In this document: piece by piece, positions 1 to 64,000 of the stretch
How positions within the stretch are numbered: the stretch's first letter is position 1
Layout of the letters: each line of letters opens with the position of its first letter
Translations under genes and position numbers: made by a program
The notes under the pieces: model-generated
What the model was told of the DNA's origin: nothing
The model's input: the letters and a program-made list of their open reading frames with translations, nothing else
Databases searched by the model: none
IMG/VR virus record: IMGVR_UViG_3300046808_001241
Coordinates: 1-64,000 of that record
Direction: 5' to 3' (one strand)
DNA: 64,000 nt

Positions 1-223
1 AGAACAACCTCCTCTAATAGAAAGAATTGTATATGAAAGTAAATAGCCTAATCCTCCTAGCACTAATGCTTCCACTCGTTGGCTGTTCGACTGTTGATCA
101 AGCCAAGAAGGATTTCAAGAACTTTAAAGCCACTGTCCAATACAATGCAAAGGTCAAGCACTTTCCTGTAGTTGTTTTTAGGGATTGACCTGTCCAACCC
201 TCAACCCTATACTCAATACTGTT

Positions 224-403
224 ATGAATAAAACAACTACATACACAATCCAAGAACTTCTTAACAAGTACCCAGCTAATAAAGAGCTGAAAACTCTTGA
301 TTGGTCTAAGGATAAAGACGATCTTGAATTTGATATCAGTTCAATAATTGGTGGAGATTGGATTGTCGATCGTCAGAACAACACTGTCACAAATCTTCAT
401 TGA
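224..403 (+). CDS. early hypothetical protein
   Basis: ATG 39 nt after promoter 185; stop is the TGA of motif 400. Confidence 0.8.
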   Translation: MNKTTTYTIQELLNKYPANKELKTLDWSKDKDDLEFDISSIIGGDWIVDRQNNTVTNLH

Positions 404-435
404 CCTGTCCAACAACAATCTCTAGAATTAAAACC

Positions 436-618
436 ATGAAAGAACACGAACTTGTAAACTATTTGATTGAAGTCCTGGATTGGGCTTCGAATGAAGACAA
501 TATGGTCGTTGGTGTGGATACTTTTGAGAGTGCAGGACTTATGACTAACAACGAAGGTCTTGTAATCAAGATGAAGACTGGAGAAGTCTTTCAGCTGACG
601 GTCAAACAATCCCGTTGA
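436..618 (+). CDS. early hypothetical protein
   Basis: ATG after promoter 400; stop is the TGA of motif 615. Confidence 0.8.
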   Translation: MKEHELVNYLIEVLDWASNEDNMVVGVDTFESAGLMTNNEGLVIKMKTGEVFQLTVKQSR

Positions 619-652
619 CCTGTCCAACCCAAACTCCGATAGTAATACTGTT

Positions 653-913
653 ATGAACAACTACTACACTGACTACTCCAATATTGATCTCAACAGCGGA
701 TATCAAAAGGATTTGAACATCATTGATCCTCTTTCGTTTGCAGATCTTCTTTTAGAGATCAATTGCAACATTCCAAAGATCAACGAGCAGACCGTTCGTC
801 GTCAGTTCGAAGAAGATCTACAACGTACGATCGATTCTGCTCGAGAAGTCTTTGAAGCTAACTTGTCAAACATCGTCAAGCATGCAAACGACTATCGCAA
901 AGAATTAGTTTGA
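653..913 (+). CDS. early hypothetical protein
   Basis: ATG after promoter 615; stop is the TGA of motif 910. Confidence 0.8.
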   Translation: MNNYYTDYSNIDLNSGYQKDLNIIDPLSFADLLLEINCNIPKINEQTVRRQFEEDLQRTIDSAREVFEANLSNIVKHANDYRKELV

Positions 914-945
914 CCTGTCCAATCTAAATCTCTACAATCTTTCTC

Positions 946-1305
946 ATGATCAAATCGACACAAAAACACACAATTACCGTCAATGCAACAGATCTCAAAA
1001 AGAATCTGTGTGCTTCCTATCTGCAACTGCTTCAAGATGAACTGGATGCAAAGGAGATTGACTTCGAGTATTTCAAAATGGATCTCGATCGTTTCCAAGA
1101 CGAGCTGGATTCTGTTGTGAAGAGCGGGTTTGCACAATCGTTTCGCGACGGAAATACTATGATTTTATTGAACGGTGAAGACTTCGAATTCGTCGAGAAC
1201 TGGTTCGATAAGAACAAGAACCTCTCCGAAGAGCTTGTTGTGCGTATCCTCGATGATGAAGGTAATCAGATGGAAGTAGTTCAGCACGTTGATCTAAGCT
1301 ACTAA
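946..1305 (+). CDS. acidic early hypothetical protein
   Basis: 119 aa ORF after promoter 910. Confidence 0.8.
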   Translation: MIKSTQKHTITVNATDLKKNLCASYLQLLQDELDAKEIDFEYFKMDLDRFQDELDSVVKSGFAQSFRDGNTMILLNGEDFEFVENWFDKNKNLSEELVVRILDDEGNQMEVVQHVDLSY

Positions 1306-1319
1306 GAGGTTGGGTCGCT

Positions 1320-1361
1320 AAAAAAGGGGAGCTGGCAAGAATGCCTGGCGGCCAGCTCCCC
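1320..1361. terminator. GC-rich hairpin, probable terminator
   Basis: 11-bp stem GGGGAGCTGGC (1326-1336) / GCCAGCTCCCC (1351-1361); the A-tract before it gives a U-tract on the minus strand. Confidence 0.55.
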
Positions 1362-1418
1362 CCACGCGTGGGATTAATGTTGAGCAGTCCAGGCAAGTTG
1401 TTGAAGATTCTTTCTGTT

Positions 1419-2336
1419 ATGCAAGCTATTCAATCGAACAACACCACCAATAAAAACTTCACTCGTGTACGAGACGTTCAAGTTCCAGAGATCTTCTTTC
1501 GGAAGTTCAAGACTGGTATTGAAGATCTGGACGAAGCATTTGGTGGACAAGGATTTCTTCCTGGTTCTGTAATCACTCTTGCTGCTCCGGCTGGTGTTGG
1601 CAAGAGCTCGATTGCTTTGCAACTCCTTCAGTCATTGGAAGATATTGGTAAGAAGACTGCCTACATTTCTGGAGAAGAGACTTTGGAACAAGTTTCGTTT
1701 GCTGCTAAACGGTTGAGAGCTGAGTCTGTTCCTGTTGCCAATCTTGTTTATATTGAAGACATTGAAGAAGCTGTTGTTGAGTACGGCTTTAATTTTATTG
1801 TGTTGGATAGCTTTCCAACGATTGCAACTAAGCGGAAAGGAATGAGCTCCAGGGAGAAAGAAAGCTATGTTATTGGCAAGCTTGTTAATCTCGCAAAAGA
1901 ACGAGAGTGTTGCATGCTTATCATCCAACACTTTACGAAGAGTGGCAAATACAAAGGAGGTACGGAATTGATTCATGCTGCAGATGCTTTGTTCACTCTT
2001 GAGAAAAACCCTGACGATCACAATCTTAGAGATCTGATTTGTCACAAGAATCGTTTCGGTCAGTGCTCGTTCACTACCTTTCCTTTTGGGGCACAAGGAT
2101 ATACTTTCGAAGCCGTTGCTGCAGATAACAATCCAGAGCGCAAGTCTAGTGCAAAGAAAGAATCCAAAGCGGATCTCGTTCTTGACAGTCTTAGTGAACC
2201 AAAGAACGTTGCGCAAATTGTTCAAGAGACAGGCATTTCTGGACCATATCTTAACATGGTTCTTCGGCAGCTTGTTACAGAAGGCAAGATCAACAAAGAT
2301 GGTCGGGGAGCAGATGCACTGTACAAGAAGATCTGA
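1419..2336 (+). CDS. RadA/Sms-like RecA-fold ATPase with probable C-terminal winged helix
   Basis: TGIEDLDEAFGG, Walker A APAGVGKSS, Walker B IVLDS, ELIHAADA, KNRFG; start taken at the ATG after promoter variant 1380. Confidence 0.85.
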   Translation: MQAIQSNNTTNKNFTRVRDVQVPEIFFRKFKTGIEDLDEAFGGQGFLPGSVITLAAPAGVGKSSIALQLLQSLEDIGKKTAYISGEETLEQVSFAAKRLRAESVPVANLVYIEDIEEAVVEYGFNFIVLDSFPTIATKRKGMSSREKESYVIGKLVNLAKERECCMLIIQHFTKSGKYKGGTELIHAADALFTLEKNPDDHNLRDLICHKNRFGQCSFTTFPFGAQGYTFEAVAADNNPERKSSAKKESKADLVLDSLSEPKNVAQIVQETGISGPYLNMVLRQLVTEGKINKDGRGADALYKKI

Positions 2337-2357
2337 GTCGATATGCTCTTGAATCAT

Positions 2358-2391
2358 CAAAACGATTTTAAACGCATTCTAGAGCCAAGAA
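2358..2391 (+). repeat. 34-bp intergenic repeat, copy 1
   Basis: CAAAACGATTTTAAACGCATTCTAGAGCCAAGAA; matches 7281-7314 with 2 mismatches. Confidence 0.85.
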
Positions 2392-2478
2392 TCAGTGGAT
2401 ATGTGCACGGGCTCTGAAGCATTCTTTGAAAGATAATTGTTGAGCTGTCCAGGATCTGTCTCGAGAATAATAACTGTT

Positions 2479-2676
2479 ATGAACAACACCAATCACATCA
2501 TCAACGACTACTTGGAAGCACTAACCGAGCGAGCTGAAATGGCTGGAGACGATCGGTTAGCATATGCTATGGGCTTCCTGCTAGGATCCCTGAAGACTCT
2601 TGGCCTTCAAGGCTATGAGCTCGAAGTGCTTCAACGAGACACAGCTAACCTTCGCAACCTCATTGCTGGAAAGTAA
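2479..2676 (+). CDS. early hypothetical protein
   Basis: ATG 39 nt after promoter 2440. Confidence 0.75.
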   Translation: MNNTNHIINDYLEALTERAEMAGDDRLAYAMGFLLGSLKTLGLQGYELEVLQRDTANLRNLIAGK

Positions 2677-2679
2677 TTT

Positions 2680-2949
2680 ATGACCACTCAACAAAACACT
2701 ATCAACCTTGTTCGATCGATCATGCGAGCAGGCGGCAAGACTCAAGTCTGGAACAACAAGTACGAAGACGGAGTCCGTACAGTGAAGTGCTACAGGGACA
2801 AAGACACATGCAAGGACTTACAACTCAAGGACATCATTGTTCAGACTCTTGGAGACTTGCACATTGATCATAAGATCAATTTCACATTGCCTTCAGGTGG
2901 TCCTTTCAATCCAGGCACGGGAGGATTTATTGTCAGGCTTCCTGCTTGA
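2680..2949 (+). CDS. early hypothetical protein
   Basis: 89 aa; stop is the TGA of motif 2946. Confidence 0.75.
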   Translation: MTTQQNTINLVRSIMRAGGKTQVWNNKYEDGVRTVKCYRDKDTCKDLQLKDIIVQTLGDLHIDHKINFTLPSGGPFNPGTGGFIVRLPA

Positions 2950-2990
2950 CCTGTCCGAGATCTGTCCCGAGAATAATAACTGTTATGAAC
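2946..2990 (+). repeat. 45-bp exact direct repeat (promoter plus start codon), also at 3239-3283
   Basis: TTGACCTGTCCGAGATCTGTCCCGAGAATAATAACTGTTATGAAC is identical at both sites; a near copy lies at 2440. Confidence 0.9.
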
Positions 2991-3242
2991 GACTCCAAAT
3001 CACTAATCCAAGAAGGCAAAGAACTCGAACAAGAGCTGAAGGCTCTGCACAAGAGGCTCAAGGCTGAGACTAAAGAGCTGAAGAAGAGGTACAGGGCACA
3101 CGTTAAGAGTGTCGACAAGTTCTGTGACAAGAACCAAGAGGATACAGATCTCTGTCTCAAAGTAGGAGCTCCTTTCGATCGTTGTGAGAGTGCTCTTTAT
3201 TACATCCCAGAAGTCTTCGAAGGCTGGAATAGTTTTAATTGA
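2985..3242 (+). CDS. early coiled-coil hypothetical protein
   Basis: after promoter 2946; stop in motif 3239. Confidence 0.75.
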   Translation: MNDSKSLIQEGKELEQELKALHKRLKAETKELKKRYRAHVKSVDKFCDKNQEDTDLCLKVGAPFDRCESALYYIPEVFEGWNSFN

Positions 3243-3277
3243 CCTGTCCGAGATCTGTCCCGAGAATAATAACTGTT

Positions 3278-3475
3278 ATGAACAACACTACCAAATTAGT
3301 CAAAATCCTCGAAGACGCTGGCAAATCGACCCACTACATCATTGGGAATTTGCAAGCAGTTCTGCAACTTCTCGAACGGGAATCTCCTGCTAATGCTAAG
3401 ATCCTCCAAGACTCTGTGAAGTATGCAGAGCAACTAATTCAAATGAACAAAGAAGAAGAAGCTAAACTCAAATGA
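3278..3475 (+). CDS. early hypothetical protein
   Basis: after promoter 3239. Confidence 0.75.
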   Translation: MNNTTKLVKILEDAGKSTHYIIGNLQAVLQLLERESPANAKILQDSVKYAEQLIQMNKEEEAKLK

Positions 3476-3618
3476 AAAAACTGATCCTATTAACACTCCT
3501 CATCAGCTCTGCAACGGGATGCTCTACAGTAAAGCAAGCCCAGGCAGACTTCAGACACTTCCAAAATACAATCAAGTATCACCACAGCCAACCAGTAGTC
3601 CGCAACATTTACTTCTAA
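3472..3618 (+). CDS. small lipoprotein (48 aa, not in ORF track)
   Basis: MKKLILLTLLISSATGC signal with lipobox-like Cys; ATGA overlap with the upstream stop. Confidence 0.7.
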   Translation: MKKLILLTLLISSATGCSTVKQAQADFRHFQNTIKYHHSQPVVRNIYF

Positions 3619-3619
3619 A

Positions 3620-3766
3620 ATGAAACAATACATCAACACCATCCTGTCATTCCTGTTCCCATTCCAAGAACTTAACAGCAAGGTTTCCGTCCTATCAGAA
3701 CAAAGTTGGCTAGAGAAGATTATGACATCTCCTCAAGTTAAAGACTATCTGTGGACTGCTAAATGA
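3620..3766 (+). CDS. small hypothetical protein (48 aa)
   Basis: ATG directly after the previous stop, ends just before a tRNA. Confidence 0.5.
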   Translation: MKQYINTILSFLFPFQELNSKVSVLSEQSWLEKIMTSPQVKDYLWTAK

Positions 3767-3773
3767 TTTTTAA

Positions 3774-3846
3774 GGGCTTGTAGCTCAAAGGTTAGAGCGT
3801 GTTTCTCATAAAAACTTGGTTGGGGGTTCGAATCCCTCCAGGCCCA
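3774..3846 (+). tRNA. tRNA with CAT anticodon (Met or Ile2)
   Basis: GGGCTTG/CAGGCCC acceptor stem, CTCATAA anticodon loop, TTCGAAT T-loop; CCA not encoded. Confidence 0.85.
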
Positions 3847-3851
3847 TTAAC

Positions 3852-3937
3852 TTCATAACACGTCTGATGCGTACGGAACGCATCTTTTCATAACAAAAGA
3901 GAAGAGCTGCTGGATCTAGACTGGCAGCTCTTTTTCT
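3852..3937 (+). terminator. TTCATAACA - hairpin - TTTTCATAACA - terminator hairpin
   Basis: GATGCGT/ACGCATC stem (3866-3884), then GAAGAGCTGC/GCAGCTCTTT followed by a T tract. Confidence 0.75.
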
Positions 3938-3977
3938 TGTTGTCTTGTCCTCAGCTCTTCTCGAAGGTATTTGCATT

Positions 3978-4217
3978 ATGAAAAAGATCTACAAATACAA
4001 AAACCTCGGATATGCTCTTGCAGTCTTCTTCTATGTGGATCTGTCTGTGGCAGCCTTTGCGTACGTTGGCAAAGATGTTGTCAGAGACTATCAACTCAAA
4101 CGGGATGCAGAGAACATTCTGAACACTCCAGATCTCACTACTGGATTGGAAGAGCTTGAGCATGCCGTGCAGATGGACCTTGCCGACCTGGAGAAGACCT
4201 TCCAAAAGAATTCTTGA
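3978..4217 (+). CDS. early membrane-anchored hypothetical protein
   Basis: one hydrophobic segment; follows promoter variant 3940. Confidence 0.7.
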   Translation: MKKIYKYKNLGYALAVFFYVDLSVAAFAYVGKDVVRDYQLKRDAENILNTPDLTTGLEELEHAVQMDLADLEKTFQKNS

Positions 4218-4252
4218 TCTGTCCTAAAAGAATCCTGAATATAAAGACTGTT

Positions 4253-4468
4253 ATGGAAATCAAAAATCAAAGCCAGCTCCGAGAATTCTTTTGGGATGTT
4301 ATGTATCCTCGTTATACGCCAAAGAGGTTTTCCTCTTCTAAAAAATTCTATAGACAGAACGACTATTGTGCAGAGGTTCGAATGAACTGGGTTGACTTTG
4401 TCGATGTAATGCAACGAGAGGGACGAATCTCTGACAATCTAGCTCACACTGCTACTCTTCGAGCTTGA
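4253..4468 (+). CDS. early hypothetical protein
   Basis: after promoter 4214; stop in motif 4465. Confidence 0.75.
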   Translation: MEIKNQSQLREFFWDVMYPRYTPKRFSSSKKFYRQNDYCAEVRMNWVDFVDVMQREGRISDNLAHTATLRA

Positions 4469-4503
4469 CCTGTCCACCAACACTCTCTAAGATTATTACC
4501 GTT

Positions 4504-4707
4504 ATGAATACAACAACCCAACAATTCAATCGATCGTTTGTAGACAAGCTGAAAGGAAAAGGCTCGAAGTGGCTTACAGAGAGCATCCAAGTCGAAGAGC
4601 GCATGCTTAAGTTCTGCCCAGAGAGCGAACTTCCCAAGTACGAGCTTTACATTCAGGTCATGAAAAAAGCTCTCAATGAGCTTGACCTGTCCACAGCTGC
4701 TGCCTAA
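4504..4707 (+). CDS. early hypothetical protein
   Basis: after promoter 4465. Confidence 0.75.
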   Translation: MNTTTQQFNRSFVDKLKGKGSKWLTESIQVEERMLKFCPESELPKYELYIQVMKKALNELDLSTAAA

Positions 4708-4717
4708 GATTATCAAC

Positions 4718-4879
4718 ATGGACAAAGAAGTAAATCAAGCAGACTATCTTTTGCACGACTTGATTATCCCTACTGTTAATGAACACTTCAATGAAGACGA
4801 TCACTACGGAGTGTCTCGAATTGAAGACGATCGCAAAGAAGAAGATAGTCAACAAATGAACTTTTGGGGGAAGTGGTAG
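4718..4879 (+). CDS. early hypothetical protein
   Basis: after promoter 4682. Confidence 0.65.
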   Translation: MDKEVNQADYLLHDLIIPTVNEHFNEDDHYGVSRIEDDRKEEDSQQMNFWGKW

Positions 4880-4880
4880 A

Positions 4881-5078
4881 GTGAAAGTTACCAGGAAGTC
4901 TTTGCTGACTGGTAGGCTGAATACCTTGGAGCTTGATATCACTCCGCAAGAAATGGAATGGTTCGAGCAAGGGGAAGCAAAGATCCAAGAGCTCTGGCCC
5001 CATCTTACTCCCGAACAACACGACTTTATTAAGACAGGTATAACAGAACAAGAAATCAATGAAAGGATTAAACAATAA
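4881..5078 (+). CDS. small phage hypothetical protein
   Basis: GTG start, tightly packed; RKSLLTG...FIKTGIT pattern resembles small phage proteins. Confidence 0.7.
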   Translation: MKVTRKSLLTGRLNTLELDITPQEMEWFEQGEAKIQELWPHLTPEQHDFIKTGITEQEINERIKQ

Positions 5079-5079
5079 C

Positions 5080-5274
5080 ATGACTGCACGAGACCATCAA
5101 TTTGAAGTAGGGACTTGCCTGGAAGAGATCAAGCAGTTCCAAGACCGAGTCCTGGATGTCTATGATCCCAAGGACCAGAAGAAGATTGCTTTGCTGAAGG
5201 AACTGGTCTCCTTGCAAGCAGAACTGGAAGAATTGGATAAAGAGTTCGAGAACTATATCAAAGAGAATTGTTGA
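5080..5274 (+). CDS. coiled-coil hypothetical protein
   Basis: stop is the TGA of motif 5271. Confidence 0.7.
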   Translation: MTARDHQFEVGTCLEEIKQFQDRVLDVYDPKDQKKIALLKELVSLQAELEELDKEFENYIKENC

Positions 5275-5305
5275 CCTCTCCAAAGAGATTGACGAAGGTT
5301 ATTAC

Positions 5306-5620
5306 ATGAACAAAATATCTTTGATCCTTCTGGCAGCAGTGGCGATGACTCTCCAGGCTTGTTCCACCGGTGGATCTTATCAAGTAGGTTACTCCCGTGG
5401 TTATGTAAACAACTATTCTCCAACACGTACCTATTACAATCCTTATAACTCTTACAATCCTTACCAAACCTATTCCGTTGGCCCTCAATACTATAAGACA
5501 CGCGTTCCTTACTTCGGCCAACAAGTTCGGAACTATACTGGAACCCCAATCGCGATGCCCTCTTATAGTCCTTGTGGACAGCAGAGGTCTTCAATGATCA
5601 TCCCCAACAGCTGGAACTAA
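5306..5620 (+). CDS. Tyr/Asn/Pro-rich lipoprotein
   Basis: MNKISLILLAAVAMTLQAC lipobox; YNPY repeats; own promoter at 5271. Confidence 0.75.
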   Translation: MNKISLILLAAVAMTLQACSTGGSYQVGYSRGYVNNYSPTRTYYNPYNSYNPYQTYSVGPQYYKTRVPYFGQQVRNYTGTPIAMPSYSPCGQQRSSMIIPNSWN

Positions 5621-5628
5621 ACAACATA

Positions 5629-5790
5629 ATGAAATACGAAATCCTCAAAAATACTATCGGCGGTCTCATAATCTCTGCAACACTCATCGGAATGGCAATC
5701 CCAAAAGAATCCGGAATGCTTGATGTGGTACTCTTTGCAGCAATGATGACGACCTTCCTCTACGTCGTGCTGCCGACTCAAAAGAGTTGA
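5629..5790 (+). CDS. small two-TM membrane protein
   Basis: two hydrophobic segments; stop in motif 5787. Confidence 0.65.
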   Translation: MKYEILKNTIGGLIISATLIGMAIPKESGMLDVVLFAAMMTTFLYVVLPTQKS

Positions 5791-5825
5791 CCTGTCCAAG
5801 AAGAATATAGATTATAAAGACTGTT

Positions 5826-5993
5826 ATGAACGATCTATTCCTTAAAGCAATCGCACAAGACATTACCTTCGCAGCCCACGTGATGGCAAAGATTATGGGA
5901 GGACTTTTCCTCAGCCCTGACGCAATTGCCATCTGTGTGGTCTTCGGTCTTGGGTTCTTGGCCTTCTGGCTCAAAGCTAAATTGAACGCTTAA
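5826..5993 (+). CDS. small membrane protein (55 aa, not in ORF track)
   Basis: ATG 39 nt after promoter 5787; hydrophobic C-terminal half. Confidence 0.7.
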   Translation: MNDLFLKAIAQDITFAAHVMAKIMGGLFLSPDAIAICVVFGLGFLAFWLKAKLNA

Positions 5994-5994
5994 T

Positions 5995-6198
5995 ATGACA
6001 ATCCCTGAACTGATTGCACAAACCAAGAACCAAGTCTCCCTGCTGCGGGCTCTAGTCGATAGTCACGCAAATGATATAAAGGACTATCCTAAAGGCAATT
6101 ACGATCTTGCTTCTCTAAGTCAGCTCGAGCATTGTTACAATACTTTGTTGACTCTGAACGATTTACTAGCTAAACCTATAACGGAAGAACTTTCATAA
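5995..6198 (+). CDS. hypothetical protein
   Basis: 67 aa; its TAA lies inside a TTTCATAAC motif. Confidence 0.7.
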   Translation: MTIPELIAQTKNQVSLLRALVDSHANDIKDYPKGNYDLASLSQLEHCYNTLLTLNDLLAKPITEELS

Positions 6199-6314
6199 CA
6201 GACCCTCCGTGGCCAGGGAACAAGGCCACCTTTTCATAACTAGGACAGAGCTTCTGCCGAATCAAGCTCAAAAAGAAAGACTCAGAGATCAGACTCTGGG
6301 TCTTTTTTCTTTTT
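6191..6314 (+). terminator. TTTCATAAC - hairpin - TTTTCATAAC - hairpin - terminator
   Basis: GTGGCC/GGCCAC, GAGCTT/AAGCTC and AAAGACTCAGAG/CTCTGGGTCTTT stems, then a long T tract. Confidence 0.75.
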
Positions 6315-6351
6315 GTTGACATGTCCAACAACATAGCTGACTCTATTAAAG

Positions 6352-7218
6352 ATGACACAAAGAAAAATTACCTCCGTGATGGTTACTGAAGGACGACTGG
6401 TTGCTTATGATGGCAGCGAAAAGGTCAAAGAGTTCGGGCAAAACTTCGTTGCAGCTGCTACAGCTTCCCCGGAGAAGGTTATTACCGTTAACAAGTACGG
6501 CCATGTAGAAGAGTGGAAGTTTGATCCAAAGTTCCCTTCTCTAGATAAAGTTCGCATGTGGGGCACTTCTGATAGTCCTGTGAGCATTAGCGCTAGTGGA
6601 AACAATTGCAACGTCACGAGGTCTAATGGCCAGACTGACATGTATATCAACGGACAGAAGTCTCGTACTGTTGGTACTGCTAATACTCCCAAGACCTCTA
6701 GCGAACCTTCTTCTAGTAAGGACTATCAACCAGAACAGCCTTATCAACAATCGGATACTTCATATGCTGACATTCCGGATGGGTTTATGGCAGGAATGGG
6801 TCACAGGTGTAAGGTATTGATCACTGAGCCAATTCCAGGACCTTGGGCAAAGATTGTTGTGTGGTTTACAGCGATCTCCTCTGCTGTGGCAGCTGGCGTT
6901 GTTTTGTATAATACTGGCGAAGCAGATCCAAGTCTTATTGTCTCGGCGCTTGGCCTCGTAGTAGTTAATGCTGGACTTAGCTACTGGCTTCGACATGCAA
7001 TTGCTAAGGTTCTAGTACGGTCTTGGTACGGAGCTCCTCTTGTCATTCTTGGAGCTCTGATCAGCCAAACGTATCCAGACATCGGAGGGATTATTATAGC
7101 GGCAGGAGCAATTGCGTGGTTGTGGCCCATTTGGCCAATTGCATTGATTGTGATTTGTGTAGTGTTTGTAGTGATGGCAGCAGTAGGCAAATCTGTTCCT
7201 ACAATGGATCGTCGGTAA
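6352..7218 (+). CDS. membrane protein with soluble N-terminal domain and multi-TM C-terminus
   Basis: 288 aa; about 4-5 hydrophobic segments at the C-terminus; own promoter at 6316. Confidence 0.8.
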   Translation: MTQRKITSVMVTEGRLVAYDGSEKVKEFGQNFVAAATASPEKVITVNKYGHVEEWKFDPKFPSLDKVRMWGTSDSPVSISASGNNCNVTRSNGQTDMYINGQKSRTVGTANTPKTSSEPSSSKDYQPEQPYQQSDTSYADIPDGFMAGMGHRCKVLITEPIPGPWAKIVVWFTAISSAVAAGVVLYNTGEADPSLIVSALGLVVVNAGLSYWLRHAIAKVLVRSWYGAPLVILGALISQTYPDIGGIIIAAGAIAWLWPIWPIALIVICVVFVVMAAVGKSVPTMDRR

Positions 7219-7275
7219 TTTTTCATAACAGAGAAGAAGGGCCTTGGATTCGTTTCTGAGGCCCTTTTGCTTTTT
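7219..7275 (+). terminator. TTTTTCATAACAG followed by terminator hairpin
   Basis: AAGGGCCT/AGGCCCTT stem followed by T-rich sequence. Confidence 0.7.
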
Positions 7276-7280
7276 ATAGA

Positions 7281-7314
7281 CAAAACGATTTTAAACGCAT
7301 CCTAGTGCCAAGAA
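7281..7314 (+). repeat. 34-bp intergenic repeat, copy 2
   Basis: CAAAACGATTTTAAACGCATCCTAGTGCCAAGAA. Confidence 0.85.
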
Positions 7315-7512
7315 CAATGGGAATTACCCTGCAGAAGATTCTCGTTGAGGTCATCAAGGAAAGACTTGAATGTGTCTGCATGATATTTAGAGCACAACTA
7401 CACATCCTTTGCATGATCAAGAATCCTTCGAAGTGGAGATTCTATTTGAAGGGAATCTTGAGAGAGTTTGGGATTGACCTGTCCAAGAACTGACAGGACT
7501 ATAGAGACTGTT

Positions 7513-7761
7513 ATGAACGCTACATCTACTACACCACAACACAAATCATTCACACGAGTCGTCCCCCACAAGTACTTCATGGACCTTGTCAAGGAGGCTC
7601 GTAGGGTCAAGTACATCATCAAGCAAGAGGGTCAGCACCTGTACGATGTGCGGGACGACGAGACTGGGGAGAAGGTCTTCTTTGGCATGAAGCACTCTTC
7701 AGGCAAGTGGATTGCTTCCTTCTCTACAGCATATTGGCAAGAGCCTGCACTGCCAGCTTGA
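7513..7761 (+). CDS. early hypothetical protein
   Basis: after promoter 7474. Confidence 0.8.
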   Translation: MNATSTTPQHKSFTRVVPHKYFMDLVKEARRVKYIIKQEGQHLYDVRDDETGEKVFFGMKHSSGKWIASFSTAYWQEPALPA

Positions 7762-7763
7762 TC

Positions 7764-7937
7764 ATGAACACATTCAATCCCAAAGACTATATCGTGACGC
7801 TTGATGGCTTCCGAGGCTATGTCGTGAAGCGTCTGGACTATTGCCACAACATGTACGAGATCAGACTCGCATCGGGCTTGACAGTACGGGGCGGAGAAGA
7901 GCTGAAGCTGGATGAGCTGATGTATCAAGAAGCTTGA
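7764..7937 (+). CDS. early hypothetical protein
   Basis: stop in motif 7934. Confidence 0.7.
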   Translation: MNTFNPKDYIVTLDGFRGYVVKRLDYCHNMYEIRLASGLTVRGGEELKLDELMYQEA

Positions 7938-7972
7938 CCTGTCCTGAAGACTCCCTGACAATCTTTAATGTT

Positions 7973-8230
7973 ATGACGATCGATTCAAAAAACACTGCAA
8001 CCTTTATCGGCAATGAGATCTCAGTCCGTCACTCGGTACGGCCAGACGTCCGGAGGGAGTTCCTAGCCTTCTCTATCGACAACGGATGGGACGATGTGAA
8101 GAAGGTCCATAAGAAGGTCCTGAAGTTCCAAGACCGCAAGTTCGTCTTCAGTGGCTGGAACTCAGACACTAACGAGTGCTACTTCTTCCGTCCCTTGAAT
8201 CAAGACCCAGACACTGCTACGATCCTTTAA
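7973..8230 (+). CDS. early hypothetical protein
   Basis: after promoter 7934. Confidence 0.75.
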   Translation: MTIDSKNTATFIGNEISVRHSVRPDVRREFLAFSIDNGWDDVKKVHKKVLKFQDRKFVFSGWNSDTNECYFFRPLNQDPDTATIL

Positions 8231-8254
8231 GAGGGTTTGATTAAATAAAATAGT

Positions 8255-8620
8255 ATGAAGAATAAAGATACTCAATTACTAGAAGAAGCTTACGAGAAAG
8301 TCATGGAACAATCCTTTCCTGTTGGCATGAAAGAGAAGATCGAAAGGTATGCAGAGCTTTCAGACCCTGATGCCGAATTAGATACAGAGGAAGAAATGGA
8401 ATTGAGCGATCTACAAAAGTGGGCTGAACAACATGGAGTAATTGACCATTTCGAGAAGCATGCAGAGAGCGCTCATTTTGGAAGAGGTATGTCAGGACAA
8501 GCTTCTGATCCTCTAGCATTCAGACAAAAAATGATGAATCCTCTGAGAGTTACTAAAGCCGGCAAAGCTTATTCCCAAGACATTCAAGGCAGAAAGAATT
8601 TGATGCGAAACATCAAATAA
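8255..8620 (+). CDS. putative late internal head protein
   Basis: TAAATA at 8242; N-terminus MKNKDTQLLEEAY is shared with 14378. Confidence 0.7.
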   Translation: MKNKDTQLLEEAYEKVMEQSFPVGMKEKIERYAELSDPDAELDTEEEMELSDLQKWAEQHGVIDHFEKHAESAHFGRGMSGQASDPLAFRQKMMNPLRVTKAGKAYSQDIQGRKNLMRNIK

Positions 8621-8631
8621 CTTAAAGAAAA

Positions 8632-8678
8632 TTTCATAACAGTATAGAGAGAGGTCTTCGGGCCTCTCTTTCTTTTTG
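8632..8678 (+). terminator. TTTCATAACAGTAT followed by UUCG terminator hairpin
   Basis: GAGAGGTC-TTCG-GGCCTCTC then a T tract. Confidence 0.8.
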
Positions 8679-8713
8679 TTGACCTGTCTTGCAGACTCTC
8701 TGACTATAGACAT

Positions 8714-8941
8714 ATGAGCACACACAACTATAGGCAAGACATGGAGCGGATGGAAGCCAAGGAGAAGATCGAGCGGCTTGAATGGGAGCTAGCTTGTGAG
8801 AAGGAGTGGACTGAGAAGCTGCAGAAGATAGCACGGGAGCATTATAAAAGTGCAGAGACAGCTAGACAAGAGCGAGACGAGGCTCGCAAAGATGCAGAGT
8901 ACCACAAAGCCCGCTACGACGTACTGAGGGAGAGCTGGTAA
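8714..8941 (+). CDS. early coiled-coil hypothetical protein
   Basis: after promoter 8679. Confidence 0.75.
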   Translation: MSTHNYRQDMERMEAKEKIERLEWELACEKEWTEKLQKIAREHYKSAETARQERDEARKDAEYHKARYDVLRESW

Positions 8942-9202
8942 CATCTTATAACTAAACGACTTATCAATATTGTGGAATGTGTCTTCGCTGGGGGAGTGTT
9001 CGAGGGCCAGTGGGTGGGACTGGATGAAGTGGAAGTAGTGGAGAGCTTCCAGAAGCAATTGGTTCCCAATAATAGGTTTATAACTTCTCCCTTCTGTACG
9101 TTCTTTTATAGGGGCAACAAGTACACGTCTCAGGTGACAAAGAGGCCGACATGGGTCTTTGAATAGTTGACCTGTCCTATAGTCTCCCTGAAAGTCTTTC
9201 TC

Positions 9203-9430
9203 ATGCACACAACCCAAACTCTCATCAATCAACTGATCAAGACTCTCGCCGAACAACTCCGGGCAGTTGATAATGCTACTCTGGGACTGAAGAGTACCTA
9301 CAAGAAGATCGCTCAGTGTTCCAAGACAGTGGCACAGCTTGAGAAGCTCGGAGTGGATCACAACACAGCATACGACAGGGCTGACTTGATCAATGGAGTA
9401 GCGGATCGCGAGACTCTTGGAATGGCTTAA
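9203..9430 (+). CDS. early hypothetical protein
   Basis: after promoter 9167. Confidence 0.75.
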   Translation: MHTTQTLINQLIKTLAEQLRAVDNATLGLKSTYKKIAQCSKTVAQLEKLGVDHNTAYDRADLINGVADRETLGMA

Positions 9431-9434
9431 TACT

Positions 9435-9698
9435 ATGATACTCAATCTATTCCCTCACCTTAAAGGCTACAAAGTACTTCATGGATCTCCGGGGTGCGAG
9501 ACTCCAGAGACTATCAAATCGATTCGGACTGATAGGATTAAGAAGAGCTTCCTGACTCTAGAGTTCGACAGTGGAGTCTTCACCTACATTAACAAAGAAG
9601 ACTTTGATCGGTTCCTGGAAGAAGGAAAGGTATACTTCCAGCGAGCGGCAGGCAGGATGGGCTTCGAAGCTCCAGAGAGTTTGGTTGACCTGTCCTGA
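9435..9698 (+). CDS. hypothetical protein
   Basis: ends inside motif 9685; start uncertain. Confidence 0.65.
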   Translation: MILNLFPHLKGYKVLHGSPGCETPETIKSIRTDRIKKSFLTLEFDSGVFTYINKEDFDRFLEEGKVYFQRAAGRMGFEAPESLVDLS

Positions 9699-9723
9699 GA
9701 CTTTATAGAATATCAATATCGTT

Positions 9724-10062
9724 ATGAGAATAAATACTCCATTCACAATCACTAGCCGTATTGCAGAAGCTCTTGGACTTCCTGACAGCCATATGGCGGA
9801 TGCTCTTCTGATCACTCGGTACAAAGCTGTTGCAGAGATTGTCTCCAGCTTCCTGAACTATACAGATAACAAGATCGCTTCTCAGCAAGGGTTCTTTGCT
9901 TCTATGATCATTCGGATCCTTCTCCCTAATGACAAGGCCGTGCACTTCTCTGATATGCAGACGGTTATCAATATCATCATGAATGGGGAGAAGGCTATAC
10001 AGGAAGAGATGAAGCAGGAGAGGGAAGACTGGAGAGCGGCGCGGGAACTTGCTACTGCTTAA
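9724..10062 (+). CDS. early hypothetical protein
   Basis: after promoter 9685. Confidence 0.75.
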   Translation: MRINTPFTITSRIAEALGLPDSHMADALLITRYKAVAEIVSSFLNYTDNKIASQQGFFASMIIRILLPNDKAVHFSDMQTVINIIMNGEKAIQEEMKQEREDWRAARELATA

Positions 10063-10068
10063 GACTTT

Positions 10069-10239
10069 ATGGAAGACACTACTCCTTCTTATGAACAGCT
10101 TTACATGGAACACCAGAGAGTCCTGGCTGAGTACTATAGAGACTCTGTAGACTTCCATAAGCAGATCATACAGCTTAAGGACGAGCTAGCAGAAGCAAAG
10201 CTAGCCCTACAAAACCAATCCTCAAAAGAAAGAAAGTGA
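10069..10239 (+). CDS. small coiled-coil protein (56 aa, not in ORF track)
   Basis: open frame filling the gap before promoter 10249. Confidence 0.55.
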   Translation: MEDTTPSYEQLYMEHQRVLAEYYRDSVDFHKQIIQLKDELAEAKLALQNQSSKERK

Positions 10240-10283
10240 TCTTATCTATTGACTTGTCCAACGATTGGTCTTAATATTATCTC

Positions 10284-10856
10284 ATGATTAAAACAGCTAA
10301 GAAGAAAAAAGCAGCGAAGGGCAAAGGGTTCAAGATTAAACCAATCCCGTTGAGTGAAGAGCAGATCACAATGTTTGTTAGTCATTATAAACAGTTTAAG
10401 TCTTTTCCTGGCTCAAAGATCCCTTGCACTATTACTGGAAAGCTAACTACTTGTGTAGGGCCTTGGATGCAGAAGAAGATCAAGGAGTTCGGTTCAGCGG
10501 AGTCCTTGTTGCGCAACTACCAATGCAGGGGAGCTCTTAAAGACCAAAGGATTAAAGCAAAGCCTCAGAAGGTTAAACGGAAGAGTAAAGTAAAGGATCT
10601 TATTGAAAAGGAAGAGGGTAAGTATAACATTCCTTCCATGGATAGTTTTGTAAAGCCCACACCATATGATCCCGCAAAAGAATCTGAGTCCGTCTGCTTG
10701 CGGCCCGATATCTTTCTGTCGAACGATCGGCATTGTGATGGATGTCACCACTTTAAGATCTGCCGCAGCCGTCTCAAGAATCTTCCAAAGCATGTTTCAT
10801 TTGATGGAAACAGCTTTGTGTACGATGAAGGTTACAAGACAAAGAAAAAGAAATGA
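10284..10856 (+). CDS. Lys-rich early protein with Cys/His cluster, possible nucleic-acid binder
   Basis: very basic; C-x9-H-C-x2-C-HH-x3-C; promoter at 10249. Confidence 0.75.
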   Translation: MIKTAKKKKAAKGKGFKIKPIPLSEEQITMFVSHYKQFKSFPGSKIPCTITGKLTTCVGPWMQKKIKEFGSAESLLRNYQCRGALKDQRIKAKPQKVKRKSKVKDLIEKEEGKYNIPSMDSFVKPTPYDPAKESESVCLRPDIFLSNDRHCDGCHHFKICRSRLKNLPKHVSFDGNSFVYDEGYKTKKKK

Positions 10857-10969
10857 TCTGGTACATCTATATAGCCTTCATGTCAATACTGATTACTGTC
10901 AACCTCTATGAGTGGTACAAAAAGGTAAAGTAGTTGACGTGTCCGAAGCCTTTCCGGAATATAGACAAC

Positions 10970-11482
10970 ATGACACAGAAGAAGATCTCAATGAATAGGC
11001 GGAAGCTTTCTTCGCCGTACTTCTCAATAAGAAAGGAGAAGGTCAAGTGGCCAACTATCCGCGGAGCATATATGACGGATAGCAATGTGCCTGTACTCAA
11101 AGACTTTGTAACGAAGAAGGGTCGTTCGATTATCTTTCTGGATGGGAAGTATGATACTACTCTGAATCGTTATAAGAATCTTCCATCCGAAGAGCGAGCG
11201 ATCGCTTGGGAGTTCATGTGCAGAGAGAATGGAGTCAAAGGAGGGATCTTCATGCTGTGCTGGCTTGGGAACTTCCACAATGGGTGCATCTTCCATGCCT
11301 CTCCTCAGTTCCCACAGATTCAATGCTGGTATGAACAGATGGGAGTAGAGAGGGCTAATGCGTTCTTCGAGAGGCAAGCATTCAAGATCTATAACGAAGT
11401 GGTAAAGATTGTACACAATGGTGGTTCGATTGTGGATAAAGAAGTGCAAGAGTTTATAACTAATGGCACCAACAAAGTTTAA
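10970..11482 (+). CDS. early hypothetical protein
   Basis: after promoter 10934. Confidence 0.75.
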   Translation: MTQKKISMNRRKLSSPYFSIRKEKVKWPTIRGAYMTDSNVPVLKDFVTKKGRSIIFLDGKYDTTLNRYKNLPSEERAIAWEFMCRENGVKGGIFMLCWLGNFHNGCIFHASPQFPQIQCWYEQMGVERANAFFERQAFKIYNEVVKIVHNGGSIVDKEVQEFITNGTNKV

Positions 11483-11483
11483 T

Positions 11484-11681
11484 ATGACAAAAGAACGACA
11501 AAAACAATTAGAAGATTGCGAGCTTATGCTAGGAAGGATTGCCAACCTGGTGCAAGAGTTCTGTGAAGAGGATGAGACTACCTTGCAAGGAGTTGCAAAG
11601 CTTGTTGCAACCTATAGAGATTATCAAGCACAAGAAGCTTGGGACTTTGTATACTCCTTGCATCTGAAGAAGAAGATATGA
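11484..11681 (+). CDS. hypothetical protein
   Basis: tightly packed ORF. Confidence 0.6.
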   Translation: MTKERQKQLEDCELMLGRIANLVQEFCEEDETTLQGVAKLVATYRDYQAQEAWDFVYSLHLKKKI

Positions 11682-11875
11682 AGATCGTAAAAGTCCCTAT
11701 AGAACTATCCTTGATGAGCTACTTTGATGAAGCACACAGTTCTCTTGTAATGGCTGCTGAGGTTGCTCATTTCGAAAAGCATCCAGAAGCTCAGAACATT
11801 TCTGAACTAATCGATACATTGGAAGAAATTATTCTAAAGGTTTGTGACGAGACATCTTTAACACAAAAAACATGA
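11678..11875 (+). CDS. hypothetical protein
   Basis: ATGA overlap. Confidence 0.6.
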   Translation: MKIVKVPIELSLMSYFDEAHSSLVMAAEVAHFEKHPEAQNISELIDTLEEIILKVCDETSLTQKT

Positions 11876-12054
11876 CAATGCCACTACACATTCAAAGGTC
11901 CCTTGTGACAGCTCTCTATACTACTATAAGTGTTTATTATCCGTTGCGAAATAAGCAGCTTGCGGCGCGCGAGTACGTTAAGCAATCTATTGAGGCTCTG
12001 AGGTATATTCAAATGAATACTCCGGGCGAGGACTGGATAGCGGTAATGATGTAG
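11872..12054 (+). CDS. hypothetical protein
   Basis: ATGA overlap. Confidence 0.55.
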   Translation: MTMPLHIQRSLVTALYTTISVYYPLRNKQLAAREYVKQSIEALRYIQMNTPGEDWIAVMM

Positions 12055-12078
12055 GGGAGTTGTAGTTTAAATAAGTTT

Positions 12079-12684
12079 ATGAAATTTGATGAGGCAATAG
12101 ACACCTATCTAGCTACATCATTCTTTGTGGAGAGTCCGATGTATTATGATGGGTTGTTTAATGAGCAGATGAATGACATTGAACACAATAAACAAATTGC
12201 TCAGAACATCATATCTAGCAACAAACCTTTTGATAGATTTGAAAGTTGGGTTGTATATAGAGTCGTTGATGGCTTTGATGAAGACATACGGACGTTTTGT
12301 TTAATTAAAGATGGGTTAGTTGATGCTTTTATGGAGATAGCAACTAGTAAAGACAACTACTTCAGCAGAGGAGTGTGGCAGAGAAACACGGCTGATAATA
12401 AAGGTTTAATTAGAAACTTTATTCTTAATTTTTTACCAAAGCACTATACTTCATTAATCTCCGACAAAACAGCTAACAAACTGGGCATTAAATTTTATAA
12501 AAAACTTCTAGATGTTTGCATACAAAAAGGATTAAAAGTGACCGTTCTTAAAGGATCTCTTAAAAACGAAATTCCTTATCATGCAAATCAGTTTGAAAGC
12601 TATTGGCACAATGTCAATAGAGATGTTCCTACGCATCCTACATTCGTAACAACAAAGGATGATTTGTTTAAGATTTATTTTTGA
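12079..12684 (+). CDS. ESP-family paralog 1 (possible GNAT-like fold)
   Basis: TAAATA at 12068; VESP, SDKTANKLGIKFYKKLL, FESYWH, LFKIYF match 61397 and 13782. Confidence 0.75.
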   Translation: MKFDEAIDTYLATSFFVESPMYYDGLFNEQMNDIEHNKQIAQNIISSNKPFDRFESWVVYRVVDGFDEDIRTFCLIKDGLVDAFMEIATSKDNYFSRGVWQRNTADNKGLIRNFILNFLPKHYTSLISDKTANKLGIKFYKKLLDVCIQKGLKVTVLKGSLKNEIPYHANQFESYWHNVNRDVPTHPTFVTTKDDLFKIYF

Positions 12685-12704
12685 AACGATAAATAACGGT
12701 TGTC

Positions 12705-13073
12705 ATGAAGGTCGTTAAGCTTTTATTGTTGTCTGTTGTTATAAGTGCTTGCACGAGCAATCCACCCACAAATGTTCCGGAATGGGTCGGTAAGATGAAG
12801 AATGCATGCTTGCCGGAAGCAATTGTAATGACACAAGGGTTGAAGGCTAGCGGTATACAAGCAAAGGTGTTGTCAATTCACACAAAAGATTGGGGACATG
12901 CTACATGTGTTTATATGTATCCTCCGGGCCGGAACAAATTGTGGGTATGGGATAGCCATTGGCAATCTGTTCCTCTGAGAGCTTTTTGGAATGATCCAAA
13001 CTCTGTTGCAAGAGCATGGATGAAATGGAGATATGACGAAACTCCGTTAACAAACGTTTACTTTCAAGAATAG
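12705..13073 (+). CDS. lipoprotein with putative Cys-His-Asp (papain/transglutaminase-like) triad
   Basis: lipobox ISAC; NACLP, WGHATC, VWDS; TAAATA at 12690. Confidence 0.65.
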   Translation: MKVVKLLLLSVVISACTSNPPTNVPEWVGKMKNACLPEAIVMTQGLKASGIQAKVLSIHTKDWGHATCVYMYPPGRNKLWVWDSHWQSVPLRAFWNDPNSVARAWMKWRYDETPLTNVYFQE

Positions 13074-13108
13074 TTGACATGTCCGATAAGGCAACTGACT
13101 ATTATTGA

Positions 13109-13291
13109 ATGAAGACAGACGAATATTTTGTAGAGACTGTTCCGTGCGTCCATGTAGGTGATGAGGAATGGATTCCTACAGATAAAGTTGAATTTGTAGA
13201 TATCTGTGAGGATTTCTGCGGTTATGATCTAATGACGTTTATTTATAAAGGCAAACAAATGCAATCTAAAATTACCACTAGGCCAGTATAA
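13109..13291 (+). CDS. early hypothetical protein
   Basis: ATG 35 nt after promoter 13074. Confidence 0.75.
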   Translation: MKTDEYFVETVPCVHVGDEEWIPTDKVEFVDICEDFCGYDLMTFIYKGKQMQSKITTRPV

Positions 13292-13503
13292 TGGACACGT
13301 ACGTCAAGCTTATTCCAAATGCTGAGGTAAAAGGCTTTATAAAACAAGCGCAAACCGCTGGAAGAGACATTGAAGTAAGTGCTGCAGATACGTTTTTTAT
13401 ACGAGACAAAAAGACTAATGCGATGATTCTCAAAGGTATGAGAATTAGACAAGACTTATGGGGATTGACATTCACTAAAACATATTATCCAGAACCAACA
13501 TAA
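13291..13503 (+). CDS. hypothetical protein, distant paralog of 7513
   Basis: RD..T, GM, W..F..Y.EP pattern shared. Confidence 0.7.
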   Translation: MDTYVKLIPNAEVKGFIKQAQTAGRDIEVSAADTFFIRDKKTNAMILKGMRIRQDLWGLTFTKTYYPEPT

Positions 13504-13508
13504 TTTAT

Positions 13509-13766
13509 ATGGACGACATTCACATTATTGAACAGAAGGACCGAGTTGTTATTCAATCTTATTTTAAACTCAGACACAATCATAACAACTATACGTTTGT
13601 TGATTATATTTACGAAGATAGTGGAGAGCCGCTCGAGTGTGGGGAGTTCAACTCAATCTTCAATATTAGCGGCAAGCTGGTGGATAACGAAGAACTTAAG
13701 GATACAATTGGTCAGTTTTGTAATCTGGTACGGACTTGTAGAAAGGTTGTGGTAGTTGATAAATAA
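13509..13766 (+). CDS. hypothetical protein
   Basis: 85 aa ORF. Confidence 0.65.
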   Translation: MDDIHIIEQKDRVVIQSYFKLRHNHNNYTFVDYIYEDSGEPLECGEFNSIFNISGKLVDNEELKDTIGQFCNLVRTCRKVVVVDK

Positions 13767-13781
13767 CTTCTCTGAGAAGAA

Positions 13782-14369
13782 ATGACTTTAAAATTTGAAA
13801 AGTTTCTAAATTACTATAACAGACACGAAAGAATTCTAAATGAATCTCCGGTTAGATTAGGAAGACAATACAGCGAAGAGTTAGACAACAACTGGTTTAA
13901 TGTTGAAACGGCTAAGGAAACTTTAGAAGATTCCTCGTTTGAGAAAGTTCTTTCGAAAGAAGTATTTGACGTTAATTTAAACTTATTTAGAGATGTTTAC
14001 GAAGAAGATAAGTTTCAAGATTATTGGATGACTGATCAGCCGTTTATAAGTTGTTATTTTCTTTTTCAAAAGTCTGGAAAAGGTTTACAATCACTGAGAG
14101 TTTGGAACCATAAAGCATTTAAAGGAACTGCAAAAGATTTGTTTTTTTCTTATTATTTGCAAAATTTTGATTTTATTATAAGTGATAACAAACATTCTGA
14201 TCAAGGAGAATCATACTGGAAGAAGATTGTTAAAATTGCTCGAACTAACGGAAACGCAGTTACAGTTATTGCCAGAGACGGAATCGAAAGCGATCTAAAA
14301 AATTTAGATGGTCTTTGGGGAAGTTCTGAAGAGTTCTCAAAATTTAGAATTAAAGTTTTTAAAAGATAA
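13782..14369 (+). CDS. ESP-family paralog 2 (possible GNAT-like fold)
   Basis: TAAATA at 13760; LNESP, SDNKHSDQGESYWKKIV. Confidence 0.75.
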   Translation: MTLKFEKFLNYYNRHERILNESPVRLGRQYSEELDNNWFNVETAKETLEDSSFEKVLSKEVFDVNLNLFRDVYEEDKFQDYWMTDQPFISCYFLFQKSGKGLQSLRVWNHKAFKGTAKDLFFSYYLQNFDFIISDNKHSDQGESYWKKIVKIARTNGNAVTVIARDGIESDLKNLDGLWGSSEEFSKFRIKVFKR

Positions 14370-14377
14370 ATAACTTC

Positions 14378-14668
14378 ATGAAATCCAAAGACCAACAACT
14401 CCTAGAAGAAGCTTATACTAAAATCAACGAACAAGAAGAGCAAGGCTTTAGTTACTACTCCGGTCCCTCGGAAGATGTAATGTTCTTAGAAGATTTGGAT
14501 GTAGACAACTTTAAAAGAAAAGTTCAAGAGGGACAGCACTTTAAAACAGCTTATGTTGCTCATAAAGCTGATGCTGTGAACTACGGATATCCGGACGAAG
14601 GAGCTCATGAGTTTTATGTTTTTTACGACAAACAAGACTTTGCTCATCCTGCGTTGATTCCTGTCTAA
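14378..14668 (+). CDS. putative late internal head protein
   Basis: TAAATA at 14367; MKSKDQQLLEEAY. Confidence 0.7.
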   Translation: MKSKDQQLLEEAYTKINEQEEQGFSYYSGPSEDVMFLEDLDVDNFKRKVQEGQHFKTAYVAHKADAVNYGYPDEGAHEFYVFYDKQDFAHPALIPV

Positions 14669-14702
14669 CGAATATTTTCCCGTCGGGAGAATAAGTAATT
14701 AA

Positions 14703-15005
14703 ATGAAGAAACAAATTACTCTTAAGCAGGCACATGACTTGCTTCAAATATCACCAGTTATCGGTTTAGAAGGTAGATATATTGTTCCTTCATTGTTTGA
14801 GTTAGAAGGAGAAGAGGGATCTGAATTCTGTGTATTGTACTGGACGGAGATTTATAAAGAAGATCCTGTCGATTTTACAGTCGTGTTTGAAGAGGGAGAT
14901 AACAAAAAATGCGAACTTGATGGTTGTGAGCTTGTGCTCGTAAACAACGAAGGAGAAGAAGAAGTTCTTCAATTATTAGTTCCTCATTATCCTGAATTTG
15001 ATTAA
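14703..15005 (+). CDS. acidic hypothetical protein
   Basis: 100 aa ORF. Confidence 0.65.
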   Translation: MKKQITLKQAHDLLQISPVIGLEGRYIVPSLFELEGEEGSEFCVLYWTEIYKEDPVDFTVVFEEGDNKKCELDGCELVLVNNEGEEEVLQLLVPHYPEFD

Positions 15006-15013
15006 ATAATTTT

Positions 15014-15106
15014 ATGACAGGATTTCTAATCCTACACGGCGCAGTGACATTGGTTTGTTTTATTATTGCAATTATAGGAATTAGAGAAGATATAAAAAGA
15101 CGTTGA
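15014..15106 (+). CDS. 30-aa hydrophobic peptide
   Basis: TAAATA at 15003; single TM; stop is the TGA of motif 15103. Confidence 0.45.
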   Translation: MTGFLILHGAVTLVCFIIAIIGIREDIKRR

Positions 15107-15137
15107 CCTACCCAAACAACGATAGGATTATGTCTTA

Positions 15138-15455
15138 ATGACCGCTGCTAAAACCTACGCTGTTAATTCTAATTCAACTTCTATTAACGGAACTCAATAT
15201 TTGGGTTATGTAACCATCACTTACGACGAGCTCGTAAAAACGCTTGGCCAACCAAAGGAAGGCAGTGCTGATGGAAAAACTACATGCGAATGGCATGTAG
15301 AATTCGAAGATGGGTCAGTAGCTACAGTGTATGACTGGAAGGTTGGATATACGCCTAAAAATTTGCATGATTGGCATGTCGGAGGAAGGTCAGGGATTGC
15401 TCTCGATTATCTAGAAGAAGTTTTAGAAAAACAAATCACTCGTTCAAAATACTAA
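15138..15455 (+). CDS. phage hypothetical protein
   Basis: GKTTCEW...ATVYDWK pattern; promoter at 15103. Confidence 0.8.
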   Translation: MTAAKTYAVNSNSTSINGTQYLGYVTITYDELVKTLGQPKEGSADGKTTCEWHVEFEDGSVATVYDWKVGYTPKNLHDWHVGGRSGIALDYLEEVLEKQITRSKY

Positions 15456-15461
15456 TTTATT

Positions 15462-15752
15462 ATGACTCAACACACTACTATTAATGATTTAGTTTCAGCG
15501 ACAAAACGGAAAATCAGCGACATAAACAGCATTGTTGATGTATTGCTTTCTGGATATCGTACAGCTTCAGAATTGCTAGATGATCAAATTGATCACAGAA
15601 AGACATACGTCGACCAGTTACAAGAATTAAACAAAGAGCTCTCAGCAATTACTGATGGTCACCCAGCGCTTAAAACAGAAAAACTTGCTCAAGACGTTTT
15701 TGCTAGTTTGGTTAATATAGCATGCGGTGACAGCTTTTCAGCTAAAATATAA
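15462..15752 (+). CDS. coiled-coil hypothetical protein
   Basis: 96 aa ORF. Confidence 0.65.
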   Translation: MTQHTTINDLVSATKRKISDINSIVDVLLSGYRTASELLDDQIDHRKTYVDQLQELNKELSAITDGHPALKTEKLAQDVFASLVNIACGDSFSAKI

Positions 15753-15762
15753 AACACTGATA

Positions 15763-15942
15763 ATGAAGGGATATTGGGATCATAAAACAAAGCCTTCTAC
15801 GTTTGTTGTTGTAAAAGATGGACAGGAAATTTATAGAGGACCGTTTGAAGGTGGATATAAATTAATTTCTCTTAACAGGTGTTATAAAACAGAGGTAGCA
15901 AAATATTTCAAGGAGCCTGAATGTCTCACTCCTAAAAAATAA
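15763..15942 (+). CDS. hypothetical protein
   Basis: ends just before promoter 15944. Confidence 0.55.
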   Translation: MKGYWDHKTKPSTFVVVKDGQEIYRGPFEGGYKLISLNRCYKTEVAKYFKEPECLTPKK

Positions 15943-15978
15943 GTTGTCTTGTCCGTTTACAGAATGGACTATAGTTCT

Positions 15979-16341
15979 ATGATTAAATCAAATGTAACTG
16001 TATATCGAGCTCCGTGGATTACTCTTTTGCGTTTCGATGATCGAGAAAATTGGTTTATAGCAAGAGAGCCTGGGTTCTCTTATCAAAGTAAGCTGAAAGG
16101 AGAAGAAGCAGCAGAGGAGGCTTTTCATCTTACAAATGCTCCAGAAGATTGTTTGGAAGACGATCATAAAGAAATTCTTGCAGAACAACAATTTAAAGGA
16201 CCTTCTTTGTCCGTGGGAGATATAGTAAGAGTTGAACCTATTGTAAAAGGGTCTAAAATGCCAGAATACTATCTGTGTAAGTCTTTTGGTTGGGAGAAGT
16301 ACGGAGGAGATGTAATTCAATTGTTAAAACACTTACTATGA
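15979..16341 (+). CDS. hypothetical protein with SLSVGDIV motif
   Basis: ATG 35 nt after promoter 15944. Confidence 0.75.
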   Translation: MIKSNVTVYRAPWITLLRFDDRENWFIAREPGFSYQSKLKGEEAAEEAFHLTNAPEDCLEDDHKEILAEQQFKGPSLSVGDIVRVEPIVKGSKMPEYYLCKSFGWEKYGGDVIQLLKHLL

Positions 16342-16604
16342 AAACAAAATATAAATTTGTAGAAACTACTGGATGTACAGCGTTTGATTTTAGTGCTAAT
16401 GATGAGTCTCTTTCAGAGCTTACTGACGAAGAACGAAACAAAATATTAGATTATCTTCTTTTAAAGATAAAAGAAGGAGTACAAGAACAAGCAATACTTT
16501 TAGAAAACGTTGTTCAATTGTTTCAATATGATGACTACGAACATGATCCAAACGTATGTGAACAATGTGGAGATACAGTAAGCACGACAACTTGGAATAT
16601 ATGA
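16338..16604 (+). CDS. hypothetical protein with C-terminal CxxC
   Basis: ATGA overlap; CEQCGD. Confidence 0.7.
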   Translation: MKTKYKFVETTGCTAFDFSANDESLSELTDEERNKILDYLLLKIKEGVQEQAILLENVVQLFQYDDYEHDPNVCEQCGDTVSTTTWNI

Positions 16605-16906
16605 AAACACCAACACTTGCGGAAAAAGTTATACAGTATGAAAAATTTCTTCATAAAATTAATTCTTTGGTAACAGCTTGTAATCACGAAGGAGTAAGAG
16701 AACTCGTGCAGAATGCAGATAGTTGGTCGTATTCCCATCGAGTCGGAAATGGAGAAATGTCGGATAGAAAACAACAACAACTAATTGATGTTGCGTTTAG
16801 AAAATTACTTGATACCCCAAAGGCAGATAAAGAAACCGAAGAAAGACAAAAGGCTTGGCAGGAAGTGTCAAAAGAAAAAGAAAAAGCTTTCATGAAAAAT
16901 ATATGA
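16601..16906 (+). CDS. hypothetical protein
   Basis: ATGA overlap. Confidence 0.7.
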   Translation: MKTPTLAEKVIQYEKFLHKINSLVTACNHEGVRELVQNADSWSYSHRVGNGEMSDRKQQQLIDVAFRKLLDTPKADKETEERQKAWQEVSKEKEKAFMKNI

Positions 16907-17100
16907 TTAACAAAGTGCATCAAATCAAAGCAACTCCTATAGTTTCTCCCATTATAGACGAACCAATTAACCAATCCAGAGTTGGTATTGTTAACACATA
17001 CACAAAAGGCGTTGAAGAAAATGGAGTTCTGGTGTGGTATTTGTATCTCGTTAACTATGACGAACAAGTATTCAAATATAGGTTAGACTTTTATGAATAA
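16903..17100 (+). CDS. hypothetical protein, paralog of 18985
   Basis: GVLVWYLYLVNYDEQVF identical in both. Confidence 0.75.
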   Translation: MINKVHQIKATPIVSPIIDEPINQSRVGIVNTYTKGVEENGVLVWYLYLVNYDEQVFKYRLDFYE

Positions 17101-17290
17101 TAACGAAGACAAAAACCTCGATCTACTAACATACATGTTATTTGCTGTTTTTATAACAATTATATTAGCTGCTTCTTGGGAGTCATATTTAAATTATCTA
17201 AACAGAAAACTTATTATTGAAGCAGTTAAAACCGACAGCCCTAATATGTCCGTCGAGCAAATCCAAGGACTAATCAATTCTAAAAGATGA
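17093..17290 (+). CDS. single-TM hypothetical protein
   Basis: hydrophobic N-terminal segment. Confidence 0.6.
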   Translation: MNNNEDKNLDLLTYMLFAVFITIILAASWESYLNYLNRKLIIEAVKTDSPNMSVEQIQGLINSKR

Positions 17291-17565
17291 GAGAGCTAAT
17301 TGACGAAGTTACAAAGCTAACCGAACAATGGTATAAATTAATTGGATCAGAACACCACAAGGACAGGGATTGTCATTGGTATATTGAAACCAAATGGAGT
17401 TATGGCAGCTATCCAACATATACTATTTTGCATCATGGTTACGTTCTTGATAAAATTGAAGAAAATTGGTCAACATATGATGTAGCTCTAAAAAGATTAA
17501 AAGAAATCTTAGAAGAAAAAATAAAAGAAGAAAAAGAATGGCAAGAAAAACACGATGAGTGGTAA
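17287..17565 (+). CDS. hypothetical protein
   Basis: ATGA overlap. Confidence 0.7.
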   Translation: MRELIDEVTKLTEQWYKLIGSEHHKDRDCHWYIETKWSYGSYPTYTILHHGYVLDKIEENWSTYDVALKRLKEILEEKIKEEKEWQEKHDEW

Positions 17566-17896
17566 AAACAAATTTAAATTCTTTTGTACGGCTGCTAATG
17601 GATTTATACAAGATTATAAATATAATGGATACGTCGAAGAACTATTTGACGATGCTATACTAATTCCTTGCCAATTTACTGGATTGCAAGATAAGAATGG
17701 AAAAGACGTATACGAAAATGATCTTATAGGAATCGATAAAAATGGATTTGGAGAAATTCGTACTGGCAAAATAGGGTTTAAATTTGGAGCATTTTGTGTT
17801 GAATATCTAGAACCAACCGGTACAATGAATTTTAACTTTATGCATCAACTTGGACCATTTGATGTTATTGGATGCGCTTTAGAAAAAAATGAGTAA
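17555..17896 (+). CDS. YopX-family protein
   Basis: QFTGLQDKNGKDVYENDLI. Confidence 0.8.
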   Translation: MSGKNKFKFFCTAANGFIQDYKYNGYVEELFDDAILIPCQFTGLQDKNGKDVYENDLIGIDKNGFGEIRTGKIGFKFGAFCVEYLEPTGTMNFNFMHQLGPFDVIGCALEKNE

Positions 17897-18158
17897 CGAA
17901 ACATTCACAGAACACAAATACGCAATATATCATAAGCCTACTCAAACCTGGGTACAGTTTGGAAATGATGATTTAGAATTAACAGTAACTATTATAGAAC
18001 TAGTTGATTTCAAAGATTGCTTTATTAACGGAAATAAAGATTTTATGGAAACGTTTTTAAAGAGAAGTGTCTTTAATAAAACTCCAAATTATGGTAGCGA
18101 CAATTTTTTAGAATTTGAATTCGTAATAATCAAAGCCACATATACAACAGAATTATGA
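17889..18158 (+). CDS. hypothetical protein
   Basis: overlapping packed ORF. Confidence 0.65.
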   Translation: MSNETFTEHKYAIYHKPTQTWVQFGNDDLELTVTIIELVDFKDCFINGNKDFMETFLKRSVFNKTPNYGSDNFLEFEFVIIKATYTTEL

Positions 18159-18619
18159 ATACGGAAATAGAAACACTAAAACAAGAATTCGAGGAAATTC
18201 AAACCACCTTTCTTCATAAAGAAGAAACAAAACCAGAAGAAGCATTCTATACAAAAAATGTAGAAGAATGGCTAGAATTTATAAAAGAACCCAAAGTTGA
18301 TCTTATAGGTGAATATGTTTTTGATTATGAAATTATCAAAAATGCCGAAGCATTTGCATTGGGTCCAGTATTTTGTTATAACGGAAAAACGGAAGCTTGT
18401 TCTTCCGTGGAATATGGTTCTTTGAATGATCTGAAAAACTCTTTAAAAGCAAAAAAATACTTAGTTTATTACATTCTTTGTAGAGTTGTTTCTGAACCTG
18501 TTGGTCCAATTGAATCAGAAGATTTTATTATTACCTATAAAGATAAATTTGTAAGAAAAGACAGAATTGGGAAAAATCCGAAAACAAGGTACACATTTAA
18601 AGGACATATATTAGAATGA
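18155..18619 (+). CDS. hypothetical protein
   Basis: 154 aa, ATGA overlaps. Confidence 0.7.
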   Translation: MNTEIETLKQEFEEIQTTFLHKEETKPEEAFYTKNVEEWLEFIKEPKVDLIGEYVFDYEIIKNAEAFALGPVFCYNGKTEACSSVEYGSLNDLKNSLKAKKYLVYYILCRVVSEPVGPIESEDFIITYKDKFVRKDRIGKNPKTRYTFKGHILE

Positions 18620-18951
18620 ATGATTACATACCAGACAAATGGATAGTAGTTAAGATTGAAGGGGGAGAATTTCCTTTGACCTATAAAGTATTTGCTTGCT
18701 GGTATGGTGGTTATTTGGGTTCTAATTCTTGGAAGATGAACAGCGGAATAAGAATTGCATCAGAAGGAAGAGATTCTTATTTGTTTGAAGGCTATTCTGG
18801 TTCTATATATAAGTGTTTTGAAGGAAACTACGGAACTCATATGTATGGTCATGGGGTGTTAGAGGATATTATACAGAGATCCAAAGAAGCTGGAATGAAT
18901 GTAGAAATAATGCCAGAAGATACAAATTGGCTTGACTTGTCCTACGAATAG
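18616..18951 (+). CDS. phage hypothetical protein
   Basis: WYGGYLGSNSWKMNSGI pattern familiar from large phages. Confidence 0.75.
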   Translation: MNDYIPDKWIVVKIEGGEFPLTYKVFACWYGGYLGSNSWKMNSGIRIASEGRDSYLFEGYSGSIYKCFEGNYGTHMYGHGVLEDIIQRSKEAGMNVEIMPEDTNWLDLSYE

Positions 18952-18960
18952 TTCTATATT
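18932..18960 (+). promoter_or_regulatory. early-type promoter
   Basis: TTGACTTGTCC then TATATT at 17-bp spacing. Confidence 0.7.
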
Positions 18961-18984
18961 GATTATGCGAAAGAAAACGTAGTT

Positions 18985-19185
18985 ATGATTAATAAAATAC
19001 ATCAAGTTAAAGCATCCGCTCCTATAGTTTCTCCTATTATGGATGAACCAGTTAACCAACCCAGTGTTAGTATTGTTAACACATATACCAAAAGCTTCGA
19101 AGAAGACGGTGTTCTGGTGTGGTATTTGTATCTTGTTAACTATGACGAACAGGTTTTTAGATACAGACTAGATTTTAGTTTATGA
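18985..19185 (+). CDS. hypothetical protein, paralog of 16903
   Basis: clearly homologous 66-aa sequence. Confidence 0.75.
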   Translation: MINKIHQVKASAPIVSPIMDEPVNQPSVSIVNTYTKSFEEDGVLVWYLYLVNYDEQVFRYRLDFSL

Positions 19186-19418
19186 AAAATAAAAAGACTA
19201 CACAATTACCGAATAAAGTCTATTATCCAGAAATTGACGACACATATTCTATTATTTCTTATTATGAAAAGCCAGACGATGGAAATGTAAAAAAAATTAA
19301 AATTCCAAATTGGTTAGCAGAAATGATATCATATGAAGTAGTGAACGAATCCGAAAAAGCCGTAGAAGAATTTAAGCAAGAAGTTTTTGAGATGTTCAAG
19401 CCATTACAAATGATTTAA
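19182..19418 (+). CDS. hypothetical protein
   Basis: ATGA overlap. Confidence 0.6.
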   Translation: MKNKKTTQLPNKVYYPEIDDTYSIISYYEKPDDGNVKKIKIPNWLAEMISYEVVNESEKAVEEFKQEVFEMFKPLQMI

Positions 19419-19420
19419 AT

Positions 19421-19621
19421 ATGAAAGAAAAACGATACTTTATCGAAATTGTAATTAAAGACTCTGATACTTTGGAACCAGTTCGTTCTATTTCTACAAG
19501 TTCAGATTATCCAGAGAGTGTTTTAACTTACCCACATGTAAAGTTATTGAAAGAGGTTCATGCATGTGTAGATATTCTTTGTTCAATTCATTTTGGGAAT
19601 GATAAGCAATTCAAACTTTAA
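19421..19621 (+). CDS. hypothetical protein
   Basis: packed ORF. Confidence 0.6.
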   Translation: MKEKRYFIEIVIKDSDTLEPVRSISTSSDYPESVLTYPHVKLLKEVHACVDILCSIHFGNDKQFKL

Positions 19622-19891
19622 ATGAATAAACCGAAGATTAGTTTAGGCGGAAAGAACAACCATGGACGCATGAGTGGCGCACGTTCGAGTCGTGCATCTT
19701 CGACCATTTTCAAAAAATTGCAAAAGTTGGATAGAGAAATTTCTTTTCTTAAAGCTCGTTGTAATTTGTCAAATTATTATATTTTAGGAAAAGCATTTAT
19801 AAAAAAGACAGAAGAAAGAATAGAAAAACTTGACTTGAAGAGAAAACAAGTTAGACTTGAAAGAAAGAAATATAAAAATGAAAACAAATAA
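19622..19891 (+). CDS. basic hypothetical protein
   Basis: packed ORF. Confidence 0.55.
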   Translation: MNKPKISLGGKNNHGRMSGARSSRASSTIFKKLQKLDREISFLKARCNLSNYYILGKAFIKKTEERIEKLDLKRKQVRLERKKYKNENK

Positions 19892-20057
19892 ACTAGTACT
19901 TGTAGCAGATGCAGTAGAGCGCATTTCAGACATCACTGGAACTGATGATATTGAAGCAGTCGTTAATGCCTTGATTGGCGTTGCTTGGGATGAGGAAGAG
20001 GCTTCGGAAATTAAACAATATCATTCAAACGATGAAGATTGGGATTGGGAATTATGA
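19878..20057 (+). CDS. acidic hypothetical protein
   Basis: packed ORF. Confidence 0.55.
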   Translation: MKTNKLVLVADAVERISDITGTDDIEAVVNALIGVAWDEEEASEIKQYHSNDEDWDWEL

Positions 20058-20536
20058 ATAACAGACCACTTAAATTTCGTGTTTGGGATAAACTAGCAAA
20101 ACAATTCACATATCCAGATAAAGGATATCAAGGACATTATGTTCTTTATTTGAATGGACAATTTCAAAACCTTCAGAATGGTTCTGGTGGTGATGAATAT
20201 GTTGTTCAGCAATTTACTGGACTAAAAGATTCCGAACGTAACGACATTTATGAAGGTGATTATGTTGAGTATTATAAAGATGAAAAAAACTACTTAGGCA
20301 CTGTTAGTTTTTTTGATGGAGCCTTTACGGTTATAGGAGAACATTATCACAATAATAATGAATTAACAATCTTCAAATATCAATTATATGATCTTTACAA
20401 ATACATTTATGAATATAAAGTAAAAGTAGTTGGCAACACATTTCAATCACCATGCAATCCAGATCATAATGGAGAATGTTTAGTTTGTGATTCTTGGTTG
20501 AGTGATTGTCCTTTTAATAAAAATGAACAAAAATAA
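20054..20536 (+). CDS. YopX-family protein with C-terminal Cys/His cluster
   Basis: LKFRVWDK, QQFTGLKD...IYEGDYV; C-x3-H-x3-C-x2-C-x6-C tail. Confidence 0.85.
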   Translation: MNNRPLKFRVWDKLAKQFTYPDKGYQGHYVLYLNGQFQNLQNGSGGDEYVVQQFTGLKDSERNDIYEGDYVEYYKDEKNYLGTVSFFDGAFTVIGEHYHNNNELTIFKYQLYDLYKYIYEYKVKVVGNTFQSPCNPDHNGECLVCDSWLSDCPFNKNEQK

Positions 20537-20843
20537 ATTCAGAATTTGGAGCAGAAGTGGAAAGAGTTTTCAAGACCTCGATCTATCACAAAGTCATCAG
20601 CAATTCATTGGAATCTTGGATAAAAATTTGCGAGAGATATACGAAAGAGATGTCGTAAAATTCTTTACCCTCAATGGTGAAGAACTTGGAGAAGTTTTAT
20701 ATAGTACAGACTCTTGTGCATATTATATCAATGATTACCCAATTATGAATTTAGATCTTGCTTCTTTAGAAATTGTTGGTAATATGGTTGAAGATTATAT
20801 GTGGGATGAAAGTGGAGAAAGACTGGTGAAAACAAATTTATGA
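20523..20843 (+). CDS. YopX-family protein
   Basis: KFRIW, QQFIGILDKNLREIYERDVV, LEIVGN. Confidence 0.8.
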   Translation: MNKNKFRIWSRSGKSFQDLDLSQSHQQFIGILDKNLREIYERDVVKFFTLNGEELGEVLYSTDSCAYYINDYPIMNLDLASLEIVGNMVEDYMWDESGERLVKTNL

Positions 20844-21118
20844 AATATAAAGACATCGCTACAATTAACGGTCTCTTGGATGGAATTTCTGTTCTTGAGA
20901 ATAATAAAGATGAACAACCAGCTCTGCAGACAGACGTTCTTTACAATGACAAAGAACCGTTTGATTTTGATTTGAAAGGACTGTATTATGATGAAGGATC
21001 TACGGTTTCGAATTATCGAGTAGAAGATTTTGGGGAACCTGTTACGCTCTTGAGTACAATAACTATGAAAGAAGCTTTGGTAGGAACAGACGATGCTCTT
21101 CAATGCTCTGGAAGCTAA
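20840..21118 (+). CDS. acidic hypothetical protein
   Basis: 3' end overlaps tRNA-Cys by a few nt. Confidence 0.55.
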   Translation: MKYKDIATINGLLDGISVLENNKDEQPALQTDVLYNDKEPFDFDLKGLYYDEGSTVSNYRVEDFGEPVTLLSTITMKEALVGTDDALQCSGS

Positions 21119-21176
21119 CCGGTTAGGCAAGGGTCTGCAAAACCCTTTATAGTCAGTTCGATTCTGACCCAGAGCT
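21105..21176 (+). tRNA. tRNA-Cys(GCA)
   Basis: GCTCTGG/CCAGAGC, AGGGT-CTGCAAA-ACCCT, U73 discriminator. Confidence 0.9.
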
Positions 21177-21200
21177 CACATAATAATAAGTAATTATGTT

Positions 21201-21383
21201 ATGAAAAAGTTGCTCTATAAAGAAGAAGAGTTATTGAATTCTATTGACCATTGGTGTAACGAATTGAACAAAGCTCTGTATAACTCCGAACAATATATTA
21301 ATGCTCTAACTGAGCTAAATTATTACAAATTCTTATTGCAGAAAGTAGTAAGAAAAAGAGCTAAAAAAAGAGCCAAACAGTAA
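21201..21383 (+). CDS. hypothetical protein
   Basis: 60 aa ORF. Confidence 0.55.
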   Translation: MKKLLYKEEELLNSIDHWCNELNKALYNSEQYINALTELNYYKFLLQKVVRKRAKKRAKQ

Positions 21384-21450
21384 GTTTAAAAAAGTATTAA
21401 AAGTGTTGTTGAAAGTTTGAATAAAAATATGAGAATGTTTATTCAAATTT

Positions 21451-21783
21451 ATGAAAAACGAAAAACGTCTCATTGCAAAACTAAAAAAAGAAGCTCATGA
21501 TATTTTTTGTGAAGCAATTGACTTAAGAGAACAATCATACAGTTTGGAAGAAGAAGCAAAACTTCTGCTGGATGAAGTAAAGCAAATAGAGGAGCATATT
21601 AAAGGAAGAGATTCTACTGCTTCTTGCGTTATAGCAAAAGATATTTTAAAAGCTTCGAGTGAAAAACTTGGAGGGTTTGCGTTGAAGACTTTATATGATG
21701 TCTTGGACGGCAAACGACTAGAGCAAGAACAGAAAGAACGCTTTTCTTTGTTAGCTCGAGAATATTTGCATGTAATTGTATGA
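21451..21783 (+). CDS. coiled-coil hypothetical protein
   Basis: 110 aa ORF. Confidence 0.7.
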   Translation: MKNEKRLIAKLKKEAHDIFCEAIDLREQSYSLEEEAKLLLDEVKQIEEHIKGRDSTASCVIAKDILKASSEKLGGFALKTLYDVLDGKRLEQEQKERFSLLAREYLHVIV

Positions 21784-22418
21784 TTTCTAAACAAACAAGT
21801 TTGGAAGCGCTGTACGAGCATAGTCAAACTCAATATACAGACTACCTTCTTAAAGAATGTGTTGATGGGTTTGATTGGAGTAATTTCTGGAAGTTTTATG
21901 TATTTTGCGAACAGAACTATTCTTGCTTATACGAAGCATTTGAACTTAAAAACAAAACAAAAACTACGGACGAGTACAAGGTAATTGCTACAAATGGCAT
22001 GGAGTTTGAAGTTTATGTAAATTATATGAACTCCCATCAGTTAGATGATAGAATTCTTAACGCTCTTTATTCAGACCCTAATAACAAAACAACTATTCAC
22101 AAACTTCAGAAATGTATATCTGACACTAAAGCTCCGGTGTTAAACGTAAACTTCATAGATTCGAATAAAAATACTCACGTCACAGGAAAATTAGGAAACT
22201 ATTCATTTTCTGTAATTAGCGGAATCAAGAAAGCGATTATCAATAGTATACATGCAAGAAATGATGCTGTTCCAGATGTGATGTTTTTTATAGCAAACAA
22301 AAACGAACAAAAGAAAATACAATTTTTCGTTAACGGATTTCATAATATGTTTGGCTTGAATAACGCATATATAGATTCAACATACCCTCATCATAGTTCG
22401 GTGTTTTTATTTCGTTAG
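21780..22418 (+). CDS. hypothetical protein
   Basis: 212 aa, ATGA overlap. Confidence 0.75.
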   Translation: MISKQTSLEALYEHSQTQYTDYLLKECVDGFDWSNFWKFYVFCEQNYSCLYEAFELKNKTKTTDEYKVIATNGMEFEVYVNYMNSHQLDDRILNALYSDPNNKTTIHKLQKCISDTKAPVLNVNFIDSNKNTHVTGKLGNYSFSVISGIKKAIINSIHARNDAVPDVMFFIANKNEQKKIQFFVNGFHNMFGLNNAYIDSTYPHHSSVFLFR

Positions 22419-22420
22419 TG

Positions 22421-22449
22421 TTGACTAGTCCAAAATTTTGATAGAAATT
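22421..22449 (+). promoter_or_regulatory. early-type promoter variant
   Basis: TTGACTAGTCC directly after a stop and before a lipoprotein ATG. Confidence 0.55.
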
Positions 22450-22457
22450 AATTGCAA

Positions 22458-22796
22458 ATGAAAATAACAAATATGTTACTGTTAGCTTCTGTGTCATTGA
22501 CACTAATTGGGTGCACGACTTATCCAAAGACTTATACATACAGTCCGACCGTTACCATTAACGGAGACAACAATTCGTCAACTCCTTTGGTTCTTCCGAA
22601 TCCGTTTGCTAAAACTCCTCGAGCTAAAACAGAACACAATATAAATACTACCCAACGAATTTATAGTTATCAAGAACAACCAAGTCCTCTGACTGCCCGT
22701 ATTCCTGAGCCACCTGTTTCAGCAAATTATTATCCAACTTATAATCGTGAAGAAACGTACGTATTTGTTGGTCCAGAATACCTCCAAGCTAACTGA
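22458..22796 (+). CDS. Thr/Pro/Tyr-rich lipoprotein
   Basis: LLLASVSLTLIGC lipobox. Confidence 0.75.
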   Translation: MKITNMLLLASVSLTLIGCTTYPKTYTYSPTVTINGDNNSSTPLVLPNPFAKTPRAKTEHNINTTQRIYSYQEQPSPLTARIPEPPVSANYYPTYNREETYVFVGPEYLQAN

Positions 22797-22937
22797 GTTT
22801 ATGCTTTACTTTGTAATACTTGTATGGAATATGTTCGTAATAGGAGGATGTGCATATCTGGTTTTTTGGAAGGCAGCCTCCGCTTGGTGGTTCGTTCTTG
22901 CTATGATGTTGATTTTTAGAATTGGAAAATAAAGAAA

Positions 22938-23222
22938 GTGAGAAGAATTTATACACATCCTCAAGTTCCAAAAAAATTCATTCTTAGTATCCAGTACGGA
23001 GGGCTAGTGAGTAGTCTAATAATTTTTTGGTTAGGCATAACGTTTCCCTCCCAAATTAAAGATTTGTTAAGACAAACAACAACTAAATTTTTCAACGCAC
23101 CCTTGAAACACAACAACAAATTGAATTATGGACCATATTCTGATGCTCTTGCAAGAAATTTTATTAAAAATTTAAAAATAAACGTTGATGAGTCCAAATT
23201 AACAAATGAATATAATAAATAA
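22938..23222 (+). CDS. single-TM hypothetical protein
   Basis: hydrophobic segment; GTG start. Confidence 0.5.
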   Translation: MRRIYTHPQVPKKFILSIQYGGLVSSLIIFWLGITFPSQIKDLLRQTTTKFFNAPLKHNNKLNYGPYSDALARNFIKNLKINVDESKLTNEYNK

Positions 23223-23721
23223 TATGAACGAAGAAAAAACATATCACATTGATGTAACGCCAGAAGAGGATGCCCTATTTAACTCGGACGTAAAATCGAA
23301 AAACAAAACCCATAAACAACCACTTTCTTTTACAAAAGTAGTTTGTGTAGTTGCAGCGGTTCATGCAGTAATTGGAGCAGGTGTCTTGTCTATGACAAAT
23401 TCAGCTCACGCAAAACCAAAGGACGACATTGACTTGACGCAACCAGTAGCCGAAATTCCAAAGCAATATCAAGAACCAACTCCAACTCCATCTCCAACTC
23501 CTTCTCCTACTCCAATCAAAATTACTCAAAAAATAACTTCCGTAACAACTCTTCAATCAAAGACAAACGACAAGTATATAAAAGAATATGTAGTAAAACA
23601 AGGAGACACTCTATACAGTATTTCAAAAAAATATAAACTGAATACAGAACGTCTTATTAAAATAAATAACATTAAAGACACCAACAAATTAGTTGTCGGA
23701 CAAAAACTCAAATTTTTGTAA
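23206..23721 (+). CDS. membrane-anchored LysM-domain protein
   Basis: TM, PTPTPSPTPSPTP linker, YVVKQGDTLYSISKKY...N...L.VGQKL. Confidence 0.9.
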   Translation: MNIINNMNEEKTYHIDVTPEEDALFNSDVKSKNKTHKQPLSFTKVVCVVAAVHAVIGAGVLSMTNSAHAKPKDDIDLTQPVAEIPKQYQEPTPTPSPTPSPTPIKITQKITSVTTLQSKTNDKYIKEYVVKQGDTLYSISKKYKLNTERLIKINNIKDTNKLVVGQKLKFL

Positions 23722-23724
23722 TTC

Positions 23725-24336
23725 ATGAAAAAACCAATAACATTTAAACAAGCTGGTATGATCGTAATCGTTCTGCATGTAGCTGGATTTATTGGTTTTA
23801 CTCAATATGCAAGTTATAGAGCAGCCATAGCTAAACAATTGAGAGAGTCTAAAAAGACGGAACTGTTGTCAGAAATTCGTTCACAACAAGATTGGAATAA
23901 CGTCAACATAAAGCCTAGAATTGTTGCAGTAGCGACTCCCAAAAAACCCTCTTCTCCTAGTAATAAGGAAAACCAAAAAGGGGACATGCTACGAACCGTA
24001 CAAAATTTTGCAGTACAAACAACTGACAAAATCAAACAAGAGCTGAAGGAGGTTAACGTCTCTTCAACAAACCAGCAGCAACCAGCTAGAACAAAACCGG
24101 TCACCTCTACTGTTTGGAAGGTAGAAGTAAAACAACCGTCTCCGACACCATCAATAGTTGCTTCGAAGCAACAAGCCCAAAAAAGAAAAATAGATATAGC
24201 CTCGATTAAACAAAATGTAAATAAACTTAAATCTGAAATACAAACCATCAAAACGGTCAGTTTCAGCAACGGACTTGTTACGCAAACTACGGAAGAAATT
24301 CAACAAAGGATGTCTTCTCACATAGTGCTGAGATAA
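23725..24336 (+). CDS. membrane-anchored low-complexity protein
   Basis: N-terminal TM; K/Q/P/S/T-rich. Confidence 0.7.
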   Translation: MKKPITFKQAGMIVIVLHVAGFIGFTQYASYRAAIAKQLRESKKTELLSEIRSQQDWNNVNIKPRIVAVATPKKPSSPSNKENQKGDMLRTVQNFAVQTTDKIKQELKEVNVSSTNQQQPARTKPVTSTVWKVEVKQPSPTPSIVASKQQAQKRKIDIASIKQNVNKLKSEIQTIKTVSFSNGLVTQTTEEIQQRMSSHIVLR

Positions 24337-24344
24337 TTATACTT

Positions 24345-24590
24345 GGGCTAAGCATGAAAACGAGCCGCGACCCGCTGATAAAGGGTGCTTAGTCCTAAGA
24401 CGTCGCGGGTAAACGTCTCATTTGCCAGACCCGATTAGGCAGGGAGTGATAAGTAACCTTCGTCCAGCGTGTTAAAAACACGGTAGCCAATGAAGAGCTT
24501 TCTGGTATAATTACATTTGATCTCTGCCAAAGGCAGGAATCCTACAGAGGCTTGACCGCTGAGCCAGCAATGCGAATTAGCGGTAACGAT
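24345..24590 (+). ncRNA. candidate structured RNA with 5' nested pseudoknot, unassigned
   Basis: GGCTAAGCA/TGCTTAGTC, CCGCGA/TCGCGG and CCC/GGG pairings plus downstream helices; no credible ORF. Confidence 0.5.
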
Positions 24591-24602
24591 CTTTGAAATT
24601 TT

Positions 24603-25036
24603 GGGGGTGTACTGGTTTCGACACATAGTTGAACCTAAGAGTGCATGCAGAGGTTAATCGATGGCCTCTTTAAAAATCGATTAAAAACCTAAACGCAGAA
24701 GACAACACTTCTGACCTCTTAGCTGAGGCCGAATACATCTTCAACAATGCTGACGAGTTCCTCGCCGGCGTTGAAGAGTACGAACTCGCAGCCTAAGAGC
24801 CTAATAGAGGATCCTCTAAATCTATTTTGAAACGTAGAGGAAAAGATAACAGTGTAAGCTTGTAAAAAATTACCACTGAGAAATATATGATCTTCGCATA
24901 TATAGGCAGACACAAAAAGTTAGGCCGATGAGCCACGACAGCCTTTTGTCAATCAAATGTCAAATCCATCCAAGCATGTGAAGAGCTTTTAGCATAAATT
25001 ATTTGGACAGGGGTTCGAATCCCCTCACCTCCACCA
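24603..25036 (+). ncRNA. ssrA: tmRNA
   Basis: 5' GGGGGTGTACTGGTTTCGAC, 3' GGGGTTCGAATCCCCTCACCTCCACCA with G3:U; tag ORF 24695-24796 ending YELAA*. Confidence 0.95.
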
Positions 25037-25053
25037 TAAATATATTAACTAAC

Positions 25054-25141
25054 GGACAGGTGGCAGAGTGGTCGATTGCGCTGGTCTTGAAAACCAGAGG
25101 ACCGAAAGGTTCCGTGGGTTCGAATCCTACCCTGTCCGCCA
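25054..25141 (+). tRNA. tRNA-Ser(TGA)
   Basis: GGACAGG/CCTGTCC, CTTGAAA loop, long variable arm, CCA. Confidence 0.95.
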
Positions 25142-25161
25142 CTTTCTCATTGCGAACGAAA

Positions 25162-25233
25162 GGGGGTGTGGTGCTAATGGTAACACATGGCCTTTGCAAG
25201 GCTGGGTTAAGAGTTCGATTCTCTTCACCTCCA
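25162..25233 (+). tRNA. tRNA-Ala(TGC)
   Basis: GGGGGTG/CACCTCC with G3:U70 (same stem as the tmRNA), TTTGCAA loop. Confidence 0.85.
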
Positions 25234-25405
25234 CGTTCTTACTTTTTCTTTTTATTAGCTCCTTTTTGAGATGATTTAGAACCAGCTTGCTTTGGTTTTT
25301 TCTTTTCTTTACGTTGGGAGTTGTTTCCTTTTGCCATAGTAAAATTACTTATTATTTTTTGTTAATTTTCTTGAATGTCCAAACATTTCGTGTATTATAT
25401 AAAGC

Positions 25406-25672
25406 ATGCAACCGACTATTAAAGATCTACGACGGCAAGGGTACAAGGTACGAGTAATGCACACTCGGGAATATTGGATTAAAGCTAGGGTAACCGGGCA
25501 CTCAAAAGAACTGCATGCAAGAGGAGGTTCTACTAAAATTGAACTAACCACACCCGATAAACAACACACAGTTGCAGGAGAAGCAGTTTGTTCGCTTGAA
25601 GATAACTTTAATAGGAAATTAGGCAATTCAATTGCTCTTGGACGAGCTCTTACAGCGTTAGAACACAAATAA
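25406..25672 (+). CDS. phage hypothetical protein
   Basis: ARGGST...AVCSLEDNFNRKLGNSIALGRA pattern. Confidence 0.75.
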   Translation: MQPTIKDLRRQGYKVRVMHTREYWIKARVTGHSKELHARGGSTKIELTTPDKQHTVAGEAVCSLEDNFNRKLGNSIALGRALTALEHK

Positions 25673-25680
25673 TTTAAAAA

Positions 25681-25767
25681 GCTCGAGTGGCGAAATGGCG
25701 AAACGCAAAGGACTTAAAATCCTTTACATTAGAAACACTGTGGGTTCGAGTCCCACCTCGAGTACCA
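25681..25767 (+). tRNA. tRNA-Leu(TAA)
   Basis: GCTCGAG/CTCGAGT, CTTAAAA loop, variable arm, CCA. Confidence 0.95.
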
Positions 25768-25778
25768 AATTTTAAAAT

Positions 25779-25863
25779 GGGTAGTTCGTATAGCGGCAAT
25801 TACTGAAGACTGTAAATCTTCTGCCTTCGGGCTTCGCAGGTTCGAGTCCTGCACTACCCACCA
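25779..25863 (+). tRNA. tRNA-Tyr(GTA)
   Basis: GGGTAGT/ACTACCC, CTGTAAA loop, CCA. Confidence 0.95.
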
Positions 25864-25873
25864 CTTTCAAAAT

Positions 25874-26041
25874 ATGACACAAAACACAACACAAGAAAAA
25901 GTATTCCAACTCTGTCAGGAATTGGAAGAGATGAAGCAACGCAAAAAGTCGTTCGTTAGGGCTTATAACGAAGAAATCAAGCGTTTGCAAGCAGAGATTA
26001 AAGACCTTATCAATCCCGAAGAAGCAGTTGAACTTCCTTAA
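25874..26041 (+). CDS. small coiled-coil protein (55 aa, not in ORF track)
   Basis: MTQNTTQEKVFQLCQELEEMKQRKK... Confidence 0.6.
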   Translation: MTQNTTQEKVFQLCQELEEMKQRKKSFVRAYNEEIKRLQAEIKDLINPEEAVELP

Positions 26042-26093
26042 TATTCAAAAGAACCGGCTTAGTTAGTTCGATCCCAATTAAGCATATTATTAC

Positions 26094-26360
26094 ATGAAGG
26101 ATCTCATAAGAGAGTCAGCAGGAATATTAATGGCTTTGTGCTTTATGTTCTGTTATGTACCTCAAATAGTCAAAATAGCAAAAACAAAATCTTCAAAAGA
26201 CGTTTCTCTGTCTTTAATCTTTATGTGCATGGGAGGATACACATTTGGTTTGCTTTATATGTTTTTGACGAATTTTGCTTTGTGGATATTTTTAAACTAC
26301 ACTTTTGGGCTTGTCATGTCATCGGTTCTGATATATACTTGCTTTAAATATAAAAAATAG
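26094..26360 (+). CDS. PQ-loop / SemiSWEET-family transporter
   Basis: 88 aa, three TM segments, YVPQIVKIAKTKSSKDVSL signature. Confidence 0.85.
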   Translation: MKDLIRESAGILMALCFMFCYVPQIVKIAKTKSSKDVSLSLIFMCMGGYTFGLLYMFLTNFALWIFLNYTFGLVMSSVLIYTCFKYKK

Positions 26361-26435
26361 ACTTGTAGCTCAGCTAGTCAGAGCACATCATTGATAATGA
26401 TGGGGTCGTTGGTGCAAATCCAACCAGGTCTACCA
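26359..26435 (+). tRNA. tRNA-Ile(GAT)
   Basis: AGACTTG/CAGGTCT, CATCA-TTGATAA-TGATG; atypical T-loop TGCAAAT; CCA. Confidence 0.85.
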
Positions 26436-26438
26436 AAC

Positions 26439-26516
26439 GCTCCTATGGTGTAATTGGTTAACACATCTCCCTTTCACGGAGAAGACTTGCGGGTTCGAGC
26501 CCCGCTGGGAGTGCCA
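26439..26516 (+). tRNA. tRNA-Glu(TTC)
   Basis: TCTCC-CTTTCAC-GGAGA, CCA. Confidence 0.9.
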
Positions 26517-26687
26517 TAAATACTACAAATGAAGGTAGAAAAAATAACACGAATTTACTTGCCTTTCAAAGACCATTTCAAAAAACAAAAAGACGATAAA
26601 AAACAACAACGGAAGAAAAAAACCGTTGAGCAGTCCAAAGAGAAAAAAGATAGTCATTTTATTGGATGGGCATAATTAATTTTATAA

Positions 26688-26759
26688 TGCGGGTTACAAT
26701 TCTGGGAATTGGGATGTCTCATAAGCATCTTCAGGAGGGTTCGATTCCCTCACCCGCTA
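26688..26759 (+). tRNA. tRNA with CAT anticodon (Met or Ile2)
   Basis: GATGT-CTCATAA-GCATC, GAGGG-TTCGATT-CCCTC; mismatched first acceptor pair, short D arm. Confidence 0.75.
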
Positions 26760-26762
26760 TTA

Positions 26763-26837
26763 GCCGGCATAGCTCAGTGGTAGAGCAACGGTTTTGTAAA
26801 CCGTCGGTCCTCGGTTCGAATCCGAGTGTCGGCTCCA
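26763..26837 (+). tRNA. tRNA-Thr(TGT)
   Basis: canonical cloverleaf, TTTGTAA loop, CCA. Confidence 0.95.
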
Positions 26838-26843
26838 TTTTTT

Positions 26844-26918
26844 TGGCGAGTAGCTCAGTGGTAGAGCGGTCGGCTGTTAACCGATTGGTCGTAGGTTCGA
26901 ATCCTACCTCGCCAGCCA
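26844..26918 (+). tRNA. tRNA-Asn(GTT)
   Basis: TGGCGAG/CTCGCCA, CTGTTAA loop, CCA. Confidence 0.95.
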
Positions 26919-26970
26919 TTTTAAGTGGACTTGTCCACTATTTGATAGTATCTTTATTTCACAATAAAAC

Positions 26971-27047
26971 GTACCTGTAGCTCAGTTGGATAGAGCAATA
27001 GCCTTCTAAGCTATTGGTCGCTGGTTCGAGCCCAGCCAGGTACGCCA
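26971..27047 (+). tRNA. tRNA-Arg(TCT)
   Basis: GTACCTG/CAGGTAC, CTTCTAA loop, CCA. Confidence 0.95.
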
Positions 27048-27058
27048 CTTTTACACAC

Positions 27059-28159
27059 ATGACATTACCTACTTTATACGCAAGAACCAATACAGGAGCT
27101 GTTCAACAATGGTCCGTAGAGACATCTGCAAACTCATTCAGAACAATATTTGGTCAAGTTGGTGGAAAGCTTCAAACTACAAATTGGACAGAATGTTACG
27201 AAACTAATTCTGGACGTTCTAATCAAAGAACCCCAGAACAACAAGCCGAGTTTGAGGCTAAAGCTCTTTGGAAGAAAAAGAAAGACTCTGGATATTTTGA
27301 ATCAGTTGATGAAATCGACAAACCGACCTTTGTGGAGCCAATGCTTGCAAAGAATTATGACGATTTTAGAGACAAAATTTCCTTTCCTGTTTTTGCTCAG
27401 CCAAAGCTAGATGGCATTCGTTGCATTGTCACTCAGCACGGAATGTTTACGAGAAACGGAAAGCATATAGAATCTTGTCCTCATATTTTAAAACAACTGC
27501 AAAGGTTTTTTGAAGAGCAACCAAATATAATTTTTGATGGAGAGCTCTACAATCACGATCTTAAACACGATTTTAATAAAATTGCTTCTTTAGTTAAGAA
27601 AATAAAGCCAACTATTGCGGATATCAACGAGTCAAAAAGTCTTGTTGAGTATTGGATATATGATATCGTTGACTCAACTAAAGCTTTTAAACAAAGATTA
27701 GAGTGGATTGAAGAACATATTTTTAACAAAGATTGCGATGCGATTAAATTCGTTCCTACCGCATATCTCCTAACCCAACAAGAACTAGACGCTCATTATG
27801 AAACTTGTACTGAACACGGTTATGAAGGACAGATGGTCCGTTTAAACACAAAGTACGAAAATAAGCGTTCTAAAAATCTCCTTAAGCGTAAAGACTTTCA
27901 AGACAAAGAATATACAATCCTAGACATTATTGAGGGAGAGGGAAACAAATCCGGAATGGCTGGAGCAATGGTGTTTGAAAACGAGACAGGCGTTCGGTTT
28001 AACAGCAACATTAAAGGATCTAGAGATTTTTTAAAAGAAATTTGGAAAGATAAAAACCAGTTGATTGGAGAACAAGCTACTGTAAAATATTTTAATCTGA
28101 CACCAGAGAATAAAGTGCCGCGTTTTCCCTATGTAATTGCTATCAGAAATTATGATTAA
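27059..28159 (+). CDS. ATP-dependent DNA ligase (gp30-like)
   Basis: QPKLDGIR, FDGELY, EGQMVR, LLKRK, PRFP; start moved to ATG 27059 because the track start lies inside tRNA-Arg. Confidence 0.95.
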   Translation: MTLPTLYARTNTGAVQQWSVETSANSFRTIFGQVGGKLQTTNWTECYETNSGRSNQRTPEQQAEFEAKALWKKKKDSGYFESVDEIDKPTFVEPMLAKNYDDFRDKISFPVFAQPKLDGIRCIVTQHGMFTRNGKHIESCPHILKQLQRFFEEQPNIIFDGELYNHDLKHDFNKIASLVKKIKPTIADINESKSLVEYWIYDIVDSTKAFKQRLEWIEEHIFNKDCDAIKFVPTAYLLTQQELDAHYETCTEHGYEGQMVRLNTKYENKRSKNLLKRKDFQDKEYTILDIIEGEGNKSGMAGAMVFENETGVRFNSNIKGSRDFLKEIWKDKNQLIGEQATVKYFNLTPENKVPRFPYVIAIRNYD

Positions 28160-28442
28160 AACGTCCATATCTATTAGAAATCCGTTCGCAAAAGACGAAA
28201 ATTGTTTGATAAGTTGGTGCAAAACAATTGCTTTAACTGAAAATAAAACGTTTGAAATAGAGCTTTGTTCAGCCTCTATGTATAATTTAATTTCAATTAG
28301 CTTGGACTTAGGCTGGAGAGGACAAGATCATGCTGGACCGGAATTACATGTTGAGCTGTTTGGATTTGAGGCTAGAATTAAAATATATGACAACAGACAC
28401 TGGAACTACACCAATGGAACATGGGAACGATATGATGTTTAA
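28137..28442 (+). CDS. hypothetical protein
   Basis: 101 aa; probable start at the ATG near 28152. Confidence 0.7.
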   Translation: MLSEIMIKTSISIRNPFAKDENCLISWCKTIALTENKTFEIELCSASMYNLISISLDLGWRGQDHAGPELHVELFGFEARIKIYDNRHWNYTNGTWERYDV

Positions 28443-28578
28443 GGTAGAACGTTCGACCGGACCAGGTTGGTACGAGGTAATGCTTTCACCGTTTAAAACT
28501 CTGTTAGACGCAACTACTTACATCGAAAAGTATAAACAATATTATCCTGTAGAGGACAGAGTGTATAAAATTACAGAA

Positions 28579-28968
28579 TTAAATGTAACCTAAGTGGTGC
28601 ATTCTGCGATGGCGTTCACGTCCAGACTCTGTGCCACGATCATACACATCAAACGGTTTAACTGTATCTTCTGCGACGCTTGAGAGCTCAATGTTTCCTG
28701 AGGACACAACTGCTTGAGAAACTCCTGCTGATAAAGCAGAAACCGAAACAGAATATGCTCCCAACGTTGTTGATAAAGCATCGAACGTATAAACGGAATT
28801 AGTAGCATCTGAAATAGCAATGCTGTCTTTTTTCCATTGATACTCATATGTCGCAGTAGAAAAATCAGCAGAAGCTACTACCGAAAATGTTGTATCTTGT
28901 CCAAAAGGAACATTAGAGAGAATAGTACCAGCGTTTGGAGTTAAAGATGTGATGATAATGGATGCCAT
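28579..28968 (-). CDS. Ig-like domain virion protein
   Basis: FSVVA...YQWKKD..AISDAT.S.YT...GAYSVSV; TAAATA upstream on the minus strand (28975-28980). Confidence 0.8.
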   Translation of the reverse strand: MASIIITSLTPNAGTILSNVPFGQDTTFSVVASADFSTATYEYQWKKDSIAISDATNSVYTFDALSTTLGAYSVSVSALSAGVSQAVVSSGNIELSSVAEDTVKPFDVYDRGTESGRERHRRMHHLGYI

Positions 28969-29149
28969 ATCTTTTATTTATCTATTTTGGAAGAAAAATT
29001 TGTCGTTCTTCGTTCAAACAAATTAAAAACAAATTGTTTTCAGGTTCAAAAATTCTTTGCGCTGTACTCTAGAAGCTGACTATTCAATCGTTCTTGTTAG
29101 TCTTCTTTGCGTTTAGAATATTTTTAAGCGTTTGTCCTTAAATATTATT

Positions 29150-29758
29150 ATGAACCGAACAATATTAATTGCGTGCATTGCAATATTGTTGCTTCCGTCC
29201 TGCACTGTATATACAGAGAAGCAATCAGAAGTTTTGTCACAATCAGCCTATTTAGCAGATGATTCGTTTGAGGCCGGTCGTTTTGATGTAACCGACTCTG
29301 CCTTAGATAATGTAATCCGGATCGTCAAACCTCCAAAACAAAGACTGCAAATTAAAGCAATCGAAACACCAACCTCTTTAACTTCTTCTTCTGAAGGTTC
29401 AACGCAAAAAAATACAAACACTGCTGCTAATCAAAAAATTGTAATAGTTCCTGAAAAATTCAAAAACCAACAAATAGTGGTCGTGAATTCTGAAGAGTTT
29501 CAACAGTTAATAAAAGACAAAAAAATACTCGAGCAATTACAGGGTGATCATAAAATTCTTAATAAATTAAAAGTAGATATTGAACAGGAGCTTGCAAAGC
29601 AAATAGCTTACAACAATAAAATGGTCGAGGACTTAAACAAACTACAAAAAGAATTGTTATCAAAAAAACTTCTTATCTTAAAATTGTACATAATTATAGC
29701 AATAATGGTATTGGTAATGGGGGGAGGAGTCTATCTTAGATTGAAAGGAATTTTATGA
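29150..29758 (+). CDS. lipoprotein with coiled coil and C-terminal TM, putative unimolecular spanin
   Basis: lipobox LLLPSC; C-terminal IIIAIMVLVMGGGVYL; TAAATA at 29139. Confidence 0.65.
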   Translation: MNRTILIACIAILLLPSCTVYTEKQSEVLSQSAYLADDSFEAGRFDVTDSALDNVIRIVKPPKQRLQIKAIETPTSLTSSSEGSTQKNTNTAANQKIVIVPEKFKNQQIVVVNSEEFQQLIKDKKILEQLQGDHKILNKLKVDIEQELAKQIAYNNKMVEDLNKLQKELLSKKLLILKLYIIIAIMVLVMGGGVYLRLKGIL

Positions 29759-29874
29759 AAAACATATTGCAACTTGTCTTAGAAAATATTAAAATGTTTT
29801 ATAAAAAACATCCTATCTTGGCTGTTTTTATATCCGGAATATTATTTGGTTTGTTTTTATCGTTTATTTTTTAG
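29755..29874 (+). CDS. 39-aa TM peptide (not in ORF track)
   Basis: ATGA overlap; ILAVFISGILFGLFLSFIF. Confidence 0.55.
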   Translation: MKNILQLVLENIKMFYKKHPILAVFISGILFGLFLSFIF

Positions 29875-29875
29875 T

Positions 29876-30349
29876 ATGTGGAGAGGAATAACAGATTTAA
29901 TAAAAGCTGCAGCATCAATGTTGCATAGCGGATCTGTGCCTCCAAACACCCCTGTAAGATATAAAGAAGATTTAAGTAAAGTAAATTTTTTAGCTTCTAA
30001 AAAATTTTATGTAGTATTCTGGTCGGTTGTCATACTAGCAATATTTTATGTTGCTAGTATTGTGGTATTGTTTTTAACAGCAAATGCTCCTTCCTTAACA
30101 GTTCCGTTTGTTTCAATTTTTACAGAAACTATTAAAATACTAGCTATTATAATTGCTAGTTATCTTGGTGTACAAACAGTATTGGATTACAAAATGCAGT
30201 CTAACACAAATATTGATTTGCAAGGTTCAAATTCTTTTACTAGTGAAGTTGTTGATGAAAACGTAGTTCAAAAATTTGCAGAGAAACATAAAACAGATCT
30301 TTCATACGCACCTTTAGAGTGGATTCAAGAAAGGAGCTTTGAAGTATGA
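29876..30349 (+). CDS. two-TM holin-like protein
   Basis: two long hydrophobic segments, directly before the endolysin. Confidence 0.6.
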   Translation: MWRGITDLIKAAASMLHSGSVPPNTPVRYKEDLSKVNFLASKKFYVVFWSVVILAIFYVASIVVLFLTANAPSLTVPFVSIFTETIKILAIIIASYLGVQTVLDYKMQSNTNIDLQGSNSFTSEVVDENVVQKFAEKHKTDLSYAPLEWIQERSFEV

Positions 30350-30822
30350 ATCTTTGGCCAAAGCAAAATTATTCATCCATGGTAGAATACTACGGTCTAG
30401 TAGGAGAGAATCAAACAACTCTCATTCTTCCATATACTTTAAAGTTGGCTTGGGATTCGTCCTCCGTAGTTAAAAGAATGACATGTCATTTAAAAGTTGC
30501 TGAATCGTTACACAGCATATTTGAAAATGTTTTAAAAACTTACGGTGAAAAAGAATTGCGAAAACTGAACTTAGATGTGTTTGGAGGCTGTTTAAACGTA
30601 AGAAAAATGAGAGGGAGTAAAAATACGTGGTCTATACATTCTTGGGGAGCGGCTGTAGATTTGGATCCGAATAACAATCAGCTAAAATGGAATAATAACA
30701 AAGCAACGTTTGCAAAAAGGGAATACGAACCTTTTTGGAAAATAATCGAATCAGAGGGCTGGGTTAGTTTAGGAAAACAAAGAAATTATGACTGGATGCA
30801 CTTTCAAGCAGCAACACTCTAA
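30346..30822 (+). CDS. endolysin, M15-family Zn peptidase
   Basis: RKMRG, SIHSWGAAVD, DWMHFQ. Confidence 0.9.
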   Translation: MNLWPKQNYSSMVEYYGLVGENQTTLILPYTLKLAWDSSSVVKRMTCHLKVAESLHSIFENVLKTYGEKELRKLNLDVFGGCLNVRKMRGSKNTWSIHSWGAAVDLDPNNNQLKWNNNKATFAKREYEPFWKIIESEGWVSLGKQRNYDWMHFQAATL

Positions 30823-31729
30823 TCTTAAAAGTAAAAGACGGACAGAAGTTGGAGAAACGGAACGTCTTTTATTAAACATTACAAACAGACAAGCAAACTT
30901 AAAAGAACTGTCGTCGTATTTATCAGAATTAGAGAGCCAACTGGCTTTAATTTTTGCAGCATCTCCTGATATTATTGTGTTGTTGGACAAAACAGCCAAA
31001 ATTTTGAAAATCAGCGAGGCTGCTTATTCTGCTTTAGAATATAGAAAAGAAGAATTGGTAGGTAAGTGTCTTTGGGATTTTATTTCTTTGGACGATTTAG
31101 ATAAGACAAAAGAAACGTTTTTAAGTTTGCAACAAGGAACAGAAACGATTGAGACAAAAGCTTTGATAAATCGTTGGATTTCAAAAAGTGGCAAATTAGT
31201 AAAATTAGTTTGGAGATTTTCTTTGTTCAATTCAGAAAAAAACTATACTGTCGGAATTGCTTCTGATGTGTCTGTTTTTGGAGAAAACGAAAAGTACGAT
31301 CTCAAAACGCTTCAAAAAGCAGTAGACTTATCTGCAGATGGAGTAATTGTAACAGACTCTTTTAGTAAACACAATACAATAGTGTATGTGAACGAAGCGT
31401 TTTGCAATATGACTGGTTATACACAAGCGGAACTTGTTGGAAAAAATGCAAAATTTTTGCAAAGCGAAGAATGCAAGCATTCTAGAGCAATTAATACATT
31501 AAGAGAATGCATAAAAACAGGAAAAGGGTGCGACATACTTTTACAAAACATCAAAAAAAACGGAGAGATATTTTATAATAAATTGATGGTGTCTGCTGTT
31601 AAAGAAGGAGATGAGGTAATAAATCATATCTGGATATCTAAAGACGTGACAGATGAGATTGGGATCAAATATGAATGGTCTCCAAATACAGAAAGGGGGT
31701 TTTGGATTTTAAATGAGCAGAAACTCTGA
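30788..31729 (+). CDS. tandem PAS-domain protein, second domain LOV-like, no output domain
   Basis: PDIIVLLD...EELVGK; DGVIVTD...IVYVNEAFCNMTGY..AELVGKNAKFLQ...NIKKNG..FYN. Confidence 0.9.
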   Translation: MTGCTFKQQHSNLKSKRRTEVGETERLLLNITNRQANLKELSSYLSELESQLALIFAASPDIIVLLDKTAKILKISEAAYSALEYRKEELVGKCLWDFISLDDLDKTKETFLSLQQGTETIETKALINRWISKSGKLVKLVWRFSLFNSEKNYTVGIASDVSVFGENEKYDLKTLQKAVDLSADGVIVTDSFSKHNTIVYVNEAFCNMTGYTQAELVGKNAKFLQSEECKHSRAINTLRECIKTGKGCDILLQNIKKNGEIFYNKLMVSAVKEGDEVINHIWISKDVTDEIGIKYEWSPNTERGFWILNEQKL

Positions 31730-32114
31730 TGCCCTACAAAAAAACAATTACGAAGGAAATGGTTGGTCAAAATACCAAATCATGGTATTGCAGCAACTTG
31801 AGGATCATAATGCTGTTTTACAAAATTTAAATAAAGAACTAATCGAACTTAAGCAAAACATGGCTGTGTCTGAAACCGAGTTAAAAATGTGGAGAGCTCA
31901 GACCATGTTGTCCATTGAAAAGCTTACTGAAGAAGTTGACGAAATACTTTATGACGAAAGCGGACTAAGCTACAAAATTAGAGCTCTTGAGAGGAATAAC
32001 GAAGTCGACGAAAAAGTTAGTTTAAAAACAAAAGCCATTTGGGCTATGTTGGGAGCTATATTGACTTTTTTAGCAAGTTTTGGAGCTAAGGTAGTAGAAA
32101 TTTTTTTAAAATAG
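31713..32114 (+). CDS. coiled-coil protein with C-terminal TM
   Basis: heptad pattern; AIWAMLGAILTFLASFGA. Confidence 0.75.
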   Translation: MSRNSDALQKNNYEGNGWSKYQIMVLQQLEDHNAVLQNLNKELIELKQNMAVSETELKMWRAQTMLSIEKLTEEVDEILYDESGLSYKIRALERNNEVDEKVSLKTKAIWAMLGAILTFLASFGAKVVEIFLK

Positions 32115-32130
32115 CTTGGTAACTTTAGTG

Positions 32131-32159
32131 TTGCCTTGTCCGTTTAACTCTTGTATGGT
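32131..32159 (+). promoter_or_regulatory. early-type promoter variant
   Basis: TTGCCTTGTCC then TATGGT at 17-bp spacing. Confidence 0.65.
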
Positions 32160-32181
32160 AGTTCTTGTAACAATCAAACAT

Positions 32182-33063
32182 ATGACTGACACACTACAAG
32201 TACTAACCTTAGACGAAGCAATCAGCCGAGTTCCTGCTATTGGAGCTACAGGCCCATCGGAGCGCGTTTCTGACAGCTATCAATTCGTTTCCACTCGCGA
32301 CATTCTTGAGCGCGTTCAACAAGACGGCTGGCTTATTACAGGCGTAAATGCTCAAAGCCGAATGCCTTATGCTCAGCATCGTGTAACTCTTGTTCATGAA
32401 AATAGCCTCGAGAAGGCACGCCAAGCTGTCGGAAATTTGACAAATCAACCAGATGAAGGAATTCCTCGAATTGAGATGTTCAATTCACATAATTTGACCA
32501 AACGTCTTATGTTTGCAATTGGATATTTTAAATTTGTTTGCTCTAACGGACTTATTGTGGCTAGCGGTCCTGCTGAGACCATTCGTACTAAACATCGCTT
32601 TTCAGGAGATCGCCTCAACGAAATCATGGAACAAGTCTCCTCAATTTCAGAACGCTTTCCGGTTATCAATCAAACCATCAACGACTTCCGTTCTCGTCAA
32701 ATGACAGAAGAGGAACAAGTTGCTTATGCACAGTTTGCAATTAAAGGTCGCTTTAACTATCGTCCTGAAATGCCGAAGCGTTTCCGTGATATGGGTCGCA
32801 CCGTAGAAAAGCTTCTTGCTCATCGCCGAGAAGAGGACAACGGCAACACGACATGGCAAGTATTTAATCGAGTACAAGAAAATCTTATGATGGGCATGGA
32901 AGGGTTTTCCCGGCCAATTCGTGGATACTCTGATTCTGTTCGTGTTAACCAGCTTCTTTGGAAAGGCGCTGAGACAACCTTGAAATTTGATTCACAAGCA
33001 CTGAATACAGCTCTGATGAATTTGATTGTCAAGGATGGCAAAAAAGGCAAAGTCTCTGTCTAA
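32182..33063 (+). CDS. DUF932-family protein
   Basis: EMFNSHN, FVCSNGL, WQVFNRVQEN. Confidence 0.85.
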   Translation: MTDTLQVLTLDEAISRVPAIGATGPSERVSDSYQFVSTRDILERVQQDGWLITGVNAQSRMPYAQHRVTLVHENSLEKARQAVGNLTNQPDEGIPRIEMFNSHNLTKRLMFAIGYFKFVCSNGLIVASGPAETIRTKHRFSGDRLNEIMEQVSSISERFPVINQTINDFRSRQMTEEEQVAYAQFAIKGRFNYRPEMPKRFRDMGRTVEKLLAHRREEDNGNTTWQVFNRVQENLMMGMEGFSRPIRGYSDSVRVNQLLWKGAETTLKFDSQALNTALMNLIVKDGKKGKVSV

Positions 33064-33072
33064 TTAATACAT

Positions 33073-33110
33073 GGGGAGAAGAGTAAAATCCTTCTCCCCT
33101 TCCATTTTTT
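33073..33110 (+). terminator. intrinsic terminator
   Basis: GGGGAGAAG/CTTCTCCCC then a T tract. Confidence 0.75.
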
Positions 33111-33368
33111 GTGATATCTTTTATAACAAAACCAAACGGAACAATTCAAGTGAAGCAAAAAGGAACCATCTACTACAAATTTAAGGGAATGTCGATGCAT
33201 CCTGAACCAGCAACTGTCGTCGAGCAAGATGGAGACGTTCTTGTAGTTGACCGAGAAATTGACAAACAATTAGTTGAATTTATTAAGTCTAATTCATCCT
33301 GGCTTCTTAAAGGAAATGAAACTCCAAATAGTCTATTGTATGGGACGTGTTTCAGGTTCGACTCATGA
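33111..33368 (+). CDS. hypothetical protein
   Basis: 85 aa, GTG start. Confidence 0.6.
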   Translation: MISFITKPNGTIQVKQKGTIYYKFKGMSMHPEPATVVEQDGDVLVVDREIDKQLVEFIKSNSSWLLKGNETPNSLLYGTCFRFDS

Positions 33369-33796
33369 AGGTGTTCTTTACAAAAAAATTAAACAAAAAA
33401 CAGCTCAGAGAATTAATCTGTGAAACAGCTGGAAAAGTTGGAGTAAACAAAGTTGTATTCAACAATAAAGCAAAATATGTAAGAGGAACATATAATGCAT
33501 TCACAGGCATTTTATATTTGAGTTTAAAACAAACTAAAAAAGATTTACTGAATGCATTTTTTCACGAATTAGGACATCACTTTGCAGTAAAGAACAATCG
33601 CTGGAAGGTTTATCATTTTAATTTAGTGCCGTCTATGACGGTCGAACGGATGTTTAGAATTGAAAACAAAATTGACAGAAAAGCCAAAAAGCTTTGGAAT
33701 AAATACGTTGACTTGACCCAGTGGGGTAAGTATAATTTCGCTTATCCAAAAGCAAGAAAAAAACAAATTATGAATCATATTATTAATACGCTATAA
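33365..33796 (+). CDS. HExxH Zn metallopeptidase-like protein (ImmA/IrrE-like)
   Basis: AFFHELGHHFA. Confidence 0.65.
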   Translation: MKVFFTKKLNKKQLRELICETAGKVGVNKVVFNNKAKYVRGTYNAFTGILYLSLKQTKKDLLNAFFHELGHHFAVKNNRWKVYHFNLVPSMTVERMFRIENKIDRKAKKLWNKYVDLTQWGKYNFAYPKARKKQIMNHIINTL

Positions 33797-33797
33797 A

Positions 33798-34010
33798 ATG
33801 AGTGACGCTACATTGCACATCTACATGGAGGGAGACAAATTTTGTTTTGACTCTGAAATTTATACACAAGACGGACCCAAAAAAACTCTCGATTACGAAG
33901 ACGGGGACATGATTAAATGGAGTTGGGAAGGCAAAAAAATGACAGGCACGTTAAGGCAAAAGAATATAGATCTTGGACTTTTCTCCATCGAAAACGTAGT
34001 GGCATATTAA
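33798..34010 (+). CDS. hypothetical protein
   Basis: packed ORF. Confidence 0.65.
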   Translation: MSDATLHIYMEGDKFCFDSEIYTQDGPKKTLDYEDGDMIKWSWEGKKMTGTLRQKNIDLGLFSIENVVAY

Positions 34011-34804
34011 TGAACGTTTTTAAAGAGCTGTCTATATTCAACCGGATAACGTTTGTAGAAAAAACACATACTTATTTGTTGGATGGATTACCAACAAATA
34101 GCCCGTCGGTTACAAGACTATTAAAAAGATACAAGAAAGAATTCGAAAAAGACAAGATTGCTGCACGAGTAGCCAAAAAACAAAAAACTACAGTTGCTCA
34201 TATTTTGGCTGAGTGGGAAATGAATAATTTGTATTCCACTACGCTCGGTTCAATGTTGCACAAATACATTGAAAATTTTTACTGTAACAAAAGAATCGAA
34301 TTTGATGGCAATTTTGCTGGTCTAGGTTTTGATGAGAAAAAGAAAATATCTGAAACTCTTCCAAAATTGATTGAATACTTTCAGAATTTTTACAATGATA
34401 ACAAACATTTAGTCTGCGTAAAAAATGAAATGGTTCTAGGGGATATAGAAGATACCAAGGTATGTGGTATGATGGACATGCTTTGCTACAACACTCAGAC
34501 AGAGTGTTTGGAAATATTGGATTTCAAAACCAATAAAAAGATGGAAAAAACAAGTCCGTGGGGCAATCTTTTTTGTCCTTTTGATGATATGACTGAAGGA
34601 GAAATAAACGAATATACAATTCAGTTAAATTGTTACAAACATTTTTTAGAAAAGTACACATCTTGCAAGATTAACAAACTAAAGCTGGTTTGGTTTAACA
34701 TTAACAATCCAAACTATGAAGTAATTGAGCTTGGAGATCTGCAGCCAAAAATTAAACTGATGTTAGATCAATTCAAATCATCTTCTTTATTTGCAGGAGT
34801 GTAA
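34010..34804 (+). CDS. PD-(D/E)XK exonuclease
   Basis: PSVTRLL, GSMLH, CGMMD...ILDFKT, YTIQLNCY. Confidence 0.85.
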   Translation: MNVFKELSIFNRITFVEKTHTYLLDGLPTNSPSVTRLLKRYKKEFEKDKIAARVAKKQKTTVAHILAEWEMNNLYSTTLGSMLHKYIENFYCNKRIEFDGNFAGLGFDEKKKISETLPKLIEYFQNFYNDNKHLVCVKNEMVLGDIEDTKVCGMMDMLCYNTQTECLEILDFKTNKKMEKTSPWGNLFCPFDDMTEGEINEYTIQLNCYKHFLEKYTSCKINKLKLVWFNINNPNYEVIELGDLQPKIKLMLDQFKSSSLFAGV

Positions 34805-35135
34805 ACAAAGACAGTACATAAACTGGAGCTACAATAATTATTTCCCCACAAATAAAACCAGCCACCAAAGCTAGCCAAAAGTTTAAGCAAAACGGACAGC
34901 TAACTAACTTTAATAAAAATTTTAAAAATTTGTTTGTGTTTTTTAATGATTTTTTATACAAAAAGTCTGGAAGAAAATCGTTTTTATTTTCTGATATATG
35001 CGATGTATATTGCAGTCTTAGATTTTCCCAAATACCAAATAGCTGACTATAGTGAACAAACCAATCTGTACAAAACCAAATAATAGAAATCGCTGAAATC
35101 CAAAATGTAGAGTAAAAAATTTGTTCGATTAGCAT
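34773..35135 (-). CDS. membrane protein with CPFC motif
   Basis: LVSCPFCLNFW between hydrophobic segments; probable start a few codons inside. Confidence 0.65.
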   Translation of the reverse strand: MLIEQIFYSTFWISAISIIWFCTDWFVHYSQLFGIWENLRLQYTSHISENKNDFLPDFLYKKSLKNTNKFLKFLLKLVSCPFCLNFWLALVAGFICGEIIIVAPVYVLSLFTLLQIKKMI

Positions 35136-35153
35136 AAATAAGTATAACTAATT

Positions 35154-35549
35154 ATGAAATTTGATGATTTGTACAATAAGGTTTTTATTTGTGAGCAAGA
35201 CAATACAGAGGTTGCTGATCCTGCAGATTTTAACGACGTAGAACCAGCTCCACTTCCTGAACCAACTCCTGCTTTAGAGGCTCCTTCAGAGGAAACGCCA
35301 GCTCCTGTTGCAGCTGAGTCTGCTTCTTCTTTGACTGACTATATTACGCAAATCGAAGATTTTGCTAATAAGCTCAACGGCACAGACGGGTCATCCCTTC
35401 AATCATTAGTATCCAAACTTGATAGAGTTGAAACTCCTTTTGAAGGAATTTACGGACGTACGAGTTCTGAAATCGTTGATGCTGCAAAGACTCTTCGTTC
35501 GGTTTCTGAAAAGCTTAAGAATTTTATTATTCACGCTGCTAAAAAGTAA
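35154..35549 (+). CDS. putative late internal head protein
   Basis: TAAATA at 35135; MKFDDLYNKVFICE; acidic Pro/Ala linker. Confidence 0.7.
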   Translation: MKFDDLYNKVFICEQDNTEVADPADFNDVEPAPLPEPTPALEAPSEETPAPVAAESASSLTDYITQIEDFANKLNGTDGSSLQSLVSKLDRVETPFEGIYGRTSSEIVDAAKTLRSVSEKLKNFIIHAAKK

Positions 35550-35583
35550 TTTGAATTTTTCTTTTTAGTAGTATAATAAACTC

Positions 35584-36591
35584 GTGGAGCTAAACCAAGA
35601 GTTTTTAATCGAGACGTTTTATTCGTACTGTAGAAGACCGATACATAAAAAGTATCAAAACGTTTTTAATGCGGAATGTCCTGTATGCAAGGAGGGCAAA
35701 TCAGCCGGACGTACGAGAAGATTGTTTTACTTTCCACACAAGCAATATTTTTATTGTCACAATTGCGTAAAATCTTGGAGACCATTTGAGTGGGTTAAAG
35801 ACATAACCGGTTGGACGTTTCCTGAAATTGTTAGAAAGAACAACGAGAAAGAAGGACTAGTACAAACTAAAAAGCTTGTATATCCTATAGTGCAAGCTCA
35901 AAAGGTCATAGAAATACCAGATCTGCCTGAGAACTCGATCGATCTCACAGATAAAACTCAAATTGAGTATTACAATGACAACAAATTTGTTAAACTGGCT
36001 TTAAATTATTGTCAAAAAAGACGATTATGGACTGCTACTAATAGTTGCAAACGATTTTATTTGTCGCTAGAAGACAGAGTGCATAAAAATAGGTTGGTCA
36101 TACCATTTATTTCAGATAATGGTAAAACGAATTGTTACCAAACACGAGCATTGACAGAAAATCAGTTTCCAAAGTATTTGACAAAGTTTGGGGAAAAGGA
36201 AATGTTTGGAATCAATAATATCAATGAAGAAATTCCTTATGTGTTTATCTTCGAAGGTCCGATTGATTCAATGTTTGTAAAGAATGGGGTTGCAATGGCT
36301 TCTTTGGCTCCTACGGAGCATCAACTACAGCAACTAACCAACTTAATCGGATACGAACAAATTTGGGTGTTCGATAACGATAAAAATAATAAACAAACAT
36401 CAAGAAAGATCGAGAAATATATTAAAGAAGGCAAAAAAATATTTGTATGGCCTAAAGAATTTCAAAAATTTAAAGACTTTAATGAAATTTGCTGCAGCTT
36501 AGAACTCGATGAAATTCCTTGGAATTTTGTAGTAAAAAATTCAGCAGCAGGACAAGAAGCTCAGCTTAAACAAAAGTTATTGAGAGTTTAG
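35584..36591 (+). CDS. DNA primase (gp61-like)
   Basis: CPVC..CHNC zinc finger; EGPIDSMF TOPRIM; KDFNE. Confidence 0.92.
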   Translation: MELNQEFLIETFYSYCRRPIHKKYQNVFNAECPVCKEGKSAGRTRRLFYFPHKQYFYCHNCVKSWRPFEWVKDITGWTFPEIVRKNNEKEGLVQTKKLVYPIVQAQKVIEIPDLPENSIDLTDKTQIEYYNDNKFVKLALNYCQKRRLWTATNSCKRFYLSLEDRVHKNRLVIPFISDNGKTNCYQTRALTENQFPKYLTKFGEKEMFGINNINEEIPYVFIFEGPIDSMFVKNGVAMASLAPTEHQLQQLTNLIGYEQIWVFDNDKNNKQTSRKIEKYIKEGKKIFVWPKEFQKFKDFNEICCSLELDEIPWNFVVKNSAAGQEAQLKQKLLRV

Positions 36592-37952
36592 CGACCCATT
36601 GTGGGAACGCCTAAGCTGAGTCCTTTTGCAATTTGAGTTGCGCCGCTCAAACCTCCGCTTATTTTGTCCATCCAATCCACAGAACCTTCTTTTTGAATAT
36701 AATTTGCAAGATTCATTAGTTGATTATATAGATTAGCAACTTGAGGAATTTCGTTTTGATAATTTTTAAGACTGGCTAGATCATAAACGAATTGGCCTTC
36801 CTGTTTTTCGAAAGGTTTTAAATTTGTTTGTTTGTCGTCTGGGGTTTTAGATTTATTTTCTTCAGAAGATTGAGTTGAGCTCGATTGGGCTGAATCAGAG
36901 GTCACCACTCCAGGACCACTCGTAGCTGTAGTCCTGCTACCCGTAGAAGTATATGTAGTACGAGAAGTCGGTTTGATTTCATTCAGCATTTGTTTATTGA
37001 ACAATTCAAAGCTTTGATTAAAAGACGCGTTTTGTGGAGTAAGATTCTGAGGAGAGGTCTCTTCCGTTTTTTTATGAATCATCCAATCCATAGGTTTTGT
37101 AGGAACTAAGGCTCCACTTCCTAAAAATTCTGCATATGCTCTCCGTTCGTCTTTAAAGTTTGGTTTTTGCGTTTTTGAATCGATTCCTAAATTGTTTGTC
37201 GCTTGTTGTATAAACAATTCATGAGCAGCGTTGGAAATTTTAAGAAGATCTTCTACTGCTACATCGTTGTACAGAGCTTTAATTTTTTGATCGGGTAATG
37301 GTTTTTTCCCACTCAAATAAACCTGAGGATTGAAAAATATATCCTTAACAAAATTGTCAGCTGGCGGAATCTTATCCACAGGAATTTTTGGTTTAAGCGC
37401 TTGTTTTCTAATTGCAAGTAAGTACAAAACAACAGAATAAATGCTTAAGTTTGGATTAATAATATCAAGACGAGCTTTTCCTAAATCTTGGCGGGTGGAA
37501 GAATAATGTTCTTTTTTTACATCTTTGGCCCATACAGTTTTTGTTGGAAACTCCATAGGAATATCGCTAACGTTTGGATCTTTTAATTGTTTTATAAAGT
37601 TTTCTGTAATTGCTTTTGCATCTACTGGATTTCCCGAACCGCCTTTTTTGTATACCTGATACAACTGAGCGAACAAATCCAAAAGAGGATACACAGCAAT
37701 CAAATTTTGATAACGTTTGGGATCTTTTATAGACCGAGGAAAAGATGTTACTACTGTTTGGGCTATGTTGTTCAAATCTCCAATACTTGTAGGAAAAGGA
37801 AATAACTCTTTGTTTGCGTATTTTGTTTCATACGCAGCTTTTAGAGTAGAGTACACTTCAGGCGTTAAAAACCCAGCCATGCCTTTTTTGGTATCTTCGT
37901 CAGCGTCCTGCTCAAGCAAAAAGCTTTCAACCAATTCCTCAAACTTAATCAT
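36588..37952 (-). CDS. large putative late internal/virion protein
   Basis: TAAATA on the minus strand (37958-37963); MIKFEELVESFLLEQ. Confidence 0.75.
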   Translation of the reverse strand: MIKFEELVESFLLEQDADEDTKKGMAGFLTPEVYSTLKAAYETKYANKELFPFPTSIGDLNNIAQTVVTSFPRSIKDPKRYQNLIAVYPLLDLFAQLYQVYKKGGSGNPVDAKAITENFIKQLKDPNVSDIPMEFPTKTVWAKDVKKEHYSSTRQDLGKARLDIINPNLSIYSVVLYLLAIRKQALKPKIPVDKIPPADNFVKDIFFNPQVYLSGKKPLPDQKIKALYNDVAVEDLLKISNAAHELFIQQATNNLGIDSKTQKPNFKDERRAYAEFLGSGALVPTKPMDWMIHKKTEETSPQNLTPQNASFNQSFELFNKQMLNEIKPTSRTTYTSTGSRTTATSGPGVVTSDSAQSSSTQSSEENKSKTPDDKQTNLKPFEKQEGQFVYDLASLKNYQNEIPQVANLYNQLMNLANYIQKEGSVDWMDKISGGLSGATQIAKGLSLGVPTMGR

Positions 37953-37993
37953 TCAATTATTTATCATTAAATAGAGAAAAAGTCTTTGATTAG

Positions 37994-38001
37994 TATAAAT
38001 A
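37994..38001 (+). promoter_or_regulatory. T4-type late promoter TATAAATA
   Basis: exact T4 gp55 consensus. The core TAAATA also precedes genes at 8242, 12068, 12690, 13760, 14367, 15003, 25037, 29139, 35135 and 53899, and on the minus strand at 28975, 37958 and 42552. Confidence 0.8.
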
Positions 38002-38006
38002 ACACT

Positions 38007-38282
38007 ATGAAGAAATCTTTTGATCAATTGTTTAGTGAAATTGTTGGAGAAACACTCATGGCCCCAACACAACCCAACCAGCCACAACAAAATCAACCGG
38101 TTCCTACTGCTAACCAACAAGTTGGAGAGCTTCCTGATGAAATTGCTAAATTGTTCGTTGCTGCAAAGACTCCTCAAGAAGTAAATGCAGCATATGCTAA
38201 GCTTCAACAAATGAAACAGCAGCAACCTCAAGCCAATCAGCAAAACCAGCAGCAACAGAATGCAGTCAACAAACCAGCGTAA
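38007..38282 (+). CDS. Gln-rich putative internal head protein
   Basis: late promoter; MKKSFDQLFSEIVGE. Confidence 0.7.
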   Translation: MKKSFDQLFSEIVGETLMAPTQPNQPQQNQPVPTANQQVGELPDEIAKLFVAAKTPQEVNAAYAKLQQMKQQQPQANQQNQQQQNAVNKPA

Positions 38283-38880
38283 ACCTCAAAAAAGTAGGTG
38301 TATGTACTGTGGATCGGCTGACCACGGCAAAGGCTGTAGGTTTGGTCCACACGGGGTTCATTTTCATCCAGACGATTCCACAAAGTGTGGCTTTTGCGGT
38401 TCGACGAGTTACGGAAGAGGTTGTAGGTTGAATCCAACGTCTGATTTACATGTGCACGGTTCAAGCTTTAATTCTATGTACAAAGAGTCCGTGCAAAGCT
38501 TTTTAGATAATGAAATTCTTTTAAAAGAACTCAAAAAAGACTTCAGACAATTTCAATGTTATAAGCTTGGTATTATTGACAAAGACGGCAATAAAGTTAA
38601 AAATCCAATTACCGAACAAGAAAAACTTTCATTTACTCCGTTTGTAAAAACCGTTTTAAAGCTCAAAAAATATTTAGGTTCAAAACTTGATTTATTAGAA
38701 GCTCAAAACGACTTATCCCTTTCTTCATTGCAGCTAAACGAAAACATTGAACACTACAAAAAAGTTTTGGACTACCAAGACAAAGTAAAAACAATAGTTA
38801 ATGAACTGTATAAAACCTTAGATGAGGCAACGGAAGAAGGTCTTTGTTTAGAGGATATACAAAAATTATTAAAGGCTTGA
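38260..38880 (+). CDS. protein with two Cys/His zinc-binding repeats
   Basis: CxxCGS-x4-GxGC-x3-P...HxH twice, then KLGIIDKDG domain. Confidence 0.75.
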   Translation: MQSTNQRKPQKSRCMYCGSADHGKGCRFGPHGVHFHPDDSTKCGFCGSTSYGRGCRLNPTSDLHVHGSSFNSMYKESVQSFLDNEILLKELKKDFRQFQCYKLGIIDKDGNKVKNPITEQEKLSFTPFVKTVLKLKKYLGSKLDLLEAQNDLSLSSLQLNENIEHYKKVLDYQDKVKTIVNELYKTLDEATEEGLCLEDIQKLLKA

Positions 38881-38910
38881 CATGACACTGAAGTGTGGTA
38901 AACTTCTTTC

Positions 38911-39186
38911 ATGTCTAATATAAATGTAGCACTAACTGAAAAGGAACTTCAAACAGCAATTTCCGGATTGCTTTTTTCGTGTTCTGTAAATGTTGTATCA
39001 AATACAAACCTTGAGTATCAAACTGAACTTCTTCAACTTGCTAAAAAGTTGAAAGATCTAAAACCTGACATCAAACTTACTGAAATCCAATTCGTAAAAG
39101 AAGATGACTACGAGGATGAAACATCTCCGTTGATTTTGGAAGCATTTAAAAGTAATATTGAAATTACATCATTTGATTGCGTATGA
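38911..39186 (+). CDS. hypothetical protein
   Basis: 91 aa; TTGACA at 38877 upstream. Confidence 0.7.
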   Translation: MSNINVALTEKELQTAISGLLFSCSVNVVSNTNLEYQTELLQLAKKLKDLKPDIKLTEIQFVKEDDYEDETSPLILEAFKSNIEITSFDCV

Positions 39187-39617
39187 GTTATGTTTCTACA
39201 AAAATTATTGAATTAGGTTCTTGTGCTTTTCGTCAATGGCGAGCTGAGGATACCCACTGCAAGTACGTACATGGGTACCAGCTAAAAGCTAAATTTTGGT
39301 TTGAAGGAGAGCTGGACGAACGAAATTGGGTTGTTAATTTTGGAGGATTGAAAGAACTTAAATACCAACTCCAACAGCAATTTGACCATACTCTGTGTAT
39401 AGCTGTTGATGATCCTTTGGTGTCATTATTTCAACAGTTGCATGAAGCTGGAGGTTGTGATCTTCGAATCATGGGAGATGTTGGTATAGAAAAAACAGCA
39501 GAATGGTGTTTTAAGAAAGCAAACAATTACGTTAAAAACCAGACTGACGGACGTTGCAAAGTGACCAAAGTAGAAGTTTGGGAACACGATTTGAATAGTG
39601 CAATTTATACAGAATAA
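39183..39617 (+). CDS. queD: 6-carboxy-5,6,7,8-tetrahydropterin synthase
   Basis: HCKYVHGY, FDHTLC, TAE, VEVWE. Confidence 0.9.
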   Translation: MSYVSTKIIELGSCAFRQWRAEDTHCKYVHGYQLKAKFWFEGELDERNWVVNFGGLKELKYQLQQQFDHTLCIAVDDPLVSLFQQLHEAGGCDLRIMGDVGIEKTAEWCFKKANNYVKNQTDGRCKVTKVEVWEHDLNSAIYTE

Positions 39618-39621
39618 CATT

Positions 39622-40380
39622 ATGATTGATATTAATACAGAAACATTGTTCTTATCTGATGATAAGATTTTTTATACAGTAGAAGGAGAAGGGGAATATG
39701 TTGGACAGCCTTCTGTCTTTATGCGTATGTCTATGTGTAACCTTACCTGTAAAGGATTTGCTTCAGCTGATAGTCCAAATGGATGTGATTCATTTATTTC
39801 TTGGTCGATTAAAAATAAAATGACCTTTAAAGAAATTTTCGAAATGATGGAAGAAAAAAATTATGTAGAGCATCTTCGAAATAGAGCTATTTTTAAATTA
39901 ACAGGAGGGGAACCTTTCATTCAGCAGAAACAGCTTCTTAAGTTTATGGAGGCTTTTAATGAGCGTTATAATTTTAATCCTCGAATTGATTTTGAGACAA
40001 ACGCCACTTTGATTCCTGACGAGCGCTGGGTGACTGATTTTTGTGCTACCTTCACTACCTCTCCAAAGTTAACAACAAACGGAGATCCAGAAGAAAGGAC
40101 ATACAAGCCAGATGTTTTGAGATGGCACGTGGACCACAAATCTGGTTTTAAATTTGTTATTAATTCTGACAGAGATATTGAAGAAATTTGGAGAAAGTAT
40201 ATTGATGATCACGAAGGAATTAACGTGCCTCTCCAACGAGTCTGGTTTATGCCTTGTTGTGGATCTAGACAAGAACATATTGAGCGAGCTCAAGCTGTTG
40301 TAGAATATGCAAAAGCAATGCATGTAAATTTTAGTCCGAGATTACACTTGCTGGTGTTTGATATGGCACTTAAAGTTTGA
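39622..40380 (+). CDS. queE: 7-carboxy-7-deazaguanine synthase (radical SAM)
   Basis: YTVEGEG, CNLTC...CDS, TGGEP, ETN, TSPK, SPRLH. Confidence 0.9.
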   Translation: MIDINTETLFLSDDKIFYTVEGEGEYVGQPSVFMRMSMCNLTCKGFASADSPNGCDSFISWSIKNKMTFKEIFEMMEEKNYVEHLRNRAIFKLTGGEPFIQQKQLLKFMEAFNERYNFNPRIDFETNATLIPDERWVTDFCATFTTSPKLTTNGDPEERTYKPDVLRWHVDHKSGFKFVINSDRDIEEIWRKYIDDHEGINVPLQRVWFMPCCGSRQEHIERAQAVVEYAKAMHVNFSPRLHLLVFDMALKV

Positions 40381-40410
40381 TTTATTTTGAAACAACTTTA
40401 ATTAAACTTC

Positions 40411-41082
40411 ATGCGTATTGCACTAATAGGAGCTCACAGTGTAGGAAAATCTACTTTAGTTGAACAATTTCTTAAAGAGTGGCCAATGTATAAAAGGCCG
40501 GAAAAGACTTATAGAGATATCATTAAGGAAAAAAACCTTAATATCAATATGCAAGGAGACAAAGAGTCTCAAAGAGCAATTCTTAATGCGTTAGTTGATG
40601 AAGTCCAGCTTGCAAGTACTTCGGATGACAAACATATTATTTTTGATAGATGTCCGGTAGATAATATGGCTTACACTCTTTGGCACTATGCAAAAGATAC
40701 AGAAGGATTTACTTCAGAGTTTGTAATGACATGTAAAGATATTGCTGCTCTTTCATTAAAACATATTGATCTTATTTTTTACGTTCCAGCTCGAAAGGAA
40801 ATTCCTCTTACTCCAAGAGAAGGACGAGAAACAGACGAAGTTTTTAGGGAAGAGATCGACAATATTTTTGATTCGCTAGTCAATTCTTATGAAAAGAACA
40901 CAGGAGCATTTTTCCCTTCAGAAGACTGTCCTGCTGTTATTCGTCTGGAGGGTCCTCCAGACATGCGTATCCCTCAAATTAAGCTGTATATTAAAGAAAA
41001 CGGTAATTACTTTGGAGAAGAAGACGGCTCTTTAATTGATGCTTCTAAGGTAGTGTTGGACGGAGAACAACAGCCGTTTTAA
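40411..41082 (+). CDS. P-loop nucleotide kinase (dNMP kinase / AAA_28-like)
   Basis: GAHSVGKST, FDRCPVD. Confidence 0.8.
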   Translation: MRIALIGAHSVGKSTLVEQFLKEWPMYKRPEKTYRDIIKEKNLNINMQGDKESQRAILNALVDEVQLASTSDDKHIIFDRCPVDNMAYTLWHYAKDTEGFTSEFVMTCKDIAALSLKHIDLIFYVPARKEIPLTPREGRETDEVFREEIDNIFDSLVNSYEKNTGAFFPSEDCPAVIRLEGPPDMRIPQIKLYIKENGNYFGEEDGSLIDASKVVLDGEQQPF

Positions 41083-41090
41083 ACGTGTGA

Positions 41091-41501
41091 ATAAGAAGCG
41101 AAATAGATTTTAGTGAAGCTCCGTTTTGCGCTATTGGAAAATCTACTATTTGTGACGGACAAGGATTATTTGCTCTAAAACGATTTGAAATAGGAGATAT
41201 AATAGCTGATTATAACATTAGCTCTAACAAGTGGATTGAATGTGATTTTAAACGTATACCAAAAGAATATAAAGAATCTTGTTGGTGGGTAGGCAAAACA
41301 ACTGAAGTTTGTTTACTAGCTTTACCAGAAAGTCTTTTTATGAGGGCAAATCACAGTAGTGACCCAAATACAGATTGGTATCCTGAACAAAAAGTATTGA
41401 GGGCAAACTCCGTTATTCTTCCTGGGGAAGAAATTACATACGAATATACAAAAGAAGTAGCTCCTTCTTATATAAAAGAATGCCCTCCTAGTTGGATTTA
41501 A
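41091..41501 (+). CDS. SET-domain lysine methyltransferase-like protein (missed by ORF track; start atypical)
   Basis: open frame IGKSTICDGQGLFALKRFEIGDIIADY...RANHSSDPN...LPGEEITYEY; an in-frame GTG at 41085 is followed directly by TGA. Confidence 0.8.
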   Translation: MRSEIDFSEAPFCAIGKSTICDGQGLFALKRFEIGDIIADYNISSNKWIECDFKRIPKEYKESCWWVGKTTEVCLLALPESLFMRANHSSDPNTDWYPEQKVLRANSVILPGEEITYEYTKEVAPSYIKECPPSWI

Positions 41502-41907
41502 GCTTTATCTTACTTGAAAATTCGTTAAACTTTCTTTGAGGCTTCTGTTGTTTTAAACTATTTTCAGCAGCACTCTCTAAGTCTGGAGAAGTCAAATCAA
41601 ACTTACCGCAATAAGGTATTGGAAGCTGGTTCATCATTCCATCAAAATAATTGTCTATAAAGTTGCTTATTTTTTGAGTGATGGCCTTCTTTGATATGCA
41701 CATCACTTTCGGAAAAGCGCTCTGTGTACTTTTATAAGTGGCTTCTATACTTTTGAAGCAAAATCCTAACAAAATGCGTCTTCCGTCTGCACTATTAAGT
41801 CTGATGTTGTTTTTGTTAGCAAAATCAGTCGCAGCTCTTAATCCTTTTTCGAAAGAAGGATATGCATCAATAACACAAATTCGGGACTTAGGAAAGGTTT
41901 TTGTCAT
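41488..41907 (-). CDS. hypothetical protein
   Basis: 139 aa, overlaps the denA-like stop. Confidence 0.7.
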   Translation of the reverse strand: MTKTFPKSRICVIDAYPSFEKGLRAATDFANKNNIRLNSADGRRILLGFCFKSIEATYKSTQSAFPKVMCISKKAITQKISNFIDNYFDGMMNQLPIPYCGKFDLTSPDLESAAENSLKQQKPQRKFNEFSSKIKLKSN

Positions 41908-42317
41908 TTTAGGAAATTTTTAGGTGGCTTACCGATACGAACATTTATTATGCCATTGTAGAATTGTTCATTCAAGAGCACGTCATATTCCAGCTGTTTC
42001 TTTATTTCTTTATACCCCAATTCCCATTTTGATCCACCCCATTCTAAAATTTCAAAAGTAAAGTTTTCCTTGCCATGCTTTGCAATGTCTTCATTCAACT
42101 CTTTTGATGAGCCGGTATAGGTCTTCCAATCGCTTTCTTTATGGTCTATGCGGTTTCTTGTCTTTCCTTTTAATGGTTTTCGTTTGACTCGAGAAACACA
42201 TTGCTTTTTTCCAATATACTGGCGACCGTTAACATTATTGGTAATCATGTAAATGAAACCAAAAGGATTTTCGGTTGTATAAAGACTTTCCTTGATTGTC
42301 CAGTGACCGAGATCCAT
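41904..42317 (-). CDS. denA: GIY-YIG endonuclease II-like
   Basis: GFIYMITN...RQYIGKK, ESDW.TYTGSS; 137 aa, the size of T4 EndoII. Confidence 0.8.
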   Translation of the reverse strand: MDLGHWTIKESLYTTENPFGFIYMITNNVNGRQYIGKKQCVSRVKRKPLKGKTRNRIDHKESDWKTYTGSSKELNEDIAKHGKENFTFEILEWGGSKWELGYKEIKKQLEYDVLLNEQFYNGIINVRIGKPPKNFLK

Positions 42318-42318
42318 T

Positions 42319-42546
42319 TTAAGACTTTTTCTTTTTTCTAGTTTTTTTCTTTTTGGGCTTGCGCATTCCAGACCGAGTCATAACTCCCTTGTAACTTCCG
42401 TACAAGTTACGTGCATCTCCAGGAGCATAATTGTCTCCACTGAATGCTGTAGCTGTTGCTCCAACATTTGGTCCAAAGGCAGATCCTTCTCCTCCAGACA
42501 TTACGTCTTCAACAAGGACTTCTTCTACAATTTTTTGAAATTCCAT
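42319..42546 (-). CDS. small late protein with basic tail
   Basis: TAAATA on the minus strand (42552-42557); MEFQKIVEEVLVED; KKKK tail. Confidence 0.75.
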   Translation of the reverse strand: MEFQKIVEEVLVEDVMSGGEGSAFGPNVGATATAFSGDNYAPGDARNLYGSYKGVMTRSGMRKPKKKKTRKKKKS

Positions 42547-42597
42547 AATAGTATTTAAGAAAATTTGTTGACATTAATACTAAGTAAACGACATTGA

Positions 42598-42950
42598 TGC
42601 ATCGTCTGTTAGCCCTAGCCAAAGCGTTATAGCAGGTCTCAGTAGTGAGATAAACAACAAGGATCAGCGATTAATAAATTAAAAACACATCTCGAAGTGC
42701 GCTATTGCGTGACCGTTGTTTAGCATTTTTTGCTAGGACCACTCAAGCCAGCCCTTATAGGACAACCGAGGGGGCATATTAATCATGGGATTTTTTGAAG
42801 CTTGTTACAACCCGACTGAGACTCGTTTTATACGGAGTATTAAAGAAAGGGAGGTTTTCCCAATAATGGGGGACCTCCCCTCCTTCGATCTGAATTGCCG
42901 GAATATTAAAGATACTTTAAAAGGGGCGGGAGTAGATTTTTTAATTTTTT
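42598..42950 (+). ncRNA. candidate structured ncRNA or origin upstream of uvsY
   Basis: TTGACA at 42568; several hairpins including GGGAGGT...ACCTCCC (42849-42879); no convincing ORF. Confidence 0.4.
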
Positions 42951-42966
42951 GTTTTATTGTTAATTT

Positions 42967-43380
42967 GTGAGTGAAAAAACTACATCTGATCTTTTTTTAG
43001 AATATCATCAAAAGATTGAAGAATTTCTTAAAATTGATGAATTGAATCTCAAGGATGCTCAAATGTCTTTGCCTTCTGTAAGACATTATTGGGTTGGTCG
43101 TTTGATGTTCCATAAACAGCAAATAGGTAAGTTTAAAAAAGCTAGAGAAAAGGCCACTAAAGCTCTTAGACAAAAGTTAGAACACGAGTCTCCAGTCGGT
43201 CTTACATCAAAAACAATAACTGAATCGATTACCCAAAATGATATTGTTCTTAAGATTGATGATGAAATTGCAAACCATGAAATTTTAGTAGAGTACCTTA
43301 CAAAAGTAGAAAATAATTTTAGAGATGCTCAGCATGGTTTATCAAACTTGACTAAGATTATAACTTTAGAAACAACATAA
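42967..43380 (+). CDS. uvsY: recombination mediator UvsY
   Basis: 137 aa helical protein directly before uvsW; IDELNL, T4 synteny. Confidence 0.75.
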   Translation: MSEKTTSDLFLEYHQKIEEFLKIDELNLKDAQMSLPSVRHYWVGRLMFHKQQIGKFKKAREKATKALRQKLEHESPVGLTSKTITESITQNDIVLKIDDEIANHEILVEYLTKVENNFRDAQHGLSNLTKIITLETT

Positions 43381-44819
43381 TGGAAGTTTTGTTTGATTTT
43401 GATACAGTTTCCAGAAAGCCAAAAATTATTTCTGAGTTTTTAGATCAAATCCGTGAACATTTTTCCGTAGAAGATAAAGCGCTAGTCTTTATGAGAAAGC
43501 GATATGGACGCAATATGCCGGTTCGCAAATACGCAATCGCTAATAAAGGAAATTTTGATTTGCCGTTTTATCAAGAAATTTGTAAAGAAATAACTGAAAC
43601 ATTTCCCAGTCTTATACTTAAAAAAACAAACAAATTCGATCAGCTTGTACGAGACAAACAAATTGCAAAAGAGTTGGTCAAACTAAAATTAGAACCAAGA
43701 GACTACCAGAAAGAATCTGCAAAACTAGCCTTACAAAAAGGAAACGGAATTATTGTTCTTCCTACATCAGCTGGGAAGACATTTACAATGGCGTTAATAT
43801 CAGCAACGGCTATTAAAGAAAAGAGCTATAATATTTTTATAATTGTTCCAAATATTCAACTTGTTCAGCAAACATATCAAGATTTTTTGGATTACGGAAT
43901 TGATGAGAATTTAGTTTCCAAATGGACGGGGAATAACGAATATAGAGGCACAAAGATTGTCATTTCAAACAGTCAAATACTACTATCTGAAAAACAAGAT
44001 ACGACTGTGCTCAAAGACTTTCAATGTGTAATTGTAGATGAGTGCCATAAAATTGCTACGGCTACTGAGATTACAAAGCTAGTTAAAAAGTTGAACTCTG
44101 ATCATATTTTTGGTTTGACTGGTTCATTGCCTGAAAACAAATTTGATATTTGGTCTTTAAATAGAATTTTTGGTTCTGTAATTTATCATAAAAAATCTAT
44201 AGAATTGAGACAGGATCAATACATATCAAGAGTCAGAGTCGTAGGATTAGAAATTCAATACTCAAACGTACCAAACTTTACGAGACCTTCTATGTCTGAA
44301 CCAACTGCTGGATACGAAGAGGAAACGACTTGGTTACACACTAATAAGTTTAGAAATGAATTAATAGGAAATTTAATCGATAAACTAGACACTAATACAC
44401 TTGTCCTTGTCGATAGAATTGTTCATGGAGAAATTTTGTTAGAGCATTTAAAACAAAAAACGTCAAAACAAATTTACTTTATTCAAGGTTCTGTAGATGT
44501 AGAAGAACGAGAAAAGCTCAGACAGTTAATGGAAGAAACGCATGGAATCGTTTGTGTTGCTATTTCTAAAATTTTTTCTACTGGCATTTCAATAAAAAAC
44601 CTACACAACGTTGTTTTCGCGGCTATCGGAAAAGCGAGGATTAAGATCATTCAATCAATTGGAAGAAGTTTGAGATTGCATCAAACAAAAGAAATAGCAA
44701 CAATCTTTGATGTAGCTGATGTTAATTTAACATACGGTTATAAACATTTTGAAGAAAGAAAACGTTTATATGAATCCGAAAAAATTCCTATCGTATGCAA
44801 ACAGTTTGTTGAAAAGTAA
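43380..44819 (+). CDS. uvsW: SF2 helicase UvsW
   Basis: PRDYQ, PTSAGKT, VDECH, TGS, STGISIK, QSIGR.LR. Confidence 0.92.
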   Translation: MEVLFDFDTVSRKPKIISEFLDQIREHFSVEDKALVFMRKRYGRNMPVRKYAIANKGNFDLPFYQEICKEITETFPSLILKKTNKFDQLVRDKQIAKELVKLKLEPRDYQKESAKLALQKGNGIIVLPTSAGKTFTMALISATAIKEKSYNIFIIVPNIQLVQQTYQDFLDYGIDENLVSKWTGNNEYRGTKIVISNSQILLSEKQDTTVLKDFQCVIVDECHKIATATEITKLVKKLNSDHIFGLTGSLPENKFDIWSLNRIFGSVIYHKKSIELRQDQYISRVRVVGLEIQYSNVPNFTRPSMSEPTAGYEEETTWLHTNKFRNELIGNLIDKLDTNTLVLVDRIVHGEILLEHLKQKTSKQIYFIQGSVDVEEREKLRQLMEETHGIVCVAISKIFSTGISIKNLHNVVFAAIGKARIKIIQSIGRSLRLHQTKEIATIFDVADVNLTYGYKHFEERKRLYESEKIPIVCKQFVEK

Positions 44820-44848
44820 TTTATATAACGTATACTGCAAAAAGTTTT

Positions 44849-45382
44849 ATGAGTCAAGTTCTAAAAAAACCCAAAAAGAAAAAAGTTGAAGCAATTTCAA
44901 CAGCAAAAGAAAATCAACCAAAGCGAGTTAGGAGAACTAAAGAGGAACTCAAGGATGTATATATAGATCCAATTGCAATGGAAGCTTTAATTGAAGAATA
45001 TTACGCTTCGGACATCATCTCAAATCGCTTAGCTGAAATGGTTCAAATGATCGCCGTACGATTGGGGTTAGCTCGTAACTTTTACTCTTACAGCTTCAAG
45101 ACCGAAATGCAGGGAGATGCGATTGTAAAAATGATGACGGCTTTGAGAAGAAAGCGTTTTAAATGTGGATCTGGTTATAATCCCTTTTCCTACTTTACAA
45201 AAGTGGCTTATCACGCTTTTCAAAATTGTATTAAAAAATCCAAAAAAGATTTTGAAACGTTGAAGCGCTATCAGGAGGAAATTTACGAAGATCACGTTTG
45301 TACGGGTCAAATACCTTCACGTAAAAACACACGTTATGGTGGCTCTGATGACTACACACAAAATGGACACTTCGAAGATTAA
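44849..45382 (+). CDS. 55: late-transcription sigma factor gp55
   Basis: NF.SY..K.EM..DA, NPFSYFT...Y.AF...IKK.K; synteny between uvsW and 47. Confidence 0.85.
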   Translation: MSQVLKKPKKKKVEAISTAKENQPKRVRRTKEELKDVYIDPIAMEALIEEYYASDIISNRLAEMVQMIAVRLGLARNFYSYSFKTEMQGDAIVKMMTALRRKRFKCGSGYNPFSYFTKVAYHAFQNCIKKSKKDFETLKRYQEEIYEDHVCTGQIPSRKNTRYGGSDDYTQNGHFED

Positions 45383-46427
45383 TCCAAAAAATAACAAAGT
45401 TCTTTTCTTTTCCGATTTGCATTTGGGAGTTCATCAAAATTCCCAAACTTGGCACAAAATTGCTTTGGATCTAGCCGAGTGGATTAACCAAGTCATGAAA
45501 GACAATAAGTTGAATACTATCTTTTTTGCAGGGGATGTGTTTCATGATCGTCATGAAATTGGAGTAAATACATTACACGTTGCTAAAAAGTTCTTTAATA
45601 TTCTAAAAGATTATAATATTCACATCGTGCCTGGCAACCACGATGCCTTTCTTTCATCGACCGTTGAAATTAATTCTGTAGAAATTCTGGAATCGGAAAA
45701 TATTTGCGTTTATACAAATCCGACTACACTAACGGTTGGAGAAAAATTAGTCACCTTTTGTCCGTGGAAAACTATAGTTAAAGATCTACAAAAAGTAGAC
45801 ATGTTGGTTGGCCATTTTGAAATAGCCAACTTTAAAATGAACGCAACAAAAATTTGCGATCACGGAGACAGTTCTACTGATTTGCTTGAAAAAGCTGAAG
45901 CAGTGGTTACAGGTCATTTTCATTACAGAGAACAAAGAAACTACGATGACAAGTTTGTTTTGTATTTGGGGTCGCCTTATGAAATGGATTTTGGAGATAG
46001 AAACCAACAAAAAGGAGTTTCTATTATTGACTTCGATGACAAGTTTAATGTCGAGTTTATTGAAAACGATTTAACACCAAAACATTTCCGATTAAAAATT
46101 TCTGAGCTAATACAAAAACAATATACAGATCTCCCCAATATTGTTAAAAATAATATTATAAGCGTATATGTTGATACTAAAATTGATACATTGACCTTAG
46201 ATTTATTAAACACCAAACTTACCCAATATAGTCCTCTTCAGTTTAGAACAGAATTTAACGTTTTAGATAGTGCACAAGTGGATACTAAAGATGTTAAAAA
46301 ATTATCAATTGATATAGAAACCGCTTTTCAGGAGTTTGTTGAGCACGTTGAAACTAGAGCTACTAAAAAAGAAGTGCTTGATAAATGCATAGAACTTTAT
46401 AAGTTATGTCAAACTTCCCATGAGTAA
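45363..46427 (+). CDS. 47: recombination endonuclease gp47 (Mre11/SbcD-like)
   Basis: SDLHLG, GDVFH, GNHD, GHFE, GHFH. Confidence 0.92.
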   Translation: MDTSKINPKNNKVLFFSDLHLGVHQNSQTWHKIALDLAEWINQVMKDNKLNTIFFAGDVFHDRHEIGVNTLHVAKKFFNILKDYNIHIVPGNHDAFLSSTVEINSVEILESENICVYTNPTTLTVGEKLVTFCPWKTIVKDLQKVDMLVGHFEIANFKMNATKICDHGDSSTDLLEKAEAVVTGHFHYREQRNYDDKFVLYLGSPYEMDFGDRNQQKGVSIIDFDDKFNVEFIENDLTPKHFRLKISELIQKQYTDLPNIVKNNIISVYVDTKIDTLTLDLLNTKLTQYSPLQFRTEFNVLDSAQVDTKDVKKLSIDIETAFQEFVEHVETRATKKEVLDKCIELYKLCQTSHE

Positions 46428-47271
46428 AAAAGAAAAAATAGGTGTTGGAATTATTACTTGTAATAGATTAAACTATCTAAAAGGATTAGTTGATACGCTA
46501 GTTTCTTGCGAGAATTTTATTGATTGTTTAGTTGTCGTAAATGATGGAACGGATCAGCCAGACTGGAAGTTACCTTATGGTGAGTGGGTCAATAACGAGC
46601 AAAACTTAGGTGTAGCTAAATCAAAAAATAAAGCTCTAAAGCATTTACTTGACGCTCAGTGCGATTTTTTCTTTTTAATTGAGGATGACATGCTCATTAA
46701 AGATCCAACCGTATTTGAGCAATATATTAATGCATTTAAGGTAAGTGGAATTCAGCATTTTAATTACGGACCTGGATCGCCTTTTAATCGCAAGCAAGCT
46801 ATAGTTAATTATGATTTGCACAACAGACATCTTCTTGACGAAAAGTCAGAGCCAAATCCTAAACTTATTGTTGATTATAAAATATGTAAGATCGCTCTAT
46901 ATGAGCATACGGTTGCAATGTTTTCGTTTTTCACTAGAGAGTTGTTAGAAAAAGGACTGGGCTTCATGCCAGAAGAATATGACAGGTGTTGGGAGCATGT
47001 AGATAGCACTTACCAAATCATCAAAGCTGGCTATCATCCGCCATTTTGGTGGTTTGCAGATATTGCAAACAGTCACGAACTTGTTGCGGAAGCTCCAGGA
47101 GCAATTGAGAATTCTTCGATTGCTAAAAACAAGGATGAATGGATGCAGCGTGTAATGGAAGGAAGGGAAATTTATAAACGTAAGCACGGACACTATCCAA
47201 ATCAACCGCCTCAACACACCAAAGAGGAGGTCATTGAAATTTTAAAACAAATTAAAACAAATGGTAAATGA
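46420..47271 (+). CDS. GT-A (family 2-like) glycosyltransferase
   Basis: IITCNR, VVNDG, N.GVAKSKN, IEDD, WEH. Confidence 0.85.
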   Translation: MSKKEKIGVGIITCNRLNYLKGLVDTLVSCENFIDCLVVVNDGTDQPDWKLPYGEWVNNEQNLGVAKSKNKALKHLLDAQCDFFFLIEDDMLIKDPTVFEQYINAFKVSGIQHFNYGPGSPFNRKQAIVNYDLHNRHLLDEKSEPNPKLIVDYKICKIALYEHTVAMFSFFTRELLEKGLGFMPEEYDRCWEHVDSTYQIIKAGYHPPFWWFADIANSHELVAEAPGAIENSSIAKNKDEWMQRVMEGREIYKRKHGHYPNQPPQHTKEEVIEILKQIKTNGK

Positions 47272-48040
47272 AATTATAACTTTTGGACAAGGATATAAAC
47301 TAAGTCCTGGAATTAAAGTGTTTGTGCAAAGCGCTAAAAAAATTTGCAATAACGTGACTATTATTTGTTCTGGGCTGTCAAAAGATCTGACTGATTATCT
47401 CGAAAATAATAAAGTCAATTTAATTGATGCTAAAGAATTAGCTTTAAAGCACAATGTACAAACCAACATTTCGCCTTATACATTAAAAGTAATTTATTTT
47501 TATTTATATGTTAAAAATTACTCTTCCGCTTCCAATGTATATCTTTGTGATTTTACTGACATATATTTTCAAAAAAGTCCTTTTGATTTAATACAAAATA
47601 TAAGACCTTATGTCACTAGTGAGAATCACTTTATTTGCAATTGCGAAACTAATACAACATGGATAAAACTTTGTTATAACAATGACATTTATAACTTGCT
47701 TAAAAAATATCAAATTATAAACGGAGGCAGTATACTAGGAAACAGAGAAACTGTAGTAAATCTTCTTAAGGAAATGTGTGCTGATATGACTCAAATAATT
47801 TCAAGAATTGGAAATTATCAAAACATTGATCAAGCGTCTTTAAATAAAACCATTTATTTTGATCAGCATCGTTACAATGTGTTAAACGATTTTGAAATTA
47901 TAAATATGGCTCATTTTGGAAACGCCAAGGTGGATTTGAATAAAGAATTTATTACAATTAATGGCAATGTTCCGCATATCATTCATCAATATGACGTCAT
48001 TAAAACATTAGAAAATAATCTGTATGTCAATCATCAATAA
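47261..48040 (+). CDS. GT-A-like glycosyltransferase
   Basis: CDFTDIYFQKSPF, INGGSILG, DQASLN, HQYD. Confidence 0.75.
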   Translation: MVNEIITFGQGYKLSPGIKVFVQSAKKICNNVTIICSGLSKDLTDYLENNKVNLIDAKELALKHNVQTNISPYTLKVIYFYLYVKNYSSASNVYLCDFTDIYFQKSPFDLIQNIRPYVTSENHFICNCETNTTWIKLCYNNDIYNLLKKYQIINGGSILGNRETVVNLLKEMCADMTQIISRIGNYQNIDQASLNKTIYFDQHRYNVLNDFEIINMAHFGNAKVDLNKEFITINGNVPHIIHQYDVIKTLENNLYVNHQ

Positions 48041-48770
48041 TAAATTCGACGTCATTATACTTTCTTTAGCTTTAGATGATGAAAGTTTTAATACCACTAA
48101 AACATGCATAGAATCTTACATTGTCACTGCTAATGAACTGATTAATAAAATTTTTGTAGTAGAAACAAATATCGAGTTTAATCGAGATTATAAACAACCA
48201 AAAGTAGAAATCATAAAGCCCGGCAAACGATTTAACTATAACGAATTTTATAATATTGCTTTGAGTAAATGTGAAGCAGAATTTGTTATAGGACCGAACA
48301 ATGATCTTGTAATTCAACCAAATTGCATTCAAACATTGCTGAGAGAATTTCAAGCAAACAGCTGTATAAGTTCGATATCGCCAATCGATAGAGAATGGCA
48401 CAGACATACAAAGATGTATTTGCCGTTAGACAACAAACTCTATCATGGTTATGAAGTGTCGTTACATATGTTTGGATGCATTTTTGCATGCCGGCGTTCT
48501 GTTTTTAGTGAAATAGGCTTCTTAGATGAAAAGTTTTATTTCTTTTATCAAGACAATGATTATGCGATGTCTTTAGAAAGATGTGGTATTTTGCACGGAG
48601 CTCATACGGGAGCGTTAGTTAAACACCAATCTGGAAATTCTAATAAAAATGCAGAAGATAGACTCAAATATACTCCTAAAAATATGAACGAGCAGGGAGA
48701 TCTTTTAGCAAGTAAATGGTCATCAGAACCTTTTGTATCAGGAGGTTTTAAAAAATTTAAAGATTATTAA
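48024..48770 (+). CDS. GT-A (family 2-like) glycosyltransferase
   Basis: FNYNEFYN, NNDL, IGFLDE.F.F.YQDNDY. Confidence 0.85.
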   Translation: MSIINNKFDVIILSLALDDESFNTTKTCIESYIVTANELINKIFVVETNIEFNRDYKQPKVEIIKPGKRFNYNEFYNIALSKCEAEFVIGPNNDLVIQPNCIQTLLREFQANSCISSISPIDREWHRHTKMYLPLDNKLYHGYEVSLHMFGCIFACRRSVFSEIGFLDEKFYFFYQDNDYAMSLERCGILHGAHTGALVKHQSGNSNKNAEDRLKYTPKNMNEQGDLLASKWSSEPFVSGGFKKFKDY

Positions 48771-49711
48771 TGAAAAACGTAGCATTCCACTCGAATCAAC
48801 TAGGTATACGAGGAACAGAGGTTGCTTTGTATGATTACGCTTTGTATAATGAAATAATTTTGGGAAACAAATCTTTTATTTTATCAGACAAACATAAAGA
48901 TTTACAAGCACTTAAAAAGTTTCAAGACAAGTTTAGTGTGTTCTTATACGATTCATTTGAAGACACTTTTAAATTTACTAAAGACAGAGATATAACACAT
49001 GTTTACTTTATTAAAGGCGGGGACAATGACCGTAAAGTAATCCCCAACACTAAAAATGCTATCCACGCAGTCTTTCAAGAAAAGGACTTACATGGAGATT
49101 CATACGCATACGTTTCTAAGTGGCTTGCTGAAAAGATGGACTCTCCAGAGAAGTATGTTCCGCACATCGTCACATTACCTCCTCCACTCAAAAATTATAG
49201 AAATAAGCTCGGCTTAACAGACGAACAACTTATTATAGGCCGATATGGAGGCTTAAATGAATTTGATCTGCCATTTGCTAAACAAGCCGTAATAAATGCT
49301 GCTAAAAGCCGACCTGATATCGTATTTTTATTCATGAATACAGCTGCGTTTTGCAATCAAGCAAACATTATTTTTATTGAAGGCACGTGCAATTTGCAAA
49401 ATAAATCGGATTATATTAATACTTGCGATTACATGCTTCACGCAAGACATAGAGGAGAAAGTTTTGGACTAGCTATATCCGAATTTTTGTTTCACGACAA
49501 ACCGGTTATAAGTTGGAAAAATGGTTTAGATAGAAATCATATAGAAATATTGGGAGACAAAGGTATTTGGTACGATAGTGAATATCAGCTAAATAATTTG
49601 CTTTTAAATTTAAACAAAAACGACAAACCTCGAGGTTATTACAAATCTATCGTAGATCAATTTTGTCCGGAAGTTGTAATGAAGAGATTTGATCAAGTCT
49701 TTCTTCGATGA
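48770..49711 (+). CDS. GT-B (family 4-like) glycosyltransferase
   Basis: RGTEVALYDYA, GESFGLAISE. Confidence 0.85.
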   Translation: MKNVAFHSNQLGIRGTEVALYDYALYNEIILGNKSFILSDKHKDLQALKKFQDKFSVFLYDSFEDTFKFTKDRDITHVYFIKGGDNDRKVIPNTKNAIHAVFQEKDLHGDSYAYVSKWLAEKMDSPEKYVPHIVTLPPPLKNYRNKLGLTDEQLIIGRYGGLNEFDLPFAKQAVINAAKSRPDIVFLFMNTAAFCNQANIIFIEGTCNLQNKSDYINTCDYMLHARHRGESFGLAISEFLFHDKPVISWKNGLDRNHIEILGDKGIWYDSEYQLNNLLLNLNKNDKPRGYYKSIVDQFCPEVVMKRFDQVFLR

Positions 49712-50622
49712 AAACCATATCAATTATTGCTCCATATCGAAAGGGAGACGTATGGTCCGTTCCTTTAAGTTATTACTATGAGTTTAAACGTTTGGGGTAC
49801 AATGTTAAAATTTTTAATAACTTAAACGAGGACCAGCCTGGCATTACGCAAATGGATCCAAGAGCTTGGAACGAAGAAGGGCTACAACAATTATTAAAGG
49901 AAGCAAACGATGGAATTTTTGTACCAAATTTAATATTTCATTTTGATTTTGGCTTATATAAATCTCCTTTCCTTAACAAAAAACATTTTCCAAAAGCTTT
50001 GTGGATTTATGAATCTGGGGACGATCCGCAATGTTTTTCGTATAACTTTGAAAAAGTAAAATCGGGCAATTTTGATTTAATTATGTCTCCTGACATTAGA
50101 GCAGTAAATGAGTACAACAAGAGAGGGTTTAAAGCCGTATGGTCTCCGCACTTTGCTGACCCGCTTTTTTTAGGAGAAGAAATCGAACCAGCATATGACG
50201 CGATTACATCTAGACATTTTAGCGAACCTTTTTTTAAAGAATTAAAAGGCAGATTAGGGGAACGTTTTTTTGCCAGAGATCAATTTATAAACGAAAAAGA
50301 CCATTTACAGTTTTTAAAACAAGGCAAGATTATTGTACAGAACAGCAAGTACAAAGAAATAACCAGGAGAATATTTGAGGGTATGCTAGCCAACAGGCTC
50401 GTAATAACCGATCGTCCGGATCCAGCCACAAAAATCGATCTTATTTTTAAAGAAAATGTTGATATAGTTTATTTTGATAATATTGACGATTGTGTAAAAA
50501 AAATTAAATATTTTTCCTCAAATCAAAAAGAACTGGAGCGGATATCTAAAACTGGATACAACAAAGTTCTTAAAAACCACACTATACAAAAAAGAATCCA
50601 ACACTTAATAAAAATATTATGA
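49708..50622 (+). CDS. GT-B glycosyltransferase (CgeB/YkvP-like)
   Basis: GDDPQ, RRIFEGM, I.K.GY.KVL.NHT. Confidence 0.75.
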   Translation: MKTISIIAPYRKGDVWSVPLSYYYEFKRLGYNVKIFNNLNEDQPGITQMDPRAWNEEGLQQLLKEANDGIFVPNLIFHFDFGLYKSPFLNKKHFPKALWIYESGDDPQCFSYNFEKVKSGNFDLIMSPDIRAVNEYNKRGFKAVWSPHFADPLFLGEEIEPAYDAITSRHFSEPFFKELKGRLGERFFARDQFINEKDHLQFLKQGKIIVQNSKYKEITRRIFEGMLANRLVITDRPDPATKIDLIFKENVDIVYFDNIDDCVKKIKYFSSNQKELERISKTGYNKVLKNHTIQKRIQHLIKIL

Positions 50623-51470
50623 AAATTTTATATCTAACCAAGGGAGATCACGTAGACTACCAAAACGATTGCTTGTTAATTGGTTTAAAAGAGCTGTTTG
50701 GTACGAGCGTTGTAGACTTTAACAAACAAGAACATAACTACACAACATATAGTGAACAAAGTGCTAGAAAATTATATGGAAAAGGAATGTCTGTTACGAA
50801 AGTTTTGCCAGATTTAGAAGTAGATAGAACTGACATTACAAGCAAGATTAAAAATCGTTATTTTGATTATATTGTTTACGGCTCAATATGGCGTTGCAAC
50901 GACTATCTTGATAAGATCTTACAATATTATCCTAAAAATCAAGTAATAGCTGTAGACGGAGAAGACGAAACAAATATACACAAGTGTTTCGATCTCGGAA
51001 TCTTGTACTTTAAAAGAGAATTACGTTTGAAGCACGAACGTCTGTTTCCTATTTCTTTTGCTATGCCTACAAACAAAGGGGTCTTTAATAAAGATAAAAT
51101 TAAACAGTTTTCGTTTATTACTCCCTTGAATAGACAAACATACATTTACGATAACGAACAAGATTATTATAAAGATTATCAAGAAGCAATGTTTGGTATT
51201 ACGCTTAAAAAAGCAGGATGGGATTGCATGAGACACTATGAGATTTTATCGAATGGTTGTATTCCGTTTTTTATAGACGTAGAAAAATGTCCGGAACTTA
51301 CAATGACTCACTTTCCTAAAACCTTATGCAAAGAAGTAAATCAAAACTTCAAAAGCTTGACGGCAGACCAAATTTATGATAAGTTTATTAATCAGTTTGA
51401 GGAACACTTTAAACAAAACAACACTACTAAGGCTCTAGCAAATTATTTTATTAACTCGATTAAATTATGA
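50619..51470 (+). CDS. glycosyltransferase-like protein
   Basis: GWDCMRHYEIL..GCIP. Confidence 0.7.
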   Translation: MKILYLTKGDHVDYQNDCLLIGLKELFGTSVVDFNKQEHNYTTYSEQSARKLYGKGMSVTKVLPDLEVDRTDITSKIKNRYFDYIVYGSIWRCNDYLDKILQYYPKNQVIAVDGEDETNIHKCFDLGILYFKRELRLKHERLFPISFAMPTNKGVFNKDKIKQFSFITPLNRQTYIYDNEQDYYKDYQEAMFGITLKKAGWDCMRHYEILSNGCIPFFIDVEKCPELTMTHFPKTLCKEVNQNFKSLTADQIYDKFINQFEEHFKQNNTTKALANYFINSIKL

Positions 51471-52042
51471 AAAGATTCGATATTATTAACCATTTAATTA
51501 AAAAATACAATTACAAAACATATCTTGAAATCGGAACTCAATTTGGAGATTGTTTTAGCAACATTGATATCGAACGCAAAGTTTGCGTAGACCCAGAAAA
51601 GAGATATGACGAACTTACTCATGAAATGACATCAGACGAATTCTTTAATCAAAATTCAGAGACGTTCGACATTGTTTTTGTTGATGGCTTGCATTTAGAA
51701 GAGCAATCCACTAAGGACATTCATAATTCATTAAAATGTTTAAACGACGGAGGAGCAATAGTAATTCACGATTGTTTGCCCCATTGCGAAGAATTTATTA
51801 AAGTATGCTGGAATGGTACGGTTTTCCGTTCAATTATCGATCTTCGTTATAATAATCCTGAGCTAAGTTTACATGTAGTTGATACAGATTGTGGATGCGG
51901 AGTTATAACTAAACAACCTCCTCTTCAAGCAGTGTACAATAAAGTACCCATCGATTTAGCAAAAACGTATTACTATTACGACACGAATAAACAAGAATTA
52001 ATGAACGTAATTTCTATCGATCAGTTCGTTTCCATGCATTGA
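51467..52042 (+). CDS. class I SAM-dependent methyltransferase
   Basis: YLEIG, VDP, FDIVFVDGLH, GGAIVIHD. Confidence 0.85.
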   Translation: MKRFDIINHLIKKYNYKTYLEIGTQFGDCFSNIDIERKVCVDPEKRYDELTHEMTSDEFFNQNSETFDIVFVDGLHLEEQSTKDIHNSLKCLNDGGAIVIHDCLPHCEEFIKVCWNGTVFRSIIDLRYNNPELSLHVVDTDCGCGVITKQPPLQAVYNKVPIDLAKTYYYYDTNKQELMNVISIDQFVSMH

Positions 52043-52081
52043 AGGTTGAAAAACTTTTCTAATGGCTTATACTTGCTTTAG

Positions 52082-53878
52082 ATGCGGTTTATAACATTTA
52101 AAACTCTTGAAGGGAAAAATTTTCTTTCCTTTGGAGATTCCACAGTACAGATAGAGTTAAGGCCTGGTGTTAATGCAATAATTGGCACAAACTATGACAA
52201 AGAAGACTCGAAAAACGGAGCAGGCAAATCAAGCGTAACTGAACTATTATACTATTCCTTGTATGGAACTACTCTTCGAGAAATTTCAAAGGATCATATA
52301 CAAAACAGTCTGACCAAAAAACGATGCGAGGTGTCTCTAGAGTTTGAAATTACTTCAAACAATACGGTTGATGTATATAAAATTATCAGAAAATTAAACC
52401 CAACTAAATGCACTTTAATTAAAAACGGACAAGATGTAACGAGATCTACGTTAGCTAAAACCAATGCTTTGATTCAAGAGCTGATTCACACACCAGCTAC
52501 TGTATTTCAAAATTCTGTAATAATGTCAGCAAACAACGCTTTACCATTCATGGCGTTACCAAAGACAGATAAAAGAAAGTTTATTGAGAGCGTTTTAGGT
52601 TTAGAAGTTTTTACACAAATGGTGTTAAAAGCTAGAGATGATTACAGTATTGCTAAAAAGGACTATGAAGTTGCGTATACTAAATTTGAGCAAATACAAA
52701 ACGAACTTAGCTTTAATCAAACACAATTTGATAACTACGAAAATTTAAAAATTGAAAGATTGAATAAGCTTAACGAAAAGAAAAAAACACTAACGTCGGA
52801 TATACAAAGCATCGAAACAAAAATCGTTAAGTCCAAAACGCTAACAAACGAAAAGGACAAAACTCAGCTAGAACATACCGAACAACAACTACAAAGTTTT
52901 ACCGACAAAAAAAGCAAACTACAAACAAAAATTAACACGATTCAAGCTGAGATTAATTCTGTCAATAAACAAATTAAGCAATTACAGACAAACAAAGATA
53001 ACTGTCCGACATGTTCTAGAGAATACTCCGAGGAGCATGTAGGTCATGTTTCTGAATTAATTGCAAAACACCAAGCGGATATTAAAAAATTTTTAGAAGC
53101 AGAGAATAAAATTAAAAATTCTGTACAAGATATAGATAAAGAGATCATTAGTCTTCAAGCTGTTAAAAAGATTTGCACGGAAAATATAGCAAATATAAAT
53201 CAAATTATTAACGATAATAAAACATACGAGCTTAGCATTAAACACTTGAAGTCAAATCTAAAAGATGTTGAAGAAGAAATAGAAGTTGTACATAAAGAAC
53301 AAAATAACGATCTCAAAGGAAAAATACTAACCCTTAAAACATCTGCAGAACACCTGCAACAAAAAGTAGACAAGTTGAATAACGAATTAAACGTGTTAGA
53401 AACGGTTAAATTTGTTATTTCCGAAGAAGGAATTAAATCTTTTATTGTCAAGAAAGTTCTTAAAGTTCTTAACTCAAGACTAGCATTTTATTTGAAAAAA
53501 CTTGAAGCAAATTGTTTGTGCAGATTCAACGAATTTTTTGATGAGGAAATAATTGACGAAAATACTAATCAAAAATCATACTTTAATTTTTCTGGAGGAG
53601 AACGTAAACGTATTGACTTGGCTTGTTTATTTGCGTTTGCTGATATTCGTAGATTACAAGGAGATGTTAATTTTAGTACAGTTTTTTATGACGAACTTCT
53701 TGATTCCTCGCTTGATGATAAAGGAGTGATGCTTACTCTTAGATTACTCAGAGAGCGCTTTAATGAAAATAATGAGACCTGTTATATTATTACACACAGA
53801 GGACCAGAAGTGCTGTGTAAAGCAGAGCATGTAATTCATGTCGTTAAACGCAACGGCGTTTCTACGATTCAATCATAG
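52082..53878 (+). CDS. 46: recombination ATPase gp46 (Rad50/SbcC-like)
   Basis: KNFLSFG, NGAGKS, CPTC hook, FSGGE, DELLD, ITH. Confidence 0.95.
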   Translation: MRFITFKTLEGKNFLSFGDSTVQIELRPGVNAIIGTNYDKEDSKNGAGKSSVTELLYYSLYGTTLREISKDHIQNSLTKKRCEVSLEFEITSNNTVDVYKIIRKLNPTKCTLIKNGQDVTRSTLAKTNALIQELIHTPATVFQNSVIMSANNALPFMALPKTDKRKFIESVLGLEVFTQMVLKARDDYSIAKKDYEVAYTKFEQIQNELSFNQTQFDNYENLKIERLNKLNEKKKTLTSDIQSIETKIVKSKTLTNEKDKTQLEHTEQQLQSFTDKKSKLQTKINTIQAEINSVNKQIKQLQTNKDNCPTCSREYSEEHVGHVSELIAKHQADIKKFLEAENKIKNSVQDIDKEIISLQAVKKICTENIANINQIINDNKTYELSIKHLKSNLKDVEEEIEVVHKEQNNDLKGKILTLKTSAEHLQQKVDKLNNELNVLETVKFVISEEGIKSFIVKKVLKVLNSRLAFYLKKLEANCLCRFNEFFDEEIIDENTNQKSYFNFSGGERKRIDLACLFAFADIRRLQGDVNFSTVFYDELLDSSLDDKGVMLTLRLLRERFNENNETCYIITHRGPEVLCKAEHVIHVVKRNGVSTIQS

Positions 53879-53913
53879 ACAAATATCAATCTATCCTTTA
53901 AATAAACTTTTAT

Positions 53914-55140
53914 ATGACTGTTACTCCTGTACAAATAGGGCTTCAAACACTGCCAGGTGCTCCTTTAGGAATTCCTTTTGGAGCTCCAATGCAAACATAC
54001 TTACATAAGTCAGAGACAGTAAGCTTGCCTCCTCCAGAGGTTCCAGGTTCTGGACTAAAAAGGGCAATAAATTATTTAGCTGATTATGGAGGTTGTGGTT
54101 ATTATCGTTGCATGGCTCCTAATCTTTTGCTAAATCTTTATCAAAAATCTGTTGTAATTGAATCGACTGCAATGATCTTAGACCCTAAGTTTTATCAAAC
54201 AGTTGAGGCAGTTAAGTTGCAAAGACAAGCAACTCCTCAGCAATTGCAATTCGTGAAAGTTCTTAAACAAATTTCACAACAAAAGCCTCTCAAACTAATT
54301 TATGAAGTAGACGACGTGGTTTTTGCTGAAGACATTCCGTTGTACAACCGAAACAGAGATGCATTCACAGCTCCTGAGATTCAAAATTCCATTAAAGAAA
54401 TTTTATCAATGATGGATGAAATTACAGTTACATGCGATTACTTTAAGGATTACATTATAGAAAAAAGTGGTAATAAAAAAGTCTCTGTAATTCCAAACTA
54501 CTTGATGAAGTGGTGGTTTGATAGGTATTATAATCTAGCAGATTTAGTTAAAAAATACGATAAGAACAAAAAGAAGCCAGTGGTAGCTATCTTTGCATCA
54601 GGAACTCACGTTGATGTAGCAAATAGGGTAAATCAGCAAGATGACTTTGCAACCGTGGTGCAGCACATAATTAAAACGCGCACCGAATTTCAGTGGCACT
54701 TTTACGGCTCATATCCGTTAGGATTAAAACCGTTTATAGACAAAGGAGAAATTAAGTTTTTTCCGTGGGTGCAACTTCCGGATTTTCCTCAAGCCATGGC
54801 CAACTCCGGAGCACAAGTAACTTTTGCTGCTCTTCAAGACAATAACTTCAACCGTTGCAAGTCAAACATTAAGCTTATTGAAGCAGGAGCTTTAGGCATT
54901 CCCTGCGTATGTCCTGATATGGTGACATACAAGGACGCGTTTCTAAAATATAAAACCGGAAATGAATTTATTGATTGTTTAAAGAGCACTCTAAAAAACC
55001 AATCAACATATGTAGAGCAATGCAAAAAAGCTAGAGCTCATGCCGAAAAATTTTGGCTGGACGATGAGAAAAACCTCATGAAACATCATGAAGCTTATTT
55101 CACTCCGTTCGGCTCAAAAGATAGAAAATTTTTAGTTTGA
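53914..55140 (+). CDS. GT-B glycosyltransferase
   Basis: YEVDD, N.FNRCKSNIKLIEAGALGIP; TAAATA at 53899. Confidence 0.85.
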   Translation: MTVTPVQIGLQTLPGAPLGIPFGAPMQTYLHKSETVSLPPPEVPGSGLKRAINYLADYGGCGYYRCMAPNLLLNLYQKSVVIESTAMILDPKFYQTVEAVKLQRQATPQQLQFVKVLKQISQQKPLKLIYEVDDVVFAEDIPLYNRNRDAFTAPEIQNSIKEILSMMDEITVTCDYFKDYIIEKSGNKKVSVIPNYLMKWWFDRYYNLADLVKKYDKNKKKPVVAIFASGTHVDVANRVNQQDDFATVVQHIIKTRTEFQWHFYGSYPLGLKPFIDKGEIKFFPWVQLPDFPQAMANSGAQVTFAALQDNNFNRCKSNIKLIEAGALGIPCVCPDMVTYKDAFLKYKTGNEFIDCLKSTLKNQSTYVEQCKKARAHAEKFWLDDEKNLMKHHEAYFTPFGSKDRKFLV

Positions 55141-55171
55141 TCTTTATACCTTTTGTTGTACATTATTTTCA

Positions 55172-57727
55172 ATGTACCGTTCTGCTAGCTATAATCCGTT
55201 CAACGAATCTGTTTTTCTTCGCACATGGTCCGAAGAAGGAGTTCGTATAGAAACCGAAATTCCGTTTCGTCCTTATTTGTTCTTAGAAAAGGAAGGAGCT
55301 GATGATGCCACTTCTATCTTTAAAACGTCCTTGGTTAAAAAGCAGTTTAAAAACTCAATGGAGAGAAAGAGGTTTGTAGACTCAACTGCAAACAAACGAA
55401 TTTTTCATAATTTAGCTCCAGAGCAGCAATTTTTGATCGAAATGTATAAAGATCAAAACAGCAAGCCAGAGTTTTCTGCACATCCCTTGAAAGTATTTTT
55501 GCTCGACATCGAAGTCGATACTACAGTAGATTCAGCTTTTCCGACTCCAGAAAAGGCAGCCGTTCCAATTAATCTAATTACCGTTTATGATACTTTAACT
55601 AAATCGACTCACACATGGGGGTTGAAACAGAGATATACTCCAACTTTACCTGATTGTATATATCATTATTGCAAAGATGAAGAAGAGTTAATTTTACAAT
55701 TTGTAGAATTTTGGAAAGCTGATTATCCAGATATTGCTAGTGGCTGGAATTCTAGTGGATTTGACTTTCCTTACATTATTAATCGTTTTATGAGAATTTT
55801 TGGAGACGATTTTGTTCGTCGGCTTTCTCCAACTGGAAACGTTAGAGGCCGAAAAGTTTTCACCGACATGGGAAAAGAGGTTACTATATGGTCGATTCAA
55901 GGCGTATCTTTGTTAGATTACATGGACTTATATAAAACATTTTCTCCAGGAGAAAAAGAATCCTTTAGCTTGAATTATATTGCTGAGCTGGAACTCGGTG
56001 AAGGAAAAATCGCATATAATGCTGTTAGTCTCGGAGAGCTTGCTGCAAGTGACTGGAAAACATTTGTTGACTATAACATTCAAGACGTTCATTTGCTTGT
56101 TAGGCTAGAAGAGAAGTTAAAATTTTTGGAAATTGCGCGAATGCTTGCATACAAAGGGTGTACCAATTTTGAAGCTGCTCTTGGAAAGGTAGCCATTGTA
56201 ACTGGAGCAGTAGCTATCCAAGCCTCTAAGCAGGGATATGTAATCCCAACTTTTCCAAATAACATGGAGAGAGAGTCATATGAGGGTGGCTTTGTCAGAG
56301 ACCCAGAAAAAGGCATACAAAAAGCAGTAGTTAGCTTCGACGTAAATTCGCTGTATCCTAATACAATTATTACTTTAAACATTTCCCCAGAAACTAAAAT
56401 TGGAAAAGTAATATCAGGTGATTATGAGAATTTCACAGGAGAGATGTCAATCCGTTTGATTAACGGAAAAACGCATAGGTTGACTGCTGATAAATTTAAA
56501 ATGTTTTTGGCCAAAGAACAGATTTCTTTATCAAAAGCAGGAGTTTTATATTCTCAAAAAACCAAAGGAGTGATTCCAAACTTGATTGATGAAATTTACA
56601 GCGATCGTGTCAAAACCAAGCAAGAGCTGACAAAGCTTAAAAAATCTAAAAGCAAAGACGATAGAGCGCACCAATTAAAAATTACGTATTGTGATACTCT
56701 TCAATATACATTAAAGATTTTATTGAACTCAATATACGGCACTTTTGCGAACAAACACTCATCATTGATGGATATTGATCATGCAACATCAATTACTGTT
56801 ACTGGTCAAAACGTTTCGAAAGCTGGAGGTCACATTATTGATAATTTTGTTAAAGTAAAATATGGTGTTGAACATTCGATAACCAAATACGGCGACACGG
56901 ATTCTTTGTATGTTTCCATCCAGCCAATACTAGATAAATTACAAATTCCTTTGTTAGTAGAAGGTGAAATAAATCCAAAAGTTCATGAAATTGTAGACAA
57001 ACTAGATAAGCACGTAAATACTGAAATCTTGGAGTGGGCAAGAAAAGAGCTATTTTCCATAGATCCAAGATACGTCTTTAAAAGAGAAGTTATTGCAGAC
57101 GTAGGAATCTTTCTTCAAAAGAAAAGATACATCTTGCATGTTCTTGATGAAGAAGGCGTTGCTGTAGATAAATTTAAATATACTGGCATTGAACTAGCAC
57201 GTTCGACGACTCCAAAAAAGGTCAAAAAGTTTATTGAGGATATTATTAAAACAGCCTTGCTAACACAAAATTTTAAACAAACCAACGATGTCTATAGAGT
57301 GAGTTATGCTTCTTTTCAAAAGTTAGATCCAAACGATATTGCAGCCAGAACTTCAATCAACAATCTCGAGAAATATTCTGAAGGATCCTCGTTATATAAA
57401 TTTCAAAACAAAACTCCGTCTCATGTTAAAGGAGCAATTGCCTATAACATTTTGATTAAAGAGCTTAAAATAGACGACAAATATGAATCCATACAAGCAG
57501 GTCAGAAAGTCAAAAAACTGTACTGTGCAAAAAATAAATACGGACTGGACGCGATAACTTATGTTTCAACTCTTCCAGAAGAGTTTGCGATTAGGATTGA
57601 CTGGGATAAAATGTTTTCTAAGCTAGTAACGCAACCAACTGAAAGACTATACAATGCGATCGGTTGGGTTTTGCCGGAAATTGGAAAAGAAGTTCAAACA
57701 GATCTTTTTGAAATGTTTGCAAGTTAG
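55172..57727 (+). CDS. 43: family B DNA polymerase gp43
   Basis: DIE, SFDVNSLYP, KILLNSIYG, YGDTDS, KKRY. Confidence 0.97.
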   Translation: MYRSASYNPFNESVFLRTWSEEGVRIETEIPFRPYLFLEKEGADDATSIFKTSLVKKQFKNSMERKRFVDSTANKRIFHNLAPEQQFLIEMYKDQNSKPEFSAHPLKVFLLDIEVDTTVDSAFPTPEKAAVPINLITVYDTLTKSTHTWGLKQRYTPTLPDCIYHYCKDEEELILQFVEFWKADYPDIASGWNSSGFDFPYIINRFMRIFGDDFVRRLSPTGNVRGRKVFTDMGKEVTIWSIQGVSLLDYMDLYKTFSPGEKESFSLNYIAELELGEGKIAYNAVSLGELAASDWKTFVDYNIQDVHLLVRLEEKLKFLEIARMLAYKGCTNFEAALGKVAIVTGAVAIQASKQGYVIPTFPNNMERESYEGGFVRDPEKGIQKAVVSFDVNSLYPNTIITLNISPETKIGKVISGDYENFTGEMSIRLINGKTHRLTADKFKMFLAKEQISLSKAGVLYSQKTKGVIPNLIDEIYSDRVKTKQELTKLKKSKSKDDRAHQLKITYCDTLQYTLKILLNSIYGTFANKHSSLMDIDHATSITVTGQNVSKAGGHIIDNFVKVKYGVEHSITKYGDTDSLYVSIQPILDKLQIPLLVEGEINPKVHEIVDKLDKHVNTEILEWARKELFSIDPRYVFKREVIADVGIFLQKKRYILHVLDEEGVAVDKFKYTGIELARSTTPKKVKKFIEDIIKTALLTQNFKQTNDVYRVSYASFQKLDPNDIAARTSINNLEKYSEGSSLYKFQNKTPSHVKGAIAYNILIKELKIDDKYESIQAGQKVKKLYCAKNKYGLDAITYVSTLPEEFAIRIDWDKMFSKLVTQPTERLYNAIGWVLPEIGKEVQTDLFEMFAS

Positions 57728-57739
57728 TTAATTACAAAT

Positions 57740-58018
57740 ATGTATGCAGCAGAACAATTGTTTCAGGCATTGACGTACGAAGAGTTGTATTACACACTTA
57801 AAAGTATAGTTGAAAACGATTGTTATATAGATGAGTTTTTAGACAGTGAAATACTCGAAGATTTTTTATACATGCTGGATACATATGACATTACATATAT
57901 TGCATCGGATGACAGAGTGTTGCTAACAAGCAAAGGTGAGAAAGTTTTGCAATATATATCAACGATCGTTGAACTAGAAGATTTTTCCAATAAAGTAAAA
58001 AGAAAGAAAAAATTATGA
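57740..58018 (+). CDS. acidic hypothetical protein
   Basis: 92 aa; LTSKG wing-like motif. Confidence 0.65.
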   Translation: MYAAEQLFQALTYEELYYTLKSIVENDCYIDEFLDSEILEDFLYMLDTYDITYIASDDRVLLTSKGEKVLQYISTIVELEDFSNKVKRKKKL

Positions 58019-58374
58019 GTAACACAAATAAGCAACTAACAGTATTCTTGGATAATATCGGAAGAACTATTATCGGCAAAATTGCCAAAGAAAATAATGA
58101 TATTCTTTCAATTGAAAATCCAGCACTTGTTCACGTACAAGCGAATCCGCAAACGAGCCAACTACAGCTCCAAATTTTGCCTCTATTTTTTAGGGAGTTT
58201 CAAGCGGACAAAACTCAACCAACCGTTTGGAATTATAAAAAATCAAACATCACAACTTCGGAAGAAATTCCATTTGCAATTCAATTTACTGCTCAATATG
58301 AACAGATGTTTAAAGCAGCTGAGTCAGCTGCTCCTAAACAAACCGAAGTTATCAAACTTTTTGATGACGAATAA
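58015..58374 (+). CDS. hypothetical protein between gp43 and uvsX
   Basis: 119 aa, ATGA overlap. Confidence 0.75.
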   Translation: MSNTNKQLTVFLDNIGRTIIGKIAKENNDILSIENPALVHVQANPQTSQLQLQILPLFFREFQADKTQPTVWNYKKSNITTSEEIPFAIQFTAQYEQMFKAAESAAPKQTEVIKLFDDE

Positions 58375-58397
58375 TCTTTAGTCTAAGAGTCAACTGC

Positions 58398-58426
58398 AAA
58401 AAGGCCTCTTCGGAGGCCTTTTTTTT
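58398..58426 (+). terminator. intrinsic terminator with UUCG loop
   Basis: AAAAAGGCCTC-TTCG-GAGGCCTTTTTTTT. Confidence 0.9.
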
Positions 58427-58464
58427 GGTTGAAAAAAATTAATTTTAAAGGATATTAATCTTAT

Positions 58465-59604
58465 ATGGCTAAATCCAAAAAAACAAACGAAGAATCAAAT
58501 AGCAGTGGCTCCATCGAAGATGCTTTTGCAGTACTTGATAACTTGAATTCGAGTTCATCATTTCTAGATTCAAACAGTCTTTCGACGGTAACAGAGTGGA
58601 TTGATACCGGCTCATATGCTCTGAATGCTATTGTTTCTGGTTCTCTTTATGGAGGTGTTCCAATGGGCAGATTAACAGCTTTTATTGGAGCTGAATCATG
58701 TGGTAAGACATTGATGGCTAATAAAATTATGGCTAACGCTCAGAAGAAAGGAATGTACGTTGCTTATTTTGATACAGAAGGAGCGCTCGATCAAGCTACA
58801 GCAACACGACTTGGATGTGACCCTTCAAAAGTTAAGCACGTGCCTTCAGAAATTACAGAGCAATGTCGTAACGAAATTGTTCAATTTTTAAACACAATTA
58901 TAGAAAATAATTTGCAAGGAAAAGTCTTGATTGTGATTGACTCCCTCGGAAATTTAATTACAGCTCAAGAGAAAAAGAAAATCGAAGAAGGCTCCGATAC
59001 GGTTGATATGGGAAACAGAGCTCGACAACTTAAAAGTTTGATGAGAGCCGTTACTCATGCGGCAGCTAAGGCAAACTGTCCAGTGATTTTTACTAATCAT
59101 GTGTATGAAGATCCTTCACAACTCCATCCTTCCGCAATTAAAAAACAAGCAGGTGGTTCTGGTCCTCTTTACATGTCATCTGTGATTGTTCAGATGGCAA
59201 AGAAAACGGAACGTGCTGAAGATTCAAAAAATAAAGATGCGAATTCGGAAACTACACTAATTTCAAAAGGAATTAATGGGGTTACTTTGAGAGCTTTGAC
59301 TACTAAAAACCGCTTCGTTACTCCTTTCCTTGAAATTGAAATGTATTTGAACTTCCGAACCGGGTTGAATAAATTTTCAGGTCTTCTTGAGATGGCTGAG
59401 GGGTATGGGGTGATTGAACGGAGAGGTCATCAATTTGCATTTCAAGGAGAACTTCTTGGTTACTACAAGGACTGGAAAGAGGATGAAGAAGTGTGGAACA
59501 AAATTCTTCCTGAGCTTGAAAAGAAACTCCAGACTGAACTTTGCTTTAAGAACGAATGCCAAGTTGAACAAGAACAAGGTTTGGATGACGATTCTGCAGA
59601 ATGA
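58465..59604 (+). CDS. uvsX: RecA-like recombinase UvsX
   Basis: IDTGS..LN, GAESCGKT, DTEGA, IDSLG, GGSG. Confidence 0.92.
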   Translation: MAKSKKTNEESNSSGSIEDAFAVLDNLNSSSSFLDSNSLSTVTEWIDTGSYALNAIVSGSLYGGVPMGRLTAFIGAESCGKTLMANKIMANAQKKGMYVAYFDTEGALDQATATRLGCDPSKVKHVPSEITEQCRNEIVQFLNTIIENNLQGKVLIVIDSLGNLITAQEKKKIEEGSDTVDMGNRARQLKSLMRAVTHAAAKANCPVIFTNHVYEDPSQLHPSAIKKQAGGSGPLYMSSVIVQMAKKTERAEDSKNKDANSETTLISKGINGVTLRALTTKNRFVTPFLEIEMYLNFRTGLNKFSGLLEMAEGYGVIERRGHQFAFQGELLGYYKDWKEDEEVWNKILPELEKKLQTELCFKNECQVEQEQGLDDDSAE

Positions 59605-60962
59605 GTAAAGCTCAAGCCTCGAATAAACTAGATTTAGATTTCTTTGAAACAATTCTTTTATATAATGCATTAGGAGATTCGGAATATCTAAGCTCTATTA
59701 TATCATATATAGAGCCTTCCTTTTTCAATGATAAAAACATTGGTAGAGTTGTAGGAAGCATTAGTCAGTTTTTTAATGAACGAGGCTCTGTACCATCTCT
59801 TACAGAGATTAAGGCTCGTCTTACTTCTGAAGAAGATAAAAAGGCTTTATCTGATGTTAAAGCAAAATTGACAGCATTGCAAGGACCTTTTAACAAAGAG
59901 GAATTAATATCTAATACTGAAAAGTTTCTTAAAGAACGGTTCATATACAAAACAATATTGAACGTTGCTGATAAGTTTTCGGATCAAACATTTTCAATCG
60001 AAGAAACGCTAGTAGACTTTGAGAAAGCTTACAATATCACTCTTAAGGAAAATCTCGGCCATTGGTATTTTGAAGACATCGACAAACACATCAAAGATCT
60101 AGTTGCAATATACAACCCAGTTCCAACCGGCTGGAAATTCTTTGATGATAAAACAGAAGGAGGCTTGTATCCTAAAACCCTTACGGTTTTTGCAGGTCAA
60201 GTAAATGTAGGCAAATCGATTGTACTGGGAAATATTGCAACAAACATGCTATTGGCGGACAAAAACGTTTTGCTTATTTCTTTAGAAATGTCAGAGTTTA
60301 TGTACGCAAAGCGTATTAGTACTCAGCTTACTCAAATTCCTCATAACGATCTGAAAACATTTACAGAAGAGTTAAAGGAGCAAGTCAAACACATTCAAAG
60401 GAATATTAATGGCAAATTGATCGTAAAAGAATATCCTCCAAAAACAGTTACGGTTAGACAAATAGACGGATATATAACTAAACTGCAACACAAAGGATTT
60501 AAGCCAGATATTGTTGTAGTGGATTACATCAACCTCATTCAACCTATTTCAAAAAACTTAAACTCATATGAATATGTAAAAGAAATTGCAGAACAGCTAA
60601 GAGCACTGGCATTCAAATACAAAATCCCATTTGTTTCAGCAACACAATTGAACCGTGGAGCATTCAACACTGCTTCGCCAGGTATGGAAGGAATTTCTGA
60701 AAGCATAGGTCTTGCTGCAACTTGTGATGTAATTTGCTCTTTATGGCAAGAGGATGAAGATAGAGAGCTTGGAGTCATTAATATGGGGATGCAAAAGAAT
60801 CGTTTTGGTCCAAATTTTGGCAACGCTGCTTTTAGATGTAACTACAACACGCTAACCTTAAAAGAGACTTCTACTGATTATTTTGCACAAGATGGAGACT
60901 CTACAGAAGACAATGTGCAGAACGCTAACGGCACTCTAAATAAGTTGATCAATGAAGAATGA
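59601..60962 (+). CDS. 41: replicative helicase gp41 (DnaB-like)
   Basis: GQVNVGKS, SLEMSE, VVDYI, ATQLNR, KNRFG. Confidence 0.92.
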   Translation: MSKAQASNKLDLDFFETILLYNALGDSEYLSSIISYIEPSFFNDKNIGRVVGSISQFFNERGSVPSLTEIKARLTSEEDKKALSDVKAKLTALQGPFNKEELISNTEKFLKERFIYKTILNVADKFSDQTFSIEETLVDFEKAYNITLKENLGHWYFEDIDKHIKDLVAIYNPVPTGWKFFDDKTEGGLYPKTLTVFAGQVNVGKSIVLGNIATNMLLADKNVLLISLEMSEFMYAKRISTQLTQIPHNDLKTFTEELKEQVKHIQRNINGKLIVKEYPPKTVTVRQIDGYITKLQHKGFKPDIVVVDYINLIQPISKNLNSYEYVKEIAEQLRALAFKYKIPFVSATQLNRGAFNTASPGMEGISESIGLAATCDVICSLWQEDEDRELGVINMGMQKNRFGPNFGNAAFRCNYNTLTLKETSTDYFAQDGDSTEDNVQNANGTLNKLINEE

Positions 60963-61413
60963 CTCAGAAATTCAATTTCTAAATGAAGAAAATAAAGTAT
61001 ATGCCAGCCTATACAAGAAAACTTCTTGGGAAACAATTCGTTGTCTTCTTTATTACACAGAAGAGTCTTTAGTAGAAACTGAATTTTTTGAAAATTTTAT
61101 TAAAGAAACAGAAATTCCAGAAATACATATTTTATTCTTTGACTCTATAGAAAATTTTGACACAGAAAAATTCTTGCAAGATTTTAAAATAATTGATTTA
61201 AACATCAAAGATCTTTTTATTATTTTTAACAAAAGTTCACAACAAAAAAACGTTAAGTATCAACTTGTTGGATATTTTAAAAATTGCTTAGTTACCGAGA
61301 CAAATAATCCATTTATTAATAATACATTAAACACAAATATAAAATACGACGTTGTAAAGCTAATTACAAACCCTGGGTTAATTAACCTATTCAAAAATGA
61401 AAAACTTCAATGA
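60952..61413 (+). CDS. hypothetical protein
   Basis: 153 aa packed ORF. Confidence 0.65.
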   Translation: MKNDSEIQFLNEENKVYASLYKKTSWETIRCLLYYTEESLVETEFFENFIKETEIPEIHILFFDSIENFDTEKFLQDFKIIDLNIKDLFIIFNKSSQQKNVKYQLVGYFKNCLVTETNNPFINNTLNTNIKYDVVKLITNPGLINLFKNEKLQ

Positions 61414-61999
61414 TTTGATTAAAAGTCTAACAGACCAATTTTTGTTGGAGTCTCCCTTTTATGTTGGCAAAAAGCCACTATATATTAATTTAGATGATCC
61501 TGAGTTTAATAAAAATAAATTTGATGAAGTCGTACAAAATAATCCAAATAAGCTAGACACATTTAATGGTTACGATGTATTCCGTTCTTTAGATAAACAA
61601 ACAAGACACGACACTTTTTACTTTGTTAACAAAAATACAATCGAAGGACTAGTTGGAGTAGAAGATAAAGACGGAATTGCTTACAGCAAAGCTGTAGCAA
61701 AGAGAAACATTTCAGAAAATAAAACTCTTATACAGGATATATTTTTAAATTACTTTCCAACCATTTACTATTCTGTTGTTTCAGATGAATATATGAATGA
61801 CTTAGGAAAAACTTTTTGGAAAAAATTATTAGAACTATCTTTGACTAAAGGGTACTCTAATAGAGTATTAATTTCCAATACAGGAGAAGAAAAAGATTAC
61901 TTTCCAGAAAAGTTCGAGTCTTATTGGAACCACGAGTCAGATCCGGTAATTAGAAGACCTTCTCCTACAAGGATGTTATTTAAAATTTATTACAGATGA
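61397..61999 (+). CDS. ESP-family paralog 3 (possible GNAT-like fold)
   Basis: LLESP, SDEYMNDLGKTFWKKLL, FESYWN, LFKIY. Confidence 0.75.
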   Translation: MKNFNDLIKSLTDQFLLESPFYVGKKPLYINLDDPEFNKNKFDEVVQNNPNKLDTFNGYDVFRSLDKQTRHDTFYFVNKNTIEGLVGVEDKDGIAYSKAVAKRNISENKTLIQDIFLNYFPTIYYSVVSDEYMNDLGKTFWKKLLELSLTKGYSNRVLISNTGEEKDYFPEKFESYWNHESDPVIRRPSPTRMLFKIYYR

Positions 62000-62877
62000 A
62001 CAATCAAAACGTACACGTGTTTACTCATTCGGACTTAGATGGTGTTGTTAGCTATCTTGTTCTGTGTTGGGTTTACAATAAAAAATTGAGTGTTACTCCA
62101 ACAACACCAATGAAACTAGACCAAGATTACAACAAATTTGTTCAATCCAACAAACAATATGACAAACTTTATTTTCTGGATTTAGACGTTTCAAAAATTG
62201 GAGAAAACATTGATAACAAAAATACAGTTGTTTTAGATCACCATAAAACAAACCTTTATCCTTTTAAAAACGCAATTACTCGAATTTACAACGAAACTTC
62301 TTGCGCAAAGCTAATTTATGATACGTTTTTTAAAACGTCAGAAAAAAAGCTTTCAGCTGCTCAGAAAACACTATTAGCTCTTGCAGACGATTGGGACTCA
62401 GCTACGAAAGCAACTCCATTATCTGAGGGGTTAAACATTGTATACCATTCAATGTCCGACAAGTTCAATTCGTTCGTTGAAGATTATTATAACGGATTCG
62501 AACAATTTGATAAGTTCAAACAAAATACAATTACTTTATACAAAAAGCACAGAAAAGAATATTTAGATACATTGACTCCGTTTTTTGGTAAAGTAGAATT
62601 TGAAGGCCAAAAAGACATTAAAGTTGGAGCAGTGTTTTGTGATAAATTTGTTCAAGAGTGTTGTGATTGGATGTTTGCTATTCACAACGTAGACGTAGCA
62701 ATTGCTGTTTTGATTGATCAAAAGCGAATAGCTGTAAGAAGAAACATTAATTGTGACAAAGTAGATGTTTCTAAATTTGTTCAACGGATTGCTTCTGGTG
62801 GCGGACACGAAGCTGCAGCTGGTGGTAATTTAACAGACGAATTTGTAGAATTTACTAAAATGTTGAAACCATTGTAA
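61996..62877 (+). CDS. DHH-family phosphoesterase
   Basis: HSDLDG, LDHH, SGGGHEAAAG. Confidence 0.9.
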   Translation: MNNQNVHVFTHSDLDGVVSYLVLCWVYNKKLSVTPTTPMKLDQDYNKFVQSNKQYDKLYFLDLDVSKIGENIDNKNTVVLDHHKTNLYPFKNAITRIYNETSCAKLIYDTFFKTSEKKLSAAQKTLLALADDWDSATKATPLSEGLNIVYHSMSDKFNSFVEDYYNGFEQFDKFKQNTITLYKKHRKEYLDTLTPFFGKVEFEGQKDIKVGAVFCDKFVQECCDWMFAIHNVDVAIAVLIDQKRIAVRRNINCDKVDVSKFVQRIASGGGHEAAAGGNLTDEFVEFTKMLKPL

Positions 62878-62897
62878 TACGGGCTAAGTAGCTCATA

Positions 62898-63311
62898 ATG
62901 TTACAGCACATATTTGCAGAACTAGAAAGATCTAATTCAGCTCCTTCTGATCACATTAACTCAAGAGAATTTATAGAGGGAGTTTTAAAAGCTGGTTCGT
63001 TGATATCAATGCTCGAAAACAAAAAAATTAATACAACTATGCTTTTTTCATTGCTCTTAGAAAAGAGAGACTATCAAGAGTTTTTTACACATATTACGTC
63101 TTCAGATAATTTTAAAGAATCTATACTTTCGCTGTTGTATCTTCACCCATCACTTGTAAAGTCTAAAGTTACAAAATCTGTTATTAGAAAGCTGAATGCA
63201 AAACGATCTCACAAGTCTAGAAAAGTGCCTTTACAACAAGCATTTAATTGTTTCGAGGAGTCAGAAGAACAAACCTTTCAAGATAAAAAAGGACTTCGGG
63301 GACGTTGTTGA
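62898..63311 (+). CDS. hypothetical protein
   Basis: ORF overlaps the next gene; extent uncertain. Confidence 0.55.
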   Translation: MLQHIFAELERSNSAPSDHINSREFIEGVLKAGSLISMLENKKINTTMLFSLLLEKRDYQEFFTHITSSDNFKESILSLLYLHPSLVKSKVTKSVIRKLNAKRSHKSRKVPLQQAFNCFEESEEQTFQDKKGLRGRC

Positions 63312-63876
63312 AACAGAAAAACACAAGTTTTTAAAACGTATTTCAACTCTTTTTACTAAGCATCCGGAAATTGATCCCGATAGCTTTTTTCGTGCTCCCT
63401 ATGTTTTATATCCAGATGTGGAATATTTTGGTTTGGATTACTTTTCTACCATGCGTGCCGTTAAATCTTACACCATGTATCGTAAGCATATGTTTCTTCG
63501 AGATCCAGACGAGCAATTAAAACAAGTACAAGATTCATTAAACTTTATAGCAAAGTTCTGTATTCAGGAAAAAATCCAATTTTATCAATATCCGTACCAC
63601 AGAACAGCTGATCTTTTTACATGGATGAAGCATTACAAGGAAAATAAGATCAATATATATTCTATGTTTGAATTTTCTAATATATGTTCGTCTGTTAAAG
63701 AACTAGCAGAAGATGTACAAAGGTTTTTTGTATCTGATTTTGTTGACCAATTTCAAAAATTATATTTAAATTACATGAATTCTATGCAAGTAAAGCCTTA
63801 TGTCAGAAAAGCCTTTCCGCTGCTTTCAAATTTTGTTGAAAAGCAGTTGAACCAATTCAAAAAGCCAGTAAACTAA
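63196..63876 (+). CDS. hypothetical replication-region protein
   Basis: 226 aa, directly before the gp32-like start. Confidence 0.7.
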   Translation: MQNDLTSLEKCLYNKHLIVSRSQKNKPFKIKKDFGDVVETEKHKFLKRISTLFTKHPEIDPDSFFRAPYVLYPDVEYFGLDYFSTMRAVKSYTMYRKHMFLRDPDEQLKQVQDSLNFIAKFCIQEKIQFYQYPYHRTADLFTWMKHYKENKINIYSMFEFSNICSSVKELAEDVQRFFVSDFVDQFQKLYLNYMNSMQVKPYVRKAFPLLSNFVEKQLNQFKKPVN

Positions 63877-63882
63877 AAAAGT

Positions 63883-64000
63883 ATGAGTAATATTAATATC
63901 AAATCCATGTTCGATCAAATTAAACAGTCGCTTTCTTCTTCTGACAAGAAAGAAGGAGGCAATGGTCTGTATAAAGAAATTCTTAAATTTTCTGCTGGCA
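63883..64000 (+). CDS. probable ssDNA-binding protein gp32 (5' partial)
   Basis: MSNINIKSMFDQIKQSL...LYKEILKF; assignment mainly from T4 synteny. Confidence 0.45.
   Translation, partial: MSNINIKSMFDQIKQSLSSSDKKEGGNGLYKEILKFSAG

Follow-up and report, generated by a model that had tools for sequence, protein, structure and literature searches.

Late genes of a freshwater T4-like phage share short N-terminal leaders that resemble capsid-targeting propeptides

The sequence that targets phage T4's internal proteins to the capsid was reportedly described by Mullaney and Black in 1996. T4 ipII and ipIII both start with MKTYQEFIAE. The sequence is carried by IPI, IPII, IPIII and Alt (reviewed in PMC3012670 and PMC9026906); mutations have mapped its positions 4 and 7 to targeting and positions 8 and 10 to processing (PMC9026906). 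In phiKZ-like giant phages (SPN3US, phiKZ, 201phi2-1) many inner-head proteins lose a propeptide to a prohead protease of the T4 type, which cuts after x-x-E. These propeptides are mostly longer than 100 residues, their motif is A/S/G-x-E, and diverged paralogues keep identical N-termini (PMC5694885).

Here we analyzed a window of 64,000 nucleotides, which is part of the complete 217-kb genome of a T4-like phage from freshwater, a distant relative of T4. An original prediction had proposed that nine late genes of the window share a leader of the T4 kind. All nine N-termini were found where the prediction had placed them, two of them on the minus strand (36588-37952, 454 aa; 42319-42546, 75 aa), and the T4 facts that it had used, the leader MKTYQEFIAE and the cleavage positions, agree with the ipII/ipIII sequences and with PMC9026906. 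The genes, named by the lower coordinate of their ORF, are listed here with neighboring features; a slash marks the predicted cut.

7934-7990, plus strand: early sigma70-like promoter, one of 16; the next is at 8679
8242-8620, plus strand: class-2 leader gene; TAAATA 8242-8247; ORF 8255-8620, 121 aa, MKNKDTQLLEE/AY...
12068-12684, plus strand: GNAT-like "ESP" member with class-1 leader; TAAATA 12068-12073; ORF 12079-12684, 201 aa, MKFDEAIDTYLATSFFVE/SP...
13760-14369, plus strand: GNAT-like "ESP" member; GATAAATA at 13758-13765, TAAATA 13760-13765; ORF 13782-14369, 195 aa, ...HERILNE/SP...
14367-14668, plus strand: class-2 leader gene; GATAAATA, TAAATA 14367-14372; ORF 14378-14668, 96 aa, MKSKDQQLLEE/AY...
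35135-35549, plus strand: class-1 leader gene; CATAAATA, TAAATA 35135-35140; ORF 35154-35549, 131 aa, MKFDDLYNKVFICE/QD...
36588-37963, minus strand: class-1 leader gene; GATAAATA at 37958-37963 (8-mer to 37965), TAAATA 37958-37963; ORF 37952 to 36588, 454 aa, MIKFEELVESFLLE/QD...
37996-38282, plus strand: class-1 leader gene; TATAAATA, TAAATA 37996-38001; ORF 38007-38282, 91 aa, MKKSFDQLFSE/IVGE/T...
42319-42557, minus strand: small leader protein; TAAATA 42552-42557; ORF 42546 to 42319, 75 aa, MEFQKIVEEVLVE/DVMSGG...KKKKTRKKKKS
44849-45382, plus strand: gp55-like late sigma factor, 177 aa; phmmer match to T4 gp55
60937-61999, plus strand: possible late two-gene unit; TAAATA 60937-60942; ORF 60952-61413 (153 aa), then the overlapping 61397-61999 ("ESP" family, 200 aa, ...DQFLLE/SP...)

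Many otherwise unrelated late proteins of this phage begin with a short, conserved leader that ends in hydrophobic-x-Glu. This leader is a short helix-like segment; its aromatic residue at position 3-5 is followed 3 and 4 places on by hydrophobic residues, and then by the final hydrophobic-x-Glu. The idea of one shared leader has to be modified, since the nine genes fall into two classes. Class 1, M-x-(x)-F-x-x-h-h...h-x-E, includes 12079, 13782, 61397, 35154, 36588, 38007 and 42319; class 2, MKxKDxQLLEEAY (also written MKxKDxQL-h-x-E/AY), includes 8255 and 14378 and is the weaker assignment because the aromatic residue found in the T4 leader is missing from it. The set is also larger than the "about nine" first proposed: at least 9 more leader-bearing genes are located outside the window, and the genome total is at least 18 in the two classes.

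The similarity of these N-termini exceeds chance. Clustering of all N-terminal 12-mers without a predefined motif, at a strict threshold, produced a largest cluster of 8; in the controls, 100 per kind, the maximum was 4-6. Of the members of this cluster, seven (12079, 36588, 42319 and another four from outside the window) bear leaders and are not detectably similar in the rest of their sequence; the remaining one, 7317, is possibly not a genuine gene. The second cluster (n=4), MKxKDxQLLEEAY, contains 8255, 14378 and two proteins from outside the window. A pattern derived from the original description matched 18 N-termini versus 4.3 +/- 2.0 after shuffling, and matching N-termini and the late motif tend to occur together (Fisher p = 3e-4). 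The same was found in an independent related genome (18 matches vs 5.3 +/- 2.0, p = 0.003); the association between leader and late motif is present in two genomes.

Conservation within the families has a characteristic form. In five families the hydrophobic P3 and the Glu are conserved and P2 is variable; in two of the five a hypervariable linker follows the leader. Nine orthologues of 8255 have invariant L9, E11, A12 and Y13, with E or A at position 10. Five orthologues of 35154 keep [IVF]-x-E with C/T/S/A/V/R at P2; their linker varies in length and sequence, and CATAAATA is upstream in all five. Among 17 homologues of 36588 (28-84% identity) M1, I2, F4 and V8 are nearly invariant, even at 28-45% overall identity; [LM]-x-E is kept in 16/16 homologues that retain the leader, and the linker after it contains indels of up to about 60 residues. 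The family of the 118013 protein, outside the window, is another with a supporting orthologue pattern. One orthologue of 38007 lacks the Glu at the aligned place and has F-N-E four residues earlier. The large GNAT-like family of 12079, 13782 and 61397 has a near-invariant h-x-E/S-P. The form x-x-E-[ST]-P occurs in 107/148 representatives; in these the leader is 7-54 residues long, P3 is hydrophobic in 105/107 and P2 is any of 17 different residues. The invariant E-S-P could, however, belong to the fold or active site of this family and not to a cut site. Mature regions are only weakly depleted in [LI]-x-E (20 observed vs 24.7 expected).

These data bear on the view that the shared N-termini are ordinary amphipathic helices, which stay on the protein and belong to its fold or to an oligomerisation interface, and that their likeness comes from paralogy and a bias towards MK starts. 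Three of the nine, the GNAT-like proteins, are indeed paralogues along their whole length, and 8255 and 14378 have a common N-terminal module (74% identity in the first 19 residues only). N-termini in general resemble one another more than internal segments do, and the modelled leader of the 454-aa protein continues into a long helix, residues 4-28. The pattern alone is also unspecific: in T4 it matches ipI, ipII, ipIII and gp61.1 together with more than 10 proteins without a known head-internal place, e.g. lysozyme, Dda, gp62, Td and others, which are not packaged. This view nevertheless appears improbable. The leader is common to proteins that have nothing else detectable in common; it is their best-conserved part and is followed by length-variable linkers; P2 is free between a fixed P3 and a fixed P1, as in the capsid protein's own site (see below); the GNAT-like leaders differ greatly in length yet always end in h-x-E-S-P; and the association with the late motif recurs in the second genome.

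As originally predicted, TAAATA precedes all of the nine genes but 61397, 11-22 nt 5' of the ATG in eight of nine cases; 61397 overlaps by 17 nt with gene 60952-61413, which has its own TAAATA. Across the genome, 26 ORFs have a TAAATA that begins exactly 11 nt ahead of the ATG, and 11 ORFs have one at 12 nt, with a chance expectation of 0.17 per distance. It is a genuine mark of late genes and is found 5' of those for sheath, tube, scaffold, protease, baseplate and fibre. A phmmer search of the 335 ORFs of the genome with T4 gp55 identified 44849-45382 (E = 5.5e-6); this gp55-like sigma factor, which had no match in a Pfam search, is the likely reader of the TAAATA promoters. The early array around 8255 is marked out by 16 sigma70-like promoters of the form TTGACCTGTCC-N15-17-TAnAAT-like, which lie on the plus strand from 185 to 18932. 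The claim that late leader genes are located inside this array holds; 8255 is flanked by the early promoters at 7934 and 8679.

The promoter spacing raises another explanation, in which the late mRNAs are nearly leaderless and the recurring start is an RNA-level signal, with the first codons selected for translation initiation. The phasing of TAAATA 11-12 nt before the ATG, with a Shine-Dalgarno-like motif in only 3/60 such genes, is in its favor. The leaders, however, use many synonymous codons (Leu TTG/CTT/TTA/CTA/CTC, Phe TTT/TTC, Glu GAA/GAG, Tyr TAC/TAT); hence conservation acts on the protein and not on the RNA. Most late-motif genes (sheath, tube, fibre) lack such an N-terminus, and the conserved Glu is 30-60 nt into the ORF. 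The explanation is largely refuted, and we give it hardly any weight. Metatranscriptome contigs with 100% identity, which are blind to timing and could in principle reflect DNA carry-over, cover 35154 (35162-35615), 38007 (38035-38373) and part of 36588, which is transcribed divergently from 38007; the adjacent primase gene is not covered.

As in T4, the genome with the leaders also encodes a gp21-type protease and a scaffolding core. The head protease (genome 108718-109395, minus strand) matches phrog_207 at 2.7e-54 and T4 gp21 at 9e-18; the scaffold is accompanied by a gp23-type capsid protein. In the latter, WCL-x-E followed by G/A aligns just upstream of the known cut in T4 gp23, FLTE/A. 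The site at which it is predicted to mature reads L/I-x-E, and the middle residue is free: 66 distinct relatives keep L/I and E, and x is R/N/T/S/Q. It behaves like the leaders, with P3 and P1 fixed and P2 free. The scaffold has 17 [LI]-x-E sites versus 7.5 +/- 2.4 expected, an excess that is expected if it is cut into short fragments like T4 gp22. In relatives the scaffold starts with MDFKxILKEQFKDLITE, a class-1 type leader.

Like the sequence of T4 IPI, IPII, IPIII and Alt, the leaders are short, are found on otherwise unrelated proteins and end in (L/I)-x-E, with an aromatic residue around position 4 and hydrophobic ones around 7-8; the cargo set is likewise diverse and differs between relatives. 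They match the positions mapped in T4, which are Y/F4, F7, I8 and E10; here F is followed by the +3/+4 hydrophobics, and h-x-E comes one helical turn later. Class-1 leaders, with 13-21 residues, are one helical turn longer than those of T4, with 10. A second leader class and the number of genes (at least 18, vs about 6-8 in T4) are further differences. The leader proteins had no detectable sequence homology to T4 internal proteins or Alt. The conserved N-termini of diverged paralogues recall the phiKZ-like phages, but this phage, a T4-like myovirus, has short leaders in which P3 is L/I.

Taken together, the protease, the scaffold, the gp55-like sigma factor, the L/I-x-E site of the capsid protein, the P3/P1 conservation, the linkers and the mimicry by 42319 fit a T4-type mechanism. 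We therefore lean towards the interpretation that, in the late proteins encoded by the nine genes, residues 1 to 10-21 are a T4-type capsid-targeting propeptide. Packaging and cleavage have been shown for T4, whereas here we infer them from sequence. By analogy, the leader would provide affinity for the scaffolding core, so that the protein is enclosed as the capsid shell forms; the gp21-type protease would then cut the leader after the Glu. The mature part would remain with the DNA inside the head; some of the proteins may enter the host at injection.

The 75-aa protein 42319 copies the cleavage site and N-terminal arm of the capsid protein, as T4 gp61.1 does with those of gp23. Its residues 11-46 are 58% identical to residues 54-88 of the capsid protein (E = 7e-9); its LVE aligns with LRE of the capsid protein, and the arm that follows is also copied. 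T4 gp61.1, a hypothetical protein of 54 aa for which a literature search found no paper describing a function, matches gp23 57-93 with 46% identity (E = 2e-8) and has a capsid-targeting-like leader, MKTFKEFIKE. Both proteins consist of a leader, a copy of their own capsid protein around and after the maturation cut, and a lysine-rich tail. Compared directly, the two are weakly similar (E = 0.003), since each resembles the capsid protein of its own phage. A 58-aa protein in genome G001 has the same architecture (E = 2e-5 to its own capsid protein).

The resemblance of 42319 to the capsid arm suggests a structural contact. This would also agree with a different fate of the cargo, namely that the leader proteins enter the prohead as core or scaffold accessories and are then expelled after degradation or kept as DNA-condensing peptides, without acting as effectors in the next host. 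Precedents are T4 gp67, gp68 and internal peptides (PMC5694885), and the scaffold itself has a class-1 type leader in relatives. Moreover, 35154 and 38007 are low-complexity proteins: the former has an acidic, proline-rich linker before a conserved C-terminal domain, and the latter is Q/P-rich beyond its leader. Both 42319 and the 118013 protein are small, with a pI of 9.9-10.5 and lysine tails. On the other hand, in the GNAT-like family and the 454-aa protein the domains are well folded and contain few internal [LI]-x-E sites, which is closer to T4 internal proteins or Alt than to a scaffold. Assembly accessories are a possible but less likely explanation.

Under the favored propeptide interpretation the cargo would be mixed: the GNAT-like family, the 454-aa helical protein, the low-complexity proteins, the lysine-tailed peptide and the small acidic proteins 8255 and 14378. 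The capsid-targeting part of the original prediction fits several independent sequence tests; its proposal of anti-defence effectors is unsupported, and 35154, 38007 and the gp61.1-like 42319 bear more resemblance to head proteins of the core or DNA-associated kind. Searches of Pfam and PHROG gave no match for 8255. The 36588 protein has a helical domain and a conserved C-terminal end; its AlphaFold2 model (mean pLDDT 71.5) had no Foldseek match in the PDB at E <= 0.001, and an atlas search gave no usable match.

Only the GNAT-like family has, according to the models, an enzyme-like fold. In the AlphaFold2 model of 61397 the leader is a detached helix of low confidence (residues 1-19, pLDDT < 50; core about 90). 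For residues ~50-200 of the family, the fold predicted agrees with that of GNAT domains (Foldseek probability 1.0, VIA Z 7-8.7), including GCN5/PCAF, RimL and the C-terminal domains of Rv1916 and ICL2, although TM-scores are only 0.3-0.45 and a Pfam search of the family gave no GNAT match. The motif of the acetyl-CoA loop can be recognised only in part, and the 61397 branch has an altered form of it. The 13782 protein matches phrog_1349. One relative in the family is located in an operon with sigma70-like promoters and without TAAATA. It is for this family only that delivery of an enzyme with the DNA, as in the case of T4 Alt, is plausible.

The window, bases 1-64000, belongs to a complete virus record of 217,182 bp with direct terminal repeats. 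The record comes from fresh water and has 335 related contigs in IMG/VR; two runs of samples from the source lake contain the whole window. The source virus is a deep-branching T4-like myovirus; its nearest cultured relatives by major capsid protein are the gp23 proteins of cyanophages, with only ~34% identity. The T4 replication gene set is present inside the window, and a megablast search with this module gave no match among cultured phages. Portal and neck protein genes are encoded outside the window. As in T4-type systems with a processed head, the phage encodes both a prohead protease of the gp21 type and a scaffolding core.

Head genes and late sigma factor
Genome 108718-109395, minus strand: gp21-type head maturation protease (phrog_207, 2.7e-54; T4 gp21, 9e-18)
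Genome 107582-108547, minus strand: scaffold (phrog_237, weak match)
Genome 106092-107537, minus strand: gp23-type capsid protein
Window 44849-45382: gp55-like late sigma factor (gp55 homologue)

The nine leader-like N-termini of the original prediction (genes 8255, 12079, 13782, 14378, 35154, 36588-37952, 38007, 42319-42546 and 61397) were all found where it had placed them, with 36588-37952 and 42319-42546 on the minus strand. It had also stated that all but 61397 follow the motif TAAATA, and this is confirmed: the motif lies 11-22 nt upstream of eight of the nine genes, while 61397 lacks a copy of its own and overlaps 60952-61413, a gene with the motif upstream. In this genome TAAATA is a genuine late-gene mark. 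Over the whole genome its start lies exactly 11 nt upstream of the ATG in 26 ORFs and 12 nt upstream in 11, where 0.17 would be expected per distance; examples in the window are 12068-12081, 14367-14380 and 37996-38009. It is found upstream of the genes for sheath, tube, scaffold, protease, baseplate and fibres, and the same phasing occurs in G001, an independent related phage genome (58 ORFs at 11 nt). A Shine-Dalgarno-like motif is present in only 3 of the 60 TAAATA-phased genes. This rarity, together with the phasing, indicates that the late mRNAs are probably leaderless or nearly so. The capsid gene differs from the phased late genes in having AAGGAG before its ATG.

The early array consists of 16 copies of a sigma70-like promoter, TTGACCTGTCC-N15-17-TAnAAT-like, on the plus strand at 185-10249 and 18932. 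In each copy the ATG follows only ~10 nt past the -10 element, and ...ACTGTTATG is often present. The predicted presence of leader genes inside this array was borne out. Gene 8255 lies between two early promoters, and 12079, 13782 and 14378 form a late islet within the array together with the late lipoprotein gene 12705. The G+C content is 42-44% in region 1-12000 versus 33-36% in most of the remaining window. Predicted lipoproteins, with a signal peptide ending in Cys, are encoded with a late motif at window 12705-13073 and 29150-29758, and without one at 33-188, 5306-5620 and 22458-22796.

A search pattern derived from the described leader matched 18 N-termini in this genome versus 4.3 +/- 2.0 after shuffling, and the matching N-termini were associated with the late motif (p = 3e-4). 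The result was replicated in G001, which measures 236 kb and has a capsid protein 65% identical to that of our phage (18 matches versus 5.3 +/- 2.0 in shuffled sequences; association with the late motif, p = 0.003). When all N-terminal 12-mers were clustered without any pattern at a strict threshold, the largest cluster had 8 members, where controls reached 4-6 at most. Of these 8, seven are leader-bearing proteins without detectable similarity elsewhere, and the remaining one, 7317, is possibly no real gene. Another cluster united 4 proteins with MKxKDxQLLEEAY. There are thus two leader classes and not one as in the original prediction. Class 1, M-x-(x)-F-x-x-h-h...h-x-E (h, hydrophobic), occurs in 12079, 13782, 61397, 35154, 36588, 38007 and 42319, and class 2, MKxKDxQLLEEAY, in 8255 and 14378. 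Both recur outside the window.

Leader genes outside the window (genome coordinates)
Class 1: 103825, 118013, 95668, 163382 and 206856; probably also 95048 and 93798
Class 2: 78811, 102111 and 206456

Class 1 has the T4-type property of a short N-terminus whose targeting determinants, an aromatic residue around position 4 and hydrophobic ones around 7-8, are common to otherwise unrelated proteins. The class-2 leaders of 8255 and 14378 have no aromatic residue and share this property only as a portable N-terminus. Class 1 is thus better supported than class 2 as a T4-type propeptide. A tblastn search with two 23-residue leaders found no match among 50,697 cultured-phage records. As a control the pattern was applied to T4, where it found ipI, ipII, ipIII and gp61.1 plus more than 10 proteins not known as head-internal. 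A simple regular expression was consequently rejected as a sufficient predictor, and the case rests on the substrate, evolution, capsid-mimic and codon analyses.

Among the class-2 genes, 78811-79266 and 102111-102668 (genome, minus strand) share an internal Cys-rich motif (...GCGCGSEECDCEE... and ...GCDCTGCEECKD...); 78811 directly follows the gene for a 1328-aa late protein. The class-2 gene 206456-206854 (genome) encodes a C-terminal DUF5661 domain (PF18905, 5.8e-15) and adjoins 206856-207218, which has a class-1 leader.

The spacing of the late motif implies nearly leaderless mRNAs, so that selection at the RNA level might act on the first codons and the shared starts might reflect a signal in the RNA or for translation. 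The leaders, however, use many synonymous codons, which argues for selection on the protein, and we reject the RNA-level explanation. On the same codon variety we also reject the idea that the class-2 N-termini became alike through recent gene conversion.

In the family of 36588 (17 sequences, down to 28% identity) M1, I2, F4 and V8 are nearly invariant and [LM]-x-E occurs in all 16 sequences that retain the leader, while the linker between leader and conserved domain carries insertions of up to ~60 residues. In the 35154 family the leader has the form MKFDDLYNxVF-[IVF]-x-E, in which x of [IVF]-x-E can be C, T, S, A, V or R. The linker behind it is variable, acidic and rich in proline, and CATAAATA is upstream in every case. 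In the 8255 family L9, E11, A12 and Y13 never change, whereas residue 10 does; diverged class-2 proteins have LIAE/AY, FLQE/AY or LLSE/AY at this site (a slash marks the predicted cut). The small basic protein of the 118013 family keeps MNFxxxVxExLxE/A. The 'ESP' family, to which 12079, 13782 and 61397 belong, has x-x-E-[ST]-P in 107 of 148 representatives and E-M/A/F/N-P in most others. In 105 of the 107 the P3 residue is L, I, F, V, Y or M, whereas P2 is any of 17 different residues; 7-54 leader residues precede the Glu. The leader ends are therefore constrained at P3 and P1 and free at P2, like the gp21 cleavage motif and like the capsid site described below. From the alignments, this pattern appears to be the signature of a recognition site that closes a dispensable N-terminal piece.

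In the T4 leader, targeting depends on residues 4 and 7, and processing on 8 and 10 (PMC9026906); the residues at these positions are Y/F4, F7, I8 and E10. The leaders described here resemble it in having an aromatic residue followed by hydrophobic ones at +3 and +4, and differ in that h-x-E comes one helical turn later. The cytidylyltransferase-like product of 95048 (genome) starts with MKTFRQFFLE, the exact T4 form. It is one of three clustered late genes at genome 93798-96522 whose products have leader-like N-termini; they encode a DUF6267 protein (417 aa, ...IILKE/), the MKTFRQFFLE/ nucleotidyltransferase and an acidic 284-aa protein. In relatives the DUF6267 gene lies just after the capsid gene and has ...h-x-E/GGNVR.

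The capsid protein contains WCLRE/GSNS slightly upstream of a conserved ...PMIRRTFPEL block, a position that corresponds to FLTE/AEIGG in T4 gp23. In 66 distinct relatives this site keeps Leu/Ile and Glu, with R, N, T, S or Q between them. The scaffold contains 17 [LI]-x-E sites versus 7.5 +/- 2.4 expected; such an excess would be expected if the scaffold were cut into short fragments like T4 gp22. Judging from these two proteins, the T4 cleavage rule (L/I)-x-E very probably holds in this phage. In T4, exchanging the P1 Glu for Asp blocks the cut. The mature regions of the leader proteins have 20 [LI]-x-E sites versus 24.7 expected (696 versus 588 in the rest of the proteome), a depletion too weak to be counted as evidence.

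On the sequence comparisons as a whole, we slightly favor the view that the nine are propeptide proteins of the T4 type. Their leaders would carry them into the prohead core, and the head protease would then remove the leader after the Glu. Such a mechanism is of an already known kind.

Gene 42319 encodes a peptide with MEFQKIVEEVLVE before and DVMSGGEGSAFGPNVGATATAFSGDNYAPGDAR... after the predicted cut, followed by a lysine tail. Its residues 11-46 are 58% identical to residues 54-88 of the capsid protein, and its LVE aligns with the capsid LRE. The G001 counterpart has 58 residues and resembles its own capsid protein (E = 2e-5). In T4 the hypothetical protein gp61.1 (54 aa; record NC_000866, 18966-19130, locus L026) reads MKTFKEFIKE/DMVAGDSGGN...KKKK and is 46% identical to gp23 residues 57-93, across the known maturation cut (E = 2e-8). 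It is like 42319 in combining a capsid-targeting-like leader, a copy of its own capsid protein and a lysine-rich tail. A small protein of fewer than 80 residues with this build, an h-x-E leader, the arm of its own capsid protein and a basic tail, is thus kept in three phages. In the literature searched we found no description of a function for gp61.1, or of its leader and gp23 copy. A SegE-type GIY-YIG endonuclease gene (window 41904-42317, minus strand) adjoins 42319.

The 'ESP' family comprises 603 clusters at 50% identity. The AlphaFold2 model of 61397, built from 32 sequences, has a mean pLDDT of 80.9 with a core near 90; residues 1-19 form a detached helix with pLDDT <50. Every good structural match of the core was a GNAT domain (Foldseek probability 1.0, TM 0.3-0.45; VIA Z 7-8.7), with an rmsd of 2.7-3.9 A over 104-122 residues, and the GNAT alpha/beta fold is predicted for 12079 and 13782 as well. 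These middling scores place the likeness at the level of the fold only. None of the nine proteins matched a Pfam model at E <= 0.01, GNAT models included, and the family profile found no sequence match in the PDB. The acetyl-CoA loop Q/R-x-x-G-x-G/A is partly kept: most members have K-G-x-A, and the 61397 branch has lost the Gly. Because of this loop and the Pfam result we call the family GNAT-like and not a GNAT member. No member was found in T4, and tblastn with 61397 and another member, and also with 36588, gave no match among the 50,697 cultured-phage records. One relative sits in a sigma70-type operon. An HNH-type homing endonuclease gene (genome 104560-105966, minus strand), absent from most relatives, lies between the capsid gene and the family gene 103825.

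The other proteins of the set are varied. In the model of the 454-aa product of 36588-37952, residues 20-300 form a helical domain predicted with confidence, followed by a stretch that is disordered and rich in Ser/Thr and by a C-terminal end that is conserved. Foldseek found no PDB match at E <= 0.001 for it, and no usable match came from the features search of the ESM Atlas (structure rows at TM <= 0.32). Genes 35154 and 38007 encode low-complexity proteins, the 42319 product is basic, and those of 8255 and 14378 are small and acidic. In the PHROGs, the sole match was phrog_1349 (function unknown), to two of the nine. The original prediction had proposed a set of effectors as candidates for anti-defence; nothing found here supports this, and some members resemble head proteins of the core or ones associated with the DNA. 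Within the set, only the GNAT-like family hints at an enzyme delivered with the DNA.

A wider reading, which we consider rather improbable, is that freshwater T4-like phages load a larger and more varied head cargo than T4 through two leader types. This cargo would include widespread GNAT-like enzymes (>600 clusters at 50% identity) that a cut at the invariant h-x-E/S-P activates or releases and that, once injected, modify a target in the host. In addition, the small capsid-arm mimic peptides (42319 and T4 gp61.1) would form a conserved and hitherto unrecognised part of T4-type proheads.

In the papers and reference sets searched we found no description of the members, of a second leader class, of a cargo set of this size, of the GNAT-like h-x-E/S-P family or of the gp61.1 link. 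If the leaders act as in T4, a sequence rule (late motif, leader and h-x-E with a free middle residue) would predict packaged, possibly injected, proteins of many uncultured freshwater phages. The rule would supply concrete candidates for the first-minute takeover of the host or for counter-defence, above all the very large GNAT-like family. T4 gp61.1 would likewise gain a testable role, and the capsid-targeting mechanism would prove to be much older, and in much wider use, than one would gather from the T-even phages.

Contigs of 100% identity from one freshwater metatranscriptome library match 35162-35615, 37141-37770, 38035-38373 and positions beyond, and cover 35154, 38007 and part of 36588; these matches are contigs that carry no strand, level or timing, and DNA carry-over is possible. 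No contig of the same library lies over 35616-37140, which holds the primase gene. In one contig, adapter sequence immediately precedes 35162, a point eight bases inside the ORF of 35154; this is compatible with a transcript start at or near the 35154 ATG.

Window 39183-41082 contains, in a row, a 6-pyruvoyl-tetrahydropterin-synthase-like gene (PF01242), a 4Fe-4S radical-SAM-like gene and an AAA ATPase gene; these may represent a 7-deazaguanine DNA modification pathway of the queuosine-precursor type.

What the first reader, a model, noticed from the sequence alone, without database searches (positions are those of the whole stretch)
24345..24590. Unassigned pseudoknotted RNA upstream of the tmRNA, with HDV-ribozyme-like topology
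Seen: a GC-richer non-coding stretch. P1 is GGCTAAGCA (24346-54) / TGCTTAGTC (24386-94), P2 is CCGCGA (24365-70) / TCGCGG (24403-08), and P3 is CCC (24371-73) / GGG (24383-85). The order is P1-P2-P3-loop-P3'-P1'-CCTAAGAC-P2'. Further helices follow (CTCTG 24522 / CAGAG 24545; ACCGCT 24555 / AGCGGT 24579). Established: HDV-like ribozymes have this nested order with a C-U-A-A-G J4/2, and minimal P4-less theta ribozymes flank phage tRNA genes. However, loop L3 here (GCTGATAAA) does not match the HDV consensus. Inference: a variant self-cleaving RNA that processes the tmRNA/tRNA transcript, or a new ncRNA class.
Basis: partly seen in the sequence, partly recalled or inferred. Interest (0 to 1): 0.7.

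Follow-up and report, generated by a model that had tools for sequence, protein, structure and literature searches.

The report
Modular RNA leader before phage tmRNA
The stretch is not an HDV-like ribozyme but three short, separately folding RNA modules, absent from Rfam, in the leader of a freshwater T4-type jumbo phage's tmRNA/tRNA operon; two of them are better conserved than the tmRNA itself, and their job is unknown.

Summary
In this one sequence, though, they are no more than chance would give (fold z = -1.14; the same nested motif occurs in 2.7% of shuffles and 7% of other tiles of the window).

Homologues from freshwater phage contigs show what is there: three independent modules.
- A: 24345-24419
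- B1: 24424-24506
- B2 plus leader: 24515-24602

The modules are gained, lost, reordered and duplicated in tandem among relatives.

The HDV/theta reading fails on five counts:
- 'P3/L3' is a hypervariable apical hairpin of 13-33 nt.
- Only 3 bp of 'P2' are kept, and without covariation. Its 3' strand lies in the loop of an invariant 7-bp hairpin.
- No P1.1 can form.
- The candidate catalytic C is paired in P1.
- Module A sits 7-10 nt upstream of tRNA 5' ends, not at tRNA 3' ends.

No Rfam family matches any module. B1 and B2 are 95-98% identical between phages whose neighbouring gene is about 69% identical in DNA (56-57% as protein) and whose tmRNA is 79%.

Best reading: small structured RNA units co-transcribed with the tmRNA/tRNAs and released by processing. 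Their function is unknown.

The parts
24345..24419 (+). Module A (75 nt). P1 is 24345-54 / 24386-95. The 5'-side internal loop is 24355-70, with the conserved GAGCCG at 24362-67. U24396 is a linker. The conserved hairpin A2 has its stem at 24397-24403 / 24413-19 and its loop CGCGGGUAA at 24404-12.
   Evidence: There are 15 distinct homologous copies. P1 covaries. Covariance model R1 scores the window copy 90 bits, and it is the only copy in the 217-kb genome. A relative lacks 24337-24424, and one contig carries two tandem copies.
24424..24506 (+). Module B1 (83 nt). Closing stem 24424-29 / 24501-06. Hairpin 24430-32 / 24442-44 with loop GAUUAGGCA. Stem 24458-63 / 24490-95. Hairpin 24468-71 / 24479-82 with loop UUAAAAA.
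   Evidence: 12 distinct copies. 9 of 24 pairs change on both sides, and 95.5% of cells are paired against 33-52% when partners are slid. In L061 and L064 the closing stem has a wholly different but complementary sequence. There it starts 7-8 nt after the -10 of a sigma-70-like promoter.
24515..24602 (+). Module B2 plus leader. Hairpin B2a is 24519-41. A predicted outer helix pairs 24545-51 with 24588-95. Hairpin B2b is 24555-62 / 24577-84 with a conserved 14-nt loop. The single-stranded leader AAAUUUU is 24596-24602 and abuts the tmRNA.
   Evidence: 12 distinct copies. B2b has 3 pairs with compensatory changes; the other helices are invariant. In L072 and in an X3 contig, B2 precedes a different sequence. 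The GATCTTTGAAATT leader is kept even in relatives that lack the modules.
24603..25036 (+). tmRNA gene, followed by a tRNA array at 25054-27047. This is the mature RNA downstream of the leader.
   Evidence: ARAGORN. Rfam RF00023, 125.7 bits.
24484..24511 (+). Sigma-70-like site TAGCCA-16-TATAAT with an upstream TG. It overlaps the 3' strand of the B1 closing stem. It may be an internal promoter giving a B2-tmRNA transcript.
   Evidence: Consensus scan only, 10 of 12 matches. The equivalent place in L061/L064 has no such site, and the bases covary as an RNA helix. Promoter function is not shown.
23725..24336 (+). Upstream ORF of 203 aa with unknown function. Its stop codon lies 8 nt before module A.
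   Evidence: ORF list. Homologues are 56-57% identical. It serves as the yardstick for how conserved the non-coding modules are.

Best explanation
The 24345-24602 stretch is the structured 5' part of the precursor transcript of a T4-type jumbo phage's stable-RNA operon (tmRNA followed by tRNAs). It is built from three independently folding RNA units of 75-88 nt, here called A, B1 and B2. They behave like extra 'genes' in the tRNA array. Each has its own closing helix. Each can be present, absent, reordered or duplicated in tandem in related phages. Each sits a few nucleotides from its neighbour.

Likely course of events:
- Shown: the units occur in RNA-library contigs joined to the tmRNA 5' part.
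- Shown: in two relatives B1 starts at the predicted start site of a good sigma-70-type promoter.
- Inferred: RNase P cleavage at the 5' end of the tmRNA or tRNA, 7-10 nt downstream of the last helix of B2 or A, releases the units. This is how T4's RNA C and RNA D are made from its tRNA region.
- Inferred: their invariant loops and junctions (GAGCCG and CGCGGGUAA in A; GAUUAGGCA and UUAAAAA in B1; the 14-nt loop of B2b) bind a specific partner, either a protein or another RNA. Sequence conservation there exceeds that of the tmRNA.
- Not established: whether they act in cis on folding, processing or stability of the precursor, or in trans as small RNAs.

They are not HDV-like ribozymes.
For: Modularity:
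- A relative lacks 24337-24424, another skips 24425-24589, and one contig has A-9 nt-A.
- The observed orders are A-B1-B2-tmRNA, B1-B2-tmRNA, B1-A-B2-tmRNA, B1-A-tmRNA, tRNA-A-tRNA, ORF-A, and B2 followed by another sequence.

RNA structure:
- Covariation supports A's P1, all B1 helices and B2b.

Constraint:
- Against L056, B1 is 97.6% identical, B2 96.6% and A 88%. The tmRNA is 79.3% and the neighbouring ORF 69.6% in DNA, or 56% as protein.

Transcription:
- An RNA-library contig of depth 157 spans 24355-24682. The upstream ORF has depth 0 and the tmRNA body more than 1000.
- B1 begins 7-8 nt after the -10 of TTGACT-type promoters in L061 and L064.

Spacing:
- A ends 7-10 nt before tRNA-Ala in five phages.
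- B2's last helix ends 7 nt before the tmRNA.

Precedent:
- The window carries T4-type replication genes.
- T4 makes two small RNAs of unknown role from its tRNA region (PMC3014915; annotation).
Against: - No 5' or 3' ends of the units were mapped. The runs are held only as assembled contigs, so release by processing is inferred, and DNA carry-over in RNA libraries cannot be excluded.
- The A2 stem shows no covariation, which would also suit a DNA-binding site.
- Eight of the 15 A copies were found with an exact A2 pattern, so A2's invariance is partly by construction.
- The sample is small and lineage-restricted: 12-15 distinct copies. Models R1-R3 find nothing in 35 other phage tmRNA loci.
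- No partner or phenotype is known.
- The T4 RNAs are not homologous, so the analogy rests on position only.
Confidence: 0.55

Rival explanations
1. Module A is an HDV-like (theta-type, P4-less) self-cleaving ribozyme that cuts at the 5' end of P1 and so processes the transcript.
For: In the window alone the order P1-P2-P3-loop-P3'-P1'-J-P2' can be drawn, and a C-U-A-A follows P1'. Theta ribozymes do lie in phage tRNA regions (PMC10879173).
Against: - The layout of real theta ribozymes is P1 7 bp, P2 7, P3 3, L3 = U+CC+4 nt, GG forming P1.1, then CUAA directly before P2'.
- Here 'P3/L3' is 13-33 nt of unrelated sequence. P2 keeps 3 bp with no covariation, and its partners stay invariant while positions 24 and 25 vary. 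P2' lies in the loop of an invariant hairpin. The C's after P1' pair with G1 and G2 in all 15 copies. No P1.1 can form.
- A descriptor modelled on the theta layout recovers a true theta ribozyme but none of the 15 copies, even without the P1.1 requirement.
- No HDV-type Rfam hit at E<=10.
- A lies 6 to more than 900 nt after the preceding tRNA, but a constant 7-10 nt before the next one.
Confidence: 0.02
2. Module A, or B1, is a self-cleaving ribozyme of a new class that separates units of the precursor.
For: - The conservation pattern is ribozyme-like: covarying helices, a peripheral hairpin of variable length, invariant junction and loop nucleotides, and a possible loop-bulge pseudoknot CCG/CGG.
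- It occurs as a free-standing unit in varied contexts and in tandem.
- It lies in a phage tRNA region, where small ribozymes are known (PMC10879173).
Against: - No cleavage evidence of any kind. The contig ends seen are explained by assembly branching between variants.
- There is one copy per genome rather than one per tRNA.
- No similarity to twister, pistol, hatchet, hammerhead or HDV models.
Confidence: 0.1
3. The modules are cis-regulatory leader RNAs. They would be ligand- or protein-sensing switches, or polymerase-modifying antitermination elements like HK022 put, controlling how much tmRNA/tRNA the phage makes.
For: - B1 sits at the very 5' end of the transcript in L061 and L064.
- A phage tmRNA linked to a glutamine riboswitch has been reported (PMC9004378).
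- Hairpin A2 is followed by U-rich tails in several copies, clearly so in L081 where it follows an ORF.
- The loops are invariant, as in aptamers.
Against: - The order of the modules and their distance to the regulated gene vary freely.
- A2 is followed by non-U tails in L060 and L070.
- No alternative terminator/antiterminator pairing was found.
- No Rfam riboswitch match.
- A lies inside tRNA arrays, 8 nt from the next tRNA, where termination makes little sense.
Confidence: 0.15
4. The conservation is at the DNA level. The stretch would hold promoter/operator sites or recombination cassettes that shuffle modules, as described for T4-type promoter-stem-loop cassettes (from my own knowledge, not checked here).
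For: - A2 is a perfect 7-bp inverted repeat with a 9-bp spacer that never covaries.
- B1 ends in an extended -10-like TGGTATAAT.
- The modules are reshuffled between phages.
- There is one copy per genome.
Against: - There are many compensatory changes in P1, in the B1 helices (including the bases of the putative -10 region) and in B2b. These preserve RNA pairing, G-U pairs included, rather than a DNA sequence.
- The signal is strand-specific: the plus strand folds better than the minus strand.
- The stretch is present in RNA-library contigs joined to the tmRNA.
Confidence: 0.08

Closest known systems
Theta ribozymes (minimal, P4-less HDV-like ribozymes next to phage tRNA genes; PMC10879173)
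   Same: A short structured RNA in a phage tRNA/tmRNA region. In the window alone a nested P1/P2/P3 order and a CUAA after P1' can be drawn.
   Different: - No P1.1, no fixed 3-bp P3 with a 7-nt L3, and no conserved P2.
- The candidate catalytic C is paired.
- The 3' strand of 'P2' sits in the loop of a conserved hairpin.
- The element is tied to the 5' end of the next tRNA, not to the 3' end of the previous one.
- It comes from freshwater T4-type phages, not gut phages.

T4 RNA C and RNA D (species 1 and 2 RNAs of the T4 tRNA region)
   Same: Small stable RNAs of unknown role, encoded inside the tRNA cluster of a T4-type phage. They lie a few nucleotides from neighbouring tRNAs and are co-transcribed and processed with them.
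   Different: No sequence or structure homology: models R1-R3 give E>0.1 on the T4 region. The T4 RNAs lie at the 3' end of the cluster and are 119-139 nt long. The modules here are 75-88 nt, and in most copies found they lie upstream of the tmRNA or of a tRNA.
Glutamine riboswitch associated with phage tmRNA (OM43 phage Melnitz; PMC9004378)
   Same: A conserved structured RNA physically linked to a phage-encoded tmRNA gene.
   Different: That element is a known Rfam family in the 3' domain of a two-piece tmRNA. Here the tmRNA is one-piece, the elements are 5' of it, and none matches any riboswitch family.
HK022 put RNAs and other promoter-proximal leader RNAs (from my own knowledge)
   Same: Compact two-hairpin RNA elements of about 70 nt lying just downstream of phage promoters and acting as RNA.
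   Different: No homology was tested, because no model is available here. The modules also occur far from promoters, inside tRNA arrays and after ORFs.

Membership tests
HDV-like / theta ribozymes | 7-bp P1 beginning with G at the cleavage site | tested here: inconclusive
   A covarying P1 exists, but it is 10-11 bp. G1-C51 and G2-C50 are invariant pairs, so no 7-bp register starts at the 5' end.
HDV-like / theta ribozymes | 3-bp P3 capped by a conserved L3 of about 7 nt that forms the active site | tested here: not met
   The apical element is 13-33 nt, with stems of 3-12 bp and unrelated loops in the 15 copies.
HDV-like / theta ribozymes | P1.1: two G-C pairs between L3 and the two bases after P1' | tested here: not met
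   The two bases after the G-U pair are CC, and they pair with G1 and G2. L3 has no GG and is not conserved. The descriptor search finds none.
HDV-like / theta ribozymes | P2 helix (5-7 bp) joining the segment after P1 to the 3' end | tested here: not met
   Only CCG/CGG is kept. The 4th pair holds in 8 of 15 copies and the 5th in 3 of 15, with no compensatory change. The 3' strand lies in the loop of hairpin A2.
HDV-like / theta ribozymes | Unpaired catalytic C as the first base of J4/2 (C-N-R-A), directly followed by P2' | tested here: not met
   C-U-R-A is present, but the C is paired in P1, the R and A are in the A2 stem, and 4-5 further paired bases precede 'P2''. The descriptor finds no hits even without the P1.1 requirement.
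HDV-like / theta ribozymes | Cleavage site within about 5 nt of a tRNA 3' end (theta subgroup) | tested here: not met
   The gap to the preceding tRNA is 6, 14, 24, 157 or 920 nt. The gap to the following tRNA-Ala is a constant 7-10 nt.
HDV-like / theta ribozymes | Match to the Rfam covariance models of the HDV clan | tested here: not met
   No such hit at E<=10 on 24250-24680, nor at E<=1 on the six of those eight related loci that carry module A.
HDV-like / theta ribozymes | Mg2+-dependent self-cleavage abolished by a C-to-U change | not testable with these tools
   This needs in vitro transcription. The runs are held as contigs, so no RNA ends could be read.
Any Rfam 15 family (riboswitches, other small ribozymes, RNase P, 6S, SRP, Y-RNA-like, ROOL/GOLLD) | Covariance-model match | tested here: not met
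   Only the tmRNA and tRNAs match in the window. Nothing covers A, B1 or B2 at E<=10 or in related copies.
tRNA / tmRNA or tRNA-like gene | Cloverleaf, or acceptor plus T-arm, detected by ARAGORN or RF00005/RF00023 | tested here: not met
   There is no call inside 24337-24602.
T4 RNA C / RNA D | Sequence or structure homology to T4 rnaC/rnaD | tested here: not met
   R1, R2 and R3 with filters off on T4 69000-75000 give a best E of 0.14, and none of the hits lies on rnaC or rnaD.

The most novel reading that the evidence does not exclude
At least one module is a new class of functional RNA with its own activity. Module A is the best candidate: it has a covarying P1, an invariant GAGCCG bulge facing an invariant CGCGGGUAA hairpin loop, and a peripheral hairpin of free length. 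It could be a new self-cleaving ribozyme, or a new sensor or partner-binding RNA, through which T4-type freshwater jumbo phages control or mature their own tmRNA and tRNAs.
Probability: 0.15. Interest if true: 0.8.

Novelty: new variant of a known kind. Interest (0 to 1): 0.5.

Why it matters
Phage-encoded tmRNAs and tRNA arrays are common in large phages, yet how they are expressed and matured is barely studied. Here the leader of such an operon holds RNA modules under stronger constraint than the tmRNA itself. They shuffle like tRNA genes and match no described family.

If they turn out to be processing, stabilising or regulatory devices, they would explain part of how jumbo phages run their own translation-support RNAs. 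They would also add new RNA families to the catalogue. T4's RNA C and RNA D, from the same kind of location, have had no known role for fifty years, and these modules offer a second, comparative handle on that question.

The case is also a caution. A convincing-looking HDV topology in one sequence was no rarer than chance.

Tried and rejected
- Rfam at gathering thresholds and at E<=10 or E<=1 on the window and on related copies: only tmRNA, tRNAs and an unrelated group I intron.
- blastn against 50,697 phage records: no match.
- The exact 29-mer of A and a degenerate A-core pattern in IMG/VR: 0 hits.
- The two closest IMG/VR relatives by DNA ligase (76-77% identity) carry the tmRNA but none of the modules.
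- 35 IMG/VR loci sharing the tmRNA 5' end: no A, B1 or B2 by blastn or by the covariance models.
- The A2 19-mer in 185,579 prokaryote genomes: 6 hits. One is a real A copy, on a 4.8-kb contig full of tRNAs and probably from a phage. The rest are chance.
- Protein-coding reading: stops in all six frames. The only ORF of 40 aa or more is the 63-aa minus-strand ORF at 24435-24626. It has no family hit and cannot be kept where the modules are reordered.
- RNase P RNA: a few short resemblances seen by eye (UAGGCAGGG, ACAGAGGCUU). Rejected because the covarying helices differ from RNase P pairings, the modules are separable, and there is no Rfam hit.
- Group II intron domain 5, hammerhead and twister resemblances in the window copy (GAGCCG, CUGAUAA, GAUAAAGGG) disappear in the other copies.
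- A trans target for the A2 loop: its complement occurs nowhere else in the window.
- Contig ends in RNA libraries as cleavage sites: rejected. The end at 24355 coincides with a branch between two variants.
- A 60-nt, 75%-identical match to B1 inside coding DNA of L002 was judged uninformative.

Full report
WHAT THE WINDOW IS

The window is the first 64 kb of a 217-kb IMG/VR virus record with direct terminal repeats. Near-identical DNA is held by freshwater metagenomes. It carries T4-type replication genes: a family-B DNA polymerase, a UvsX-like recombinase, an SbcC-like nuclease, a primase and helicases. A one-piece tmRNA gene lies at 24603-25036 and is followed by a tRNA array. The finding covers the 266 nt between the stop of a 203-aa ORF (23725-24336) and the tmRNA. 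This stretch has stops in all six frames, and its GC is 47% against 36% for the window.

CHECK OF THE OBSERVATION

On the single sequence they are not remarkable.
- The minimum-free-energy fold has z = -1.14 against dinucleotide shuffles.
- A nested P1>=9 / P2>=6 / P3>=3 arrangement of the kind described occurs in 54 of 2000 shuffles of the stretch.
- The same arrangement occurs in 34 of 480 other 266-nt tiles of the same window.
- No Rfam family other than tmRNA matches, even at E<=10.

FINDING RELATIVES

The phage collection gave no blastn match. The two nearest IMG/VR relatives by DNA ligase (76-77% identity) have the tmRNA and the short leader GATCTTTGAAATT, but nothing else of the stretch.

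Laying public runs on the region showed that it is modular:
- a DNA contig lacks 24337-24424;
- an RNA-library contig skips 24425-24589;
- one contig has 24345-24420 twice in tandem, 9 nt apart;
- 24516-24601 also occurs in front of a different sequence.

Real sequences came from several routes:
- contigs encoding homologues of the upstream ORF;
- pattern scans of IMG/VR, JGI metagenomes and GTDB genomes;
- confirmation with covariance models built here.

This gave 15 distinct copies of module A (24345-24419), 12 of B1 (24424-24506) and 12 of B2 plus leader (24515-24602).

THE MODULES ARE INDEPENDENT

The arrangements seen are:
- ORF-A-B1-B2-tmRNA (the window's type);
- ORF-B1-B2-tmRNA;
- promoter-B1-A-B2-tmRNA (L061);
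- promoter-B1-A-tmRNA (L064);
- A-tmRNA (an X18 contig);
- tRNA-A-tRNA(Ala) in five phages;
- ORF-A with no tRNA nearby (L081);
- B2 in front of an unidentified GC-rich non-coding stretch (L072).

Every genome checked has one A copy.

CONSTRAINT

Against L056 the upstream ORF is 69.6% identical in DNA (56% as protein) and the tmRNA is 79.3%. A is 88%, B1 97.6% and B2 96.6%.

STRUCTURE

Module A:
Seven of its ten pairs vary, and position 8 shows G-C, A-U, C-G and U-A. Five pairs change on both sides in the tool's count.
- The 5' strand is followed by a bulge of 14-25 nt holding an invariant GCCG within GAGCCG(C/A).
- Next comes an apical hairpin that differs freely, from 13 to 33 nt with unrelated sequences. 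L070 has a whole extra hairpin inserted.
- After the 3' strand of P1 comes one base and then a hairpin, GAGACGU-CGCGGGUAA-ACGUCUC. It is invariant except at its outermost pair.

Module B1 is a three-way junction of 83 nt:
- 9 of its 24 pairs change on both sides. 95.5% of cells are paired, against 33-52% when partners are slid.
- Its closing stem is GCCAGA/UCUGGU in the window and GAUUGGU/ACUAAUC in L061.
- So the extended -10-like TGGTATAAT at 24503-11 is first of all one strand of an RNA helix.

Module B2 has three parts:
- a hairpin at 24519-41;
- a predicted but invariant outer helix, CAGAGGC/GAUCUUUG, that ends 7 nt before the tmRNA.

It can be neither confirmed nor excluded.

WHY IT IS NOT HDV-LIKE

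The supplementary table of the theta-ribozyme paper gives the real layout (PMC10879173): P1 of 7 bp, J1/2 of 2 nt, P2 of 7 bp, P3 of 3 bp, L3 as U+CC+4 nt, P3', P1', GG (forming P1.1 with the CC), L4, then CUAA and P2'. The cleavage site lies within 5 nt of a tRNA 3' end.

Module A differs in these ways:
- The supposed P3/L3 is the hypervariable part.
- The supposed P2 keeps only CCG/CGG. Position 24 is C in 8 copies and A in 7, and position 25 is G, A, U or C, while their partners never change. So there is breakage and no compensation.
- The 3' strand of 'P2' lies in the loop of the invariant hairpin rather than after a P4.
- The two C's after the G-U pair are paired with G1 and G2 in all copies, so they cannot form P1.1 or act as a free catalytic C.
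- A descriptor written from the theta layout recovers a true theta ribozyme but none of the 15 copies, even without P1.1.
- A is 6, 14, 24, 157 or 920 nt from the preceding tRNA, but always 7-10 nt from the following tRNA-Ala.

A three-pair loop-bulge contact remains possible. It cannot be tested, because both sides are invariant.

EVIDENCE THAT THE MODULES ARE RNA

- An RNA-library contig 94% identical to the window, at depth 157, runs from 24355 through B1 and B2 into the tmRNA. Nothing is laid on the upstream ORF in that run, and the tmRNA body reaches depths above 1000.
- In another RNA library an identical contig joins the ORF's 3' half to A and half of B1.
- In L061 and L064, B1 begins 7-8 nt after the -10 of TTGACT-type promoters. 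L068 has an 11/12 promoter 140 nt upstream of B1.
- The runs are held only as contigs, so no molecule ends could be read. The contig end at 24355 is explained by two variants branching there.

BEST READING

The stretch is the 5' part of the precursor of the phage's stable-RNA operon. It is made of three small structured RNA units that behave like additional genes of the tRNA array in spacing, gain and loss, reordering and tandem duplication.

By inference, RNase P cleavage at the 5' end of the tmRNA or tRNA 7-10 nt downstream would free them. Their invariant loops suggest a specific partner. Whether they act in cis (precursor folding, processing, stability, transcription) or in trans is open.

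The nearest precedent is positional. T4 makes RNA C and RNA D from its tRNA region, and their roles are unknown (PMC3014915; annotation). They are not homologous to the modules. A structured RNA linked to a phage tmRNA has also been reported, a glutamine riboswitch in phage Melnitz (PMC9004378).

RIVALS

- A new self-cleaving ribozyme class. The conservation pattern fits, but there is no cleavage evidence.
- A leader attenuator, riboswitch or antitermination element. B1 is promoter-proximal, and A2 is followed by U-rich tails in some copies, notably L081. But the order and spacing of the modules vary, and other tails are not U-rich.
- DNA-level sites. A2 never covaries, and there is a promoter-like -10. 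But the many compensatory and G-U-preserving changes elsewhere argue for RNA.

LIMITS

- The sample is small and comes from one phage lineage.
- Eight A copies were found through an exact A2 pattern, so A2's invariance is partly built in.
- E-values of the home-made models are rough.
- The covariation controls used do not correct fully for phylogeny.
- Function is inferred, not shown.

Noticed in passing
window 19632-19706 (+): ARAGORN calls a 'tRNA-???' with a four-base anticodon (gacg). The Rfam tRNA model does not report it at gathering score. It could be a frameshift-suppressor-like tRNA, a degenerate tRNA or a false call.
   Followed up: no
window 24603-25036 (+): ARAGORN reads the tmRNA tag as 33 aa (AEDNTSDLL...EYELAA), while relatives are read as 23-24 aa starting at EAEYI. 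The resume codon may be miscalled, or the tag really is long.
   Followed up: no
L072 about 1380-1650 (- strand): In this metagenome contig B2 is followed not by a tmRNA but by about 270 nt of GC-rich non-coding sequence starting GGGAAGC. It has no Rfam or ARAGORN hit. It may be another unknown RNA or a very divergent tmRNA.
   Followed up: partly
L071 365-554 (- strand): A group I intron (Rfam RF00028, 57 bits against a gathering score of 50) lies downstream of the tmRNA/tRNA cluster of a close relative of the window's phage. None is reported in the window.
   Followed up: no
L068 4446-4587 and L069 (same region): A further leader of about 140 nt lies between an 11/12 sigma-70-type promoter and B1. 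It is conserved between the two contigs and may be a fourth module.
   Followed up: no
window 24589-24602; L002 2405-2418; L003 6703-6716: The short leader GATCTTTGAAATT(T/A)T abuts the tmRNA 5' end, even in relatives without the modules and in front of a different tmRNA sequence type (L064). L002 has a T4-late-promoter-like TATAAATA 21 nt further upstream.
   Followed up: partly
L002 14475-14534: A 60-nt stretch 75% identical to the 3' half of B1, including CTTTTCTGGTATAATTA, lies where two converging ORFs overlap in a relative that lacks the modules at its tmRNA. It is either chance or a relic.
   Followed up: partly
window 24332-24343 (+): A -10-like GATAAT (24332-37, preceded by TG-A) and a TATACT (24338-43, flagged by the scan with TTCTCA 17 nt upstream) lie just before the first G of module A. 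A may therefore also have its own start site. AT-rich -10-like hexamers precede A in most copies.
   Followed up: partly

Follow-up and report, generated by a model that had tools for sequence, protein, structure and literature searches.

The tmRNA of Escherichia coli encodes the tag ANDENYALAA. Published tags range from 8 to 35 residues (PMC8012679), the commonest length being 10 (PMC11915505), and recognition of a terminal LAA as an ssrA degron of the ClpXP type is supported by the literature (PMC9382460). Long ssrA tags are found in Mollicutes such as Mesoplasma and Mycoplasma, where they are recognised by Lon and the length goes together with a change of protease (PMC9382460); no other precedent of this kind was found. 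tmRNAs are also encoded by about 2.3% of sequenced phages (PMC9004378), and they occur in huge phages as well (PMC7162821). It is usual to regard such phage tmRNAs as spares for a housekeeping RNA of the host.

We present a conserved, phage-borne variant of the ssrA tag, which belongs to a long-tag family of which no description was found in the literature searched. It lies in a 64-kb stretch of phage DNA (the window, by which we mean the whole stretch analysed) and comprises 33 codons as against the roughly 10 of the standard tmRNA, the difference being made up by an in-frame acidic insert of about 24 codons. Like the ssrA tags of the Mollicutes, the phage tag is much longer than that of E. 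coli. Those tags end in NYAFA and belong to hosts without ClpXP, whereas the phage tag keeps LAA, has an acidic, predicted-helical core and is phage-borne; since the NYAFA end is absent from it, we treat the likeness as an analogy only and not as membership.

Architecture and genomic setting of the tmRNA gene

The window covers the opening 64 kb of a virus record 217,182 bp long, which has 127-bp direct terminal repeats and a G+C content of 36.7%, and which encodes a T4-like replication set comprising a family B DNA polymerase, UvsX, a DnaB-like helicase, SbcC and a ligase. The polymerase is about 31-33% identical to that of any sequenced phage, the top matches being those of cyanomyophages and pelagimyophages, and the metagenomes that contain DNA of this phage come from freshwater, river and estuary. 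The source is a freshwater myovirus of 217 kb, uncultured and a distant relation of T4, and the terminal repeats and T4-like replication genes of the record bear out the phage provenance that an earlier sequence-only reading had assigned to the tmRNA. That reading had placed the gene at 24603-25036 on the plus strand, bounds that were recovered independently by ARAGORN and by Rfam/Infernal. The comparison with the Rfam tmRNA model that it had suggested as a check gave 125.7 bits against RF00023 (gathering score 47, E 1e-48) with model positions 1-374 complete, and a tmRNA search of the phage's own genome gave the same RF00023 result as the scan of the window. The features of the locus are as follows.

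24484..24511, plus strand: candidate sigma-70-like promoter, TAGCCA with a 16-nt spacer and a TG-extended TATAAT (consensus scan, 10 of 12 matches plus TG)
24588..24602, plus strand: conserved 15-nt leader GATCTTTGAAATTTT, directly 5' of the mature tmRNA
24603..25036, plus strand: complete one-piece tmRNA of 434 nt (Rfam RF00023, ARAGORN; homologues in related phage contigs)
24603..24609, plus strand: 5' strand of the acceptor stem, GGGGGUG, pairing with 25026-25032 (sequence and Rfam structure line)
24648..24682, plus strand: pseudoknot PK1, AGAGG/CCUCU and AAUCGAU/AUCGAUU (Rfam alignment)
24683..24694, plus strand: A-rich single-stranded spacer of 12 nt ending in UAAAC (gap from PK1 to the resume codon)
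24695..24796, plus strand: tag frame of 33 codons plus TAA, AEDNTSDLLAEAEYIFNNADEFLAGVEEYELAA (ARAGORN; in-frame selection; 112 loci)
24696-24713, plus strand: small 5' hairpin adjoining the extended helix-5 hairpin
24716..24799, plus strand: extended helix-5 hairpin over codons 8-33 and the stop (minimum-free-energy fold, pair covariation)
25009..25036, plus strand: T-arm, 3' strand of the acceptor stem and encoded CCA (Rfam alignment with maximal posterior probability)
25054..27047, plus strand: array of ten tRNAs, for Ser, Ala, Leu, Tyr, Ile, Glu, Met, Thr, Asn and Arg (ARAGORN, Rfam)

All the parts by which a standard tmRNA is recognised are present, namely the RF00023 score, the tRNA-like domain, PK1 followed by spacer and resume codon, and the tag frame. 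The acceptor stem pairs GGGGGUG with CACCUCC over 7 bp and contains the G3-U70 alanine identity pair; the T-arm reads AGGGG-UUCGAAU-CCCCU, and the 3' ACCA is encoded in the gene. PK1 displays compensating changes in the relative G003, where its two helices read CGUGG/CCACG and GAUCUG/CAGAUC (alignment A1). The pattern AAAA..UAAA.G is invariant across seven tmRNAs from phages whose DNA polymerases are 41-88% identical to that of the window, and the end of the window's spacer aligns with the Rfam consensus UAAuUGCa. Nucleotide identity is 0.71 in the tag region and 0.72 in PK1, and 0.48 in PK2-PK4. The gene is thus like the standard one-piece tmRNA of E. coli in its G3-U70 pair, CCA, PK1, UAAA spacer, GCA resume codon, LAA end and stop within helix 5. 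Apart from the length of the tag, it differs from that standard in having helix 5 extended around nearly the whole frame, and in being encoded by a phage, with a tRNA array behind it and no smpB in the genome. It is also unlike the two-piece, riboswitch-linked ssrA of Melnitz and pelagimyophages, where the 3' half of the acceptor precedes the 5' half and the riboswitch often found with it is one for glutamine, in that its gene order is colinear with the standard model from 1 to 374, without permutation (ARAGORN likewise classes it as a standard tmRNA), and that no riboswitch family was found in the Rfam scan of the window.

Like the tmRNAs of mycobacteriophages and huge phages, which are often found beside tRNAs, this one supplies the phage with a ribosome-rescue RNA of its own. 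It heads the ten-tRNA array on the same strand, the order of tmRNA followed by tRNAs recurs in relatives and in metagenome loci, and the two are probably one transcription and processing unit. A 203-residue ORF (23725-24336) next to the tmRNA was considered as a conserved partner and set aside, as it has no relatives in IMG/VR. Elsewhere in the window, ARAGORN reports a 'tRNA-???' with a four-base anticodon (gacg) at 19632-19706 on the plus strand; that interval matched no tRNA or other Rfam family even at E values up to 1, and probably contains either a degenerate tRNA or nothing more than a false call. Far from the main array, close to the genome's right end (G000:C1:215460-215592), there is a single tRNA-Gly (tcc), and a weak 19-bit match to the tmRNA model at that position is merely this tRNA.

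The complete 217-kb genome contains no SmpB (PF01668), by a search whose controls were positive in 10 of 10 bacterial and 0 of 4 archaeal genomes, and searches of it for ClpP, SspB and psbA were all negative. The search for pmoC (AmoC) likewise found no match in the phage, but the same search also matched 0 of 14 control genomes, which makes it uninformative. Without SmpB, ClpP and SspB of its own, the phage would depend on host factors for the action of its tmRNA.

Reading frame of the tag and the hairpin over it

The tag codons occupy 24695-24793 and are followed by a TAA stop at 24794-24796, with the resume codon GCA at 24695, 12 nt past PK1. ARAGORN gives a tag identical to the 33-codon frame first proposed. 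Resumption at the GCA after UAAAC, which the sequence-only reading had assumed, agrees with the Rfam consensus position and with the distance from PK1, and selection starts at this very codon. The peptide is acidic, as had been claimed, with a net charge of -10, and it ends in ...YELAA directly before the stop, thereby having the terminal LAA of an ssrA degron. Its description as unusually long needs some qualification: the 33 residues stand, and they place the tag at the top of the published range of lengths rather than beyond it.

Nei-Gojobori pN/pS values were computed over 24 distinct type-A tag sequences. Overall, the tag frame yields 0.29, as against 1.45 and 1.28 in the shifted frames; the value is 0.35 in codons 1-10, where the shifted frames give 1.47 and 0.95, and 0.13 in codons 11-23. 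In the same 24 tags, entropy at the third codon position is double that of the other two, all ten third positions of codons 1-10 vary, and many invariant residues are written with three or four different codons. Moreover, the frame is open from the GCA in all seven aligned tmRNAs. On the strength of the pN/pS values, the codon variety and the open frame, we conclude that the whole 33-codon frame evolves as a translated peptide. In relatives, ARAGORN places the start of the tag at tmRNA position 123-124, which results in a shorter tag of 23-25 residues beginning EAEYIF...; we reject these calls as artefacts, since the codons upstream are open in the relatives and under purifying selection. The program misses about half of the family's tmRNAs (L085-L087; L096-L208; L225-L304) and gives most of the others the truncated EAEYIF... 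tag, and automatic annotation therefore under-reports long tags.

Family tags such as AEDN-TSDLLAEAEYIFNNADEFLAGVED-YALAA amount to the nine-residue AEDNYALAA interrupted by an insert of about 24 residues. The tag of the window similarly looks like an ordinary AEDN...Y(E/A)LAA degron with an acidic stretch of about 24 residues, SDLLAEAEYIFNNADEFLAGVEE, inserted into it. AlphaFold2 prediction from the family alignment places helices at tag residues 5-17 and 19-28 (mean pLDDT 76), and hydrophobic residues recur with heptad-like spacing at positions 8, 12, 15, 19, 22/23 and 26. LAA is terminal in 47 of 55 family peptide strings, with C-termini that include YELAA, YALAA and LLAA. A few members (L088, which is G001, L134 and others) end instead in LEA, AEAA, LTA, YAA or LLA, and may be variants with a weakened ClpX signal. 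A blastp search of the tag against the phage's own ORFs gave nothing significant, and no tag-like motif was found elsewhere in its proteome; an Atlas look-alike search with the tag returned short hypothetical proteins only.

Most of the tag had also been proposed to fold into a long hairpin, and this hairpin is present in the minimum-free-energy fold: the segment 24690-24830 folds at -44.6 kcal/mol (z = -4.7), with none of 200 shuffles folding as well. Because indels upset the MAFFT alignment of the tag region, RNAalifold recovered hardly any consensus structure from it, and pairs were counted on the window's own fold instead. Over 24 sequences, 84.7% of the cells of the hairpin are paired, as against 38-44% with the partners slid by 1-3 columns, and both-sided pair changes number 14 against 5-7 in the slid controls, a comparison that is somewhat inflated because the structure was taken from the window's own sequence. 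A long hairpin forms over the tag in each relative examined, with a register that sometimes differs. Both the tag peptide and the RNA structure are constrained. The strongly synonymous character of the substitutions and the return of the peptide motif in different tag types argue for selection acting primarily on the peptide; as the hairpin covaries, part of the conservation could be structural.

Distribution of the long tags and the probable host

Relatives of the phage were found in IMG/VR, a public collection of viral contigs, by means of the DNA polymerase. A tmRNA scores above the Rfam cut-off in 6 of the 23 larger related contigs, and a seventh has a partial match at the contig end. Scanning IMG/VR with the 5'-end motif retrieved 113 stretches, among them 38 loci with type-A tags of 32-35 residues. 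Metagenomes were scanned with the type-A alignment (A3) in place of the mixed tag alignment (A2), whose diversity was too great for a scan of the collection, and 140 contigs were confirmed by tblastn. The pooled viral and metagenome type-A set comprises 112 loci with 82 distinct nucleotide versions and tags of 33-35 residues. Other long tags, of 30-35 residues, occur in large aquatic phage contigs (ANNNVDMAPSLDEADAILAKFGWAEEAAVAA, ANDDIDMEMALSVAEADEILAKFGYVEEEALQMAA, ADEANDCPAGLLAQAEAIFANPDAVLNAELAVA and GEDNIAGLLDEAAAIMNNADAVLAGAEVAEVVA), and the core [LV]xEA[ED]xI[LFM] is common to these further long-tag types. Among 50,697 phage records, no match was found to the window's tmRNA by blastn or to its tag by tblastn; for a marine long-tag relative, the same records yielded matches to the tmRNAs of Caulobacter phages that were confined to the 33-nt 3' end.

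The trait is not confined to one phage lineage. A polymerase related to that of the window is present in 1 of 11 long-tag contigs, and a complete 158-kb genome has none; furthermore, one type-A locus adjoins a different polymerase family, so that the tag is found on at least two phage backbones. Either the long tag spread between phage lineages or it is ancient. Long-tag tmRNAs of other types were observed in IMG/VR contigs of 100-200 kb (L096, L152, L133, L148, L153, L109, L166 and L129), some of which, judging by the ranges of the IMG sample numbers, may be from marine (Tara Oceans) samples. Two distant relatives keep the length of the tag and not its charge: L090 (G004, polymerase 66% identical) has a basic 35-residue tag, AKTNVKAILAKVKKAVNTITEFCLCDEMAPLAIAA, and L089 (G010, polymerase 41% identical) one of 26 residues, GNRIVNAVRGIANRVFAPQGELALAA, both having been translated by hand from the alignment.

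As regards the host, sites resembling Shine-Dalgarno sequences precede 14% of the phage's ORFs against a background of 12%, and the upstream regions are G-poor and A-rich. The corresponding values are 11% against 10% in a Cellulophaga phage, 41% against 15% in a cyanophage and 41% against 6% in a pelagiphage. The phage thus makes no use of Shine-Dalgarno sequences, as is also true of the phage of Cellulophaga, a member of the Bacteroidota, which points to a host in this phylum. Judging by these translation-initiation signals, a member of the Bacteroidota is the most likely host. The -7 motif of the Bacteroidota, TAnnTTTG, showed no enrichment upstream of the phage genes.

The tag was sought in bacterial genomes in two ways. 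EAE[YS]I[FL]NNA, a nine-residue type-A motif, occurs in no tmRNA among the 185,579 species genomes of GTDB; the lone match, in a Rikenellaceae MAG (L209), falls in an acyl-CoA-ligase-like ORF containing AEAEYILNNAD, is not a tmRNA and is attributable to chance. A profile of all the long tags matched none of 401 Bacteroidota genomes, with the phage itself, as positive control, scoring 57.9 bits. What does match in these 401 genomes is the last 30-62 nt of the tmRNA alone, at 80-94% identity, and the five phage-like Bacteroidota tmRNAs that were examined have tags of 9-10 residues, such as GNTQYAMAA. By comparison, phage homologues or a tRNA array accompany every metagenome locus of at least 5 kb: the three lacking phage homologues have tRNA arrays, and in the two of them checked with PHROGs there are genes for phage polymerase, HNH, head-fibre or tail proteins. 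As the insert was found in no bacterial genome searched, we regard it as a feature of the phage lineage and not as the copy of a host tag, although a diverged long tag in some bacterial lineage may have escaped a single nine-residue motif run on GTDB and a profile run on one phylum. The suggestion that the long tag reflects the host lineage is accordingly not upheld, and no candidate host sharing the tag, which would have pointed that way, emerged from the GTDB motif scan or the 401 Bacteroidota genomes.

Proposed fate of tagged proteins and transcription of the gene

It could be held that the extension matters as RNA only, the long helix 5 stabilising the tmRNA or tuning its loading on the ribosome, with the peptide incidental except for the terminal degron. 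The fold, far better than that of shuffled sequences (z = -4.7), the 14 two-sided pair changes against 5-7 in the slid controls and the long hairpins formed by all the relatives, if sometimes in another register, would suit such an explanation. We nevertheless think it unlikely: the synonymous excess is seen in the tag frame only, segments of which span pN/pS values of 0.13-0.47 as against about 1.3-1.45 in shifted frames; synonymous sites are near saturation (pS about 0.6), from which it follows that constraint on the RNA sequence in itself is not strong; invariant residues are encoded by three to four different codons; and the core peptide motif recurs in tag types that differ at the nucleotide level. 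Far less credible still is a true resume codon further downstream, with the tag shortened to the 23-25 residues of EAEYIF.... This is where ARAGORN begins the tag in relatives (position 123-124), but codons 1-10 are open in every relative and have a pN/pS of 0.35 against 0.95-1.47 in the shifted frames, while the GCA lies at the canonical distance from PK1, behind the invariant UAAA and at the Rfam consensus position, and is the codon chosen by ARAGORN itself for the window. The alignment of seven tmRNAs and the codon-level selection thus speak against the late start that had been named as a way for the long tag to dissolve into an ordinary one, and a tag starting there would still exceed twice the usual length.

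The content of the peptide might, alternatively, mirror the host lineage, the phage having acquired a host ssrA with the same long tag. It is true that a phage tmRNA often falls in the same group as the tmRNAs of its host lineage (PMC9004378), and the host of this phage is one that we infer indirectly. With the type-A motif in no tmRNA of 185,579 species genomes, the tag profile at 0 of 401 Bacteroidota genomes, the likeness to the Bacteroidota limited to the universal 3' end of the tmRNA (the tags examined there having 9-10 residues), the longer metagenome loci all phage-like and the tag on at least two different phage backbones, we hold this to be very unlikely. A different possibility is that the tag is not mainly degradative, and that the insert blocks or ties up host proteases, sequesters the tagged proteins or passes them to a phage factor. 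The extension of peptide selection beyond the terminal LAA, the conservation of the motif across phage lineages, the heptad-like hydrophobic pattern in the predicted helices and the loss of LAA in some members are in line with it. Most members, however, have LAA or a close variant, as is expected of a working ClpX degron, and neither a phage-encoded partner nor a similar motif was found in the phage proteome, which makes this an improbable account of the tag as a whole.

We therefore favour, as the probable explanation, a functional phage tmRNA that uses host factors and adds a 33-residue LAA tag, in which the peptide-conserved, phage-lineage insert acts as an added recognition element or spacer. 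The host synthetase would load the phage tmRNA with alanine by virtue of the G3-U70 pair, and host SmpB and EF-Tu would deliver the charged molecule to stalled ribosomes, which may include those on host mRNA cleaved during infection, as the sequence-only reading had envisaged. Translation would then resume at the GCA at 24695 and add the 33 residues, the terminal LAA most likely still routing the tagged proteins to degradation of the ClpXP type. The insert would most likely be a second recognition element, for a Lon- or FtsH-type protease or for the docking of an adaptor or phage factor, or else a spacer; in the former event the extension might alter the choice of adaptor or protease, as had also been suggested. 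More tentatively, and as less likely than not, we put forward the possibility that the acidic, predicted-helical insert is a phage-specific functional module that has spread among several aquatic phage lineages and alters what becomes of proteins that are tagged in the course of infection, for instance by way of another protease or adaptor, a phage factor or the jamming of host proteolysis. If true, these phages would have reprogrammed trans-translation rather than just carrying one more copy of a host function.

The tag is under purifying selection in more than 100 phage sequences, differs from the short tags of the probable host phylum and was found in no bacterial genome searched, which suggests that the phage gains from the content of the tag and not just from the release of ribosomes. 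It thereby offers a concrete peptide with a conserved core motif, which is directly testable for protease and adaptor specificity.

The candidate promoter lies about 92 nt upstream of the mature 5' end of the tmRNA, and is a weak candidate since its TGgTATAAT is kept in the closest relatives only. The 15-nt leader recurs in near-identical form (G[AT]TCTTTGA[AC]A[AT]TT) at almost all of the 24 distinct type-A loci, among which the surrounding genes differ. The leader motif TCTTTGAAA was considered as a genome-wide promoter and rejected, being repeated nowhere else in the phage genome; the leader at 24588-24602 may be a processing signal. Across the whole genome (G000), the 7-mers ATAAATA and TAAATAA are enriched 8-9.5-fold in the 120 nt upstream of the phage's ORFs, and resemble the T4 late promoter TATAAATA.

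Transcription of the tmRNA in nature is supported by four freshwater metatranscriptomes, in which its peak word depths are 1,471 (X10), 46 (X19), 276 (X20) and 5,342 (X21), in assembled contigs that pool relatives and lack a matched DNA control, so that DNA carry-over may contribute. The direct upstream flank (24470-24605) has a depth of 0 in three of the runs and of about 160 in X21, and further upstream (24300-24469) X10 has a depth of 33-38. Among the metatranscriptome variants listed within the tag ORF, 10 of 11 fall at third codon positions, and nine of these are synonymous.
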